Source: Squalus acanthias
Lineage: Eukaryota
DNA length: 64,000 nucleotides
NCBI GenBank assembly: GCA_030390025.1
Contig: JASTWF010000034.1
Coordinates: 2,294,001 to 2,358,000 of the forward strand
Direction: 5' to 3'
Shown: one piece after another, positions 1 through 64,000 of the stretch
Numbering within the stretch: the first letter of the stretch is position 1
How the letters are laid out: every line of letters starts with the position of its first letter
Position numbers and translations under genes: made by a program
Notes under the pieces: model-generated
Seen by the model: the letters and a program-made list of their open reading frames with translations, nothing else
Database searches by the model: none
What the model was told of the DNA's origin: nothing

Positions 1-660
1 CTTGCCTTCATCATTTCTCATCTCTACCCAAACCGCTTCTGCATCCTGGTTTCCTGAACTTTAGTCATCCCTCTATTGCGCTAATACCATTATTAATTTA
101 CAGAGCCACCCCTCCACTTTTTCCTAAATATCATGTACCCTTCAATATTCAGGTCCCAATGTTTGTCATCCTGCAGCCATGTCTCTGTAATAGCTATCAG
201 ATTGTACTTATTTAATTCTATTTACGCCATCAGTTCATCTGTTTTGTTTCGAATGCTTCGTGCATTCAGATACAGAGCCTTTAGTTTTGTCCTTTTGTTA
301 TTTTTGTAACCTTTAGCCTTATCTGTTGATTTACTCTTAGATTTGTACTCTCTATCCCTTCCCGTCTCGGTCTGCTTATCATTTCCCATGTTAATACCTT
401 TCTCTCTTGTCTTGTTTCTACTCTTTGATTTACCACATCTTCCCAGATTTGATCCCTGGCCCCCAATATTTAGTTGAAAGCCCTCTCTACCGCCCTAGTT
501 ATATGACTCGCCAGAACACTGGTCCCAGCACGGTTCAGGTGAAGACCAACCCAACGGTACAGTTCCCACTTTCCCCAGTACTGGTGCTAGTGCCCCAGGA
601 AGCGAAACCAATTTCTCCCATACCAGTCTTTGAGCTACGCATTCATCTCTCTAATTTGAT
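1..660 (-). mobile_element. CR1 LINE fragment (end of ORF1 / start of APE endonuclease)
   Basis: Minus strand reads LYLNARSIRNKTDELMA..YNLIAITETWLQ, a CR1 ORF2 N-terminus; mirror at 38027-38690. Confidence 0.85.
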
Positions 661-2885
661 GGAACAGGGTAGAGGGAGCTATACTTTGTATCTAAACCGT
701 GCTGTATCTGCCCTGGGAGTGTTCGATAGGTCTTTGTAGAGGGAGCTTTACTCTGTACCTAACCCGTGCACTACCTGCCCTGCGAGTATTTAATGCTACA
801 GTGATGAGGGAGCTTACTCTTTCAAAACAGTGCTGTACCTGCCCTGGGAGTGTTTGATGGGACGGTGTAGAGGGAGCTTTACTCTGTATCTAACCCTGTG
901 CTGTACCTGCCATGGTACTGTTTGATGGGACAGTGCAGAGGGAGTTTTACGCTGTATCTAACCCGTGCTGTACCTGCCCTCGGAATATTTGAAGGATCTT
1001 TGTAGAGGAAGCTTTACTCTGTATGTAACCCGTGCTGTATCTTCCTGGGAATATTTGAAGGGACAGTGCAGAGGAAGCTTTACTTTGCATCAATCCCTGT
1101 GCTGTACCTGCCCTGAGAGTGTTCGATAAGTCTTTGTAGAGGGAGCTTTACTCTGTACCTAACCCGTGCACTACCTGCCCTGCGAGTATGTAATGCTACA
1201 GTGATGAGGGATTTTTACTCTTTCAAAACAGTGCTGTACCTGCCCTGGGAGTGTTTGATCGGACAGTGTAGATGCAGCTTTACTCTGTATCTAACCCGTG
1301 CTGTACCTGCCCTGGGAGTGTTTGATGTGACAGTGTAGAGGGAGCTTTACTCTGTATCTAACCCCGTGCTGTACCAGCCATGGGGCTTTTTGATGGGACA
1401 GTGTAGAGGGAGCTTTACTCTGTGTCTAACCGGTGCTGTACCTGCCCTGGCAGTTTTTGATACGACAGTGTAAAGGGAGCTTTACTCTGTACCTAATCCA
1501 TGCATTACTTGCCGAGAGTGTTTGAGGGGACAGTGTAGAGGGAGCTTTATTCGGTATCTAACACGGGCTGTACCTGCCTGAGAAAGTTTGATGCGACAGT
1601 TTAGAGGAAGCTTTACTCTGTATCTAACCCGTGCTGTACCTGCCCTGGGAGTGTTTGATGGGACAGTGTAGAGGGAGCTTTACTCTGTATCTAACCCGTG
1701 CTGCACCTGCCCTGGGAGTGTTTGATAGGACAGTGTAGAGGGAGCTTTACTCTGTATCTAACCCCGTGCACGACCTGCCCTGCGAGTGCTTGATGAGGCA
1801 GTGTAGAGGGAGCTTTACTCTGTACCTAACCCGTGCACGACGTGCCCTGCGACTGTTTGATGGGGCAGTGTAGAGGGAGCTATACTCTGCATTTTACCTG
1901 TTCTGTACCTGCCCTGGGAGTGTTTCATGGGACAGTGCAGAGGGATCTTTACTCTGTAACTAACCTATGCACTAACTTCCCAGCGAGTGTTTGATGGGAC
2001 AGTTTAGATGGTGCTTTATTCTATATCTAACCATTGCAGTACCTGCCCTGGGAGTGTATGATGCGATTCTGCAGAGGGATCTTTACTCTGCATCTTACCT
2101 GTGCTGTACCAGTCCTGGGAGTGTTTGATGGGACAGTGTATAGGTAGATTTACTCTGCATCTTACCTGTGCTGTACCTAAACTCTGAGTGTTTGATGGGA
2201 AAGTATAGAGGGAACTTTACTCTGTAACTAACCTGTGCTGCACCTGCCCCGGGACTGTTTGTTGGGACAGTGTAGAGGGAGCTCTAATCTGTATCTAACC
2301 ATTGTTGTGTCTGCCCTTGGTGTGTTTGATAGCACAATGTATAGTGAGCTATACTCTGTATCTAACCCGTGCTGTTGCAGACCTGGGAGTGTTTGATGTG
2401 ATAGTATATATGGAGCATTACTCAGTATCTAACCCGTGCTGTACCTGCCCTGGGAGTGTTTCATGGGGCAGTCTAGAGGGAGCTTTACTCTGTATTTAAT
2501 CCATGCTGTACCTGACCTGGGAGTGTTTGATGCAAAAGTGTAGAGGCAGCTTTACTCTGCATCTTACCGTGCAGTACCTGGCCTGGGAGTGTTTGATGGG
2601 ATTGTGCAGAGGGCTCTTTACTATGTATCTAATCCTTGCAGTACCTGCCCTGGGAGTGTTTGATGGGATTGTGCAGAGGGCTCTTTACTATGTATCTAAT
2701 CCTTGCAGTACCTGCCCTGGGAGTGCTTGACGGCCAGTGTATTGTGCGCTTTACTCTATATCTAACCCATGCTGTACCTCACCTGCGAGTGTTTGATGGG
2801 ACCGTGCAGAGGGATCTTTACTAAGTATCTAACAAATGCTGTACCTGCACTGGGACTGTTTGATGGGACAGTGTAGTGGGAGCCT
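661..2885 (+). repeat. 67-bp tandem satellite (about 33 diverged units)
   Basis: Unit ACTCTGTATCTAACCCGTGCTGTACCTGCCCTGGGAGTGTTTGATGGGACAGTGTAGAGGGAGCTTT; period 67 (TATCTAACCC at 1621 and 1688). Confidence 0.95.
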
Positions 2886-3215
2886 TATAATTCTTTATAA
2901 CGTTAGAATCCTTAATAAACATTTACAAAAGGTGTATAACGGGTTATTAAGGATTATAATGATTTATAAAGGGTCATGTCCCTTTATAATATTTTGCATC
3001 ACTTTGTACCCCATTCAAATCCCTTTATAATCCTTTGTCGATCATTATAACAATTTATAAGCCTTTGTCGATCATTATAACCCTTTATATTCCTTAACAA
3101 TTCATCATAACACTTTATATTCTAAAATCAACATTTATATATCATTATAATACTTTATATTCATTTATAATAATTTATAACCCAGCATAATCCTTTATAA
3201 CCCTTTATAAAGCGT
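2886..3215. repeat. AT-rich low-complexity tract (TTATAA-rich)
   Basis: Repeated TTATAA/TTTATA words; mirror at 32455-32785. Confidence 0.7.
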
Positions 3216-4277
3216 CAGGATACAGCGTAGGGATAATGGGTAGGTACTCAAATTGGCAGGATGTGACTCGTGGTGTCCAGCAGGGCTGTGTTTTGGGGCC
3301 TCAGCTATTCACAATATTTATTAATGACTTAGGTGATGTCATAGAAAGTCATATACCCAAATTTGCCGATGACACAAAGATAGGCAGCATTGTAGGCAGT
3401 GTAGGTGAAACCATAAAATTACAAAGGGATATTGACAGATTAAGGGAATGGGCAAAACTATGGCAAATGGATTTCAATGTAAGCAAATGTGAGGTCATCA
3501 CTTTGGACCCTAAAAGGATAGAACAGGTTACTTTCTAAATGGTGAAAAGCTAAAAAGAGTGGATGTCCAAAGAGACTTCGGGGGTCCAGGTACATAGATC
3601 ATTAAAATGTCATGGACAGGTACAGAAAATAATCAAAAAGGCTCATGGAAAGCTGGTCTTTATATCTAGAGGACTAGATTACAAGGGGTAGAAGTTATTC
3701 TGCAGCTATACAAAACCCTGGTTAGACCACACCTGGAGTACTGTGAGCAGTTCTGGGCACCACACCTTAGGAAGGATATATTGGCCTTGGAGGGAGTGCA
3801 GCGCAGGTTTACCAGAATGATACCCAGACTTCAAGGGTTAAGTTACGAGGAGAGATTACACAAATTAGGGTACTATTCCCTAGAATTTAGAAGGTTAAGG
3901 GGTGATCTGAGCGAAGTTTTCAGGATATTAAGGGGAACAGATAGAGTAGATAGCGAGAAACTATTTCCATTGGTGGGGATACTAGGACTGGAGGCACAGT
4001 CTAAGAATTAGAGGCAGTCCTTTCAGGAGTGAAATTAGGAAACACTTCGACACACAAAGTGGTAGAAATTTGGAACTCTCTTCCACAAACGGAAGTGGAT
4101 GCTAGATAAATTGTTAATTTTAAATCGGAGATTTATTGCTTTTTGTTAACCAAAGGTATGAAGGGATATGGGCCAAAGGTGGGTTTATGGAGTTAGATCG
4201 CAGATCAGTCAATGATCGCATTGAATGGGGCAACAGGCTCGAGGGGCTGAATGGCCGACTCCTCTTCCTATGTTCCT
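3216..4277 (+). mobile_element. CR1 LINE 3' fragment (RT, frameshifted)
   Basis: GVQQGCVLGPQLFTIFINDL, KFADDTK, LEFRRLRGDL; CR1-type 3' UTR hairpin and tail. Confidence 0.93.
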
Positions 4278-4384
4278 CAGTGTAGGATCCGTTGACTTGT
4301 TAGCCCTCCCCAAATGCATTACCTCACACGACTCCGGATTGAATTCCATTTGCCACAATCTCCCTGCATGTAGCATGAGTTATA

Positions 4385-4900
4385 CACAGAGTAAAGTACC
4401 CTTTACACTGCCCAATCAAATAGTCCAAGGGCAGGTACAACACGGGTTAGATCGAGAGATACAGAGTAAAGCTCCCTTTACACTGCCCAATCAAACAGTC
4501 CAAGGGCAGGTACCCCACGGGTTAGATACAGAGTAAAGCTCCCTTTACACTGCCCAATCAAACAGTCCAAGGGCAGGTGCAGCACGGGTTGGATAGAGAG
4601 ATACAGAGTAAAGCTCCCTTTACAATGCCCAATCAAACAGTCCAAGGGCACGAACAGCACGGGTTAGATAGAGAGATACAGACTAAACCTTCCTCTGCCC
4701 TGTCCACTCAAACACTCGCAGGGCAGGTACAGCGCGGGTGACATGCAAAGCTCCCTCTAATACAGCATGTGCAGCGTACAGCTCCCTTGACACTACCCAA
4801 TGAAGCACAACCAGCTCGGGTACAGCATGGGATGAATACAGATAAAGATCTCACTACATGCAAGTGTCAAACACTCCCGGGTGAGGTACGGGCAAGGTTT
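4385..4900 (-). repeat. Degenerate 67-bp satellite in opposite orientation
   Basis: CAGAGTAAAGCTCCCTTTACACTGCCCAATCAAACAGTCCAAGGGCAGGT units; mirror about 30930-31285. Confidence 0.8.
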
Positions 4901-4993
4901 ATCTCCGAGTTAAGCTCCGCTCAACTTGCCACATCAAAGGCCGAGCCTGACGGCAGATGTTGAACAGCTCCCAGTATCTGGTTAGACTCTCAC

Positions 4994-5208
4994 CTCAGCA
5001 AAATCCTGGACTGATGGGATTCTCCGTAAAGTTCCTCACCTTTCCAATCATTGTTGAAGCTTCCCGTTTTATCCCGTCTCCGACACTGGGGGTCTCGATC
5101 CCACCAGATCTGCTCTGTGAAGCAGCGACATTTCTCCAGTACCAGTCAGTGAGGCGATGATTCGACTTCTCTCTCTCACCTTCCTGAGATATTGCTCACT
5201 CCCAGAGA
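4994..5208 (-). other. Putative exon 2 of an unidentified gene (left copy)
   Basis: Minus strand acceptor TTTTTCTATTGACAG|TCT and donors AAAG|GTGAGG (exon end 5040) and TGAG|GTGAGA (exon end 4994); present in three copies. Confidence 0.5.
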
Positions 5209-5382
5209 CTGTCAATAGAAAAATGATTCATATTAATCCCAGAATACAGGGGGAGCATTTTTGTGACCATAATTATATTCAATTTGATTATTTTTGCAAT
5301 TAATCAGGGTGTTTGAATTACTTACTTTAATATTGAATAGTTCTTTTCTGTCCATTGCCCTGTTTATTGGGACTAAACTCAC

Positions 5383-5640
5383 CCCCAGTGTCAGCTGTCA
5401 CTCCAGCTCCTCCCACACCGACATCCCACTGATGGGCCGTAACCAGGGGCGGGGCCCTGTCTCCAGGTGACATCACACAGCAGCTAGGAACGATGTCACA
5501 AAGCGGCCGGAACCCCTCCCACTCGAGGTGTCACAGGGTCACATTGACCATGCTCTGCTCCTGGTGTGCAGTCTCACTGGGCATGAACACAGGGTGTACA
5601 ATCAGCCCCGTCTCCGGGAATGAAATGGATCCTGCCCTAC
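5383..5640 (-). promoter_or_regulatory. Putative promoter and non-coding exon 1 with GC box and ERE (left copy)
   Basis: Donor GGGG|GTGAGT at 5381-5382 (minus), GGGGCGGGGC near 5446, GGTCAcatTGACC at 5537-5549, several TGACA/TGTCA motifs. Confidence 0.45.
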
Positions 5641-5859
5641 ATCTCTCCCGAGTTTTATTTCCATCGGTGTACAATGGGTGGCTGATTCACAATTACCCGG
5701 TTTGTACTTAGCACCTACTAAACGACAAACTCTACCCCAGTATTTCTTTCCTTCTCTACGTATCTGCTCCCTCACTGTCTCTGCCTCTCTCTCTCTCTCT
5801 GCAGTGAGGGATACGTCTGGGGCTGGGATCATACTGTGCGGAAAGGATCAGAATACCAG

Positions 5860-6938
5860 TTAGCCTCTCTTCCCTCTCCCACATCGTTACCTCTGTTGTC
5901 CCCCAAGGATCTCTCCTTGGCCCCCTCCTATTTCTCATCTACACGTTGCCACTTGGTGAAATCATCCAGAAACACAGTCAGTTCCACATGTACGCTGACG
6001 ACACCCAGCTCTACCTCACTACCTCTTCTCTCGACCCCTCCACGGTGTCTAAATTGTCAGACTGCTTGACCGACATGAGCAAAAGTTTCTCCAAGTAAAT
6101 ATTGGGAAGACCGAAGCCATTGTTTTCGGTCCCTGCCACCAACACCGTTCCCTTGCCACAGACTCAATCCCTCTCTCTAACATCTGTCTGAGGCTGAATC
6201 ACACTGTTCGCAACATTGGTGTCATATTTGACCCTGAATTGAGCTTCCGACCACATATCCGCAGCATAACAAAGGCCGCCTACTTCCACCTCCGTAACAT
6301 CACCCGTCTCCGCCCTTGCTCATCTCATCCGCTGCTGAAACCCTCATCCATGCCTTTGTTACTTCCAGACTTGACTATTCCAACGCACTCCTGGCTGGCC
6401 TCCCACATTCCACCCTATGTAAACTTGAGGTCATCCAAAACTCGGCTGCCCGTGTCCTAACTCGCACCAAGTCCCGTTCACCCATCTCCCCTGTGCTCGC
6501 TGACCTACACTGGCTCCCGGTTAAGCAGCACCTCGATTTCAAAATTCTCATCCTTGTTTTCAAATCCTTCCATGGCCTCGCCCCTTCCTATCTCTAATCT
6601 CCTTCAGCCCCACAAACCCCCGAGATATCTGCGCTCCTCTAATTCTGCCCTCTTCAGCAACCCTGATTACAATCGCTCAACATTTGGTGGCCCTGCCTTC
6701 TGTTGCCTAGGCCCTAAGTTCTAGAATTCCCAGCCTAAACCTCTCCGCCTCGCTAACTGTCTTTCCTCCTTGAAGACGCTCATTAAAACTTCAACTTTGA
6801 CTAAGATTTTAGTCACCTGTCCGAATTTATCCTGATGTGGCTCAATGTCAAAATTGTTTGTCTTAAAATACACCTGTGAAGCGACTAGGGACGTTTTACT
6901 ACGTTAAAGGCGCTATTTAAATACAAGTTATTGTTGTT
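5860..6938 (+). mobile_element. L2-clade LINE 3' fragment
   Basis: VPQGSLLGPLLF, MYADDTQLY, AETLIHAFVTSRLDYSN, LHWLPV; tail AAAGGCGCTATTTAAATACAAG(TTG)n. Confidence 0.92.
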
Positions 6939-7063
6939 GCACATCTCTGGCTCTATAGAATCATAGAATGGATACAGTACAGAAGGAGGCCTTACGGCCC
7001 GTCGAGCCCGTGCCGGCTTTCTACAAGAGCACTTCAGCAAGTCCCACTTATCCAATCCCCTTT

Positions 7064-8790
7064 TGATATACTCCACACCCCTCACTGTAACACGGATATA
7101 CTCCACACCCCTCACTGTAACACTGATATACCACACACCCCTCACTGTAACACTGATATACTCCACGCCCCTCACTGTAATACTGATATACCCCACACCC
7201 CTCACTGTAACACTGATATACTCCACACCCCTAACTGTAACACTGATATACCCCACACCCCTCACTGCAACACTGATATAACCCACACCCCTCACTGTAA
7301 CACTGATATACACCACACCCCTCACTGTAACACTGATATACCCCACACCCCTCACTGTAACACTGATATACCCCACACCCCTCACTGTAACACTGATATA
7401 CCCCACACCCCTCACTGTAACACTGATATATCCCGCACCCCTCACTGTAACACTGATATACTCCGCACCCCTAACTGTAACACTGATATATCCCACACCC
7501 CTCACTGTAACACTGATATACCCCACACCCCTCACTGTAACAGATATATCCCACACCCCTCACTGTAACACTGATATACTCCACACCCCTAACTGTAACA
7601 CTGAAATACCCCACATCCCTCACTGTAACACTGATACACCCCACACCCCTCACTGAAACACTGATATACCCCACACCCCTCACTGTAACACTGATATACC
7701 CCACACCCCTCACTGTAATGCACTGATATACCCCACACCCCTCACTGTAATGCACTGATATACCCCACACCCCTCACTGTAACACTGATATACCCCACAC
7801 CACTCACTGTAACACTGATATACCCCACACCCCTCACTGTAACACTGATATATCCCACACGCCTCACTGTAACACTGATATACCCCACACCCCTCACTGT
7901 AACACTGATATACGCCACACCCCACACTGTAAAACTGATATACCCCACACCCCTCACTATAACACTGATATACCCCACATCCCTCACTGTAACATTGATA
8001 TACCCCACACCCCTCACTGTAACACTGATATATCCCACACGCCTCACTGTAACACTGATATAACCCACACCACTCACTGTATTACTGATATACCCCACAC
8101 ACCTCACTGCAACACTGATATACCACTCACCCCTCACTAACACTGATATGCCCCACACCCCTCACTGTAACACAGCAGTACCCCACACCCCTCACTGTAA
8201 CACTGATATACCCCACACCCCTCACTGTAACACTGATATACCCCACATCCCTCACTGTAACACTGATATATCCCACACGCCTCACTGTAACACTGATATA
8301 ACCCACACCACTCACTGTATTACTGATATACCCCACACCTCTCACTGTAACACAGCAGTACCCCACACCCCTCACTGTAACACTGATATACCCCACACCT
8401 CTCACTGTAACACTGATATACCCCACACCTCTCACTGTAACACTGATATACCCCGCACCCCACACTGTAAAACTGATATACCCCACACTCCTCACTATAA
8501 CACTGATATACCCCACATCCCTCACTGTAACATTGATATACCCCACATCCCTCACTGGAACACTGATATATCCCACACGCCTCACTGTAACACTGATATA
8601 ACCCACACCACTCACTGTATTACTGATATACCCCACACCCCTCACTATAACACAGCAGTACCCCACACCCCTCACTGTAACACTGATATACCCCACACCT
8701 CTCACTGTAACACAGATATACCTTATACCCCTCAATTTAACACTGTGATATACCTCACTATAACACACGGAAATACCCCACAGGCCTCAC
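7064..8790. repeat. 30-bp minisatellite (about 57 units)
   Basis: Unit CACTGATATACCCCACACCCCTCACTGTAA. Confidence 0.97.
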
Positions 8791-8805
8791 AGTAACACTA
8801 TGCTT

Positions 8806-9567
8806 CAGTGGGGAGGCGAGCTGCTATTTTAGTGGGGAGGTGAGCTGCTGGTTTAGTGGGGAGGTGAGCTGCTGGTTTAGTGGGGAGGTGAGCTGCTGGT
8901 TTAGTGGGGAGGTGAGCTGCTGGTTTAGTGGGGAGGTGAGCTGCTGGTTTAGTGGGGAGGTGAGCTGCTGGTTTAGTGGGGAGGTGAGCTGCTGGTTTAG
9001 TGGGGAGGTGAGCTGCTGGTTTAGTGGGGAGGTGAGCTGCTGGTTTAGTGGGGAGGTGAGCTGCTGGTTTAGTGGGGAGGTGAGCTGCTGGTTTAGTGGG
9101 GAGGTGAGCTGCTGGTTTAGTGGGGAGGTGAGCTGCTGGTTTAGTGGGCTGGTGAGCTGCTGGTTTAGTGGGCTGGTGAGCTGCTGGTTTAGTGGGGAGG
9201 TGAGCTGCTGGTTTAGTGGGGAGGTGAGCTGCTGGTTTAGTGGGGAGGTGAGCTGCTGGTTTAGTGGGGAGGTGAGCTGCTGGTTTAGTGGGGAGGTGAG
9301 CTGCTGGTTTAGTGGGGAGGTGAGCTGCTGGTTTAGTGGGGAGGTGAGCTGCTGGTTTAGTGGGGAGGTGAGCTGCTGGTTTAGTGGGGAGGTGAGCTGC
9401 TGGTTTAGTGGGGAGGTGAGCTGCTGGTTTAGTGGGGAGGTGAGCTGCTGGTTTAGTGGGGAGGTGATCTGCTGGTTTAGTGGGCTGGTGAGCTGCTGGT
9501 TTAGTGGGGAGGTGAGCTGCTGGTTTAGTGGGGAGGTGAGCTGCTGGTTTAGTGGGGAGGTGAGCTG
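8806..9567. repeat. 24-bp near-perfect G-rich minisatellite (about 31 units)
   Basis: Unit GTGGGGAGGTGAGCTGCTGGTTTA. Confidence 0.98.
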
Positions 9568-9925
9568 TTATCATTCGTTGTTCTTGCCCATTGATCTCTA
9601 TCAGTTTGTTCTTTACTCTCCCACACAGGAGTGTTAATTACCTGCTTCTGTAACCTTCAAACCCTCACAGCTTCCAATGTCCTTTACAAAAGGGACTGAT
9701 TCTCTGCCCACACAGCCCAGCAGTCTTCCAGACACCCTGCTGGCATTAAATTCAATCTTCACACTCACCTATGCTCGGCAGCAGATGTGCGTCTTTCTGG
9801 AGTGTATTCTAACCTAACTTAATCCGTGGTTATTCTAGCTTAATATTGATATAATTCCATATGTCAACCAGTGTATTATATTTAATAATCTATACATACC
9901 AATACTTACAAGAACTTTTAAAAGG

Positions 9926-10459
9926 TCAGCTTTCAGAGTGCATTCGCTTGCGCTTCAGTAGACTGGATGACCTTGTGAATCTCTCCACACACATGGAGTG
10001 GGTCAACAGTCTCTCCCCAGTGTGTCTGCGCCGATGAATTTGCATCTGAGACGGATAATTGAACCCCTTCTCACAGTCCCCACATTCCCACGGTTTCTCC
10101 ATGGTCCATCTGTCTCTCCAGGTTGGACGATCGTTTGAAGCCTCGTCCACACACATAACACGTGTACGGTTTCTCCCCGCTGTGAATGGTGTGAAGTTTT
10201 TTCAGGCTGTGTAGCTGGTTACAGCTCTTTCCACAGTCAGTGCACTGGAACACTCTCGCTCAAGTGTGAATGGGTCTCAGTGCTTTCCCAGTCGCATGAT
10301 GTGTAAAATCCTTTCCCACACACAAGAACCCGAGAAAGATGTCTCCTTCCGCATTCAAAGGCCGATGATATTCAGGTCCTGATGAATCGAGTGACTCTCA
10401 GATCTTGGCGTGATGTTTGTTTTGAGTTTCTTGTCTACAAATCCTCCCCTTCTAATACC
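9926..10459 (-). pseudogene. C2H2 zinc-finger exon, frameshifted (left copy)
   Basis: [68 protein letters not shown]; acceptor TTTTTCAG|GGT on minus strand at 10460. Confidence 0.9.
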
Positions 10460-10674
10460 CTGAAAAAGGAGATTACAAAAGTCATCACTAAGTGCAGGAC
10501 ATAAATTCAGAACAGACAATTCTACTTTCTATGGAACAATCTTTCCTCTCTTGTTTCCCCCAAAAGCTGTAAATTCCTGTCCCACACACTCTCCCTCTCC
10601 CTGTGCTGAAATCCCTACCCATTGCACCATATTTTTGCCCCAACCCACTCTCTCCCTCCCTCTGCTCTCCAGCC

Positions 10675-11207
10675 CCTGTGTGCGAGGAGTGTGATGGAAT
10701 ACTCTCCACTTGCCTGGATGAGTACAGCTCCAACAACACTCAAGAAGCTCGACGCCATCCAGGACGAATCAGCCCGCTTGATTGACACCCCATCCACCAC
10801 ATGAAACATTCACTCCCTCCACCACCGGCGTACCGTGGCTGCAGTGTGTACCATCTACAAGATGCACTGGAGCAACTCGCCAGGTCGTGATCGGTAGCAA
10901 CTCCCAAACCCGCGAACTCTTCTACACAGAAGATCAAGGACAGCAGGCTCATGGGAACACCACCACCTCCAGGTTCCCCTCCAAGTCACACACCATCCTG
11001 ACTTAGAAGTATATCGTCAATCCTTCATCATCGCTGGGTCAAAATCCAGGAACTCCCTATCTAACAGCAAAGTGGGAGTACCATCACCACACGGACTGCA
11101 GCGGTTTAAGAAGGCAGCTCACCACCACCTTCTCAAGGGCAATTAGGGATGGGTAATAAATTCTGGCCTTGCCAGCGACTCCCACATCGCATAAACGAAT
11201 ATAAAAA
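10675..11207 (+). mobile_element. Non-LTR LINE 3' end (CR1-like clade, family not assigned)
   Basis: MEYSPLAWMSTAPTTLKKLDAIQ; 3' end CACCACCTTCTCAAGGGCAATTAGGGATGGGTAATAAA with A-rich tail; mirror 22855-23385. Confidence 0.8.
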
Positions 11208-11224
11208 GCAGCTTCTGCTGCACC

Positions 11225-11750
11225 TGCTCTGGGAGTGGGTGGCGCATGCGCCCTGATCCCGCCCTGTCCAAGATGGCGGCGCGGGGACAAGTCCCGCCTT
11301 CCTTCACCAAGATGGCGGCCGGTTGCCGGGGTAACCCGGGGCTCTCGCCGCGGAGAAATCCTCTCGCAAACGGGCGGACAGTCACCCGCTCAACCCGGCG
11401 GCCGGGCCTGGCGCCACGGCGCAAACACGGCACCGGCGGCGTCTTATTCGGGGCCTGAGCCCGACGCCCGGTGTTTTTGAAGCTCCCCAGCCCCGCCGCG
11501 GCGACTATTCCTCCCCGGCCCCCACAATGTCTTCCCACCTCTCGAGCCGCCTTTTCGGCCATTAGTGCAACAGAAAATGACCTGAACCGTTCGCTCTGAT
11601 TCTCTCGGCCCGCGACTTTTATTGTTGTCCGCCATTACTCTTGACGTCACCACGCGTACTGCGCATGATCAGAGCACGCCCCGGTCTCGCGCCTGCGCAG
11701 TGGAGTCCTGCAGTCATTGATAGGGCACTTTCTGCCGCGTGGTGGATCCT
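11225..11750 (-). promoter_or_regulatory. CpG-island promoter of the ZNF gene (left copy)
   Basis: High CpG density; two YY1 motifs CAAGATGGCGGC; NRF1-type GCGCATGCGC, TGCGCATG, GCGCCTGCGCA; CRE TGACGTCA at 11642. Confidence 0.75.
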
Positions 11751-11921
11751 GGGTAAACACACTGCCATTGAAAGTTCCAATTGCTGAAGAGATCATTCAC
11801 ATTTTCAGATTGGGCCTTTGTTCACTACCTGTAGGCGGCTAACATTAAGTTGCCCCATTTTCACTAGACGTGGACATAAACCAATAAGGCAAGTGTCCCA
11901 GCACACCACAAATATCCAGTA

Positions 11922-12027
11922 ACAGTTCTGACGAAGGGCCCTGGACCCGAAACGTTGACTCTGTTTCTCTCTCCTCGATGCTGCCTGACCTACTGAGTGT
12001 TTCCAACATGTTCTGTTGTTATTCCTG
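11922..12027 (+). mobile_element. Penelope pseudo-LTR remnant with hammerhead motif
   Basis: CTGACGA-AGGGCCCTGGACCC-GAAACGTT followed by CTCTCTCC..GATGCTGCCTGACC, as at the 3' ends of the other Penelope copies; mirror 22015-22122. Confidence 0.75.
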
Positions 12028-12059
12028 TAATAAGTATGTACAATACACCCAAACACACA

Positions 12060-12213
12060 AACAATAATTAAATCACAATGTGACAGTGAGGGTCGATTAT
12101 TACCTCACTGAGCTACGGTGCCCACCGGGCACCTCAGGTAATGATACAGAGGCTGCAACCTCTCACACTGAAAATACATATGGATCATAGACTCCTCAAG
12201 GCCGTAAAAACAC
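12060..12213 (-). mobile_element. Tx1/L1-like LINE 3' fragment, internally deleted relative to its mirror
   Basis: Matches both ends of 21563-21980 but lacks about 270 bp of its middle. Confidence 0.6.
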
Positions 12214-12490
12214 GGCTGGAATTGTGCCTACCTGGCAGGTCCGGTGCGGGCGGTGGCAATCGCGGGTCGTCAGCCCGCTGCTGAAAATGACTTTACGTTA
12301 GTCGGACCTATTGAGCCCACCCAGCGTGTTACCCGGTCCAATTAAATGATGCGGGTCTGGACTGTTGACATCGTTGATTAAGCGTTTTCAGCCGGGATCT
12401 TTAAGGGGCCATGGCCACATTGGACTTGAATGTCAATGTAACATACTGCTGTCAGTGCACTACAGCATTGGATTGCTGCAAACACTAACA

Positions 12491-14040
12491 ATGACTGCAC
12501 AGAGGCAGAGGGCTGCACCCAGGTTGTCTGATGGCTCCCTCCATATGCTTATGAAGGGAGTCAAAGCATTCAGGGTGGTCCTCTTCTCTTCCAATGGACA
12601 GATGTGACCTCCCCAGGACACTAAAACAGCCTGGTTGGAGATTGCAGAGGGGGTCACCAGCAGGGATGTTGTCAGCAAGACCTGGGTGCAGTGCTGCAAA
12701 CGTTACAATGATCTCATTAGATCAGGAAACGTGAGTACAAAGCCACACTCACCTTCCTCTTGCTATGCCTCTCATCACACCCCCATCACTCTGCCTTCCC
12801 AACCCTACCCCTGCACATTCTTACTCACACCAACATACCTTGCACGTCCACCCGTCCCTCTCTTTCTATTTACATTATCACATCCCCATTTCAATAGCCA
12901 CCGCTCACACTGACACTCACCCTTGTGCAATCATACCAACTAACAACACACAAGGAGGCCACTTGTATTTGGCACCCCACTCCATCATAGTCACCATCTA
13001 AATATCTACCACATCCATTCCTTACATTCATTCCATCAGTCTCACTCAAACTTCTCTTTTTTCCCTCCTTGCAGGAAAAGAGAGCCCACAATAACAGGGA
13101 GAAGGGGTGAACCGGCGGTGTCAGTCCATCATTTGCAAACCTTACAATAGCAGAGGAGGCTGCTTTAGAAATATCTGGAGTCGCTGAGCAGCTGGAGGTG
13201 GGAGATGGAGCGAGGGGGACATCTCAGCAACCGGGTGACAGAATTACATATCATACAGCAACATGGCATACATCCATCACTCAAATGGGCACTGATCTCA
13301 CTGAATGGTCATCATGTACATAATGGTATCTGTACCCATTGTTCATATGACATATCTAACTCATATCTTCACTCTCCCACAGGTCCATCAAGAGTTCCCC
13401 CCCCTCCAATGTCCAGGAGGAAGAGGAAGATGACTCCTCAGAGGAGCCTCAGCCGCTGAGGGTTCACCATCACAAGAATTAGATAGAGTAGTGTTGTCAA
13501 CTGGTGTCTCCCAATTCACAAGTGTGCAAGAGGAGATGGTGGAGAGAGGGAGAGCAGTGGAGTCTCCTTGCTAGAGGGCGCAGGACGCTCCCAGCTCTGC
13601 TCAGCTGCATGCAGACGCTGAGCCTCGGGGGCCATCTAGAAAGAGGGCGACCCTGGAGATGCAGCAAGAAGTGCAGGGGGCTCTGACAGGTATTGCGAGC
13701 GCGATGTCTGCAAATTTTCAGAGAATGGAGTAGTCAATCACCAACATGAGCACCACCTTGTCACAGGCGATGGTGACTGTAGGCTCCTCCATGGATAGGA
13801 TGGGCAGCTACATGGAGCAGCTAATGCGCCACTCAGAGGAGCACATGGTCTTTATGGAGGATAGATGGCTATGTATAGCGAATAGATGGCAGAGACTCAT
13901 AGACCTCCTCTCTAACAGGGATGTCAGCATAGACGTGGGTCCTCATGGCCTCACTGCTGTGCAACAAGGTGCTCTACACCTCCTTGGCAGCAGGGAAGAG
14001 AGCAGGCGGCCTCTACCTCTGCTGAAGCCACAGGGCTAGC
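12491..14040 (+). pseudogene. Harbinger-associated Myb/SANT-like DNA-binding protein gene, 3 exons, disrupted
   Basis: MTAQRQRAAPRLSDGSL..AWLEIAEGVTSRDVVSKTWVQCCKRYNDLIRSG; donor GTGAGT 12731, acceptor TTGCAG 13074 then EKRAHNNREK; acceptor CCCACAG 13382; in-frame stops at 12605 and about 13108. Confidence 0.8.
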
Positions 14041-14069
14041 TCCTCGTAGATGCATGCAGAAGAAAAAGA

Positions 14070-14818
14070 TGAAACACAATCTAAGATCTTTATGATCTCT
14101 GAGAGTTCTTGGACAAGACAGCAATAGGCAGCAGCCAGTATGTTTGAGCAATCGATTAAGATTTATTAAGCTTACAGCGTAATAGACTGAACAGCAGGGG
14201 ATAGTTTAACGAGTAGCTCGCAGCCCTTGGACTCTGGAACCTCTCGGACACAAGTGACGTCATCTTCAGTCTGTTCCTTTGTTCTTGCAGTCGGTCTGTG
14301 TAAAGTTGTTATTCGAGTATCAAGGTTTTAACCCATATCTTATCAAAAGTTCATGCGGGTATTGTCCATATATGGTCTTTAACAAAATCACCTATTTTAA
14401 TTGGTTCTAATGATCAAAACACCATTGTCACTCAGACTAAGTTTAGCATCCTGGCCTCACCTTTCCCGTATTTTTCCTACAACTTTACCCTGTTCATCGT
14501 CATCTTGTTTATAGTTCTTCACCACATTGGAATTGACCTTATCTCTCTCATTTCTAGCTTCCCTGGTACAGGCAGTACAAGGCCTCATAAGCTGCGTAAG
14601 CTGCGATACTGTCCGTTATCAGAGCCAGTCTTGACTAGTCCTGGCTGTCTTTGCAGTTACATTTGGAGCAAGCCTCAGCAATTTATGCACAAGTCATTAC
14701 AGGTCACACTGAATATAGATATTTGGTTAATGTGAAGTTCACTATTCTACACTCACTTATACATGTTATTACTAAAAACATCCAAGTATCAGTCTTTTGT
14801 ACACACATATAATTCACA
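14070..14818 (-). mobile_element. Probable solo LTR inserted in the Harbinger element
   Basis: Minus strand shows TATA-like TTAAAA, CRE TGACGTCA (14255-14262), AATAAA, and ends GTGTTTCA; no TSD resolved. Confidence 0.5.
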
Positions 14819-15400
14819 AGGGTAGCCACTTGGGGGTTTTATCGAATGTTAATGTAAAGTTTCCGTTAATGTACTGTCAAGTATAAAAAATCATATTGTC
14901 AACACTTTCCGGTCTTGGACAGATCTGTGTGCACCTTCGCTAGTGGATTAAAGAGTTGCAGTGAATGGTGGGACATAACGGTACCTCCCACAATGGTGGT
15001 GAGTGTGAAAGGAATGGCTTGGTCATTGCAGGGATGCTTTACGGTGTTGCTCTGGGATGGTGCCAACCTGGAGCATCATCTGGCAGCTGCAAGGGTGAAC
15101 AGCGTCAAGTGAAGTAGATCTGGCCATGGTGAGGCCAGCCCTGGCCTGCCGGGCAGCAATGTGCTCGGGTGCTGATGCGCTCTGTCCTCTGCAGCATCAA
15201 GTGATTGCGGAGAAGGTTGGTGTTGTTGTTGGTGCTGCTGGTGTGCCTGGCGCTGCTGAGGACCAAGGTGAGACAGTATAAACGGCATCCATGCTGATGG
15301 AATAGATGGCAGGTGAAGTAGAGATGACAGAAGCAATCTGTCAAAGTGGGAGAGGTTCCTCCAATGAGGTGACACTGGATGGAGACTTTGCTGGAAAGAC

Positions 15401-15757
15401 CAACTAGATGCAGGAAGGATGTTTCCGATGGTCGGGGAGTCCAGAACCAGGGGTCACAGTCTAAGGATAAGGGGTAAGCCAGTTAGGACAGAAATGAGGA
15501 GGAATTTCTTCACCCAGAGAGTGGTGAACCTGTGGAATTCTCTGCCACAGAAGGCAGTAGAGGCCAATTCATTAAATAGATTCAAGGAGTTGGATATATT
15601 TCTTAATGCTAAAGGGATCAAGGGATATGGGGAGAAAGCAGGGACAGGGTACTGAATTTGGATGATCAGCCATGATCGCATTGAATGGCAGAGCAGGCTA
15701 GAGGGGCCGAATGGCCTACTCCTTCTTCTTTCTTCTATGAGTCTATGAGTCTATGAG
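15401..15757 (+). mobile_element. CR1 3' fragment in palindrome spacer
   Basis: MFPMVGESRTRGHSLRIRG..NFFTQRVVNLWNSLP; (CTATGAGT)n tail. Confidence 0.92.
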
Positions 15758-17820
15758 ATCCAAACCCCAACATTGTCATTAAACCTGCTGACAAGGGTGG
15801 TGCTGTTGTTGTTTGGCGAACCGACCTCTACCGTGCGGAGGCTGAACGCCAATCTCCGACACCTCCTCCTCCGACCTCCGCCTGGACAATGGCCCCACCA
15901 CCGAACATCAAGCCACCATTTCCTAGACTGTCACTGGCCTCATCTCCTCTGGAGATCTTCCCTCCACGGCCGCCAGTCTAAATAATTCCCCAACCCCGCA
16001 CAGCCCTCTTCTACCTCCTGCCCTAGATCCACAAACAGGTCTCCTGGTAGACGCATCGTTTCAGCCTGTCCTTGCCCCACGGAACGTAACTCTTCCTATC
16101 TCGACTCTATTTTTTCTCCCCTTGTTCAGTCTCTTCCCACCTACATCCGCGACTCTTCCGACGCCCACTGCCACTTTAACAGTTTCCAGTTTCCTGGCCC
16201 CAACCGTCTCCTTTTCACTATGGATGTCCAATCCCTCTGCACCTCCATCCCCCACCAGGATGGCCTGAGGGCGCTCCACTTCTTCCTTGAAAAGAGGCCC
16301 AACCAGTCCCGATCCACCACCACCCTCCTCCGCCTGGCTGAACTTCTTCTCACATTGAACAACTTCTCCTTTGACTCCAGTCACTTCCTCCAAATTAAAG
16401 GTGTTGCTATGGAAACCCGCATGGGTGCCTAGCTATGCCTGCCTTTTCGTGGGATATGTGGACATTCTTTGTTCCAGTCCTACTCAGGTCCCCGCCCTCA
16501 CCTCTTTTTCTGGTACATTGATAACTGTATCGGTGCTGTTTCCTGCTCTCGCCCTGAACTAGAAAATGTCATTCCTTTTGCTTCCAATCTCCACCCTTCC
16601 CTCACCTTCACATGGTCCATCTGTGGCTCTTCCCTTCCCTTCCTTGACTTCTCCGTCTCCATCTCTGGGGATAGGTTATTAACAAACATTCACTGTAAGC
16701 CCACTGACTCCCACAGCTACCTGGACTACACTTCCTCACACCCCGCTTCCTGTAAGGACTCTATTCCATTCTCCCAATTTCTCTGTCTCCTCTGCATCTG
16801 CTCTGACGATGCCACCTTCCATACTAGTGCTTCCGACATGTCTTCCTTTTTCAACAACCGAGGATTCCGCTCTACTGTGGTTGACACGGCCCTTGACCGT
16901 GTCCGTTCTATTTCCCGCACTTCTGCTCTCACCCCTTTCCCTCCCTCCTGGAACCACGATAGGGTTCCCTTGTCCTCATCTTTCACCCCACCAGCCTCCA
17001 CATTCAACAGATCATCCTCCGCCATTTCCGCCACCTCCAGCGTGATCCCTTTCAGCATTCCAAAGGGAATACTCTCTCCAAAACATCCTGGCCCACTCCT
17101 CTATCACCCCCAACAACCCGCTGCACTTCCCACGGCAGCTTCCATGCAAGCCTGTACACTGGGGAGATCAAACGCACATTGGGTGACCGCTTTGCGGAAC
17201 ACCTCCCTGCAGTCAGTAAGGGTGATCCCGAGCTTCCGGTCGCCTGTCACATTAATTCTCCGCACCACTCCCACTCTGACCTCTCCGTCCTCGGCCTCTT
17301 CTACTGTTCAATGATGCTCAACGTAAGCTCAAGGATCAGCACCTCATCTTTCGATTAGGCACTTTACAGCTTTCTGGACTCAACATTGAGTTCAACAATT
17401 TCAGACCATAACCTCGGCCCCTACCATTTTGTTCATGTTTTCTCTCTCTCACATGGCAGCTGTCGATCATTCTGCCATTGCCATTTACACTTCATCTAGA
17501 GTCATCTTTTGTTTCTTAATTTGTCCCATTACCATCTCCTTTTGCCTTGCACCATCATCCCTTTTGTCTCTTAATCTCTCCTGCCTTCCATCCAATCACA
17601 GACCTTCACATTTGTTCTTTCCTCCCCTCCCCCTTTCCCTGCCCCTACACTGACTTAAAAACCTGTTCCATCTCCAACTTTTTCCAGTTCTGACGAAGAG
17701 TCATCGACCTGAAACATGAACTCTGATACTCTCTCCACAAATGCTGCCTCACCTGCTGAGTACTTGCAGCATTTTCTGTTGTTATTTCAGATTTCCAGCA
17801 TCCACAGTATTTTGCTTTTG
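15758..17820 (+). mobile_element. Penelope-like retroelement (RT, degenerate GIY-YIG, pLTR)
   Basis: IVIKPADKGGAVVVW, FTMDVQSL, QIKGVAMETRMG, YIDNCIG, LPFLD, KPTDSHSYL; degenerate hammerhead at 17690-17718. Confidence 0.9.
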
Positions 17821-18892
17821 TACTAATAATTGAAATTGGGTCGCCCGACTCTGCCGGTCAGGGCGGATCCACGCTGATAGACGCACCTGGGGGACACGCG
17901 CGTCGGAGAGGGATGACAGTGGGGTCCCGACCCGTTCGCAGAAATAACAACTTTCCCACCCGACCCGCCTCCGATCGCGCCCGCTACCACCCCAGAAAAT
18001 GAGTATTTCTAGCATTTTCTGTTTAAATTATTAGTAGTTATCTGTCAGACCTTTAACAGTGGGTTTAACCTTACCTTTTAAATTGAACTGGATGGCCACG
18101 GGATGCTCTCTGCTCGGGGGATCAGGTCTGACAACCTGAGGCGGGAGTTCAGTGGCCATTGCTCCAGCTGATTACTTTTCAGCATGAAATGTAGTATAAA
18201 TACTCCCACCTGACTAATGATCACTTTCCTCAGCAGAAGCTGTTTCTCACTGCATTCCCAGCGCAGATTCAGCAGGTTGCAGTCTTTCCAGCAAAGTCTC
18301 CATCCAATGTCACCTCATTGGGAGAACCTTTCCCACATTGACAGATTGCTTCTGTCATCACTACTTCACCTGCCATCTATTCCATCAGCATGGATGCCGT
18401 TTATACTGTCTCACCTTGGCCCTCAGAATCTGATCACGATGAGCCCCAACACCAGCAGCGCCAGGCACACCATCAGCATCAACAACAACACCAACCTTCT
18501 CCACAATCACTTGATGCTGCAGAGGACGGAGCGCATCAGCACCCGAGCACATTGCTGCCCAGCAGGCCAGGGCTGGCCTCACTATGGCCAGATTTACTTC
18601 ACTTGATGCTGTACACCCTTACAGCTGCCATATGATGCTCCAGGATGGCACCACCCCACAGCAACACCGTAAAGCATCCCTGCAATGACCAAGCCATTCC
18701 TTTCACACTCACCACCATTGTGGGAGTTACCGTTATGTCCCACCATTCACTGTATCTCATTAATCCACTTGCAAAGGTGCACAAACATCTGTCCAAGACC
18801 GGAAAGTGTTGAAAATATGGATTTTGATGTTTGACAGCACATTAATGGAAACTTTACATAAACATTCGATAAAACCCCCAAGTGGCTACCCT

Positions 18893-19650
18893 TGTGAATT
18901 ATACTTGTGTAGAAAAGACTGATAGTTGGATGTTTTTAGTAATAACATGTATAAGTATAAGTGTGAGTGTAGAATATTGAACTTCACATTAACCAAATAT
19001 CTATATTCAGTGTGACCTGTCATGACTTGTGCATAAATTGCTGAGGCTTGCTCAAAATGTAACTGCAAAGACAGCCAGGACTAGTCAAGACTAGCTCTGA
19101 TAACGGACAGTATCGCAGCTTACGCAGTTTATGTGGCCTTTTACTGCTTGTACCAGGGAAGGTAGAAATGAGAGAGATAAGGTCAATTCCAATGGGGTGA
19201 AGAACTATAAACAAGATAACGATGAACAGGGTAAAGTTGTAGGAAAAATACTGGAAAGGCGGGGCCAGGATGCTAAACTTAGACTGAGTAACAATTGTGT
19301 TTTGATCATTAGAACCTATTAAAATAGATGATTTTGTTAAAGACCATATATGGACAATACCCGCATGAACTTTTGATAAGATATGGGTTAAAACCTTGCT
19401 ACTCGAAAAACAACTTTACACAGACCTACTGCAAGATCAAAGGAACAGACTGAAGATGACGTCACTTGTGTCCGAGAGGTTCCAGAGTCCAAGGGCTGCG
19501 AGCTACTCGTTAAACTATCGCCTGCTCATCAGTCTATTACGCTGTAAGCTTAATACATCTTGATCTATTGCTCAAATATACTGGCTACTGCCTATTGGTG
19601 TCTTGTCCAAGAACTCTGAGAGATTATAAAGCTCTTACACTTCTGTGTCA
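18893..19650 (+). mobile_element. Probable solo LTR (mirror of 14070-14818)
   Basis: TTAAAA about 19388, TGACGTCA 19457-19464, ends GTGTCA at 19650. Confidence 0.5.
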
Positions 19651-19680
19651 TCTTTCTCTTCTGCATGTATCTACGAGGAG

Positions 19681-21280
19681 CTAGCCGTGTGGCTTCAGCA
19701 GAGGTAGAGGCAGCCTGCTCACGTCCCTGCTGCCAAGGAGGTGGGGAGCACCTTGCTGCACAGCAGTGAGGCCATGAGGACCCACGTCTACGCTGACATA
19801 CCTCCTAGAGAGGAGGTCTATGAGCCTCTGCCATCTATTCTCTATACATAGCCATCTATCCCCCATAAAGAACATGTGCTCCTCCGAGTGGAGCATTAGC
19901 TGCTCCATGTAGCTGCCCATCCTATCCATGGAGGAGCCTACAGTCACCATCGCCTGTGACAAGGTGGTGGTCATGTTGGAGATGGACTCCTCCATTCTCT
20001 GAACATTTGCAGACTTCGCGCTCGCAACACCTGTCGGAGCCCCCCTGCACTTCTTGCTGCACCTCCAGGATCATCCTCTTTCTGGATGGCCCCCAGGCTC
20101 AGCGTCTGCATGCAGCTGAGCAGAGCTGGGAGCGTCCTGCGCCCTCCGGCAAGGGGTCTCCACTGCCTTCCTTCTCTCCACCATCTGCTCTTGCACACTT
20201 GTGAGTTGTGAGACACCAGGTGACAACACTACTCTATCTCATGTGGGACCCACCGAGGTGTGCGTGTCTGACCTTGTGCTGGGTGCGCTTATGTCTGGTG
20301 ACGGTGCACCTTCAGAGGCTGGAGGCTACTCTGAGGAGTCATCTTCCTCTTCCTCCTGGACATTGAAGGGGCGGAGCTCTTGATGGACCTGTGGGAGAGT
20401 GAAGATATGAGTTAGATATGTCATGTGAAGAATGGGTACAGATACCTTTATGCACATGATGACCATTCAGTGAGATCAGCGCCCATATGAGTGACTGATG
20501 TATGCCATGTAGCTGTATGATATGTAACTCTGTCACTAGGTTGCTGAGATGTCCCACTCTCTCCGTCTGCCACCTCCAGCTGCTCGGCAACTCCAGATAT
20601 TTCTAAAGCAGCCTCCTCTGCTGTTGTAAGGTTTACAAATGATGGAGTGCCACCACCGGTTCTCCCCTTCTCCCTCTTATTGTGGGCTCTCTTTTGCTGC
20701 AAGGAGGGAAAGAAGAGAAGTTTGAGTGAGAGTGATGGAATGAATGTAAGGAATGGATGGGGTAGATATTTAGAGGGGGAATATGATGGAGTGGGGTGCC
20801 AAAGACAAGTGGCCTCCTTGTGTGTTGTTATTTGGTATGATTGCACTAGGATGAGGGTGAGTGCGAGGAGTGACTAGTGAGATGGGGATGTGATTATGTA
20901 AATAGAAAGAGAGGGGTGGGTGGATGTGCAAGATTTGTTGGTGTGAGTAAGAATGTACAGGGGTAGGGTTGGGAAGGCAGAGTGATGGGGGTGTGATGAG
21001 AGGCACAGCAAGATGAAGGTGAGTGTGGCTTTGTACTCACGTTTCCTGATCTAATGAGATCATTGAAATGTTTGTGGCACTGCACCCAGGTCTTCCTGAC
21101 AACATCCCTGCTGGTGACCCCCTCTGCAATCTCCAACCAGGCTATTTTGGTGTCCTGGGGAGGTCTCTTCCATCCATTGGAAGAGGAGAGGACCACACTT
21201 GGTGCTTTGACTCACTTTATAATCATATGGAGGGAACCATCGGACAACCTGGGAGCAGCCCTCTGCCTCTGTGCAGTCAT
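19681..21280 (-). pseudogene. Harbinger Myb/SANT-like gene (right copy, disrupted)
   Basis: Exon 1 21280-21041 with TGA at codon 23; KIAWLEIAEGVTSRDVVRKTWVQCHKHFNDLIRSG; exon 2 KRAHNKREKGRTGGGTP. Confidence 0.8.
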
Positions 21281-21562
21281 TGTCAGTATTTGCAGCACTC
21301 CAATGCTGCAGTGCACCGGCAGCACTATGTTACATTGACATTCAAATCCAACGTGGCCATGGCCCCTTTTAAGCTCCCGGCTGAAAACGCGTCATCGATT
21401 ACGTCAACAGACCAGACCCGCATCATTTAATTAGACCGGGTAACGCGCTGGGCGGGCTTAATAGGCCCTATTAACATAAAGTCATTTTCAGCAGCGGGGT
21501 CATGACCCGTCATTGCCATCGCCCGCAACAGACCTGCCCAGGTAGGCACAATTCCGGCCGTG

Positions 21563-21980
21563 GTTTTTAAGGCCTTGAGGATTCCATGGGCCATATGTAT
21601 TTTCAATGTGAGAGGTTGCAGCCTCAGTATCGTTACCTGAAGTGGCAGCTGCTCAACTTTTGGTTACATTTTAGCCCCAGGCTCCTAATCTTTGGCCGCC
21701 TGGTGCAGAGTGGGGTGAGTGAGGCGGCAGATCTTCTCCTGGACCTGCTCTTGGACTTGGCGGAATCAGCAATTTGTAGGTTCAGGGTCGGCGGGGCCCA
21801 TGGGGTGCGAGGGTGTCACTGGATTCCAGCTCCTGTTCCGCGGTCTTGTCCGTGCCCAGGTGGCCCTGGAGAGGGAGCATGCGGTGTCCACCGGTACGGA
21901 CGATACCTTCCGTGGCCGGAGGGCACCGCAGATCAGTGAGGTGATAATCGATCCTCACAATCACATTGTGATTTAATTAT
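21563..21980 (+). mobile_element. Tx1/L1-like LINE ORF2 C-terminal fragment
   Basis: HMYFQCERLQP..LLNFWLHFSPRLLIFG..LFRGLVRAQVALEREHAVSTGT. Confidence 0.7.
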
Positions 21981-22289
21981 TGTTTGTGTGTGTGGCTGTA
22001 TTGTACATACTTATTACTGGAAAAACAACCGAAAATGCTGGAAACACTCAGCAGGTCAGGCAGCACCGAGGAGAGAGAAACAGAGCCAAAGTTTCGGGTC
22101 GATGGCCCTTTGTCAGAACTGTTACTGGAGATTTGTGGTGTGCTGGGACACTTGCCTTAATGGGTTATGTCCCCGCCTGCTGACACTGGGGCAACTTAAT
22201 GTCACCCCCCTACAGATAGTGAACAACGGCCCAATCTGAATATGTGAATGTTCGCTTCACGAATTGGAGCTTTCAATGGCGGTGTATTT

Positions 22290-22850
22290 GCCTAGGATAC
22301 CCCGCGCGGCAGAAAGTGCCCTATCAATGACTACATGAGCCCAGTGCGCAGGCGCGGGTCCGGGGCGTGGTCCGAGCATGCGCAGTGCGGGTGATGACGT
22401 GTGGGAGCAATAGCGGAACAACAACAACAACGATTCGAGAGAAGCAGATCGAACGGTTCAGGTCGATGACCTTCGTCAGAGCATTTCCTGTTGTACTAAT
22501 GGCCGAACAAGCGATGCGGGAGGCGGGAGGAGATTGTGGGGGCCGGGGAGGAATAGGCGTCGCGGCTGGACTGGGAAACTTAATAAACACCCGGCATAGG
22601 CCTCAGGCACGGAATCAGACCTGGCGGGCCCAGTGTTTGCGCCGCGGCGCCTGGCCCAGCCGCTGGGGTGAGCGGGGCGACTGTCCGCCACCTTGCTGAA
22701 GGCTTTCTCCGCGGGTACAGGCCCGGGTTACCCCGGCAACCGACCGCCATCTTGGTGAAGGTAGGCGGGCCTTGTCACCGCGCCGCCATCTTGGACAGGG
22801 CATGGGGTCAGGGCGCATGCGCGGCCTTCTCCCAGTGCAGCTGCAGCAGA
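22290..22850 (+). promoter_or_regulatory. CpG-island promoter of the ZNF gene (right copy)
   Basis: CGCCATCTTG twice (YY1), GCATGCGCA, TGCGCAGGCGC, GCGCATGCGC; CpG-rich. Confidence 0.75.
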
Positions 22851-22854
22851 AGCA

Positions 22855-23385
22855 TTTTTTAATATTCGTTTATGGGATGTGGGAATTCCGGGCAAAAACC
22901 AGCATTTATTGGCCATCCCTAACTGCCCTTGAGAAGGTGGTGGTAAGCCACCTTCTTGAACCGCTGCAGTCCGTGTGGTGAAGGTACTCCCACAGTGCTG
23001 TTAGTGAGGGAGTTCCAGGTTTTTGACCCAGCGACGATGAAGGATCGGCCGATATACTTCCAAGTCAGGATGGTGCATGACTTGGAGGGGAACTTGGAGG
23101 TGATGGTGTTCCCATGCGCCTGCTGCCCTTGTCCTTCTAGGTGGAAGAGTTCGGGGGTTTGGGAGGTGCTGCCGATGAAGCCTTGGCAAGTTGCTGCAGT
23201 GCATCTTGTGGATGGTACATGCCACGGTGCGCAGTTGGTGGAGGGAGTGAATGTTTAAGGTGGTGGATGGGGTGTCAGTCATGCAGGCTGCTTTGTCCTG
23301 GATGGTGTCGAGCTTCTTGAGTATTGTTGGAGCTGTACTCATCCAGGCAAGTGGAGATTATTCCATCACACTCATCGCACACAGG
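22855..23385 (-). mobile_element. LINE 3' end (mirror of 10675-11207)
   Basis: MSTAPTILKKLDTIQDKAA..SLHQLRTVAC. Confidence 0.8.
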
Positions 23386-23608
23386 GTTCTGTAGAACTGG
23401 AGCCAAGCAGAGCAGAGGGAGGGAGAAAGTGGGAGAGGTGCAAAGACATGGTGCAATGGGTAAGGATTTCACCACAGGGAGAGGGAGAGTGTGTGCGACA
23501 GGAATTTACAGCTTTTGGGGGAAACAAAGGAGAGGAAAGATTGTTCCATAGAAACTAGAATTGTCTGTCCTGTACTTAGTGATGACTTTTGTAATCTCCT
23601 TTTTTCAG

Positions 23609-24302
23609 GGTTTTGGAAGGGGAGGATTTTCAGACAAGAAACTCAACCAAACATCACGCCAAGATCTGACAGAGTCACTCGATTCATCAGGACCTGAATA
23701 TCATCGGCCTTTGAATGTGGAGGGAGAAATCTTTCTCTGTTCTTGTGTGTGGGAAAGGATTTCAAACATCATGTGACTGTGAAAGCACCAAGACCCATAC
23801 ACACTTGAGCGAGAGTGTTCCAGTGCACTGACTGGAGTGAGCTGTAACCATGTTACACAGCCTGAAAAAACTTCACACCATTCACAGCGGGGAGAAACCG
23901 TACACGTGTTCTGTGTGTGGACGAGGCTTCAACCGATCGTCCAACCAGGAGAGACAGATGGACCTTGGAGAAACCGTGGGAATGTGGGGACTGTGAGAAG
24001 GGATTCAGTTATCCGTCTGAGATGCAAATTCATCGGCGCAGTTACACTGGGGAGAGACGGTTCACCCGCTCCATATGTGGGAAGGGATTCAGTCGGTCAT
24101 CCATCCTGCTGAAACACCAGCGAGTTCAAGCTGACGAGAGACTGTTCAGTCGCTTTCACTGTGGGAAGAGATTCAGTCATCCCACCTCATTGAACACCAG
24201 CATGTTCACACTGGAGAGAATCCGTTCACCTGCTCCGTGTGTGCGAAGGGATTCACAAGGTCATCCAGTCTGCTGAAACACCAGCAAATTTACTCTGAAA
24301 GC
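23609..24302 (+). pseudogene. C2H2 zinc-finger exon, frameshifted (right copy, two more fingers)
   Basis: Acceptor CTCCTTTTTTCAG|GG at 23608; [53 protein letters not shown]. Confidence 0.9.
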
Positions 24303-25968
24303 AGCCCTTTTAAAAGTTCTTGTAAGTATTGCTATGTATAGATTATTAAATAGAATACACTGGTTGACATATACAATTATTTCAATATTAAGCGAGAATA
24401 ACTGGGGATTAAGTTAGTTTAAAACACACTCCAGATAGAGACACATCTGCTGCCAAGCAGGGGTGAGTGTAAAGATTGAATTTAATGCCAGCAGGGTGTC
24501 TGGAGGACTGTCATAGAGTTATACAGCACGGATAGAGGCCCTTCGGCCCATCGTGTCCGTGCCGGCCATCAAGCCCTGTCAAATCTAATCCCATATTCCA
24601 GCATTTGGTCCGTAGCCTTGTATGCTATGGCATTTCAAGTGCTCATCCAAATGCTTCTTGAATGTTGTGAGGGTTCCTGCCTCCACAACCCTTTCAGGCA
24701 GTGAGTTCCAGACTCCAACCACCCTCTGGGTGAAAAAGTTCTTTCTCAAATCCCTTCTAAACCTCCCGCCCTTTACCTTGAATCTATGCCCCCTTGTTAT
24801 AGAGCCCTCTACTAAGGGAAAAAGCTGCTTAGTATCCATCCTATCTATGCCCCTCATAATTTTGTACACCTCAATCATGTCCCCCCTCAGCCTCCTCTGC
24901 TCCAGGGAAAACAAACCCAATCTACCCAGTCTCTCTTCATAGCTGAAGCACTCCAGCCCGGGTAACACTCTGGTGAATCTCCACTGCACCCTCTCCAATG
25001 CAATCACATCCTTCCGATAGTGTGTCGACCAGAACTGCACACAGTATTCCAGCTGTGGCCTAACTAGCGTTTTGTACAGCTCCATCATAACCTCCTTGCT
25101 CTTATATTCTATGCCTCGGCTAATGAATGCAATTATCCCATATGCCTTTTTTACCACCTTATCCACCTGTTCCGCCGCCTTCAGGGATCTGTGTACTTGC
25201 ACACCAAGATCCCTCTTACCCTCCGTCTTGCCGAGGGTCTTACCATTCATTGTGTATTTCCTTGCCTTGTTAGTCCCTCCAAAGTGCATCACCTCGCACT
25301 TTTCCGGATTAAATTCCATTTGCCACTGTTCCGCCCATCTGACCAACCCATCTATATCGTCCTGCAGACTGAGGCTACCCTCCTCGCTATTTACCACCCT
25401 ACCAATTTTTGTATCATCCGCAAACTTACTGATCATACCTTTTACATTCATATCCAAGTCGTTAATGTAGACCACAAACAGCAAGGGACCCAGCACCGAT
25501 CCCTGTGGTACCCCACTGGCCACAGGCTTCCAGTCACAAAAACAACCTTCGACCATCACCCTCTGCCTTCTGCCACTGAGCCAGTTTTGTATCCAATGTG
25601 CCAAGGCACCCTGGATTCCATGGGCTCTTACCTTTCTTGACCAGTCTCCTGTGCGGGACTTTATCGAAGGCCTTACTGAAATACATGTATACCACATCCA
25701 ATGCGTTACCCTCATCCACACACCTAGTCACCCCCTCAAAAAATTCAATCAAATTAGTCAGACGTGATCTTCCCTTGACAAAGCCATGTTGGCTAACCCT
25801 GATTAATCCTTGCCTCTCCAAGTGGAGACTGATTTTGTCCCTCAGAATTTTTTCCAATAATTTTCCTACCACTGATGTTAGGCTCACTGGCCTGTAGTTC
25901 CCTGGTTTTTCCCTACTCCCTTTCTTGAATAATGGTACTACATTAGCGGTTCTCCAGTCCTCTGGCAC

Positions 25969-26638
25969 ACTGAGACAACGTATGAACGAGCACCGCGCAA
26001 CAATCGCCAGGCAGGATTGTTACCTCCCAGTCGGGGAACACTTCAGCAGTCAAGGACATTCAGCCTCGGATCTGCGGGTAAGCGTTCTCCAAGGCAACCT
26101 TAGAAACACACGACAACGCAAAATCATCGAGCAGAAACTGATAGCCAAGTTCCGCACTCATGAAGACGGTCTCAATCGGGATCTTGGGTTTATGTCACGA
26201 TACATGACGTGATCCGGACTCGAGTCGTCGTTAGCTTGTTCACAGATGTGATTCCCAGTAAAAAAGTAAAAATTTTCCCAGTAAAAAAGTAAATTTTTTT
26301 TTAAGCTTTTCGTTTTACATACAGACGGCAGCTTTTGACACGTTGGAACCCCTGCGACTACACCTCATTGTCTCAGTTGTATCTTGCTATGTCTTTTGAT
26401 GTGGTACCTTCCTGGCTGACTTAATTAACTTTATCACACCTCGGCAGATAGTCAGGATGATTTAATTTATTGGTCTGCAATTGTAAAGTACACATGCTTT
26501 TTTTTCCATCTATATATGCTCTGGCGATTCTGTATCCAATTTACTTCACCTGAGGAAGGAGTGATAGCTCCGAAAGCTTGTGATTTCAAATAAAACTGTT
26601 GGACTATAACCTGGTGTTGTGCGACCTCTCAATTTTGG
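25969..26638 (+). mobile_element. Penelope-like 3' fragment nested in CR1
   Basis: GIY-YIG C-terminus LRQRMNEHR..PVGEHFS..EQKLIAKFRTHEDGLNRD; hammerhead at 26546-26583. Confidence 0.85.
26546..26583 (+). ncRNA. Minimal hammerhead ribozyme motif
   Basis: TCAC-CTGAGGA-A-GGAGT GATA GCTCC-GAA-AGCT-T-GTGA: conserved core, stem I TCAC/GTGA, palindromic stem III. Confidence 0.7.
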
Positions 26639-28420
26639 ACATCCCCTGTGGCCAGAGAGGTTCTGAATATATGTGTTACAGCCCCCGCAATCTCCTCCTT
26701 TGCCTCACACAGCAGCCTGGGATACATTTCGTCCGGACCTGGGGATTTATCCATTTTTAGACCTGCTAAAACCGCCAATACCTCCTCCCGCTCGATGTTA
26801 AAATGTTCGAGTATATCACAGTCCCCCTGCCCTAATTTTATGTCTGCATCGTCCTTCTCCATAGTGAAAACAGATGCAAAAAATTCATTTAGAACCCCAC
26901 CTACATCTTCCGGCTCCACACACAGATTGCCACTTTTGTCCCTAATGGGCCCTATTTTTTCCCTAGTTATCCTCTTACCCTTAATATACTTAGAAAACAT
27001 CTTAGGATTTTCCTTTATTTTGCTCGCCAGTGTTATTTCATGGCCTCTCTTTGATCTCCTAATTTCTTTTTTAAGTATTCCCCTGCACTCTTTGTACTCC
27101 TCTTGTGCTTCCTCCGTCATTAGCATTTTGTATCTGCCAAAAGCCCTCCTTTTTTTCCTGATCCATTCTCGTATATCCCCTGACATCCAAGGTTCCCTGG
27201 GGTTTTTGGAACCACCCTTGACCTTTACGGGAACATGCTGCCATTGTATGATCTCAATCTCGCTTCTGAAAGAATTACATTGCTCCGATGCGGATTTTCC
27301 TACAAGCAGCTGATCCCAGTCCCTTTTGGCCAGATCCTGCCTTATCCTATTAAAATCGGCCTTCCCCCAATTTAGAACCTTCATTTCCGGCCCACCCCTG
27401 TCCTTTTCCATGACCACCTTAAATCTCACCGTATTATGGTCACTGTCACCAAAGTGCTCACCTACTAGCACTTCTTCCACTTGGCCGGCCACATTCCCTA
27501 GAATTAGGTCCAGTACCGCCCCCTCTCTTGCAGGACTTTCTACATGCTGGCTCAAAAAGCTCTCCTGGATGCACTTTAAGAATTTTGAACCCTCTAAGCC
27601 TTTCACACTCTGACTATCCCAGTTAATATTGGGGAAGTTGAAATCCCCCATTATTATTACCCTATTATTTGCACATTTCTCTGAGATTTGCCTACATATC
27701 TGTTCCTCTATCTCCCCCTGACTGTTTGGGGGCCTATAGTACGCTCCCAGCAAAGTGCTTGCCCCCTTTTTGTTTTTAAGCTCCACCCATATAGCCTCAT
27801 TGGAGGAACCTGCTAATATATCATCCCTCCTTGTGGCAGTAATTGATTCCTTAATTAATATTGCGACACCCCCTCCTCTTATACCTCCCCCTCTGTCTCG
27901 CCTGAAGATTCTGTACTCCGGAATATTGAGCTGCCAGTCTTGCCCCTCCCTCAACCATGTCTCCGTGATAGCAACAATAGCATACTCCCATGTGTTTATC
28001 AACACCTTCAGTTCATCAACCTTATTCGCTAGACTCCTTGCATTAAAATAGATGCCTTCCAGCCTTGCTCTTACATGTTTGCCCTGTCTTCCAAGCTGAC
28101 TTGTTTTTTTCTCTATATTTGACTGTACATCACCCCCTATTGCAGCTCCACTCTGTATCCCATCCCCCTGCCAAGTTAGTTTAAACCCCCCCCCCCCCCA
28201 ACAGTGCTAGCAAACCTCCCCGCAAGGATATTTGTCCCGCTCTGGTTCAGGTGCAAACCGTCCGACTGCTGGGGAGTGTGGACAGAGAATCCGTCCCTTT
28301 TGTAAAGGACATTGGAAGCTGTGAGGGTTTGAAGGTTACAGAAGCAGGTCATGAACACTCCTGTGTTGGAGGGTAAAGAACAAACTGATAGAGATTAATG
28401 GGCAAGCACAACGAATGATA

Positions 28421-28650
28421 ACAGCTCACCTCCCCACTAAACCAGCAGCTCACCTACCTACTAAACCAGCAGCTCCCTGGCCCACGAAACTAGCAGCTCA
28501 CTGGCCCATGAAGCCAGCAGCTTACCTCCCCACTAAACCAGCAGCTCGCCTCCCCAGTGAATCACAGCTTTACTATGAGGGCTGTGGGCTATTTCTGTGT
28601 GTTACAGTGAGGGGTATATCAGTGTTACAGTGAGGGGTGTGGGGTATATT
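28421..28650. repeat. Short, diverged versions of the 24-bp (about 5-6 units) and 30-bp (about 2-3 units) arrays
   Basis: CAGCTCACCTCCCCACTAAACCAG units then GTGTTACAGTGAGGGGTGTGGGGTATAT. Confidence 0.9.
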
Positions 28651-28787
28651 TGCAGTGCTACGGGGAAAGGGTGGGGGAGAAGGGACAAGCTGAAGTGCTC
28701 TTGCAGAGAGCCGGCACGGGCTCGATGGACCGTATGGCCTTATTCTGTGCTGTAACCATTCTATGATTATATAGAGCCAGAGATGTA

Positions 28788-29880
28788 CAACAACAATAAC
28801 TTGTATTTAAATAGCGCCTTTAACGTAGTAAAACGTCCCAAGGCGCTTCACAGGAGTATTTTAAGACAAACAATTTTAACATTGAGCCATAGAAGGTTAA
28901 ATTAGGACAGGTGACTAAAAGCTTGGTCAAAGTGGGAGGTTTTAATGAGCGTCTTTGAGGAGGAAAGGGAGGTAGCGAGGCGGAGAGGTTTCGGGAGGCA
29001 ATTCCAGAGCTTGTGGCCTAGGCAACAGAAGGCACGGCCACCAAATGTTGAGCGATTATAATCAGGGATGCTCAAGAGGGCAGAATTAGAGGAGCGCAGA
29101 TATCTCGGGGGGTGGGGGGGCAGAGTTGTGGGCTGAAGGAGATTAGAGATAGGAAGGGGCGAGGCCATGGAGGGATTTGAAAACGCGGATGATAATTTTG
29201 AAATCGGGGCGCTGCTTACCCGGGAGCCAGTGCAGGTCAGCGAGCACAGGGGAGATGGGTGAACGGGACTTGGTACGAGTTAGGACGCGGGCAGCCGAGT
29301 TTTGGATGATCTCAAGTTTACATCGGGTGGAATGTGGGAGGCCAGCCAGGAGTGCGTTGGAATAGTCAAGTCTCGAAGTAACAAAGGCATGGATGAGGGT
29401 TTCAGCAGCGGATGAGATGAGGCAAGGGCGGACACGGGCGATGTTATGGAGGTGGAAGTAGACGGCCTTTGTTATGCTGCGGATATGTGGTCGGAGGCTC
29501 ACTTCAGGGTCAAATATGACACCAATGTTGCGAACAGTGTGGTTCAGCCTCAGACAGATGTTAGGGAGAGGGATTGAGTCTGTGGCTAGGGAACGGTGTT
29601 GGTGGCAGGGACCGAAAACAATGGCTTCGGTCTTCCCAATATTTACTTGGAGAAACTTTTGCTCATGTCGGTCAAGCAGTCTGACAATTTAGACACCGTG
29701 GAGGGGTCGAGAGAAGAGGTAGTGAGGTAGAGCTGGGTGTCGTCAGCGTACATGTGGAAACTGACTGTGTTTCTGGATGATGTCACCAAGGGGCAACATG
29801 TAGATGAGAAATAGGAGGGGGGCAAGGAGAGATCCTTGGGGGACACCAGAGGTAACGATGTGGGAGCGGGAAGAGAGGCT
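28788..29880 (-). mobile_element. L2 LINE 3' fragment (mirror of 5860-6938)
   Basis: FHMYADDTQLY, AETLIHAFVTSRLDYSN. Confidence 0.92.
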
Positions 29881-29935
29881 AACTGATATTCTGATCCTTT
29901 CCGCACAGTATGATCCCAGCCCCAGACGTATCCCT

Positions 29936-29936
<1 letters not shown>

Positions 29937-29999
<63 letters not shown>
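29937..29999. repeat. (GA)n microsatellite, about 31 units
   Basis: Direct; the mirror near 5785-5800 is much shorter. Confidence 0.97.
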
Positions 30000-30000
<1 letters not shown>

Positions 30001-30159
30001 CAGAGACAGTGAGGGAGCAGATACGTAGAGAAGGAAAGAAATACTGGGTTGGAGTTTGACGTTTAGTAGGTGCTATCGTAAAAACTGGGTAATGGTGAAT
30101 CAGCCACCCATTTTACACCGATGGAAATAAAACTCGGGAGAGATGTAGGGCAGGATCCC

Positions 30160-30424
30160 GGTTCATTCCCGGAGACGGGGCTGATTGTACACCCTGTGTT
30201 CATGCCCAGTGAGACTGCACACCAGGAGCAGAGCCTGGTCAATGTGACCCTGTGACACCTCGAGTGGGAGGGGCTCCGGCCGCTTTGTGACATCGCTCCT
30301 GGCTGCTGTGTGATTGGCTCCTGGCTGCTGTGTGATGTCACCTGGGACAGGCCCCTGCCCCTGGTTGCGGCCCATCAGTGGGATGTCAGTGTGGGAGGAG
30401 CTGGAGTGACAGCTGACACTGGGG
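30160..30424 (+). promoter_or_regulatory. Putative promoter and exon 1 with perfect ERE (right copy)
   Basis: GGTCAatgTGACC at 30237-30249; ATTGG near 30313; donor GGGG|GTGAGT at 30425. Confidence 0.45.
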
Positions 30425-30597
30425 GTGAGTTTAGTCCCAATAAACAGGGCAATGGACAGAAAAGAACTATTCAATATTAAAGTAATAATTCAAACACACT
30501 GATTAATTGCAAAAATAATCAAATTGAATATATTTATGGTCACAAAAATGCTCCCCCTGTATTCTGCAATTAATATGAATCATTTTTCTATTGACAG

Positions 30598-30815
30598 TCT
30601 CTGGGAGTGAGCAATATCTCAGGAAGGTGGAGAGAGAGAAGTCGAATCATCGCCTCACTGACTGGGACTGGAGAATTGTCGCTGGTTTCACAGAGCAGAT
30701 CTGGTGGGATAACGAACCCCCAGTGTCGGAGACGGGATAAAACGGGAAGCTTCAACAATGATTGGAAAGGTGAGGAACTTTACTGAGAATTCCTTCAGTC
30801 CAGGGCTTTGTTGAG
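30598..30815 (+). other. Putative exon 2 of unidentified gene (right copy)
   Basis: Acceptor TTTTTCTATTGACAG ends 30597; ATG 30758; donor GT at 30770 or 30816. Confidence 0.5.
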
Positions 30816-31392
30816 GTGAGAGTCTAACCAGATACTGGGAGCTATTCAACATCTGCCATCAGGCTCGGCCTTTGATGTGGCAAGTTGAGCGGAGCTTAAC
30901 TCGGAGATAAACCTTGCCCGTACCTCACCCGGGAGTGTTTGACACTTGCATGTAGTGAGATCTTTATTCTGTATTCATCCCATGCTGTACCCGAGCTGGT
31001 TGTGCTTCATTGGGTAGTGTCAAGGGAGCTGTAAGCTGCAGATGCTGTATTAGAGGGAGCTTTGCATGTCACCCGCGCTGTACCTGCTCTGCGAGTGTTT
31101 GAGTGGACAGTGCAGAGGAAGGTTTAGTCTGTATCTCTCTATCTAACCCGTGCTGTTCGTGCCCTTGGACTGTTTGATTCGACAGTGTAAAGGGAGCTTT
31201 ACTCTGTATCTCTCCATCTAACCAGTGCTGTACCTGCCCATGGACTATTTGATTGGGCAGTGTAAAGGGAGCTTTACTCTGTGTATAACTCATGCTACAT
31301 GCAGGGAGATTGTGGCAAATGGAATTCAATCCGGAGAAGTGTGAGGTAATGCATTTGGGGAGGGCTAACAAGTCAACGGATCCTACACTGAG

Positions 31393-32455
31393 GAACATAG
31401 GAAGAGGAGTCGGCCATTGAGCCCCTCGAGCCTGTTGCCTCATTCAATGCGATCATTGACTGATCTGCGATCTAACTCAATAAACCCACCTTTGGCCCAT
31501 ATCCCTTCATACCTTTGGTTAACAAAAAGCAATAAATCTCCGATTTAAAATTAACAATTTATCTAGCATCCACTTCCGTTTGTGGAAGAGAGTTCCAAAT
31601 TTCTCCCACTTTGTGTGTCGAAGTGTTTCCAAATTTCAGTCCTGAAAGGACTGCCTCTAATTCTTAGACGTTGCCTCCAGTCCCAGTATTCCCAGCAATG
31701 GAAATAGTTTCTCGCTATCTACTCTATCTGTTCCCCTTAATATCCTGAAAACTTCGCTCAGATCACCCCTTAACCTTCTAAATTCTAGAAAACAGTACCC
31801 TAATTTGTGTAATCTCTCCTCGTAACTTAACTCTTGAAGTCTGGGTATCATTCTGGTAAACCTGCGCTGCACTCCCTCCAAGGCCAATATATCCTTCCTA
31901 AGGTGTGGTGCCCAGAACTGCTCACAGTACTCCAGGTGTGGTCTAACCAGGGTTTTGTACAGCTGCAGAATAACTTCTACCCCCTTGTAATCTAGTCCTT
32001 TAGATATAAAGACCAGCTTTCCATTAGCCTTTTTGATTATTTTCTGTACCTGTCCATGACATTTTAATGATCTGTGTACCTGGACCCCCCAAGTCTCTTT
32101 GGACATCCACAGTTTTTAGCTTTTAACATTTAGAAAGTCACCTGTTCTATCCTTTTAGGGTCCAAAGTGATTGCCCTCACATTTGCTTATATGGAAATCC
32201 ATTTGCCATAGTTTTGCCCATTCACTTAATCTGTCAATATCCCTTTGTAATTTTATGGTTTCACCTACACTGCCTACAATGCTGCCTATCTTTGTGTCAT
32301 CGGCACATTTGGGTATATGACTTTCTATGACATCACCTAAATCATTGATAAATATTGTGAATAGCTGAGGCCCCAAAACACAGCCCTGCCGGACACCAGG
32401 AGTCACATCCTGCCAATTTGAGTACCTACCCAATATCCCTACGCTGTATCCTGAC
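31393..32455 (-). mobile_element. CR1 3' fragment (mirror of 3216-4277)
   Basis: ORFs 32155-32433 and 31657-32106. Confidence 0.92.
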
Positions 32456-32784
32456 GCTTTATAAAGGGCTATAAAGGATTATGCTGGGTTATAAATTATT
32501 ATAAATGAATATGAAGTATTATAATATATAAAGGTTGACAATAGAATATAAAGTGTTATGATGAATTGTTAAGGAATATAAAGGGTTGAAATGATCGACA
32601 AAGGCTTATAAAGTGTTATAATGATTGACAAACGATTATAAAGGAATTTAATGGGGTACAAAGTGATGCAAAATATGATAAAGGGACATGACCCTTTATA
32701 AATCATTATAATCCTTAATAACCCGTTATACACCTTTTGTAAATGATTATTAAGGAATCTAATGTTATGAAGCGTTATAAGGCT

Positions 32785-35700
32785 CCCACTACACTGTCCC
32801 ATCAAACAGTCCCAGTGCAGGTACAGCATTTGTTAGATTCTTAGTATGGATCCCTCTGCACTGTCCCATCAAACACTAGCAGGTTAGGTACAGCATGGGT
32901 TAGACATAGAGTAAAGCGCACAATACACTGGCCGTCAAGCACTCCCAGTGCACGTACAGCAAGGTTTAGATACAGAATAAAGAGCTCTCTACACAATCCC
33001 ATCAAACACTCCCAGGGCAGGAACAGCAAGGTTTAAATACAGAGTAAAGCTTCCTCTACACTGTTGCAACAAGGATTCCCAGGCAGCTACAGCACTAGTT
33101 AGATACAGAGTAAAGCTCCCTCTACACTGTCCCAACACACACTCCCAGGGCAGGTACAGCACGGGTTAGATACAGAGTAAAGCTCCCTCTACACTGTCCC
33201 ATCAAACAATCCCAGTGCAGGTACAGCATTTGTTAGATTCTTAGTAAAGATCCCTCTGCACTGTCCCATCAAACACTCGCAGGTTAGGTACAGCATGGGT
33301 TAGATATACAGTCAAGCGCACAATACACTGCCTGTTTTTGCACTCCCAGGGCAGGTACAGCAAGGTTTAGATACAGAGTAAAGAGCCCTCTACACAATCC
33401 CATCAAACACTCCCAGGGCAGGTACAGCAAGGTTTAGATACAGAGTAAAGCTTCCTCTACACTGTCCCAACACACACTCCCACGGCAGGTTGAGTACGGG
33501 TTAGATACAGAGTAATGCTCCCTCCACATTATGCCATCAAACAATCCCAGGTAATGTACAGCACGGGTTACATACAGAGTAAAGCTCTCTCTACACTGTC
33601 CCAACAAGCATTCCCAGGCAGCTACAGCACGAGTTAGATGCAGAGTAAAGCTCCCTCTACGCTGTCCTATCAAAAACTGCCAGGGCAGGTACAGCACGGG
33701 TTAGATACAGAGTAAAGCTCCCTCTACACTGTCCCATCAAACACTCACATATCAGGTACAGTACAAGTAAGATCCAGAGTAAATCTGCCTCTACACTTTC
33801 CCATGAATCACTCCCAGGGCAGATACAGCACGGGTTAGATACCGAGTAAAGCTCCCTCTACACTGTCGTTTCAATACCTGCCAGGGCAGGTATATCACAG
33901 TTTAGCTGCAGAGTAAAGATAATTCTAAAAGGACCCAGTCAGGGGGAGATGGAGGAACAGATATGCAGGCAAATCTCAGAGAAATGTGCAAATAATAGGG
34001 TAATAATAATGGGGGATTTCAACTTCCCCAATATTAACTGGGATAGTCAGAGTGTGAAAGGCTTAGAGGGTTCAAAATTCTGAAACTGCATCCAGGAGAG
34101 CTTTTTGAGCCAGCATGTAGAAAGTCCTACAAGAGAGGGGGCGGTACTGGACCTAATTCTAGGGAATGTGGCCGGCCAAGTGGAAGAAGTGCTAGTAGGT
34201 GAGCACTTTGGTGACAGTGACCATAATACGGTGAGATTTAAGGTGGTCATGGAAAAGAACAGGGATGGGCCGGAAATAAAGGTTCTAAATTGGGGGAAGG
34301 CCGATTTTAATAGGATAAGGCAGGATCTGGCCAAAATGGACTGGGATCAGCTGCTTGTAGGAAAATCTGCATCGGAGCAATGGGATTCTTTCAGAAGGGA
34401 GATTGAGATCATACAATGGCAGCATGTTCCCGTAAAGGTCAAGGGTGGTTCCAAAAAACGCAGGGAACCTTGGATGTCGGGGGATATACGAGAATGGATC
34501 AGGAAAAAAAGGAGGGCTTTTGGCAGATACAAAATGCTAAAGACGGAGGAAGCACAAGAGGAGTACAAAATGTGCAGGGGGATACTTAAAAAAGAAATTA
34601 GGAGATCAAGGAGGGGCCATGAAATAACACTGGCGAGCAAAATAAAGGAAAATCCTAAGATGTTTTATAAGTATATTAAGGGTAAGAGTATAACTAGGGA
34701 AAAAATAGGGCCCATTAGGGACAAAAGTGGCAATCTGTGTGTGGAGCCGGAAGATGAAGGTGGGGTTCTAAATGAATTTTTTGCATCTGTTTTCACTATG
34801 GAGAAGGACGATGCAGACATAAAATTAGGGCAGGGGGACTGTGATATACTCGAACATTTTAACATCGAGAGGGAGGAGGTATTGGCGGTTTTAGCAGGTC
34901 TAAAAATGGATAAATCCCCAGGTCTGGACGAAATGTATCCCAGGCTGCTGTGTGAGGCAAAGGAGCCGATTGCGGGGGCTCTAACACAATTATTCAGAAC
35001 CTCTCTGGCCACAGGGGAGGTGCCAGAGGACTGGAGAACCGCTAATGTAGTACCATTATTCAAGAAAGGGAGTATGGAAAAACCGGGTAACTACAGGCCA
35101 GTGAGCCTAACATCAGTGGTAGGAAAATTATTGGAAAAATTTCTGAGGGACAAAATTAGTCTCCACTTGGAGAGGCAAGGATTAATCAGGATTAGCCAAC
35201 ATGGCTTTGTCAAGGGAAGATCATGTCTGACTAATTTGATTGAATTTTTGAGGGGGTGACTAGGTGTGTGGATGAGGTTAACGCAGTGGATGTGGTATAC
35301 ATGGATTTCAGTAAGGCCTTCGATAAAGTCCCGCACAGGAGACTGGTCAAGAAGGTAAGATCCCATGGAATCCAGGGTGCCTTGGCACATTGGATACAAA
35401 ACTGGCTCAGTGGCAGAAGGCAGAGGGTGATGGTCGAAGGTTGTTTTTGTGACTGGAAGCCTGTAGCCAGTGGGGTACCACAGGGATCGGTGCTGGGTCC
35501 CTTGCTGTTTGTGTTCTACTTTAACGACTTGGATATGAATGTAAAAGGTATGATCAGTAAGTTCGCGGATGATGCAAAAATTGGTAGGGTGGTAAATAGC
35601 GAGGAGAGGGTAGCCTCAGTCTGCAGGACGATATAGATGGGTTGGTCAGATGGGTGGAACAGTGGCAAATGGAATTTAATCCGGAAAAGTGCGAGGTGAT

Positions 35701-38027
35701 GCACTTTGGGGGGACTAACAAGGCAAGGGAATACACAATGAATGGTAAGACCCGAGGCAAGACGGAGGGTCAGAGGGATCTTGGTGTACAAGTACACAGA
35801 TCCCTGAAGGCGGCGGAACAGATGCATAAGGTGGTAAAAAAGGGATATGGGATACTTGCATTCATTAGCCGAGGCATAGAATATAAGAGCAAGGAGGTTA
35901 TGATGGAGCTGTATAAAACACTGGTTTGGCCACATCTGGAATACTGTGTGCAGTTCTGGTCGCCACACTACAGGAAGGATGTTATCGCTTTGGAGAGGGT
36001 GCAGAGGAGTTTCACCAGAATGTTACCCGGGCTGGAGTGCTTCAGCTATGAAGAGAGACTGGGCAGATTGGGTTTGTTTTCCTTGGAGCAGAGGAGGCTG
36101 AAGGGGGACATGATTGAGGTGTACAAAATTATGAGGGGCATAAAAGGGATGAATACTAAGGAGCTTTTTCCTTTAGCAGAGGGGTCTATAACAACGGGGC
36201 ATAGATTCAAGGTAAAGCGCTGGAGGTTTAGAAGGGATTTGAGAAAGAACTTTTTCACCCAGAGTGTGGTTGGAGTCTGGAACTCACTGCCTGAAAGGGT
36301 TATGGAGGCAGGAACCCTCACAACATTCAAGAAGCATTTGGATGAGCACTTGAAATGCCATAGCATACAAGGCTACGGACCAAATGCTGGAATATGGGAT
36401 TAGATTAGACAGGGCTTGATGGCCGGCGCGGACACGATGGGCCGAAGGGCCTCTATCCGTGCTGTATAACTCTATGACTCTATGACCCATCAATACTTCC
36501 AGGGCAGCTACAGCACAGGGTAAGAAACAGAGTAATGCTTCCTCTACTCGGTCCCATCTAACTGTCCCAAGCAAGTACAGCCCGGTTTAAATACCGAATA
36601 AAGCTCCCTCTATACTATCCCATCAAACACTCACAAGTCAGGTACAGCACAAGTAAGATACAGAGTAAGCTTGCCTCTACACTGTTGCATCAAACACTCT
36701 CAGGCCAGTTACAGCACGGGTTAAAGACAGAGTAAAGATCCTTCTACAGAATCCCATCAAACATGCCCATTGCAGGTACAGCAATGGTTAGATATAGAGT
36801 AAAGCTCCCACTGCACTGTCCCATCAAACACTCGCAGGGCAGTTAGTGCATGGGTTAGGTGCAGAGTAAAGCTCCTTGTATACTATCACATCAAACACTC
36901 CAGGCCAGGTACTGCACGGGTAAGATGCAGAGTAAAGCTGCATCTACACTGTTGCATCAAACAATCCCAGGTCAGGTACAGTACGGATTAGATACAGAGT
37001 AAAACTCCCTCTACACTGCCCCATCAAACACTCACAGGGCAGGTACAGTACGGGTTAGATACTGAGTAAATCTCCCTGTATACTGTCACATCAAACACTC
37101 CCAGGTCTGGAATAGCACGGGTTAGATACAGAGTAAAGACCCCTCTATCCTGTTCCAACCAACAATCCCAGGCCAGGTACTGCACGGGTTAGATACAAGA
37201 ATAGCTCACTATACATTGTGCCATCAAACACACCAAGTGCAGATACAACAATGGTTAGATATAGAGTAGAGCTCCCTCTACACTGTCCCATCAAACACTC
37301 GCAGGGCAGTTAGTGCATGGGTTAAATACAGAGTAAAGCTCCCTCTACACTGTCCCATCAAACACTCCCAGGACAGGTGCAGCGCAGATTAGATGCAGAG
37401 TAAAGCTCCCTCTACACTGCCCCATCAAACACTCCCAGGGCAGGTACAACACGGGTTAGATACAGAGTAAAGCTGCCTTTACAAAGACTCATCAAATACT
37501 CCCAGGGCAGTTTCAGAACAGTTTAGATGTAGAGTAAAGCTTGCTGGACACTGACATCAATTATTTCCACGGCAGGTACAGCCCGGGTTGGATACAGAGT
37601 AAAGCTCCCTTTACATTGTGCCATAAAACAGATCCATGGCATGGACAGCACTGTTTTGAAAGAGTAAAGCTCCCTCATCACTGTCGCATTAAATACTCGC
37701 AGGGCAGGTATTGCACGAGTTAGGTACAGAGTAAAGCTCCCTCTACAAAGACCTATCGAACACTCCCAGGGCAGGTAGAGCACAGGGATTGATGCAAAGT
37801 AAAGCTCCCTCTACACTGTCCCTTCAAATATGCCCAGGAAGATACAGCCCGGGTTAGATACAAAGTAAAGCTCCCTCTACAAAGACTCATCAAACACTCC
37901 CAGGGCAGGTACAGCACGGGTTAGGTACAGAGTAAAGCTCCCTCTACAAATACCCATCAAACACTCCCAGGGCAGATACAGCACGATTTAGATACAGAGT
38001 AAAGCTCCCTCTAACCTGGTCCATCAA
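32785..38027 (-). repeat. 67-bp satellite interrupted by a CR1 insertion
   Basis: Reverse-complement units at 32785-33920 and 36486-38027. Confidence 0.93.
33937..36485 (+). mobile_element. 5'-truncated CR1 LINE, same subfamily as 24511-28263, right arm only
   Basis: ORFs 34105-35259, 35256-35636, 35642-36403 nearly identical in translation to 26629-28005 and 24585-25721; (CTCTATGA)n tail. Confidence 0.95.
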
Positions 38028-38690
38028 ATTACAGAGATGAATGCGTAGCTCAAAGACTGGTATGGGAGAAATTGGTTTCGCTTCCTGGGGCACTAGCACC
38101 AGTACTGGGGAAAGTGGGATCTGTACCGTTGGGTTGGTCTTCACCTGAACCGTGCTGGGACCAGTGTTCTGGCGAGTCATATAACTAGGGCGGTAGAGAG
38201 GGCTTTCAACTAAATATTGGGGGCCAGGGATCAGATCTAGGAAGATGTGGTAATTCAAAGAGTAGAAACAAGACAACAGAGAAAGGTATTAATATGGGAA
38301 ATGATAAACAGACCGTGACGTGAAGGGATAGAGAGTACAAATCTAAGAGTAAATCAACAGATAAGGCTAAAGGTTACAAAAATAATAAAAGGACAAAACT
38401 GAAGGCTCTGTATCTGAATGCACGAAGCATTCGAAACAAAACAGATGAACTGATGGCACAAATAGAATTAAATAAGTACAATCTGATAGCCATTACAGAG
38501 ACATGGCTGCAGGATGACAAACATTGGGACCTGAATATTGAACGGTACATGATATTTAGGAAAAAGTGGAGGGGTGGCTCTGTAAATTAATAATGGTATT
38601 AGCGCAATAGAGGGATGACTTAAGTTCAGGAAACCAGGATGTAGAAGCGGTTTGGGTAGAGATGAGAAATGATGAAGGCAAGCGTCACTT
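38027..38690 (+). mobile_element. CR1 fragment (mirror of 1-660)
   Basis: LYLNARSIRNKTDELMAQIELNKYNLIAITETWLQ. Confidence 0.85.
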
Positions 38691-38699
38691 TAAGGAACA

Positions 38700-39290
38700 A
38701 TTTAATATTAATGTAAGTAATTCAAATACACATTAATTGCAAATATAATGAAATTAGCTACACTCCCAGTCACAAAAACAGCCCCACTGTATTCCAGGTA
38801 CAGGATCTGGGATTAATATGAATCATTTTTGTATTGACAGTCTCTGGGAGTGAGCAATATATCAGGAAGGTGGAGAGAGAGAAGTCGAATACTCGCCTCA
38901 CTGACTGGGACTGGAGAAATGTCTCTGGTTTCACAGAGCAGAGCAGATCTAGTGGGATCGAGACTCCCCGTGTCAGAGACGGGATAAAACGGGTAGCTTC
39001 AACAATGATTGGAAAGGTGAGGAACTTTACTGAGAATCCCATCAGTCCAGGATTTTGCTGAGGTGAGAGTCTAACCAGATACTGGGAGCTGTCCAACATC
39101 TGCCGTCAGGCTCGGCCTTTGATGAGGCAAGTTGAGCGGAGCTTAACTCGGAGATAAACCTTGCCCGTACCTCACCCGGGAGTGTTTGACACTTACATGT
39201 AGAGGGATCTTTATTCTGTATTCACCCCATGCTGTACCTGAGCTGGTTGTGCTTCATTGCGTAGTGTCAAGGGAGCTGTATGCTGCATTG
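38700..39290 (+). repeat. Third copy of the exon-2 segment, without exon 1
   Basis: Direct repeat of about 30470-31040; acceptor ends 38840, ATG 39005, donors 39017 and 39063. Confidence 0.85.
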
Positions 39291-39301
39291 AACACATGAT
39301 C

Positions 39302-40836
39302 TGTGGTAGGTAAAATTTTGGAGTCCATTATTAAGGAAACAGTAACAGGACATTTGGATAATCATAATTTAATAGGACAAAGTCAGCATGGTTTTACGAA
39401 GGGGAAGTCATGTTTGACAAATTTGCTGGAGTTCTTTGAGGAAGTAACATATAGAGTGGATAAAGGGGAACCAGTGGACGTAGTGTATTTAGACTTCCAA
39501 AAGGCATTTGACAAGGTGCCACACAAAAGATTATTGCTTAAGGTAAAAAATCACGGGATTGGGGGTAATATTCTGGCATGGATAGAGGATTGGCTATCTA
39601 ACAGAAAGCAAAGAGTTGGGATAAATGGTTCATTCTCAGACTGGCAATCAGTAACTAGTGGTGTTCCACAGGGGTCAGTGCTGGGTCCCCAACTCTTCAC
39701 AATCTATATTAACGATTTGGAGGAAGGGACCAAGTGTAACATATCAAAATTTGCAGATGATACAAAGATGGGAGGGACAGTAGTGAGTGAGGAGGACATA
39801 AAAAACCTGCAAGGTGTCAAGGACAGGCTAAGTAAGTGGGCAGAGATTTGGCAGATGGAATACAACACTGGAAAGTGTGAGGTGATGCACTTTGGCAGGA
39901 AAAATCCTAGAGCAATTTATTATCTTAATGGCAAGAAACTGGAGAGTACTGAAGTGCAAAGGGATCTGGGGGTCCTGGTGCACGAAACTCAAAAGGTTAG
40001 TATGCAGGTGCAGCAAGTGATTAAGAAGGCAAATGGAATGTTGGCTTTCATTGCTAGGGGGATAGAATATAAAAATAGGGAGGTATTGCTTCAGTTGTAC
40101 AAGGTATTGGTGAGACCGCACCTGGAATACTGCATACAGTTTTGGTGTCCTTACTTAAGGAAAGATATCCTTGCTCTCGAGGCAGTGCAAAAAAGGTTCA
40201 CTCGGTTAATCCCGGGGATGAGGGGGTGGTCATATGAGGAGAGGTTGGGTAGATTGGGACTCTACTCATTGGAGTTCAGAAGAATGAGAGGCGATCTTAT
40301 TGAAACATATAAGATTGTGAAGGGGTTGGATCGGGTGGATGCGGGGAGGATGTTCCCGATGACGGGTGAGACTAGAACTAGGGGACATAGTCTTAGAATA
40401 AGGGGCTGCTCTTTCAAAACTGAGATGAGGAGGAACGACTTCACTCAGAGGGTGGTAGGTCCATGGAATATGCTGCCACAAAAAGCTGTAGAAGCTACAA
40501 CATTAATTAAATTTAAAACAGAAATAGACAGTTTCCTAGAAGTAAAGGGCATTAAGGGTTACGGGGAGCGGGCAGGAATTTGGACATGAGTCTAGGTTCG
40601 GATCGGTCATGGCCCTGTGGGTAGTGGAGCGGGCCCAGGGACCGTGTAGCCTGATTCTGCTCCTATTTCGTGTGTGCAATTCTGTTAGATGCAGGAGATG
40701 GTTCTGTGATAGATAGTAGATTGGCGGTTAGGATCAGATCAGCCATGATCTTATTGAATGGCGGAGCAGGCTCAAGGGGCCGATTGGCCTACTCCTGCTC
40801 CTATTTCTTATGTTCTTATGTTCTTGTTTTCTTATG
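39302..40836 (+). mobile_element. 5'-truncated CR1 with uninterrupted 428-aa RT ORF
   Basis: ORF 39303-40589: QHGFTKGKSCLTNL, DFQKAFD, GVPQGSVLGP, FADDTK; (TTCTTATG)n tail. Confidence 0.95.
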
Positions 40837-40869
40837 ATATATCAGAGTTGGTTGTGTTGATGAACCAAA

Positions 40870-41210
40870 TTGGAGGGAACTTCACTCTGTAGCTAATCCG
40901 TGCTGTACCTGCCCTGGGAATGTTTGGTGGGGCAGTGCAGAGGGAGCTTTACTCTGTATCTAACCCGTGCTGTACCTGCCCTGGGAGTGTTTGATGGGAC
41001 AGTGTAGAGGGAGCTTTACTCTGTATCTAACCCGTGCTGTACCTGCCCTGCGGGTGTTTGGTGGGACAGTGTAGAGGGAGCTTTACTTTGTATCTAACCC
41101 ATGCTGTACCTGCCCTGGGAGTGTTTGGTGGGGCAGTGCAGAGGGAGCTGAACTTTGTATCTAACTCACTGTACCTGCCCTGGAGGTATTTGATGAGAGC
41201 TTTACTCTGT
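40870..41210 (+). repeat. 67-bp satellite, about 5 units
   Basis: Same unit as 661-2885. Confidence 0.9.
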
Positions 41211-41214
41211 AACA

Positions 41215-42765
41215 GGGGATTACATGGGGTATACAGCACAGAACCAGGCCATTCGGCCCAACCAGTCCATGCCAGCGTTTATGCTCCACTCGAGCCTCCT
41301 CCCGTCTTACCTCATCTAATTCTATCAGCATAACCCTCTATTCCCTTCTCCCACATATGCTTACCTCACTGCCCCTTAAATGCATCAACACTATTCGCTT
41401 CAACCACTCCCTGTGGTAGCGAGTTCCACATTCTCACCACTCTCTGGGTAAAGAGGTTTCTTCTGAATTCCCTTATTGATTTCTTGGTGACTACCTTATA
41501 TTGAAGGCCTCTAATTTTGCTGTTCACCTCAAGTGGAAACATTCTGTCTCTATCTACTCCATCAAAACCTTTCCTCATTTTAAAGAGCTTTATCAGGTCA
41601 ACCCTCAGCCTTCAAGAGAAAGGAGACCCAGCCTGTACATCCGTTCCTAATATGTATACCTTGCTTTTCTGGTATTATCCATGTAAATCTTCTCTGCACT
41701 CTATCCAGTGCCTCTATATCCTTTTTACAATATAGCGACCAGAATTGTACGCAGCACTCCGTGTGGTCTAAACAAGCTTCGATACAAGTTTAGCGTAAAA
41801 TCACTACTTTTGAATTCTACCCCTCCAGAAATAAACCCTAGTGATTGGTTTGATTTTTATTGGCTTATTAACCTGTGTCGCTACTTTCAGTGATGTGTGT
41901 ATTTGTACTCCGAGATCCCTTTGCTCCTCGACCCAGTTTAGATTCTTATTTTCAAAGTAATGTGACCTCTCTACTTTTCTTAACAAAATGTAATACCTCA
42001 GATTTATCTGTATAAATTGCATTTGCCAATTATATGCCCATTAAAGAGCGATTAGAAATACATAATAAATAATAATCAGTAATGGAAAAGTATGACTATA
42101 ACTATAACATTTAAGTCTCCCCCCTCCCCCCAGTACTGAACCCTGGGGAACTCCACGGTATACATCCCTCCAGACCCCAGTACTGAACCCTGGGGAACTC
42201 CACTGTATACCTCCCTCCAGAACCCAGCACAGAACCCTGGGGAACTCCACTGTATACCTCCCTCCAGACCCCAGTACTGAACCCTGGGGAACTCCACTGT
42301 GTACCTCCCTCCAGACCCCAGTACTGAACCCTGGGGAACTCCACTGTATACCTCACTCCAGACCCCAGTACTGAACCCTGGGGAACTCCACTGTATACCT
42401 CCCTCCAGACCCCAGTACTGAACCCTGGGGAACTCCACTGTACACCTCCCTCCAGACCCCAGTACTGAACCCTGGGGAACTCCACTATTTACTTCCCTCC
42501 AGCCCGAAGACAGCCATTCAACACAATTCTGTGTTTTCTGTCCCTGATCCAATTTGTATCCATGCTGCCTCTGCCCCTTTTATCCCAAGGGCTTTAATTT
42601 GCTAACAAGCCTAATATGTGTAACTTTATCAAACGCCTTTTGAATTTCCGTATACAGAACATCAACTACGCAGCCCTCATCAACCCTGTTACCCCATCAA
42701 AACTCTCAATCAGTTTAGTCAAACATGATTTGCCTTCAACAAATCTGGGCTGGCTCTCCCTGATA
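41215..42765 (-). mobile_element. Degenerate CR1 fragment containing an internal minisatellite
   Basis: NLFTQRVVRMWNSLP, QRDLGVQIH, SGVPQGSVLG remnants. Confidence 0.8.
42128..42505. repeat. 47-bp minisatellite (8 units) derived from CR1 RT coding sequence
   Basis: Unit CCCCAGTACTGAACCCTGGGGAACTCCACTGTATACCTCCCTCCAGA; minus strand encodes WREVYSGVPQGSVLG. Confidence 0.92.
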
Positions 42766-42896
42766 ACAAATACACAGTGGAATAAAGATCCAGTGAATTG
42801 GTAAATTGGGCTTGATCAGCAAGACACAGGGCAATAAATTTATCATTAATTGTTAACTTGAACATGACAACCAGCACAGAGGGGAATAGAGCGAGA

Positions 42897-43890
42897 GATT
42901 TCTCATCTACTCGTTGCTCCTTGGTGACATCATCCCAAAACACAGCGTCAGTTTCCACATGTACGCTGACGACACCCAGCTCTAACTCACTACCTCTTCT
43001 CTCGACCCCTTCACAGTGTCTCAATTGTCAGACTGCTTGTCCGAGATACAGTTCTGAATGAGCCAAAAGTTTCTCCAGTTTCCCCGACACCAACACAGTT
43101 CCCGAGCCACTGACTCCATCCCTCTCCCTAACATCTGTCTGAGGCTGAACCACACTGTTCGCAACATTGATGTCATATTTGACCCTGAAGTGAGCCTCCG
43201 ACCACATATCCGCAGCATAACAAAGGACGCCTTCTTCCACCTCCGTAACATCGCCCGTCTCCGCCCTTGCCTCCTCTCATCCGCTGCTGAAACCCTCATC
43301 CATGCCTTAGTTACTTCTAGACTTGACTATTCCAACGCACTCCTGGCTGGCCTCCCACATTCCACCCTGTGTAAACTTGAGGCCATCCAAAACTCGGCTG
43401 CCCGTATCCTAACTCGTACCAAGTCCCGTTCACCCACCTCCCCTGTGCTCGCTGACCGACACTGGCTCCCGGTTAAGAAGCACCTCGATTTCAAAATTCT
43501 CATCCTTGTTTTCAAATCCCTCCATGGCCTCGCCCCTGCCTATCTCTAATCTCCTTCAGCCCCACAACCCCCCGAGATATCTGCGCTCCTCTAATTCTGC
43601 CCTCTTCAGCATCCCTGATTATAATCGCTCAACATTTGGTGGCCGTGTCTTCTGTTGCCTGGGCCCTAAGCTCTGGAATTCCCAGCCTAAACCTCTCCGC
43701 CTCGCTACCTCTCTTTCCTCCTTGAAGACGCTCATTAAAACCTACCTCTTTGACCAAGCTTTTAGTCACCTGTCCGAATTTATCCTGATGTGGAACGGAG
43801 CCATTTTTGTGTCTTCAACACCTGAGCAGCGCCTTGCGACGTTTTACTACGTTAAAGGCGCTATATAAATACAAGTTGTTGTTGTTGTTG
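42897..43890 (+). mobile_element. L2 LINE 3' fragment
   Basis: MYADDTQL, AETLIHALVTSRLDYSN; (TTG)n tail. Confidence 0.92.
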
Positions 43891-44130
43891 AGGTGGTTTT
43901 AAAATGGAAGTGGTAAGCAATACACCGTGGAACAAAGGCACTGTTGATTGATAAATTGGACATGAAAACTAATAAAAAGATTGTAGCGCAGGACCTGCTC
44001 CAAATCTTATTTATTATTTTATTCAGAACGTTGCAATTATTTGTAAAAATTGACATGGTAAGCATAGAGGGGAAACAACAGCTACAGTTATTTAAATTTG
44101 ACTTGAAAAATAATACACAAGTGAATAAGT

Positions 44131-46563
44131 TAGTTAATTGTTAAATTGGGTATGATAACCAATACACAGGGCAAAACTGTCAGTTAATTGTTAAATTGGG
44201 TAAGATAACCAATACACAGAGTAAAACTGTCACAGTTAATTGTTAAATTGGGTATGATAACCAATACACAGGGTAAAACTGTCAGTTAATTGTTAAATTG
44301 GGTATGATAACCAATACACAGGGTAAAACTGTCACAGTTAATTGTTAAATTGGGTATGATAACCAATACACAGTGTAAAACTGACAGTTAATTGTTAAAT
44401 TGGGTATGATAACCAATACACAGGGTAAAACTGTCACAGTTAATTGTTAAATTGGGTATGATAACCAATACACAGTGTAAAACTGACAGTTAATTGTTAA
44501 ATTGGGTATGATAACCAATACACAGGGTAAAACTGTCACAGTTAATTGTTAAATTGGGGATGATAACCAATACACAGGGTAAAACTGTCACAGTTAATTG
44601 TTAATTTGGGGATGATAACCAATACACAGGGTAAAACTGTCACAGTTAATTGTTAAATTGGGTATGATAACCAATACACAGTGTAAAACTGACAGTTAAT
44701 TGTTAAATTGGGTATGATAACCAATACACAGGGTAAAACTGTCACAGTTAATTGTTAAATTGGGTATGATAACCAATACACAGGGTAAAACTGACACAGT
44801 TAATTGTTAAATTGGATATGATAACCAATACACAGGGTAAAACTGACAGTTAATTGTTAAATTGGGTATGATAACCAATACAACGGGTAAAACTGTCACA
44901 GTTAATTGTTAAATTGGATATGATAACCAATACACAGGGTAAAACTGTCACAGTTAATTGTTAAATTGGGTACGATAACCAATACAGTGTAAAACTGTCA
45001 CAGTTAATTGTTAAATTGGTTATGATAACCAATACACCGGGTGAAACTGTTACAGTTAATTGTAAAATTGGGTATGATAACCAATACACAGGGTAAAACT
45101 GTCACAGTTAATTGTTAAATTGGGTATGATAACCTATACAGAGAGTAAAACTGTCACAGTTAATTGTTAAATTGGGTATGATAACCAATACACAGTAAAA
45201 CTGACAGTTAATTGTTAAATTGGGTATGATAACCAATACACAGGGTAAAACTGACACAGTTAATTGTTAAATTGGGTATGATAACCAATACACAGGGTAA
45301 AACTGTCACAGTTAATTGTTAAATTGTGTACGATAACCAATACACAGGGTAAAACTGTCACAGTTAATTCTTAAATTGTGTATGATAACCAATACACAGG
45401 GTGAAACTGTTACAGTTAATTGTTAAATTGTGTACGATAACCAATACAGTGTAAAACTGTCAGTTAATTGTTAAATTGGGTATGATAACCAATACACCGG
45501 GTGAAGCTGTTACAGTTAATTGTTAAATTGGGTATGATAACCAATACTCAGGGTAAAACTGTCACAGTTAATTGTTAAATTGGGTATGATAACCAATACA
45601 CAGGGTAAAACTGTCACCGTTAATTGTTAAATTGGGGCTGATAACCAATACACAGGGTAAAACTGTCACAGTTAATTGATAAATTGGGTATGATAGCCAA
45701 TACACAGGGTTAAACTGTCAGTTAATTGTTAAATTGGGTATGATAACCAATACACAGAGTAAAACTGTCACAGTTAATTGTTAAATTGGGTATGATAACC
45801 AATACACAGGGTAAAACTGTCAGGTAATTGTTAAATTGGGTATGATAACCAATACACAGGGTAAAACTGTCACAGTTAATTGTTAAATTGGGTATGATAA
45901 CCAATACACAGGGTAAAACTGACACAGTTAATTGTTAAATTGGGTATGATAACCAATACACAGGGTAAAACTGTCAGTTAATTGTTAAATTAGGTATGAT
46001 AACCAATACACAGGGTAAAACTGTCACAGTTAATTATTAATTTGGGTATGATAACCAATACACAGTGTAAAACTGTCACAGTTAATTGTTAAATTGTGTA
46101 TAATAACCAATACACAGGGTAAAACTGTCACAGTTAATTGTTAAATTGGGTATGATAACCAATACACAGGGTAAAACTGTCACAGTTAATTGTTATATTG
46201 GGTATGATAACCAATACACAGGGTAAAACTGACACAGTTAATTGTTAAATTGGGTATGATAACCAATACACAAGGTAAAACTGTCACAGTTAATTGTTAA
46301 ATTGGGTATGATATCCAATACACAGGGTAAAACTGACACAGTTAATTGTTAAATTGGATTTGATAACCAATACACAGGGTAAATCTGACACAGTTAATTG
46401 TTAAATTGGATATGATAACCAATACACAGGGTAAAACTGTCACAGTTAATTGTTAAATTGGGTATGATAACCAATACACAGGGTAAAACTGACACAGTTA
46501 ATTGTTAAATTGGATATGATAACCAAAACACAGGGTAAAACTGACACAGTTAATTGTTAAATT
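44131..46563. repeat. 50-52-bp AT-rich satellite (about 47 units)
   Basis: Unit GTTAATTGTTAAATTGGGTATGATAACCAATACACAGGGTAAAACTGTCACA; residual units at 47665-47740. Confidence 0.97.
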
Positions 46564-47660
46564 AACCGTTCTATCTCCCGCACTTCTGCCCTCACCCCTG
46601 CCCCTCCCTCCCGGAACCACGATAGGGTTCCCCTTGTCCTCACCTTTCACCCCACCAGCCTCCACATTCAACGGATCGTCCTCCGCCATTTCCGCCACCT
46701 CCAGCGTGATCCCACCACCAAACACATCTTCCCCTCACCTCCCCTTTCAGCATTCCGCAGGGACCGCTCCCTCCGCGACACCCTAGTCCACTCCTCTACC
46801 ACCCCCAGCACCCCTTCCCCTTCGCCCGGCACCTTCCCGTGCACGCGCAGGAGATGCTACACATGCCCTTACACCTCCCCTCTTCCCACTGTCCAGGGCC
46901 CCAAACACCCCTTCCAGGTGAAACAGCGATTTACTTGGACTTCCTGCAATTTAGTATACTGTATTCGCTGCTCACGATGTGGTCTCCTCTACATTGGGGA
47001 GACCAAACGCAGATTGGGTGACCGCTTTGCGGAACACCTCCGTTCAGTCCGTAAGGGGGACCCCGAGCTCCCGGTGGCCTGTCACTTTAATTCACCGCTT
47101 CACTCCCACTCTGACCTCACCGTCCTCGGCCTATTACACTGTTCCACGGAAGCGCAGCGTAAGCTCGAGGAACAGCACCTCATCTTTCGTTTAGGCACGC
47201 TACAGCCCTCTGGACTCAATATCGAGTTCAACAATTTTAGATCATAACCTCAGCTCCAATCACATTTATATTTTATTTGTTCCACCCTTTTATTTGCCAC
47301 CCCCCACCTTTTTTTTTTCCTCCTAGAAGCTGGCAGCTGTCCTTCATTCTGCCAGTGGATTTCACACTTCTTTCAGCCTTAATCTGTCACATTTACACCA
47401 CCTCTAGCCTTGCATATCTCTTAATGTCTCTTAATGTCTCTTCATCTCCCCCTTTGTTCTTTTATCCCCTTCCCCTTTTCCCAGCTTTACTCTGGCCTTA
47501 AATCTATTTGATTTCCGGCTCTTCACAGTTCTGATGAAAGGTCATCGACCTGAAACGTTAACTCTCTTTCTCTCTCCACGGATGCTGCCTGGCCTGCTGA
47601 GTTTTTCCAGCGTATTCTGTTGTTATTTCAGATTTCCAGCATCCGCAGTATTTTGCTATC
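46564..47660 (+). mobile_element. 5'-truncated Penelope-like element with open GIY-YIG endonuclease domain
   Basis: ORF 46918-47247 NLVYCIRCSRCGLLYIGETKRRLGDRFAEH..GLNIEF; pLTR with hammerhead. Confidence 0.93.
47527..47563 (+). ncRNA. Minimal hammerhead ribozyme motif
   Basis: AGTT-CTGATGA-A-AGGTC ATC GACCT-GAA-ACGT-T-AACT. Confidence 0.75.
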
Positions 47661-47751
47661 GATCCAGTTAATTGTTAAATTGGGTATGATAGCCAATTAA
47701 CAAGGGAGTAAAGATCATTGTTAATTCTTAAATTGGAAATAAGCAAAACAC

Positions 47752-48012
47752 AACAACTTATATTTTTACAGCGCCTTTAACGTCGTAAAACGTCCCAAGG
47801 CGCTTCACAGGAGTTTATCAAACAACATTTGACATCGAGCCACATGAGGAGATATTTGGGCAGATAACCAAAAGCTTGGTCAAAGAGGTAATTTTTAAGG
47901 AGCGTCTTGATGGAGGAGAGAGAAGCAGAGAGGTTTACGGACAGAATTCCAGAGCTTAGGGCCCAGGCAGCTGAAGGCATGGCCACCAATGGGGGAGTGA
48001 TTAAAATCAGGG
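47752..48012 (-). mobile_element. L2 3' end
   Basis: Reverse complement of the L2 tail; GGHAFSCLGPKLWN, KTLLKNYLFDQAF. Confidence 0.8.
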
Positions 48013-48264
48013 ATACATTGAGAGGGACATTGAGAGAGACATTGACTGAAACATAGAGCGAGACATTGGGAGGGTCATTGAGCGGACCATAGAGAGAGTC
48101 AGACAGACACAAAGAGAGAAATAGAAACAATGAGAGTGGGTAGGTTGAGAGATAGAAATAGAGAGACAGAAAGTCTGGGAGAGAGCCACAGACAGCCAGA
48201 GAGAGACAGACAGGCTGAGAGAGGCAGAGGGAAGAGAAAGACAGGGATAGATATTGAGAGTTAG

Positions 48265-51200
48265 AAAATAGGAACATATGAAATAGGAGCAGGAGTAGGC
48301 CATTTGGCCCATCGATCCTGCTCCGCCATTCAATAAGGTCATGGCTGATCTTCTACCTCAACTCCACTTTCCTGAACTATCCCCATATCCCTTGATTCCC
48401 TAAATATTCAAAAATCTTTCAATCTCTGTCTTGAATATACTCAACGACTGAGCATCCACCGCCCTCTGGGGGAGAGAATTGCAAAGATTCCCCACCCTCT
48501 GAGTGAAGGATTTTCTCCTCATCTCGGACCTAACTGGCCGACGTCTTTTGCTGAGACTGTGAGCCCTTGTTCTAGACTCCTGAGCCAGGGGAAACATCCT
48601 CACTGCATCTACCCTGTTAAGCCCTCTAAGAATTTTATATATTTCCATGAGATTACCTCTCATTCTTCTAAATTCTAGAGAACATAGGCCTAGTCTACTC
48701 AATCTGTCCTCATAGGACAATCCCCCCATCCCAGGAACCAGTCTGGTGAACCTTCGTTGCACTCCCTATTTGGCAATTATATCCTTCCTTAGGTAAGGAG
48801 ACCAACACTGTACACAGTACTGCTGGTGTGGTCTCACCAGGGCCTTATATAATTGCAGTAAGACGTCTTTACTCTTATATTCAAATCCTCTTGTAATAAA
48901 GGCCAACATACCATTTGCTTTCCTAATTATTTGCTGTACCTGCATGTTACCTTTCAGTGATTCATGTACAAGGACACCCAGGTCCCTCTGAACACCAACA
49001 TTTCCCAATCTCTCAACATTTAAAACATACTTTGCTTTACTATTTTTCATAACTGCACATTTCTCCACATTATATTCCATTTGCCATGTTCTTGCCCATT
49101 CACAAAGCCTTTCTATATCCCCTTGAAGCCTCCTTGCATCCTCCTCACAACTTACATTCCCACCCAGCTTTTTATCATCAGCAAACATGGATATATTGCA
49201 TTTGGTCCCCTCATCCAAAGTATTGATATATATCGTAAATAACTGTGGCCCAAACACTGATTCTTGCGGTACCCCACTAGTTACAGCCTGCCAAACCGAA
49301 AGTGACTCGTTTATTGCTATTCTCTGTTTTCTGTCCGTTAACCAATCCTGAACCCATGCTAGAATATTACCCCCAATCCCATTTTAGCATAGCATAGCAC
49401 AGCATAGCAAATAGGTACAGGAGTAGACCATTCGGTCCTTCGAGCCTGCACCGCCATTCAATGCGTTCTTGGCTGAACATGCTACCTCAGTACCCCATTC
49501 CTGCTTTCTCGCCATACCCCTTGATCCCCCTAGTTGTGAGTGTTATATCTAACTCCCTTTTGAATATATTTAGCGAACTGGCCTCAACAACCTTCTGTGG
49601 AAGAGAATTCCATAGATTCACCACTCTCTGGGTGAAGAAGTTCCTCCTCAGCTCAGTCTTAAATGGCTTCCCCTTAATCCTTAGACTGTAACCCCTGGTT
49701 CTAGTTTTCCCTAACATTGGGAACATTCTGCCCGCATCTAATTTGCCTAAACCAGTCAGGATTTTAAATGTCTCTATAAGATCCCCCCTCATTCTTCTGA
49801 ACTCCAGAGGATACAAGTTCAGTTGACCCAATCTTTCTTGATATGTCAGTCCGGCCATCCCAGGAATCAATCCAGTGAACCTTCGCTGCACTCCCTCAAT
49901 AGCAAGAATGTCCTTCCTTAATTTAGAAGACCAAAACTGCGCACAATACTCCAGGTGTGGCCTCACCAAGGCCCTGTACAACTGCAGCATCACCTCCCTA
50001 CTCCTGTACTCAAATCCCCTTGCTATGAAGGCCATCATTCCGTTTGCTTTCTTGACTGCCTGCTGCACTTGCATTCCCAACTTCATTGACTGATGTACCA
50101 TGACGCCCAGGTCTCGTTGCACCTCCCCTTTCCCTAATTTGCCACCATTCAGGTAATAGTTCGCCTCTCTATGTTTACCACCAAAGTGGATAACCTCACA
50201 TTTATCCACATTGTACTTCATCTGCCATACATTTGCCCATTCACCCAACCTGTCCAAGTCACTCTGTAGCCTCCTACCATCCTCCTCATTGTTCACACTG
50301 CCTCCCAATTTACTGTCATCCGCAAATTTGGAGATATTACATTTAATCCCTTCGTCCAAATCATTAATATATAATGTAAACAGCTGGGGTCCCAGCACCG
50401 AACCCTGCGGTACCCCGCTGGTCACTGCCTGCCATTCTGAAAAGTACCCATTTACTCCTACTCTTTGTTTCCTGTCTGCCAACCAGTTCTCAATCCACGT
50501 CAACACATTACCCCCAATCCCATGTGCTTTAACTTTGCTCACCAATCTCTTGTGTGGGACCTTGTCGAAGGCCTTCTGAAAGTCCAAATACACCACATCT
50601 ACTGATTCCCCCCTGTCCACCCTATTGGAAACATCCTCAAAAAATTACAGAAGATTTGTCAAGCATGATTTCCCTTTCACAAATCCGTGCTGACTTGAAC
50701 CTATCATGTCGCCACTTTCCAAATGGTCTGTTATGACATCTTTAATAATTGCTTCCATCATTTTACCCACGACCGATGTCAGGCTGACCGGTCTATAATT
50801 CCCTGCTTTCTCCCTCCCTCCTTTTTTAAAAAGAGGGGTTACATTGGCCACCCTCCACTCCATCGGAACTGATCCAGAGTCTAAGGAATGTTGGAAAATG
50901 ATCGTCAATGCATCCACTATTTCCAAGGCCACCTCCTTAAGTACTCTTGGATGCAGACCATCAGGCCCCGGGAATTTTTCAGCCTTCAGTCCCATCAATT
51001 TCCCCAATACCTTTTCCCGACTAATAAGGATTTCCCTCAGCTCCTCCCTCTTACCAGATCCTCTGACCCCTTTTATTTCCGGCAGGTTGTGTGTGTCCTC
51101 CACAGTAAACACCGAACCAAAGTACTTGTTCAATTGATTGCCATTTCCTTGTTCCCCATTACGACTTCCCCTGTTTCCGACTGCAGGGGACCTACGTTTG

Positions 51201-52010
51201 TTTTTACTAACCTCTTTCTTTTTACATATTTATAGAAGCTTTTGCAGTCCATTTTAATGTTCTCTGCAAGCTTCCTTTCATATTTTATTTTCCCTGCCCT
51301 AATCAAACCCTTCGTTCTCCTCTGCTGAGTTTTGAAGTTCTCCCAGTCCCCGGGTTTGCTGCTACTTCTGGCCAATTTGTATGCAACTTCCTTGGTTTTA
51401 ATACTATCCCTGATTTCCCTTGTTAGCCATGGTTGAGCCACCTTCCCTTTTTTATTTTTACGCCAGACCGGGATGTACAATTGTTGTAGTTCATCCATGC
51501 GATCTCTAAATGTCTGCCATTGCCCTTCCACTGATAGCCCCTTAAATATCGCTTCCCAATTTAACCTCGCCAATTCACGCCTCATACCTTCAAAGTTGCC
51601 CTTATTTAAGTTCTGGACCATGGTCTCTGACTTAACTGTTTCCTTCTCCATCCTGTTTAATAACCTCTTGTGTGGCCCCTTATCGAATGTCTTCTGAAAA
51701 TCCAAATCCACCACATCTACTGTCTCCCCCTTATCTGTTCTGCTAGTTACAACCTCAAAAAAATCTACCAAATTTGTCAAACACAATTTCCCTTTCATAA
51801 ATCCGTGTTGACTGTGCCCAATCCTAATATAATTTTCTAAGTGCCCTGTTACTACGTCCTTAATATATTTTAGCATTTTCCCTACTACTGATGTCAGGAA
51901 AACTGGTCTGTAGTTCCCCGTTTTCTCTCTCCCTCCTTTCTTAAATATTGGGGTTACATTTGCTACATTCCAATCCGCGGCAAACGTTCTAAAATCGATG
52001 CAATTTATGG
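48265..52010 (-). mobile_element. CR1 split by a nested younger CR1
   Basis: RT pieces at 48400-49385 and 51655-52010 are contiguous once 49386-51654 is removed. Confidence 0.85.
49386..51654 (-). mobile_element. Nested 5'-truncated CR1
   Basis: ORFs 49487-50620 (377 aa RT), 50645-51133; (AGCAT)n tail at 49386-49409. Confidence 0.9.
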
Positions 52011-52044
52011 AATTTCATCTGCCATCTATTTTGTTTTTCTTTTT

Positions 52045-53250
52045 TGTTCATTCATGGGCTGTGGTCATCGCTGGCACGCCTTGCATTTATTGCCCATCCC
52101 TAGTTGCCCTTGAGAAGGTGGTGGTGAACCGCTGCAGTCGGTGATGGAAAGGCGCTCCCACAGTGCTGTTATGGAGGGAGTTGCAGGATTTTGACCCAGC
52201 GACAATGAAGGAATGGTGATATACTTCCAAGTCAGGATGGTGTGTGACTTGGAGGGGAAGTTACAGGTGATGGTGCTCCCATGCTCCTGCTGCCCTTGTC
52301 CATCTAGGTGGTAGAGGCTGCATGTTTGGGAGGTACTGGCGAAGAAACCTTTGCAAGTTGCTGCAGTGCATCTTGTAGATGGTACAAACTGCAGCCACGG
52401 TGCGCCGGTGGTGGAGGGAGTGAATGTTTAAGAACATAACATAAGAAATAGGAGCAGGAGTAGGCCTCCTCTGTTCCAAGGAAAACAAACCGACCTATCC
52501 CAGTTAATATTGGGGTAGTTGAAATCCCCTACTATTACTACCCTATAGTTTTTGCACTTCTCAGAAATGTGTCGACTTATTTGCTCTTCTATCTCCCTCT
52601 CACTGTTTGGGGGTCTATAGTACATTCCCAGCAGTGTGGTCGCCCCTTTTTTGTTTTTCCATTCGACCCATATGGCCTCGTTTGATGATCCCTCCAACAT
52701 ATCATCTCTCCTCACAGCTATAATAGTTTCTTTAATCAATACCGCGACCCCCTCCCTTTTTACCACCCTCTCTACCCCTTTATGGTGATGGATGCGCTAC
52801 CAATCGAGTGGGCTGCTTTGTCCTGGATGATGTCGAGCTTCTTGAGTGTTGTTGGAGCTGCACTAATCCAGACAAGTGGAGAGTATTCCATCACACTGCT
52901 GCAGCGATGTCCTGGGGCTGCGATGATTGACCTCCAAAAACCACAACCATCTTCCGTTGTTCCGGGTATGACTTGAGCCAGTGGGGAGTTTTCCCCCTGC
53001 TTTCCATTGACTTCAATTTTACTGGGGCTCCTTGATGCCGCACTCAGTCCAATGCTGCCTTGATGTCAAGGGCAGTCACTCTCACCTCACCTCTGGAATT
53101 CAGCTCCTTTGTCCATGTTTGGACCAAGGCTGTAATGAGGTCTGGAGCCGAGTGGTCCTGGCGGAACTCAAACTGGGCATCGGTGAGAAGGTTATTAGTG
53201 AGTAAGTGCCACATAATAGCACTGTCGACGGCACCTTTCATCACTTTGCT
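52045..53250 (-). mobile_element. LINE fragments (same family as 10675-11207) with an intervening CR1 endonuclease piece at 52430-52780
   Basis: QFEFRQDHSAPDL..ALDIKAA; shared 3' end; YRPPN..GDFN in the insert. Confidence 0.75.
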
Positions 53251-53297
53251 CATTTCACCAGTCTGTCTATGTCCTCCTGAAGCCTACTACTATCCCG

Positions 53298-53300
<3 letters not shown>

Positions 53301-53343
<43 letters not shown>

Positions 53344-53400
53344 CTATGAATATATATATATATGTCTTTTTATATGTCTATATCATAAATATATATCAAA
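53301..53400. repeat. (TG)n then (TA)-rich microsatellite
   Basis: Direct. Confidence 0.9.
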
Positions 53401-53404
53401 AAGA

Positions 53405-53985
53405 GCAGTGGTCCGAATAGCGACCGCTGGGGGATACCACTGTGCACTTCCCTCCAGTCTGTACAACAACCGTTCACCACTACTCTCGGTTTTCTGTCCC
53501 TCAGCCAATGTCAGATCCCCACTGCCACTGTCCCTTTGGTCCTAACAAGTCTATTCAATTGTACTTCATCAAATGCATTTTGAATGTTCATATGCACAAC
53601 ATCAACCGCACTACCCTCATCAACCCTTTCCGTTACTTCATCAAAGAATTTAATCAAGTTTGTCAGACACACTTTGCCGTTAACATATCCGTGCTGGTTG
53701 TCATTTATCAATCCATGTTTTTTCCAAAGACAGATACTTTTCTCTGTGAATATGGGCTCTAGAAGTTTCCCCACCACTGACGTTAGGCTGACTGGCCTGC
53801 AGTTACAGGGTTTATCCCTCTCTCCTCTTTTAAACAGGGTGTAACATTTGCAACCCTCCTGTCCTATGGCTCCACTCCCATATCCGAGGAGATTGAAAAA
53901 TTCTGGCCAGAGCCTGCGCTATTTCCACCATTCCTTCCCTCAGCAATCCTCATACTTCACATCCGGAGCGGGTAAATGTTCTACT
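53405..53985 (-). mobile_element. Degenerate CR1 RT fragment
   Basis: QHGYVNGKVCLTNLIKFFDEVT. Confidence 0.8.
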
Positions 53986-54292
53986 TTACTGTGGTACAAA
54001 AAGTGTTGGATTGAAAGGGGTTAACTGAAGATGTTTGTTTAGTGACTGTAATTAATGTCAGTCTCCACGGGTTAACTGAAGTTGTTTGTTTAGTGACTGT
54101 AATTAATGTCAGTCTCCAGGGACTCTATTTGTATCAATGCAGGGTTTCCCTCTTCTATTAATAAGGGACTCCTTTCAATGTGTTATCCATAGTGTCAGTG
54201 AGAGCATCACCTCCGGCACTGACAGGGATCAGCGCGCTGCTCCACAGAGAGGGAGTCGGAATCTGAGAACAGTCGATTGGAATATTACAACA

Positions 54293-54473
54293 ATGGATCA
54301 GAATCTGAGAACAGTAGATTGGAATGTTACAACAATGGGCAGGAGTTTCAGCTGGGATATTAACTTTCTTTCAGAATATTATGATTATCTATCATTAACC
54401 TGGCGGATACAGTTGGTGATTGAGATTATTCAATACATTTACTATCCGCTCCTTGCTGCTGTTGGTGTGCCTG
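54293..54473 (+). CDS. First coding exon of a GPR139/GPR142-like class A GPCR (N-terminus and first part of TM1); remainder not in window
   Basis: MDQNLRTVDWNVTTMGRSF..IEIIQYIYYPLLAAVGVP then phase-1 donor CCTG|GTAGGT; YYP.LA.VGVP resembles TM1 of the GPR139-like family. Confidence 0.75.
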
Positions 54474-54721
54474 GTAGGTCTCCCTATCCAGCAATTCTGT
54501 TTACCATGTTTTACTGTATTACTGTTCGGGTCGTTTACTCTCCCCTCCTTGCTGCAGTTGTTGTTCCTGGTAAGTCTCTCTATCCAGCTATTAACCCTGC
54601 AAACCTTTGCTAACTGTATTACTATTCTTCATTCTTTGCTGCTGTTGGTGTCATTGGTAAGTCTCTATATCCAGAAATTGGGTCTGTAAACCACGTTTCA
54701 CTGTATTACTGTTTGGCATTT

Positions 54722-55210
54722 AAATCTTGGGAAGAGCGAAGCCATTGTCTTCGGTCCTCGTCACAAACTCCATTCTCTATCTACCGATTCAGGCCCCCTC
54801 CCTGGTCAATGTCTGAGGCTGAACCAGGCTGTTTGCAACCTCTGCGATCTCTTTGTCCCTGAGCTGAGTTCCGAACTCATATCTTCTGAATCATCAGTCC
54901 GTCCGACTACCACCCCCAAAATTTCACCCATCTCCGCTCCACCTCAGCCCTTCCACTGCATAAACCCTCATCCATGCCTTTGTTAAACCCAGACTCGACT
55001 ATTCCAATGCTCCTCTGGCCGGCCTCCCAGTAACAAGCCTCCATAAACTAGAGCTCATCCAATATTCTGCTGCCCATATCCTAACACACATCATGTCGCG
55101 TTCACCCATTATCCCTTGTGCTCACTGACCAACATTGGCTGCCGATCCGGCAACAACTCGATTTAAATATTCTCCTCCTCATATTCAAATCCCACCATGG
55201 CCTCACCCCT
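54722..55210 (+). mobile_element. Old L2 fragment
   Basis: CCCTCATCCATGCCTTTGTT..AGACTCGACTATTCCAATGC, homologous to the other L2 copies. Confidence 0.8.
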
Positions 55211-55419
55211 GCAATTAGTCCCATTCCCTTGCTCTTTTCCCATTGTCCTGCAAATTGTTCCCCTTCAGGTATTTATCCATTTCGCCATTTAAAGTAAATT
55301 ACCTTCCCTCTGTACCTCTCCCTGTCTTTCAGTCTCAATTTTTATTTCTCTCTTTCTCACTTTTTCTCTCTCCCCCTCTTCTCTCTCCCTCTGCTCTATC
55401 TCTCTGTCTCTTGCTCACA

Positions 55420-58135
55420 GAATCATAGAACGGTACATCACAGACGGAGGGCATTCGGCCCATCGTGTCCGTGCCGTCTCTTTGAAAGAGCTATCAATTC
55501 AGTCCTACTCTTTAATCAGAGCCCCATAAAAAATTCCCCTTCATCTAATTACCCCATCCCCTTTCGAAAGTTACTATTGAATCTGCTTCCACCACGTTCT
55601 CAGTCAGTGCATTCGAGATCAAAACTCACTGCGTAAAGAAAATGTACATTTCTCCTCTGGTTCTTTTGCCAATTACTTTACATGTGTTTCCACTGGTTAC
55701 CCACCATTCTGAATCTGGAAACCGACTTACTTGCTCTATCAAAACCCATTACAATCTTGAATATCTATATTAAATCTCCCCAATTGGAAAAGGACAATTT
55801 TACTTAGCTGAGATGTGATTTTGGAAAAGTGGACTGTAACAGCTTCTTAATTGGAAATCAGTGTCAGAGCCGTGGGAAGCATTCAACGAGGAGATAGTGA
55901 GGGCTGAGAGCAAATATATTCCCACAAAGATAAAGGATGAGACTTCCAAATCTAGAGCCCCCTGGATGTCAAGGGGAATACAGGGTAGGATAAGGGAACA
56001 AAAAGGGAAGCTTTTGTCAGATACCGAGAGCTCAATACTACAGAAAGCCTAGAGGGGTATAGAAAGTGCAGGGGTGAAATTAAAAAGGAAATTAGGAAAG
56101 CAAAGAGATGGCATGAAAAAATATTTGCAAGTAAAATCAAGGAAAACCCAAAGATATTTTACACATACATCAAGAGCAAGAGGATAACTAAGGAAAGAGT
56201 ATGGCCTATTACAGACCAAACAGTGAATCTGTGTGTGGAGGCGGAAGACGTGGATATGGTTCTTAATAAACACTTTGTGTCTGTCTTCACAGAAGAGTGA
56301 AACGATGCAGGCATTGTTTTTAAGGAGGAGGAGTGTGAAATATTATATGCGACAAACCTAGTGAGAGAGGAACCATTAAGATGTTTAGCATCTTTGAAAG
56401 TAGATAAATCACGAGGCTCGGATGAAATGTATCCCAGGCTGTTAAGGGAGGAAATAGCGGAGGCTCAGACCATCATTTTCCAATCCTCTCTGGCTACAGG
56501 CGTGATGACAGAGGACTGGAGGACTGCTAACGTTGTACCATTGTTTAAAAAGGGAGAAAGTGATAGACCGATTAATTACAGGGCAGTCAGTCTAACCTTG
56601 GTGGTGAAAAAAATATTGAAAAATTCTGAGGGGCAGTATAAATCGGCATTTATAAAGGCACAGATTAACCAAGGACAGTCAGCATGGTAATAGAAACATA
56701 GAAACATAGAAACTAGGAGCAGGAGTAGGCCATTCGGCCCGTCGAGCCTGCTCCACCATTCAATACGATCATGGCTGATCATCCAAATCCAGTACCCTGT
56801 CCCTGCTTTTCCCACATAGAATCCCCATCGAGCCTGCACCGACACGTATCCCACCCTATCCCCGTAACCCCACGTATTTAATTCCCCCTAACATATCCCA
56901 TCCTATCCCTGTAACCCCACATATTTAATCCCCCCCCTAACACTAAGGGTCAATTTATCATAGCCAAATCAACCTAACCTAACATTAATGTTAAGGTAAG
57001 GTCGTGTCTGACTAACTGGATTGAATTTTTTGTGGAGGTAATGAGGAGGGTCGATGAGGGGAGTGCATTTGGTGTAGTCCACGTAGATATTAGTAAGGCC
57101 TTTGACAAGGTCCCACATGACAGGTTGGTTATTGGATTCAAGGAAAAGTGGCAAGTTGGATCCAAAATTGGCTCAGTGGCAGGAAGCAAAGGTCGTAATG
57201 GTCAACGGTTGTTCTTTGTGACTGGAAGGTTGTTTCCAGTGGGGTTCCACAGGGCTCAGTACTAGGTCCCCTGCTATTTGTGGTATATATCAATGATTTA
57301 GACTTCACTGTTGGGGCCATGATGAAGAAGTTTGCACATGATACAAAAATTGGCCGTGTCGTTGATAGTGAGGAAGAAAGCTGTAGACTGCAAGAAGATA
57401 TCAATGGACTGGTCCGGTGGGAAGAGCAGTGGAAAATGGACTTCATTTCGGAGAAGTGTGAGGTAATGCATTTGTGGCGGGTTACAAAAAATGGAATACA
57501 CAATAAATGGTAGGATACTGAGAGGTGCAGTGGAACAGAGGGACCTTGGAGTACATTTCCACATATCTCTAAAACTATCAGGACATGTAGATAGTGTGGT
57601 TAAAAATGCACGTGGGATACATTGTTTTATTAGCCGAAGCATAGAATATAAAAGCAGGGAGTTTATGCTAGAACTGTATAAAACACCAATTAGACCACAG
57701 CTAGAATACTGCGTACAATTTTGGTCAAAACATTACAGGAAAGATGTGATTGCATTTGAGACATTATAGAGGAGATTTACGTGGATGTTGCCAAGACTGG
57801 AGAATAGTCTGGGGTTCTTTACTTTGGAACAGAGGAGAGATTTAATTCAGATGTATACAATTATGAGGGGCCTAGATAGAGTGGATACCAAGCACCTATT
57901 TCCCCTGGCATGAGTTCAATAACCAAGGAGCATAAATTTAAAGTAATTGGTAGAAGGATTAGACGGGAGATGACAATTTGTTTCACCCAGAGGGCGGTGC
58001 GGGTCTGAAACTCAAGGCCTGAAAGGGTGGCAGAGGCAGAAACCCTCATCACGTTTAAAACGTGCTTGGATATGCACTTGAAGTGCCATCACCTACAGGG
58101 CTACGGACCAAGAGCTGGAAAGTGGGATTAAGCTG
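55420..58135 (+). mobile_element. Degenerate CR1 (about 55790-58135, plus strand) with short antisense CR1/SINE pieces at 55420-55780 and 56690-56990
   Basis: EDWRTANVVPLFKKG, KFAHDTK, RPQLEYCVQFW. Confidence 0.8.
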
Positions 58136-58165
58136 GAAAGCTCTATTTCCACTGTTTTTACTCCT

Positions 58166-60420
58166 TTGTATCTGCCAAAAACCTCTCTTTTTTTCCTAAT
58201 CCATTCTTGTATATCACTTGACATCCAGGGTTCCCTGGGCTTGATGGTCCCACCCTTGAACCTTACGGGAACATGTTGGCGTTATACTCTCTCTATTTAC
58301 TTTCTGAAAGACTCCCACTGCTCTGATGTGGATTTTCCTACAAGTAGCTGATACAATCCAATTTGGCCGGTTCCTGCCTTATCATATTAAAATCGACCTT
58401 CCCCCAATTTAGAAATTTTATTTCCCGTCCATCTTTGTCCTTTTCCATGACTACCTTAAATCTCAACGAATTATGGTCACTGTCACCAAAATGCCCTCCT
58501 TATGACACTTCCACCAGTTGCCCAGCTACATTCCCTAGAATTAGGTCCAGTACCGCCCCCTCTCTTGTAGAACATTCTACATGGTGGCTCAAAACGCTCT
58601 CCTGGATCAACTTTAAGAATTCCGCATCCTCTAAGCCTTTCACACACTGACTATCTCACTTAATATTGGGGAAGTTGAAATCCCCTACTATTATTACCCT
58701 ATTATTTCGACACTTCGCTGAGATTTGCCTACATATCTGTTCCTCTATCTCCCACTGACTGTTTGCGGCCCTATAGTACACTCCCAGAAAATTATTGCTC
58801 ATTTTTTGTTTTTAAGTTCTACCCATATGGCCTCCTTAGAGAAACCTGCTAAGATATCATCGCTCCTTACAGCAGTACTGTAATTGACTCCTTGATTAAT
58901 ATTGCGACACCCCCTCCGCTTTCACACCCCACTCTGTCTCGCCTGAAGATTCTATACCCAGGAATATTGAGCTGCCAGTCCTGCCCCTCCCTCAACCATG
59001 TCTCTCTGATTGCAACAATATCATACTCCCATGTGTTCATCAACACCTTCAATTCATCTGCCTTACTCGCAAGACTCCTTGAATTAAAATAAATGTCATC
59101 CAGCCTTGCCATATACCCTTGTGCCGTTACATATTTGCTCTGACGTCCAGGCTGACTTGTTTTTTCCTCTATATTTGCCTGTGCATCACCCCTACTATAG
59201 CTCCACTCCGTATCCCATTCCCCTGCCAAGTTAGTTTAAACCCCCCTCCCAACAGTACTAGCAAACCTCCCCGCAAGGATGTTGGTCCCGTTCCGGTTCA
59301 GGTGCCACCCGTCCGACTTGTACAGGTCCCACCTTCCCCAGAAGCAGACCCAGTGATCCAGGAAACTAAAGCCCTCCCTCCTGCACTAACTCTTTAGCCA
59401 CGCATTCATCTGCTCTATCCTTCTATTCCTGTACTTACTAGCACGTGGCACCGAGAGTAATCCAGAGATTATAATCTTTGAGTCCTGCTTTTTAATCTGC
59501 AACCTAGCTCCCTAAATTCTTGTTGCAGGACCTCATCCCTCTTTCTACCCATGTCGTTAGTACCAATGTGAACCACGACCTCTGACAGTTCGCCCTCCCC
59601 CTTCAGAATGCCCTGCAGCCGTTCAGTGACCTCCTAGACCCTGGTACCACGGAGGCAACATACCATCCTGGAGTCACGTCTGCGTCCACAGAAACATCTA
59701 TCTGTCCCCCTTACGATAGAATCCCCTCTCACTATTGCTCTCCCGCTCTTACTCCCCTCCTGTGCAGTTGAGCCAGTCGTAGTGCCACGGACTTGGCTCT
59801 TGCTGCATTCCCCTGAGAAACCTTCTCCCCCATCAGTATCCAAAACGGAAAATCTGTTGGAGAGGAATATGGACCAAGGGGACTCCTGCACTGCCTTCCT
59901 AGTTCTTTTACACTGTCTGGCGGTCACCCATTTCCTGTCTGCCTGTGCACTCTTTACCTGCTGTGTGACCACCTCGTTAAGCGTGCTATCCACGAAGATT
60001 TCAGCTTCGCGGCTGCTCCACAGTGACTCCTGTCGCAGCTCCAGCTCCGAATCGCGGATTTCGATTAGCTGCAGCTGGAGACACCTCCTGCACATGTGTT
60101 CTTCCTGGACACCGAAAGTTTCCCAGAATTCCCAAAAAGCACAGGAGGAGCACTCCACGCTGCCGAGCTGCCCAGCCATGTCTTTAATTTACTCCCTTTA
60201 CTTCCTTTAAATTAAAGAATATTAAATATACTAGGGACCTTACTTCCCTTTAAACACTACTTACTCTAAACTAGAGACCTTACTTTTACTTTAACGATGG
60301 ACTGTAGAAATACTCACCAGGTCCTAGAAGCTGACAAAGATAGAAAAAGGAAGGAACACCTCCCTCCCCGAACTCCCTCACTCACAAAACTCGCAGCTTA
60401 ACACTCTGTTCCAAGCTGCA
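58166..60420 (-). mobile_element. CR1 5' portion: ORF1 (zinc finger, SGNH esterase-like) and APE endonuclease
   Basis: ORF 59634-60179 VECSSC..CRRC..AIVRGDSIVRGTDR; ORF 58867-59229 YDIVAIRETWL. Confidence 0.88.
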
Positions 60421-60444
60421 CTACGTGACAAACTGCACACTAGC

Positions 60445-60865
60445 CAGTACTGAGTGAGTGCTGCATTGTTGGGGGGGGGGCAGTACTGAGGGAGTGCATC
60501 ACTGTAAGAGGGGAAGTACTGAGGGAGCACTACACTGTCAGAGGTGCCGTCTCTCAGATGAGACTTTAAACCTAGTCTGTTCTCTAAGGTGGACGTAGAA
60601 GATCCCATGAAATTATATCGAAGAAGAGCAGCAGAGTTAACCCCGATGATCTGGCCAATATTTATCTCAATCAACATCACTAAAGCAGATTATCTGGTCA
60701 TTATCACATTGCTGTTTGTGGGAGCTTGCAGTGCTCAAATTGGCTGGCACGTTTCCTACGGTACAACTGTGACTTCACTTCAAAAGTACTTAATTGGCTT
60801 GAAAGCGCTTTGGGACATCCCAAGAACGTGAAAAGCGATATATCAATTCAATTCTTTCTTTCTTT
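60445..60865 (+). mobile_element. DeuSINE-superfamily SINE (SacSINE1/AmnSINE-like)
   Basis: GTCAGAGGTGCCGTC..AGATGAGAC..GATCCCATG..GAAGAAGAGCAG..CTGGCCAATATTTATC core and L2-like tail AAAGCGCTTTGGGACATCC. Confidence 0.7.
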
Positions 60866-61064
60866 CTTAACTATAACTTCCAAAAGGTAATTGGATGCAA
60901 ACTTGAAAAGGAGAAATTTTCAGGGCTCTGGGGAAACGGCTCAATTGTTCATTACCATTCACAACAGGATATGAAAGCTTTGAAATAATTGGATGTGTTG
61001 GGATCGCTTGGCTCTGTCTACCATTGATCACCATGGTAGATGCACATGATATGATGGAGGGCGG

Positions 61065-61620
61065 CCTCAGGGTGAAGGCGAGACTTATTCTCCACACACA
61101 TTGAGCGGTGGTCACTCCTACCAATATCGTCATGGACAGATGCATATGCGATAGGTAGGTTGGTGAGGACGTGGTCAAGCAGGCTATTCTCTCATCTTGG
61201 GTCTCCCACCACCTGCTGCAATCCCAGTCTGGCAGCTGTGTTCTTCAGGGCTCGGTTAATGATGGTACTTCCGAACCACACTTGGTGATGGGCATTGAAG
61301 TTTCCCCCTCCCGACCCAGAGTATAATTTGCGCCCTTTCTGCTCTCGGTGCTCCCATCAACTGGTGTTCAGCATGAAGATGTGCCGATTCAACAGCTGAA
61401 GGAGGGCGGTAGGTGGTAATCAGCAGGAAGTTACCTTGCCCATGTCTGACTGGAAGCCGTGAGGCTTCATTATATCCTTAGGCAATGTTGAGGACTCACA
61501 GGGTTTCTCCCTCCCGATTGTATACCCCTGTGTCCCCACCTCTGGTGGGTCTGTGCAGACCCTGGAATGGTGATGGAGGGTTTGAGAATGTTGACTGACA
61601 GGTGTGGTTCTGTGAGTATT
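61065..61620 (-). mobile_element. Old LINE endonuclease fragment
   Basis: Minus strand degenerate LLITTYRPPSA, G.FN, SDH-like motifs. Confidence 0.55.
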
Positions 61621-61815
61621 GAGGTGCTTACAGCATATTTATCTCATTGGTTAATATGTTAAGTGTTTTCCTTTGATCCCTTCGTATTAATCCTTTGCTC
61701 CTTTTAATTATTCTTCCCCTCGGTCAAACACGATGATATGTTTGTCTGGGTGAGGTCATTCTTCTTCTTCTTCTTGTTCTTGTTATATTTTCAGGCAATA
61801 GAGAAATTAACTGAC

Positions 61816-62110
61816 AATGAAATTCCTGGACTGAGGTGGGAGCAGTGTAATCTAGGCAGCTATGGGAATGAAATTCCTGGACTGAGGTGGGAGCAGTGTA
61901 ATCCAGGCAGCCCTGGGAATTAAATTCCTGGACTGAGGTGGGAGCAGTGTAATCTAGGCAGCCCTGGGAATTAAATTCCTGGACTGAGGTGGGAGCAGTG
62001 TAATCCAGGCAGCCCTGGGAATTAAATTCCTGGACTGAGGTGGGAGCAGTGTAATCTAGGCAGCTATGGGAATGAAATTCCTGGACTGAGGTGCGAGCAG
62101 TGTAATCTAG
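61816..62110. repeat. 51-bp minisatellite (about 5.8 units)
   Basis: Unit AATGAAATTCCTGGACTGAGGTGGGAGCAGTGTAATCTAGGCAGCTATGGG. Confidence 0.95.
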
Positions 62111-62177
62111 TCGAGTCCCATCGTTCCATCACTGGGATATTCTCTCAGATCCTGCCATTTAAGACCATTTATTTATT

Positions 62178-62919
62178 GGCCCAGAAATTGATCTCGCTCT
62201 GTTCCCGCGGGGGTAAGCCTTCCCCGCGATGTCTCACCTCGCTTATGCTTTTTCAGATCCAGCTCGCACGAACTTGATGTTGCAGACATCAGCTGTGCTG
62301 GGCTTGCGTATCCCAGCGGCGTAGTGAATTCGTGCGAGCTGTGGGATCACGTGACTCAGTTAGAACCAATGGCAGCACACCATCTTCCATTCATAAGTCT
62401 CACAGCATGGCTGTGAAATCTATGAATCTTACACCCCCCAAAATAACAGCTAAACCTCAATTAAATTTAAAAAAAAACCATCACATTAATAAAATAAGTA
62501 TAGTTAATTAAATTAACCATTTTAAATAAAAAATTAAATTTTTGAAAAAATTTAAAATCTTTTAAAAAGTTATAAAAATAAACTTACCTGTCTTTAAAGT
62601 CTATAAAAAAGATATACCTGTAAAAAAAAATTCAAAAAAATACTTAATTCACTACTTACCTTCTTAAAAGCGGGTCTTACTCCTCCTTTTTACATTTCCA
62701 AAATCTTCCCTACTTACCTGCGCGTCCAAAGCATGAAGTGCACAGCTTGCGCGCAGCCTGTAGCGCGTACGCGATGCACCCAGGCCCCGCCCCCTTTTCA
62801 GAAGAGCAAGTGCCGGTTTTCAGCGCATGCGCAGGGCATGCAGAAAACCGGCAATTGGAGTGGGAATACGCGAGAGTACGCAGTGCGTACTCTCGCGTCC
62901 CGGGATCAATTTTCGGCCC
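62178..62919. mobile_element. Non-autonomous PIF/Harbinger-type MITE, 742 bp
   Basis: TIRs GGCCCAGAAATTGATCTCG / CGGGATCAATTTTCGGCCC; 3-bp TSD ATT at 62175-62177 and 62920-62922. Confidence 0.8.
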
Positions 62920-63239
62920 ATTATTTTTTAATCCCGATGGCCTGGTATGGAATAAATCAGAGAACTAGTGTGGGGAAATCCATTTTGTCAGTGGTCTAAA
63001 CAGAGTGCTTAGGTTGTGAATTTGGAAAGCTTGGGAATTAGTAGCAGAGGGGAAGGAGGAGAGAGCGAGAGGAGCGGCCGGAGATAAAGGTAGGCCAGAG
63101 AACCCGGAGCTGGGAGCGAGTGTAAGGGAGTTCGGTAAGTGACATCAGCACAAGGGAGGACGCTGCAAAGAAAAAATAGTATGTTGATTGTGATTTTTTT
63201 GAAGTCTTGAGTTTAATTCCGTTAAGTTAGTTGGTAGTC

Positions 63240-63556
63240 CATTAAATAGAGACTTGACAGGGCACCTCGGTGCCGTGGAATGCTCACCTTGTGTCATGCA
63301 TTTAGTGCAGGAGCCCCATGAGTGCATCTCACTCTCGAACCAGTATTCGATGCTTCCTCTGGGGAGTACAGCCAGAGCCAAGTCCACGGCAACACTGTTG
63401 GCTGAGCTGTAGGTGGGAGGGGGGCAGCAAGGTCGGGAAAGCAATAGTGATAGGAGATTCGATGGTTAAAGGAACAGACAGGTGTTTCTCCAGCCACAGA
63501 CGTGACTCCAGGATGATATGTTGCCTCCCTGGTGCCAGGGTCAAGGATGTCACTGA
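63240..63556 (+). mobile_element. CR1 ORF1 fragment
   Basis: KAIVIGDSMVKGTDR..RDSRMICCLPGARVKDV. Confidence 0.85.
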
Positions 63557-63562
63557 AATAAC

Positions 63563-64000
63563 ATAAGGGACAGTCTGTGATAGGGTGGAAGGCAGGAGTG
63601 GTTAAATGTTACAAATGGGGATGACAGAATCATCAACAGCTGCCGCCTGACCTGCAGTCAGAGTGGCAGTGGAGCGGAGAATTAAAGTGACAAGCGCTCC
63701 ACTCCCACTCTGACCTCTCTGTTCTCGGGCTCTTACAACGTAAGCTCGAGGAACAGCATCACATCTTTCTATTAGGCACTTTACAGCCTTCTGGATTCAA
63801 CATTGAGTTCAACAATTTCAGACCATAACCTCGGCCCCTATGTTTCAGGCGGCAGCTGTTGATGATTCTACCATCCCCATTTGCAACATTGAACCACTCC
63901 TGCCTTCCACCCTATCACAGACCGTTCCTTTTATTATTTCCTCCCCTACACCCTTTCCCTGCCCCTGCATCAGATTTCCAGCATCCGCAGTATTTTGCTA
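63563..64000 (+). mobile_element. Penelope-like 3' end with upstream inverted pLTR copy
   Basis: KLEEQH..GTLQPSGFNIEFNNF remnant; 63565-63650 is the reverse complement of 63845-63932. Confidence 0.8.

Follow-up and report, generated by a model that had tools for sequence, protein, structure and literature searches.

An old inverted duplication of a broken zinc-finger cassette in Squalus acanthias with one likely later sequence exchange

The window, by which we mean the whole stretch of 64,000 nucleotides from Squalus acanthias that was analysed, carries a zinc-finger cassette in two mirrored arms, together with a DNA transposon, LINEs, an exon-like unit and tandem arrays (Table 1). Using a masked self-BLAST and chaining the minus-strand blocks, we found 1-15400 and 18282-38682 to be collinear reverse complements, with the block pairs 1-653/38682-38030, 2893-4357/32772-31311, 4761-7045/31049-28682, 9568-9725/28421-28264, 9933-12140/24134-21904 and 12130-15400/21644-18282. 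The arms have 3,786 20-mers in common in inverted and 70 in direct orientation, and the equally long control 38683-59083 gave 204 inverted and 306 direct ones. The coordinates of the mirror and its 2.9-kb spacer given in the initial annotation are exact. LINEs and satellite arrays specific to one arm make the arms unequal in length (15.4 and 20.4 kb), and outside the tandem arrays only about 10.5 kb of each can be aligned. Segmental duplications are defined by a length above 1 kb, an identity of about 90% or higher and collinearity over different repeats and non-repeat DNA. Here the collinearity extends across different repeats and non-repeat DNA for more than 1 kb, and the arms are 92.9% identical (742 substitutions over 10,471 aligned non-satellite columns; range 83-97%). 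The inverted duplication is real, and the locus resembles an ordinary segmental duplication of old age in which one swap of sequence likely took place later.

Table 1. Features of the mirrored locus, in order of position in the window.
Feature	Position	Strand	Remarks
Left arm	1..15400		may run on left of the window
Outer, younger part of left arm	1..6505		partner ~29235-38682; 139 of 4,115 columns differ (3.4%)
67-bp tandem array, 33 units	655..2887	+	partner split: 36486-38028 and 32778-33918
Outward-facing exon-like unit	4960..5640	-	GT donor at end; GC-rich promoter-like stretch; partner ~30150-30840 (+)
LINE fragment holding the identity step	5930..6939	+	partner 28787-29812 (-); separate family copy 42898-43888
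Inner, older part of left arm	6506..15400		partner 18282 to ~29234; 603 of 6,356 columns differ (9.5%)
30-bp array and 24-bp array	7064..9567
Broken C2H2 zinc-finger exon, left arm	9933..10470	-	stops and frameshifts; lacks ~165 bp present in right copy
CpG island	11207..11750	-	CpG o/e 1.03; 17.2% diverged; partner ~22290-22860 (o/e 0.92)
Harbinger-like element, left copy	12216..15400	+	broken Myb/SANT gene; cut at 15400; Pfam PF13873 above cut-off
~730-bp insert in element, common to both arms	14076..14806		partner ~18899-19640; contig joints 18898/18899 to 19639/19644
Spacer, 2,881 bp	15401..18281		no mirror partner in window
5'-truncated LINE 3' end, presumably CR1-type	15401..15757	+	5' edge is the inner mirror junction
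Decayed Penelope-like element	15758..17410	+	no Pfam match; relative at 46566-47685
Harbinger-like element, right copy	17826..21560	-	17826-18281 inside spacer
Right arm	18282..38682		reverse complement of left arm
Broken C2H2 zinc-finger exon, right arm	23600..24300	+	Pfam PF00096, E 3.4e-11
CR1-type LINE, right arm only	24510..28264	-	4-bp direct repeat at ends
Second CR1-type LINE, right arm only	33936..36478	+	within 67-bp array; 3.0-4.0% from first
Third copy of outward-facing exon unit	38692..39288	+	just past right arm

As judged from their reading frames both copies of the zinc-finger gene are broken, and no KRAB-type partner domain was found at them, nor was one expected. The CpG island is the most diverged stretch of the arms and likely represents the promoter and first exon of this gene. 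In the outward-facing exon-like unit no long open frame was found. The 67-bp array has end units that are collinear between the arms and middle units that are shuffled, the 30-bp array has expanded only on the left, and the 24-bp array counts 31.7 units on the left vs 5.6 at 28422-28556. The two CR1-type copies of the right arm were considered as a nested duplication, which was rejected as their flanks differ. An Rfam search of 1-44000 gave no match.

Towards the centre both arms end in a transposon carrying a Myb/SANT-like gene, which is recognised by PF13873 when read through one stop (23.5 bits vs a cut-off of 21.7). Pfam detected no DDE transposase in 12 frames over both copies, and a candidate transposase N-terminal piece had no homologue among 114 candidates in a weak protein search. 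The absent DDE domain fits a deletion derivative, and we call the element Harbinger-like only. PIF/Harbinger elements are described with terminal inverted repeats of 25-50 bp and a 3-bp target duplication (PMC9179366). At the ends of the element neither clear terminal repeats nor a target duplication were found, the end-to-end similarity being only weak (best local scores 19 and 24) and the ends being either decayed or misplaced. In three deep public runs the summed contig depth amounts to 4e4-4e5 over most bins of the element, vs 15-30 for the lowest listed contigs, which as a hint and not a count suggests a family dispersed at high copy number. Both arms have the same insert of about 730 bp, possibly a solo LTR, and other copies of the family do not have it among the public contig matches listed. 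Among the listed contig pieces, eight show a larger distance to an arm than the arms show to each other. As seven of these eight also fall into the element, the two arms appear to carry one duplicated copy and not two insertions.

The initial annotation had described the palindrome as centred on this DNA transposon, with both inner ends inside it. The midpoint of the mirror (16841) is instead located in the LINE-filled spacer, within the Penelope-like element, whose relative elsewhere in the window has a GIY-YIG match just below the cut-off. The inner ends do lie in the transposon, but they amount to one homologous position that shows up in each arm. It is here that the left copy ends, and the right copy seems to carry on into the spacer, where 17826-18281 is likely its continuation and end. 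The break is found about 450 bp inside the element, abutting the LINE fragment that we take to be of CR1 type, and the same transposon end is retained in both arms. A plain CR1 insertion fails to explain this junction because the 3' side of the CR1 fragment is not the continuation of the element. Microhomology at the junction is weak, with four matching bases that are shifted by two, which speaks against a fold-back, and the side that was lost cannot be reconstructed from the CR1 relatives in the window, given their divergence. Human fold-back inverted duplications have spacers with a median of 3,428 bp and a range of 0.8-70 kb (Hermetz et al. 2014, PMC3907307), and the 2,881 bp found here, which have no partner in the window, lie within this range and near the median.

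As origin the initial annotation had proposed a transposon-seeded or fold-back duplication, of which the inverted duplication and the fold-back-sized spacer held up and the seeding did not. If the ends of the element had undergone alternative (sister-chromatid) transposition like Ac/Ds, one would expect DNA-transposon copies at the centre of an inverted duplication, and indeed a Myb-bearing, high-copy element adjoins the centre, the outer breakpoint lies outside the window and in rice such events gave inverted duplications of 1.2 to 520 kb (PMC3239180). In the products described there, however, the breaks are at the transposon termini and leave footprints, whereas the shark break is internal and against a LINE, the two arms retain the same end, and a copy close by means little in a family of such abundance. 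We consider a transposase-driven origin very improbable; because the inner break is interior, lies against a LINE and comes with no transposase core, alternative transposition is unsupported and a fold-back fits better.

The initial annotation had also reported uneven identity between the arms, and its spot checks could be repeated: 2 of 120 positions differ at 1-120, 4 of 120 in the best window of the zinc-finger exon (23 of 120 in the worst and 48 of 534, or 9.0%, over the whole exon), and in the CpG island, put at roughly 10-20%, 93 of 541 columns do. The identity changes at 6506 from 96.6% in the outer to 90.5% in the inner part (2dLL 156, reached by 0 of 100 permutations). CpG decay was rejected as the source, as the step remains at non-CpG sites (2.9% outer vs 8.2% inner) and in transversions (1.9% vs 5.1%). 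The 4,115 outer columns are homogeneous across five kinds of sequence including LINE, AT-rich, exon and promoter sequence (chi2 p 0.15), and the inner columns show overdispersion (p 5e-10). No identical run exceeded chance, the longest being 193 in the outer (P 0.14) and 82 in the inner part (P 0.15) with 2,000 permutations each, and recent short conversion tracts were rejected on this basis. Of the patchy conversion proposed initially a sign of later exchange remains, and the divergence takes the form of one step near 6506 and, in addition, a diverged CpG island.

The step falls into a single LINE fragment, which we take to be of L2 type and which has a third copy in the window. Across the step the distance from the left arm to this third copy is flat (6.2 vs 5.8%), whereas the distance between the arms rises from 3.4 to 10.0%. 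The ratio of sites common to both arms against the third copy to arm-private sites shifts from 21:16 to 8:37 (Fisher p 0.0004). The boundary for this test had been picked from the arm-to-arm data themselves, and its independent part, the sites changed in the third copy only, gives 21 of 498 vs 8 of 380 and no more than p 0.09. By this comparison the third copy speaks for a long exchange at a later time and not for a change in rate. It appears improbable that a single duplication without later exchange acquired its uneven identity by local mutation rate alone. The CpG island at 17% without CpG loss, the identical runs within chance and the arm-private changes in the LINE comparison, lopsided both ways (29:10 and 3:13), would fit such an explanation, but a step inside one LINE with a flat left-arm distance and a uniform 3.4% over such different outer sequences would not. 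Due to the inner overdispersion and the lopsided private changes, rate differences or mosaic ancestry may nevertheless explain a part of the pattern.

Matching contigs were present in 20 public runs from nine studies (best share 0.59, all contigs), the organisms behind which may differ from the species of the window. The listed runs include none of RNA, which carries no information about expression. Four of the 20 runs were aligned to 9570-24500, where they were flooded by transposon copies, and the matches listed comprise 40 of 694 letter rows, 15 of 1,564 joints and 32 of about 506,600 pieces. Leaving out seven spacer rows, 33 letter rows were compared: three have no partner, 22 are private to one arm, four set both arms against the runs and four show a third letter. 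Joints on 'opposite strands' were not counted, as they pair homologous arm positions and are expected from any third paralogue. After removal of four pieces in the spacer, one in mostly right-only DNA and one without partner, 26 pieces remained, and 18 of them differ less from one arm than the two arms differ from each other, with orthologues and paralogues being indistinguishable. The initial annotation had named arms closer to paralogues elsewhere than to each other as an observation against its palindrome; these 18 pieces go part of the way in this direction. In the 3' flank of the zinc-finger exon one contig has a depth of 295.5, with the others in the same run at about 20 (depth is not copy number), a left-type contig over the outer edge of the element (2 of 207 differences) has a depth of 41.7, with 3.5 as the lowest listed in its run, and 5-6 contig variants occur at two right-promoter sites in run X1. 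Together with the third exon copy in the window, the public contigs suggest that the zinc-finger cassette is present in many copies elsewhere and likely forms part of a multi-copy zinc-finger family.

These data bear on two further explanations. The arms could be a mosaic of paralogues, in which separately placed or reshuffled members of the cassette ended head to head, the step being a crossover and the inner end a later deletion. The close contig pieces, the numerous variants and the great depth outside the transposon, the third exon copy, the lopsided private changes and the three levels of divergence between the arms (about 3, 6-8 and 11-17%) are in line with this. The 90% cut-off and the assignment to the best place favour close pieces, though, which are possibly orthologues from related species, and for an insert-bearing element common to two arms only 2.9 kb apart a single local event is simpler, so that we regard a mosaic as possible but rather unlikely. 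An assembly artefact, be it from a folded-back read or from a join in the wrong orientation, is hardly credible. The listed contigs from the four runs, all of at most 465 bp, include none bridging 15400 or 18282 and thus neither support nor contradict the mirror orientation, and the partner of position 1, 38682, lies about 10 bases from a junction in the right arm, so the window may start near a break. But the arms differ by whole insertions and at hundreds of sites, the window is free of any N, and left-type (2 of 207 differences) and right-type (0 of 178) sequence both occur in run X6.

From what can be seen directly, namely the mirror, the nested repeats common to both arms, the one drop in divergence from 9.5 to 3.4% inside a single LINE, and the insertions and satellite changes found in one arm only, we favour with modest confidence an old inverted segmental duplication of the broken zinc-finger cassette that arose by fold-back, with the element as a passenger and a later exchange in the outer part. 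The starting strand would have carried the zinc-finger unit, the whole element, the Penelope-like copy and CR1 in this order. A break in CR1 might then have folded back into the interior of the element and re-primed 2.9 kb upstream, which would yield one new junction at 15400/15401 and leave the spacer single. The arms would have diverged to about 6-10% before the outer 6.5 kb or more were overwritten by one long non-reciprocal copy starting inside the LINE, be it by conversion, break-induced replication or unequal exchange, and the donor would be either the opposite arm or a closely related paralogue. Finally, the two CR1 copies would have entered the right arm, with no detectable exchange since. 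The true first junction could since have been lost through insertions and deletions.

Like the fold-back duplications in PMC3907307, the shark locus has inverted copies, an unduplicated spacer of about 3 kb and a junction in repeat-derived sequence. The human cases are new, megabase-sized, located beside terminal deletions and mostly joined by a clean microhomology of 2-8 bp or a hybrid repeat, whereas the shark mirror is old, fixed in the assembly, tens of kb long as seen and ambiguous at its junction. Palindromes of the primate X and Y chromosomes were defined by arms of more than 8 kb, less than 500 kb apart and more than 99% identical (Jackson et al. 2021, PMC8327919). The shark arms and their short spacer resemble these in size. 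The primate arms, however, are kept above 99% by ongoing conversion and 21 of 26 palindromes contain protein-coding genes; here the genes are broken and no recent tracts were seen, and because of its 83-97% identity the locus is not a converting palindrome of the mammalian type. Conversion tracts of several kb are known from primates, with an inferred minimum of up to 9,023 bp in P6 (PMC8327919; Hallast et al. 2013, PMC3723533). It is distinctly unlikely, but would be of interest, that the window shows the decayed inner edge of a much larger shark amplicon palindrome, with conversion tracts of at least 6.5 kb over arms about 6% apart that stopped at the LINE, age strata and identity rising beyond position 1. 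This would be a first fossil record in a cartilaginous fish of how palindrome conversion ceases, beginning at the spacer and moving outwards, and the location might be sex-chromosomal. A literature search, with subscription papers mostly outside its scope, found no paper on shark palindromes, and the available text of a whale shark paper (PMC13100897) has no passage on palindromes or segmental duplication.

As seen, the locus has little significance, since zinc-finger clusters are expected to contain inverted copies of decaying units and neither gene is intact. Clusters of vertebrate C2H2 zinc-finger genes show birth-and-death behaviour. The locus resembles these clusters and tandem segmental duplications in the local duplication of a unit of promoter, intron and finger exon followed by decay. 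Local duplications dominate in vertebrates (PMC12642534); the main text of this survey, as far as available, does not contain the word 'inverted' and gives no frequency for this orientation. If the mirror continues to the left with rising identity or is sex-chromosomal, it could serve as a non-mammalian case for how conversion between arms starts, tolerates divergence and stops. Its useful feature is the sharp, datable step in the LINE, which offers a clean example of a probable long exchange between already diverged copies.

The mirror is real and old, both of its genes are dead, and it is ordinary in kind. Self-comparison of the window (46% G+C, no N) with masked tandem arrays resulted in one collinear minus-strand chain from 1/38682 to 15400/18282. 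The right arm has 3,786 inverted and 70 direct 20-mers in common with the left arm, compared to 204 inverted and 306 direct ones in an equal-length neighbouring control, and both results agree with the collinear reverse-complement arms proposed in the initial annotation. Outside the 67-bp arrays the arms differ by 742 substitutions in 10,471 columns (7.1%). Repeat motifs suggest a cartilaginous fish as the probable host. Counted from the spacer, the first feature of both arms is a Harbinger-like element that carries a 730-bp insert and a disrupted Myb/SANT gene (PF13873). Next come what we take to be a short fragment of a LINE and then a SINE, followed by a CpG island and an intron that contains part of a LINE; a C2H2 finger exon, disrupted in each arm, a 24-bp array and an L2-type LINE; a second promoter-like stretch and exon, facing outwards, and an old CR1 piece; and finally an AT-rich stretch, the 67-bp array and another CR1 piece. 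No long reading frame was found in the three copies of the exon-like unit. A 30-bp array is expanded in the left arm only. The two CR1 copies confined to the right arm belong to a single young subfamily, are mutually inverted, 5.7 kb apart and 96-97% alike, and have surviving long frames of 525, 391 and 380 aa.

Features of the mirror and its surroundings (window positions)
Feature	Position	Remarks
Harbinger-like element, left copy	12216-15400 (+)	
Harbinger-like element, right copy	17826-21560 (-), of which 17826-18281 likely	
730-bp insert	14076-14806; ~18899-19640	at expected site of transposase core
Spacer, 5'-truncated CR1 end	15401-15757	
CpG island, left	11207-11750	CpG o/e 1.03
CpG island, right	~22290-22860	CpG o/e 0.92
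CR1 copies, right arm only	24510-28264; 33936-36478	3.0-4.0% apart; flanks unlike
67-bp satellite, recurrent in window	655-2887; 32778-38028; 40873-41183; 4379-4760	
Exon-like unit, three copies	4960-5240; 30570-30840; 38820-39090	with GT donor
Outer exon unit, third copy	38692-39288	
AT-rich 52-bp tandem array	44132-46563	47 copies, 92% identity
Lone units related to 52-bp array	42761-42886; 47665-47752	
47-bp array	42128-42502	8 copies
51-bp array	61816-62110	5.8 copies

The uneven arm identity noticed earlier was confirmed, with the strongest change-point at 6506 separating 3.4% divergence outside from 9.5% inside (2dLL 156; 0/100 permutations), and this step persists without CpG sites and with transversions alone. 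Divergence is statistically uniform in the outer part (p 0.15) and non-uniform in the inner part (p 5e-10), where the insert is lowest at 5.5% and the CpG island highest at 17.2%. The earlier spot checks could be reproduced, but the 4 mismatches in 120 bp of the ZNF exon represent the best window and the whole exon differs by 9.0%. A single LINE contains the step, and another, separate member of its family, located at 42898-43888, served as reference for testing it. From before to after the step, divergence changes from 6.2% to 5.8% between left arm and third copy, from 5.8% to 8.7% between right arm and third copy, and from 3.4% to 10.0% between the arms, while sites at which the arms agree against the third copy relative to arm-private sites fall from 21:16 to 8:37 (p 0.0004; p 0.09 for the portion independent of boundary choice). 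We read the step as a single long exchange that started in this LINE. Private changes are unevenly split between the arms at two sites, and in opposite senses (intron LINE 29:10; outer exon unit 3:13), which shows that differences in rate or a mixed ancestry contribute as well. In the 67-bp arrays the end units of the arms match one for one and those in the middle have been reordered, so that the arrays preserve a modest trace of turnover after the outer exchange. No arm segment is more diverged than the CpG islands (17%; transversions 9.8%), yet both of them, though next to dead genes, have kept a CpG o/e close to 1; this may reflect a local hot spot of mutation or recombination, or sequence exchange with other promoters.

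The patchy conversion suggested initially was not recovered as recent short tracts, since neither part contains identical runs beyond chance. The arms also differ from the converting palindromes on the sex chromosomes of primates, for which an identity of >99% is the criterion (PMC8327919), although conversion tracts of up to 9 kb have been inferred in those palindromes (PMC3723533). At the mutation rate of the epaulette shark (7e-10 per base and generation, CI 1.4-14.1e-10; PMC10587355), 3.4% would correspond to ~2e7 and 9.5% to ~7e7 generations, which at a borrowed rate shows only that both events are old.

The initial annotation had centred the palindrome on a DNA transposon and proposed a transposon-seeded or fold-back duplication; the geometric centre falls inside a Penelope-like copy. 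After its CR1 end the spacer continues with this Penelope-like element, which is decayed, and then with a SINE-like tail; its final segment is likely the remainder of the right-hand Myb element. Both element copies share the same outer end and the same insert (possibly a solo LTR), and of 8 contig pieces whose distance to an arm exceeds the arm-to-arm distance, 7 lie in the element, so both copies descend from one insertion duplicated together with its flanks and not from two. Contigs of the coded run X3 include family copies without the insert. Sister-chromatid transposition cuts at the termini and leaves footprints (PMC3239180), whereas the left copy ends at 15400 against the CR1 piece, ~450 bp before the likely end of the right copy, and the inner junction carries no footprint; the tested mark of alternative transposition is thus absent. 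No DDE domain was present in 12 frames over the element copies, a weak protein search found no homologue of the candidate N-terminal transposase piece, and of the family marks of Harbingers (PMC9179366) neither terminal repeats nor a target duplication of 3 bp could be shown. We therefore name the element a Harbinger-like passenger and, as the outer breakpoint lies outside our view, grade a transposase role in the duplication as unlikely and no further. The Myb-bearing family appears to be of high copy number; Harbingers went undetected in elephant shark, and checking other cartilaginous fish was recommended (PMC9179366).

The original strand order would have been element, Penelope-like copy and CR1, and a break in the CR1 followed by fold-back into the element 2.9 kb upstream would account for the centre in a single event. 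The spacer size fits that of human fold-backs (766-70,466 bp, median 3,428), of which 13/21 show 2-8 bp junction microhomology (PMC3907307); microhomology at the inner junction is weak, a match of 4 bases displaced by 2. Stacked insertions plus a deletion would fit this junction as well. A plain CR1 insertion does not, the other side of the CR1 lacking the element continuation. The mirror resembles an inverted segmental duplication of the fold-back type that later underwent a single long exchange. Across vertebrates, local duplications are more frequent than others (PMC12642534). Position 1 pairs with 38682, ~10 bases short of the end of the right-arm CR1 piece and the start of the third exon copy at 38692, which is either chance or means that the window begins near a real or assembly breakpoint. 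That position 1 cuts a larger, more identical palindrome seems rather improbable to us.

For copies elsewhere, contigs from 4 of 20 listed sequencing runs were mapped to 9570-24500 at 90%, the longest listed piece being 465 bp; none of the pieces listed for these four runs spans an inner junction. On the 3' flank of the finger gene one X11 contig has a depth of 295.5 against ~20 for the lowest of this run, and the summed depth in X1 is ~1,900-2,000, although contig depth is no copy number. Two right-promoter sites show 5-6 contig variants, and the non-transposon parts of the cassette look multi-copy. Both left-type and right-type sequence, diverged by 0-3% from the window, occurs in X6; one left-type contig there (depth 41.7 against a lowest of 3.5) runs over the outer edge of the element. 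Arms closer to paralogues than to each other had been named as an argument against the palindrome; for 18 of the 26 compared pieces the distance to one arm is indeed smaller than that between the arms, but these pieces may be orthologues and the 90% cut-off favours close ones. Beyond the mirror, translation of the 47-bp array gives a LINE reverse-transcriptase motif in repeated form, and the array was therefore likely amplified from within a CR1.

What the first reader, a model, noticed from the sequence alone, without database searches (positions are those of the whole stretch)
11225..22850. Candidate Mu-killer-like hairpin locus: inverted pair of deleted Harbinger elements between two CpG-island promoters
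Seen: two internally deleted Harbinger copies (12214-15400 and 18282-21559 pair over about 3.2 kb) face each other across a spacer of CR1 and Penelope pieces. Their Myb genes point inward, and a YY1/NRF1/CRE-rich CpG island sits 0.5-0.7 kb outside each terminus. Known: maize Mu killer is an inverted duplication of a partly deleted MuDR whose read-through hairpin RNA yields siRNAs that silence the family in trans; YY1/NRF1 islands are often bidirectional. Inference: inward transcription through the spacer would fold into kilobase-scale dsRNA, giving a possible vertebrate endo-siRNA or piRNA source against this family. There is no expression evidence in the sequence.
Basis: inference. Interest (0 to 1): 0.75.

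Follow-up and report, generated by a model that had tools for sequence, protein, structure and literature searches.

The report
Mirror-duplicated shark zinc-finger gene unit
The two facing transposon remnants are real, but they ride inside a mirror-image duplication at least 38 kb long that also copied a decayed zinc-finger gene and its CpG island, which is likely that gene family's promoter, so a transposon-silencing hairpin RNA stays possible but untested.

Summary
The inverted pair is real: 12214-15400 pairs with 18282-21559 (7.6% divergent), and both copies carry an inward, broken Harbinger-type Myb gene. But the symmetry does not stop at the transposon. Window 1-15400 mirrors 18282-38682 block by block. 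The two 'flanking promoters' are two copies of one CpG island, and outside each lies a broken exon of a shark C2H2 zinc-finger family. Database gene models from two other sharks join this island to that exon. The locus is best read as an old inverted segmental duplication of one ZNF + island + dead Harbinger unit.

The Harbinger arms show no sign of being kept as a duplex: they are more diverged than the distal arms (3.4%), and G-U-compatible changes are symmetric (59 vs 61). Expression could not be tested. Side finding: arm divergence peaks at the island (17%).

The parts
1..15400 (.). Left arm of the inverted segmental duplication (reaches the window start, so it may be longer)
   Evidence: collinear inverted blocks; divergence 3.3% (1-6512), 8.2%, 13.8% (10752-12613), 6.9% (12614-15400)
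18282..38682 (.). Right arm, longer by two CR1 insertions
9900..10459 (-). Left C2H2-ZNF last exon, frameshifted, with an internal deletion of about 170 nt; acceptor before 10459
   Evidence: Pfam zf-C2H2 E 7.8e-7
23609..24330 (+). Right C2H2-ZNF last exon, frameshifted; family leader 79-89% identical to Pristiophorus and Heterodontus proteins
   Evidence: Pfam zf-C2H2 E 3.4e-11
10685..11206 (.). LINE fragment between island and ZNF exon, present in both arms (right copy 22880-23372)
   Evidence: very high summed depth
11225..11710 (.). Left CpG island: YY1 motifs at 11270 and 11309 reading inward (+), NRF1 at 11242, NRF1/CRE cluster 11642-11699; candidate outward splice donor after 11224
22325..22850 (.). 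Right CpG island, inverted copy of the left one (17.3% divergent); YY1 motifs at 22792 and 22753 reading inward (-); the matching donor GT is absent
12214..15400 (+). Left Harbinger-type remnant: outer terminus 12214, three-exon Myb pseudogene 12491-14039, cut at 15400
17826..21559 (-). Right Harbinger-type remnant: outer terminus 21559, Myb pseudogene 21280-19681; 17826-18281 is unpaired and its role as the inner end is uncertain
   Evidence: a family contig crosses 18282 (record 18); end-to-end similarity weak
18899..19640 (+). About 740-bp insertion shared by both arms (left about 14080-14815), solo-LTR-like by its ends (class not tested)
   Evidence: DNA-run contigs join 18898 to 19639 and 18899 to 19644; lower summed depth; ends
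18390..18700 (+). Candidate transposase start and end joined across a deletion (left copy starts at 15292, minus strand); identity not confirmed
   Evidence: translation; no hit
15398..15758 (+). 5'-truncated CR1 3' piece at the duplication junction; 3-nt overlap 15398-15400 with the arm end
   Evidence: loose ends before 15398 in X16 and X18
15759..17825 (+). Penelope-like RT/EN piece and tail, with a minimal-hammerhead-like core at 17690
   Evidence: no Rfam hammerhead match
24506..28268 (-). CR1 LINE present only in the right arm, 5-bp target duplication, empty site at 9721-9725
33936..36478 (+). Second right-arm-only CR1 inside the 67-bp array, inverted to the first at 96-97%

Best explanation
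The locus is a mirror-image segmental duplication of at least 38 kb in a shark-type genome that copied one unit made of a C2H2 zinc-finger gene, its CpG island and an adjacent deleted Harbinger; the island likely is the zinc-finger family's promoter firing mainly outward, and the facing Harbingers are likely passengers. Shown: the collinear mirror, the shared insertion and lesions, arm-specific later insertions, and homology of island and exon to shark gene models. Inferred order: a Harbinger inserted about 0.5 kb from a ZNF promoter, lost its transposase core and took up a 740-bp insert. The region was then duplicated in inverted orientation, with the junction at 15400 against a CR1 piece (3-nt overlap, compatible with a fold-back or template switch). 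Both ZNF exons decayed, two CR1s entered the right arm, and the distal arms were probably homogenised later by gene conversion. Any inward read-through would make double-stranded RNA as a by-product, as for other inverted repeats in transcribed DNA.
For: Inverted homology runs from base 1 to 15400 against 38682 to 18282 in collinear blocks at 85-97%. The flanks outside the Harbinger termini, both islands and both ZNF exons align. Both Harbingers share the 740-bp insert that family contigs of DNA run X3 lack and 4 of 16 listed sites that differ from the family majority; the other 12 are private to the right copy. The right-only CR1 has a 5-bp target duplication and an empty site in the left arm. 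The ZNF leader hits 3 proteins at E<=0.001 among 11 candidates, all from sharks. A Pristiophorus model (three isoforms) matches the island read outward (z 2.0-4.0 against 30 shuffles; inward z -0.4 to -0.8) and then the ZNF exon (E 1.6e-15). Harbinger arms differ at 243 of 3185 sites against 108 of 3193 in the outer arms (p 6e-14). G-U-compatible differences number 59 for a + and 61 for a - transcript. In the Myb body 16 of 37 CpG sites show CpG>TpG/CpA change, as in methylated repeats, against 6 of 60 in the island.
Against: Both YY1 motifs face inward, the orientation expected just downstream of a start site (PMC2518114 and 10.1101/2024.05.28.596138, passages). A Heterodontus ZNF530-like model reads the island inward (z 6.8 and 4.7, stronger than the outward matches) before the same ZNF exon. 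Five of six promoter motifs are intact in both copies (p about 0.004 after allowing for ascertainment) although both ZNF exons are broken, so something may still select for these promoters. There is no AATAAA on the + strand in 11250-22500 (expected 3.2, P about 0.04; seven ATTAAA are present). The outward match is weak in 3 of 4 tests (z about 2), and all three models are predicted proteins whose loci I could not see.
Confidence: 0.7

Rival explanations
1. Mu-killer-like silencer: the retained promoters fire inward, the RNA crosses the 2.9-kb spacer and folds into a kilobase duplex, and Dicer or PIWI products silence this Harbinger family in trans.
For: Inward YY1 pair, retained motifs and CpGs; 3001 of 3280 columns would pair, with 49 runs of 21 nt or more, longest 82; no + strand AATAAA between the islands; the family looks very abundant (summed DNA depth 2e5-9e5 in most Harbinger bins of X3; a hint, not a copy number).
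Against: Arms more diverged than neutral-looking distal arms, no wobble asymmetry, three indels of 8-51 nt; no DDE core detectable in the arms; an inward RNA would read a spliced Myb gene in sense and meet hammerhead-like cores at 11928 and 17690 (such minimal cores cleave poorly alone, PMC4209133 passages); in maize, read-through sense transcripts were found in plants that failed to silence (PMC3440606).
Confidence: 0.08
2. Incidental double-stranded RNA: inward transcription is real, but the duplex is intronic or nuclear, is A-to-I edited or degraded, and silences nothing.
For: Same promoter evidence as above; long inverted repeats are common (6.6 million in 424 genomes) and need not yield siRNA (PMC8728187 passages); a closer inverted CR1 pair lies downstream of the right promoter.
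Against: The outward model and the splice sites of the sense Myb gene offer shorter, ordinary fates for any transcript.
Confidence: 0.12
3. Criss-cross transcription: each island's YY1-positioned start fires inward and splices across the palindrome centre into the opposite arm's ZNF exon, which would make head-to-head pairs a working layout of this ZNF family.
For: Heterodontus model P0003 has this order: island read inward (residues 9-65 on 11402-11572, E 2.5e-6), then the ZNF exon (residues 92-119 on 23645-23728).
Against: P0003 is a single predicted protein (cluster of 1) and may be a stitched prediction; the three-isoform Pristiophorus model reads outward; both ZNF exons here are broken.
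Confidence: 0.07
4. Two independent Harbinger insertions next to two independent promoters.
For: The family is abundant.
Against: Same insertion site with kilobases of matching flank, shared 740-bp insert and shared derived sites.
Confidence: 0.01
5. Assembly artefact from a fold-back read.
For: Low transition/transversion ratio (336 transitions, 382 transversions in 10235 columns); the best DNA runs hold only about half of the sampled words.
Against: Arms differ by 3-17% in a stepped pattern and by whole arm-specific insertions, one with a target-site duplication; a fold-back chimera would give near-identical arms.
Confidence: 0.02

Closest known systems
Large palindromic segmental duplications with a spacer, e.g. 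primate X palindromes (PMC8327919, passages read) and mouse chr12 SD12A1 (PMC13688818, listing and abstract start only)
   Same: Inverted arms over 10 kb around a short spacer, carrying duplicated genes; distal identity that suggests arm-to-arm conversion.
   Different: Arms are 83-97% alike, not over 99%; the genes in the arms are broken; the chromosome is unknown.
Lineage-specific poly-C2H2 ZNF gene families (tetrapod KRAB-ZNF, cyprinid FiNZ-ZNF; 10.1101/2022.11.29.518450, passages read; 'shark' and 'chondrichth' occur 0 times in its main text)
   Same: C2H2 finger array in one last exon, many paralogs, rapid turnover, repeat-rich setting.
   Different: No KRAB or FiNZ domain found by Pfam in the ORFs scanned; the leader matched only shark proteins; both copies are pseudogenes.
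Maize Mu killer (PMC3440606, passages read)
   Same: Inverted duplication of a deleted DNA transposon in which both arms keep the same terminus, next to host promoters.
   Different: Here host flanks of 12-17 kb are duplicated too, the arms are 7.6% diverged, the loop is 2.9 kb, the arms cover the Myb gene and no detectable transposase core, and neither transcript nor silencing is shown.
PIF/Harbinger elements of fishes (PMC9179366, passages read)
   Same: Myb-like ORF with many chondrichthyan relatives (10 of 10 looked-up hits are shark or ray proteins).
   Different: No DDE transposase core; TIR pair and target duplication not established.
Hairpin-RNA / long-inverted-repeat siRNA loci of Drosophila and mouse oocytes (as summarised in PMC8728187)
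   Same: Kilobase arms that would form a stable duplex.
   Different: No expression data; no sequence sign of selection for pairing.

Membership tests
Mu killer-type silencing locus | Inverted duplication of a partly deleted transposon, both arms with the same terminus | tested here: met
Mu killer-type silencing locus | Duplication confined to the element, flanks being different host genes | tested here: not met
   flanks are duplicated out to 1 and 38682
Mu killer-type silencing locus | Arms cover transposase-coding sequence | tested here: not met
   no DDE hit among 126 ORFs scanned; Myb only
Mu killer-type silencing locus | Sequence sign that pairing is maintained | tested here: not met
   7.6% vs 3.4% divergence; wobble 59 vs 61
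Mu killer-type silencing locus | Transcript through both arms | not testable with these tools
   only unstranded contigs of runs guessed to be RNA
Mu killer-type silencing locus | Small RNAs and trans silencing of an active family | not testable with these tools
   no small-RNA data
Inverted segmental duplication (palindrome) | Collinear inverted arms over 10 kb with a spacer | tested here: met
Inverted segmental duplication (palindrome) | Shared older lesions and arm-specific later insertions | tested here: met
Sex-chromosome-type palindrome | Arm identity above 99% | tested here: not met
   83-97%
PIF/Harbinger | Myb/SANT-like ORF | tested here: met
   PF13873 23.5 bits left, 19.0 right; three exons match shark Myb-like proteins
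PIF/Harbinger | DDE transposase ORF | tested here: not met
   consistent with deletion but unconfirmed
PIF/Harbinger | Pair of terminal inverted repeats and 3-bp target duplication | tested here: inconclusive
   outer end vs 17815-18030: 16 and 4 of 300 shuffles reach the score for the right copy, 118 and 89 for the left
Shark C2H2-ZNF family | C2H2 fingers and family leader in a last exon behind a splice acceptor | tested here: met
Shark C2H2-ZNF family | Intact reading frame | tested here: not met
   frameshifts and stops in both copies
Penelope minimal hammerhead | Conserved core in the element tail | tested here: inconclusive
   five regex hits from a recalled core; no Rfam hammerhead match in 9500-24600; cleavage untested

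The most novel reading that the evidence does not exclude
After both zinc-finger exons died, selection kept the two promoter copies because their YY1-positioned starts fire inward across the deleted Harbingers. The 3-kb duplex would then feed small RNAs against one of the genome's most abundant DNA transposon families: a natural vertebrate counterpart of Mu killer, born from a ZNF-cluster palindrome.
Probability: 0.08. Interest if true: 0.75.

Novelty: new member of a known kind. Interest (0 to 1): 0.3.

Why it matters
As read here it is an ordinary product of ZNF-cluster turnover, and it shows how such clusters can place inverted transposon copies between live promoters with no selection for silencing. 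Two things are worth keeping. First, the locus is a ready test case: arm-specific variants (7.6%) let reads be mapped uniquely, so one gonadal small-RNA and CAGE data set would settle whether a shark makes small RNAs from such a repeat. Second, arm divergence peaks on the unmethylated promoter (16.5% at non-CpG sites against 3-7% in most other blocks) while its YY1/NRF1 motifs persist. If general, this bears on where mutation or recombination concentrates in cartilaginous fishes, some of which lack a PRDM9 domain (PMC5519329, passages).

Tried and rejected
No whole genome is held, so copy numbers and other palindromes could not be counted. Run search: no RNA holder listed; five runs guessed to be RNA hold 0.08-0.14 of the words. 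Laying X3, X16, X17, X18 (4 of 20 listed runs) on 15300-24500 (right arm plus spacer only) gave contigs only. Among the 32 pieces and 15 joints shown (169024 and 448 not shown) none bridges 15400 and none joins the island to the ZNF exon. This says nothing for or against expression. A>G and T>C counts were alike in the DNA and the RNA-guessed runs, so editing could not be read. Rfam: one weak chance hit (mir-143, E 4.4) in 9500-24600. Word-index protein searches with Myb exon 1 and with a ZNF stretch found nothing; the HMMER search found 23 relatives. Atlas: no usable hit for the transposase-start candidate; unnamed eukaryotic clusters and one RVT_1 lead (15% of members) for the Penelope-like ORF. 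GC-biased conversion as the cause of the divergence peak: no W>S excess in the flanking LINE piece (15 W>S, 28 S>W over both arms); the island itself could not be polarised. The bacterial promoter scan is irrelevant here. Earlier-findings look-ups by place, by island sequence and by one word set were empty. Paper searches: 13 papers hold 'Mu killer' + 'inverted duplication' + 'hairpin'; none of the 12 listed has a vertebrate case in its title or abstract start. In one search only 1 of 15 listed papers contains 'Mu killer'. One search listed no paper whose title concerns this shark ZNF family. PMC10208646 and 10.1101/2025.06.08.657570 (passages) did not describe it. Most subscription papers are not searched, and no supplements were read.
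Full report
OBSERVATION. The inverted pair is in the sequence. After masking tandem repeats, 12130-15400 aligns to 21644-18282 at 89.7% over 3365 columns; in 12214-15400, 243 of 3185 aligned sites differ. Each copy has an inward three-exon Myb-like gene: exon 1 hits PF13873 at 23.5 bits on the left and 19.0 on the right (cut-off 21.7), each with a different stop. A full HMMER search gave 23 relatives; the 10 I looked up are all shark or ray proteins, and some match the later exons too. The genome is therefore chondrichthyan by homology. CpG islands with YY1, NRF1 and CRE-like motifs lie about 0.5 and 0.75 kb outside the termini (motif strings are recalled). No transposase core was detected (126 ORFs against Pfam; Atlas), and the pairing of the two element ends is inconclusive. 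'Harbinger' thus rests on the Myb gene, the layout and the family's abundance.

The mirror extends far beyond the transposon. Blocks 1-654, 2884-4385, 4740-5784, 5806-7045, 9568-9725 and 9933-12140 match 38682 down to 21904 in order and orientation at 85-97%. The two islands are copies of one island. Outward of each lies a splice acceptor (10459 minus, 23609 plus) and a C2H2 zinc-finger exon (Pfam E 7.8e-7 and 3.4e-11), frameshifted in both arms. Its leader hits three shark proteins, 79-89% identical (3 of 11 candidates). Earlier scan notes on this genome describe a hugely amplified ZNF family with a dead leader (e1-7851862, e1-7851811; leads only).

ONE INSERTION, THEN DUPLICATION. Both Harbingers sit at the same flank and share an insert of about 740 bp that other family copies lack: contigs of DNA run X3 join 18898 to 19639 and 18899 to 19644 (likeness 90, short side 26 letters for the first). 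Of the 40 difference rows shown (436 not shown), 22 lie in the paired region. Of the 16 inside the Harbinger, 4 are shared by both arms and 12 are private to the right arm; the 6 outside are all private. The right arm gained two CR1s later: 24506-28268, with a 5-bp target duplication and an empty site at 9721-9725, and 33936-36478. At the junction, arm identity ends at 15400 and CR1-type contigs begin to match at 15398, a 3-nt overlap. This fits a fold-back or template switch, or a truncated CR1 insertion with deletion; the two cannot be told apart here. Arm-specific insertions and 3-17% divergence argue against an assembly fold-back.

WHAT THE ISLAND DOES. Pristiophorus model P0001 (three isoforms) matches the island read outward and then the ZNF exon. 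With a frameshift-tolerant aligner and 30 shuffles, outward z is 2.3 and 2.1 (P0001) and 4.0 and 2.0 (P0005); inward z is -0.4 to -0.8. Its isoforms part after a five-residue stretch that the left island also encodes just before a GT at 11223 (that match alone is weak, E 15); the right copy lacks this GT. Against a purely outward reading, Heterodontus model P0003 matches the island read inward (z 6.8 and 4.7) before the same ZNF exon, and both YY1 motifs face inward. In human promoters YY1 sits just downstream of the start in a strand-biased way (10.1101/2024.05.28.596138 and PMC2518114, passages), although the latter notes that most functional YY1 sites occur in variable positions and orientations. 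The island is thus tied to this ZNF family in at least three sharks and may be bidirectional. It looks alive: 6 of 60 CpG sites show decay against 16 of 37 in the Myb body, and 49 of 50 YY1/NRF1 positions are identical against 360 of 442 other island positions. Allowing for having picked motifs seen in either copy, 5 of 6 intact in both has p about 0.004. Selection in a paralog that later converted one island would give the same picture; the summed DNA depth of 3250 in the island bin hints at many paralogs (not a copy number).

THE HAIRPIN IDEA. A read-through RNA would pair: 3001 of 3280 columns, 49 runs of 21 nt or more, longest 82; duplex energies of -473 to -610 kcal/mol per 300-nt piece exceed self-folding in 8 of 8 pieces. 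The + strand has no AATAAA in 11250-22500 (expected 3.2, P about 0.04), though it has seven ATTAAA; the - strand has AATAAA at 14167 and 11623. Nothing marks the duplex as selected. The Harbinger arms are over twice as diverged as the distal arms (7.6% vs 3.4%, p 6e-14). G-U-compatible differences are 59 and 61 for the two strands, transitions are 120 of 243 differences (48 of 108 in the outer arms), and there are indels of 8, 29 and 51 nt. The arms would yield RNAs against the Myb gene, not a transposase core. An inward RNA would read the Myb gene in sense with its splice sites and meet hammerhead-like cores at 11928 and 17690 (no Rfam match; single minimal motifs showed no cleavage in PMC4209133). 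In maize, one study found read-through sense transcripts in plants that failed to silence (PMC3440606). The public runs could not test expression (see Tried and rejected).

UNEXPLAINED. Arm divergence is stepped. The best of 1-7 segments by BIC has four: 3.3% (1-6512), 8.2% (6513-10751), 13.8% (10752-12613) and 6.9% (12614-15400). The island itself is 17.3%, and 16.5% at non-CpG sites. Against a third copy at 42898-43887, the arms are each other's closest match up to about 6500 and about as far from each other as from the third copy in 6526-6813, as expected if the distal arms were converted later. The peak on the island may reflect promoter-centred mutation or recombination, or conversion from another paralog; the flanking LINE piece shows no W>S excess.

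VERDICT. An old inverted segmental duplication of a ZNF + promoter + dead Harbinger unit (0.70). Incidental double-stranded RNA 0.12, Mu-killer-like silencer 0.08, criss-cross ZNF transcription 0.07, artefact 0.02, independent insertions 0.01. It is built like Mu killer in outline but fails three of the four features I could test, and the two functional ones were not testable. New member of a known kind; interest 0.3.

Noticed in passing
window 10752-12613 vs 21150-23300: Arm-to-arm divergence peaks on the CpG island (17.3%) and drops in a step to 3.3% beyond 6512; motifs and CpGs are kept. Cause unknown.
   Followed up: partly
window 1-15400 vs 18282-38682: Transitions do not outnumber transversions between the arms (336 vs 382), which is low for vertebrate DNA by my recall.
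   Followed up: no
window 24506-28268 and 33936-36478: Two young CR1 copies, inverted to each other at 96-97%, both inserted in the right arm only; a better duplex candidate than the Harbinger pair if outward transcription runs on.
   Followed up: partly
window 11928, 17690, 22116, 22479, 47531: Minimal-hammerhead-like cores in Penelope-type tails; one sits inside the right island and is deleted by 18 nt in the left.
   Followed up: partly
window 7064-9567 vs 28422-28556: A 30-bp and a 24-bp tandem array (2.5 kb, the 24-mer 98% homogeneous) on the left arm face only about 135 bp of the 24-mer on the right: arm-specific satellite growth or loss.
   Followed up: no
window 21645-21903: A 270-bp GC-rich piece between island and Harbinger present only in the right arm.
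   Followed up: no
window 38692-39287 and 42898-43887: Third copies of arm segments (88-89%), either dispersed repeats or signs of further duplication.
   Followed up: partly
P0002 (Pristiophorus): A predicted histone H2A protein ends in the same ZNF leader exon, which suggests that ZNF units lie among histone genes in that shark.
   Followed up: no
window 655-2883, 32782-33867, 36486-38013, 40873-41183, 42128-42502, 44132-46563, 61816-62110: Tandem arrays of 67, 47, 52 and 51 bp.
   Followed up: no
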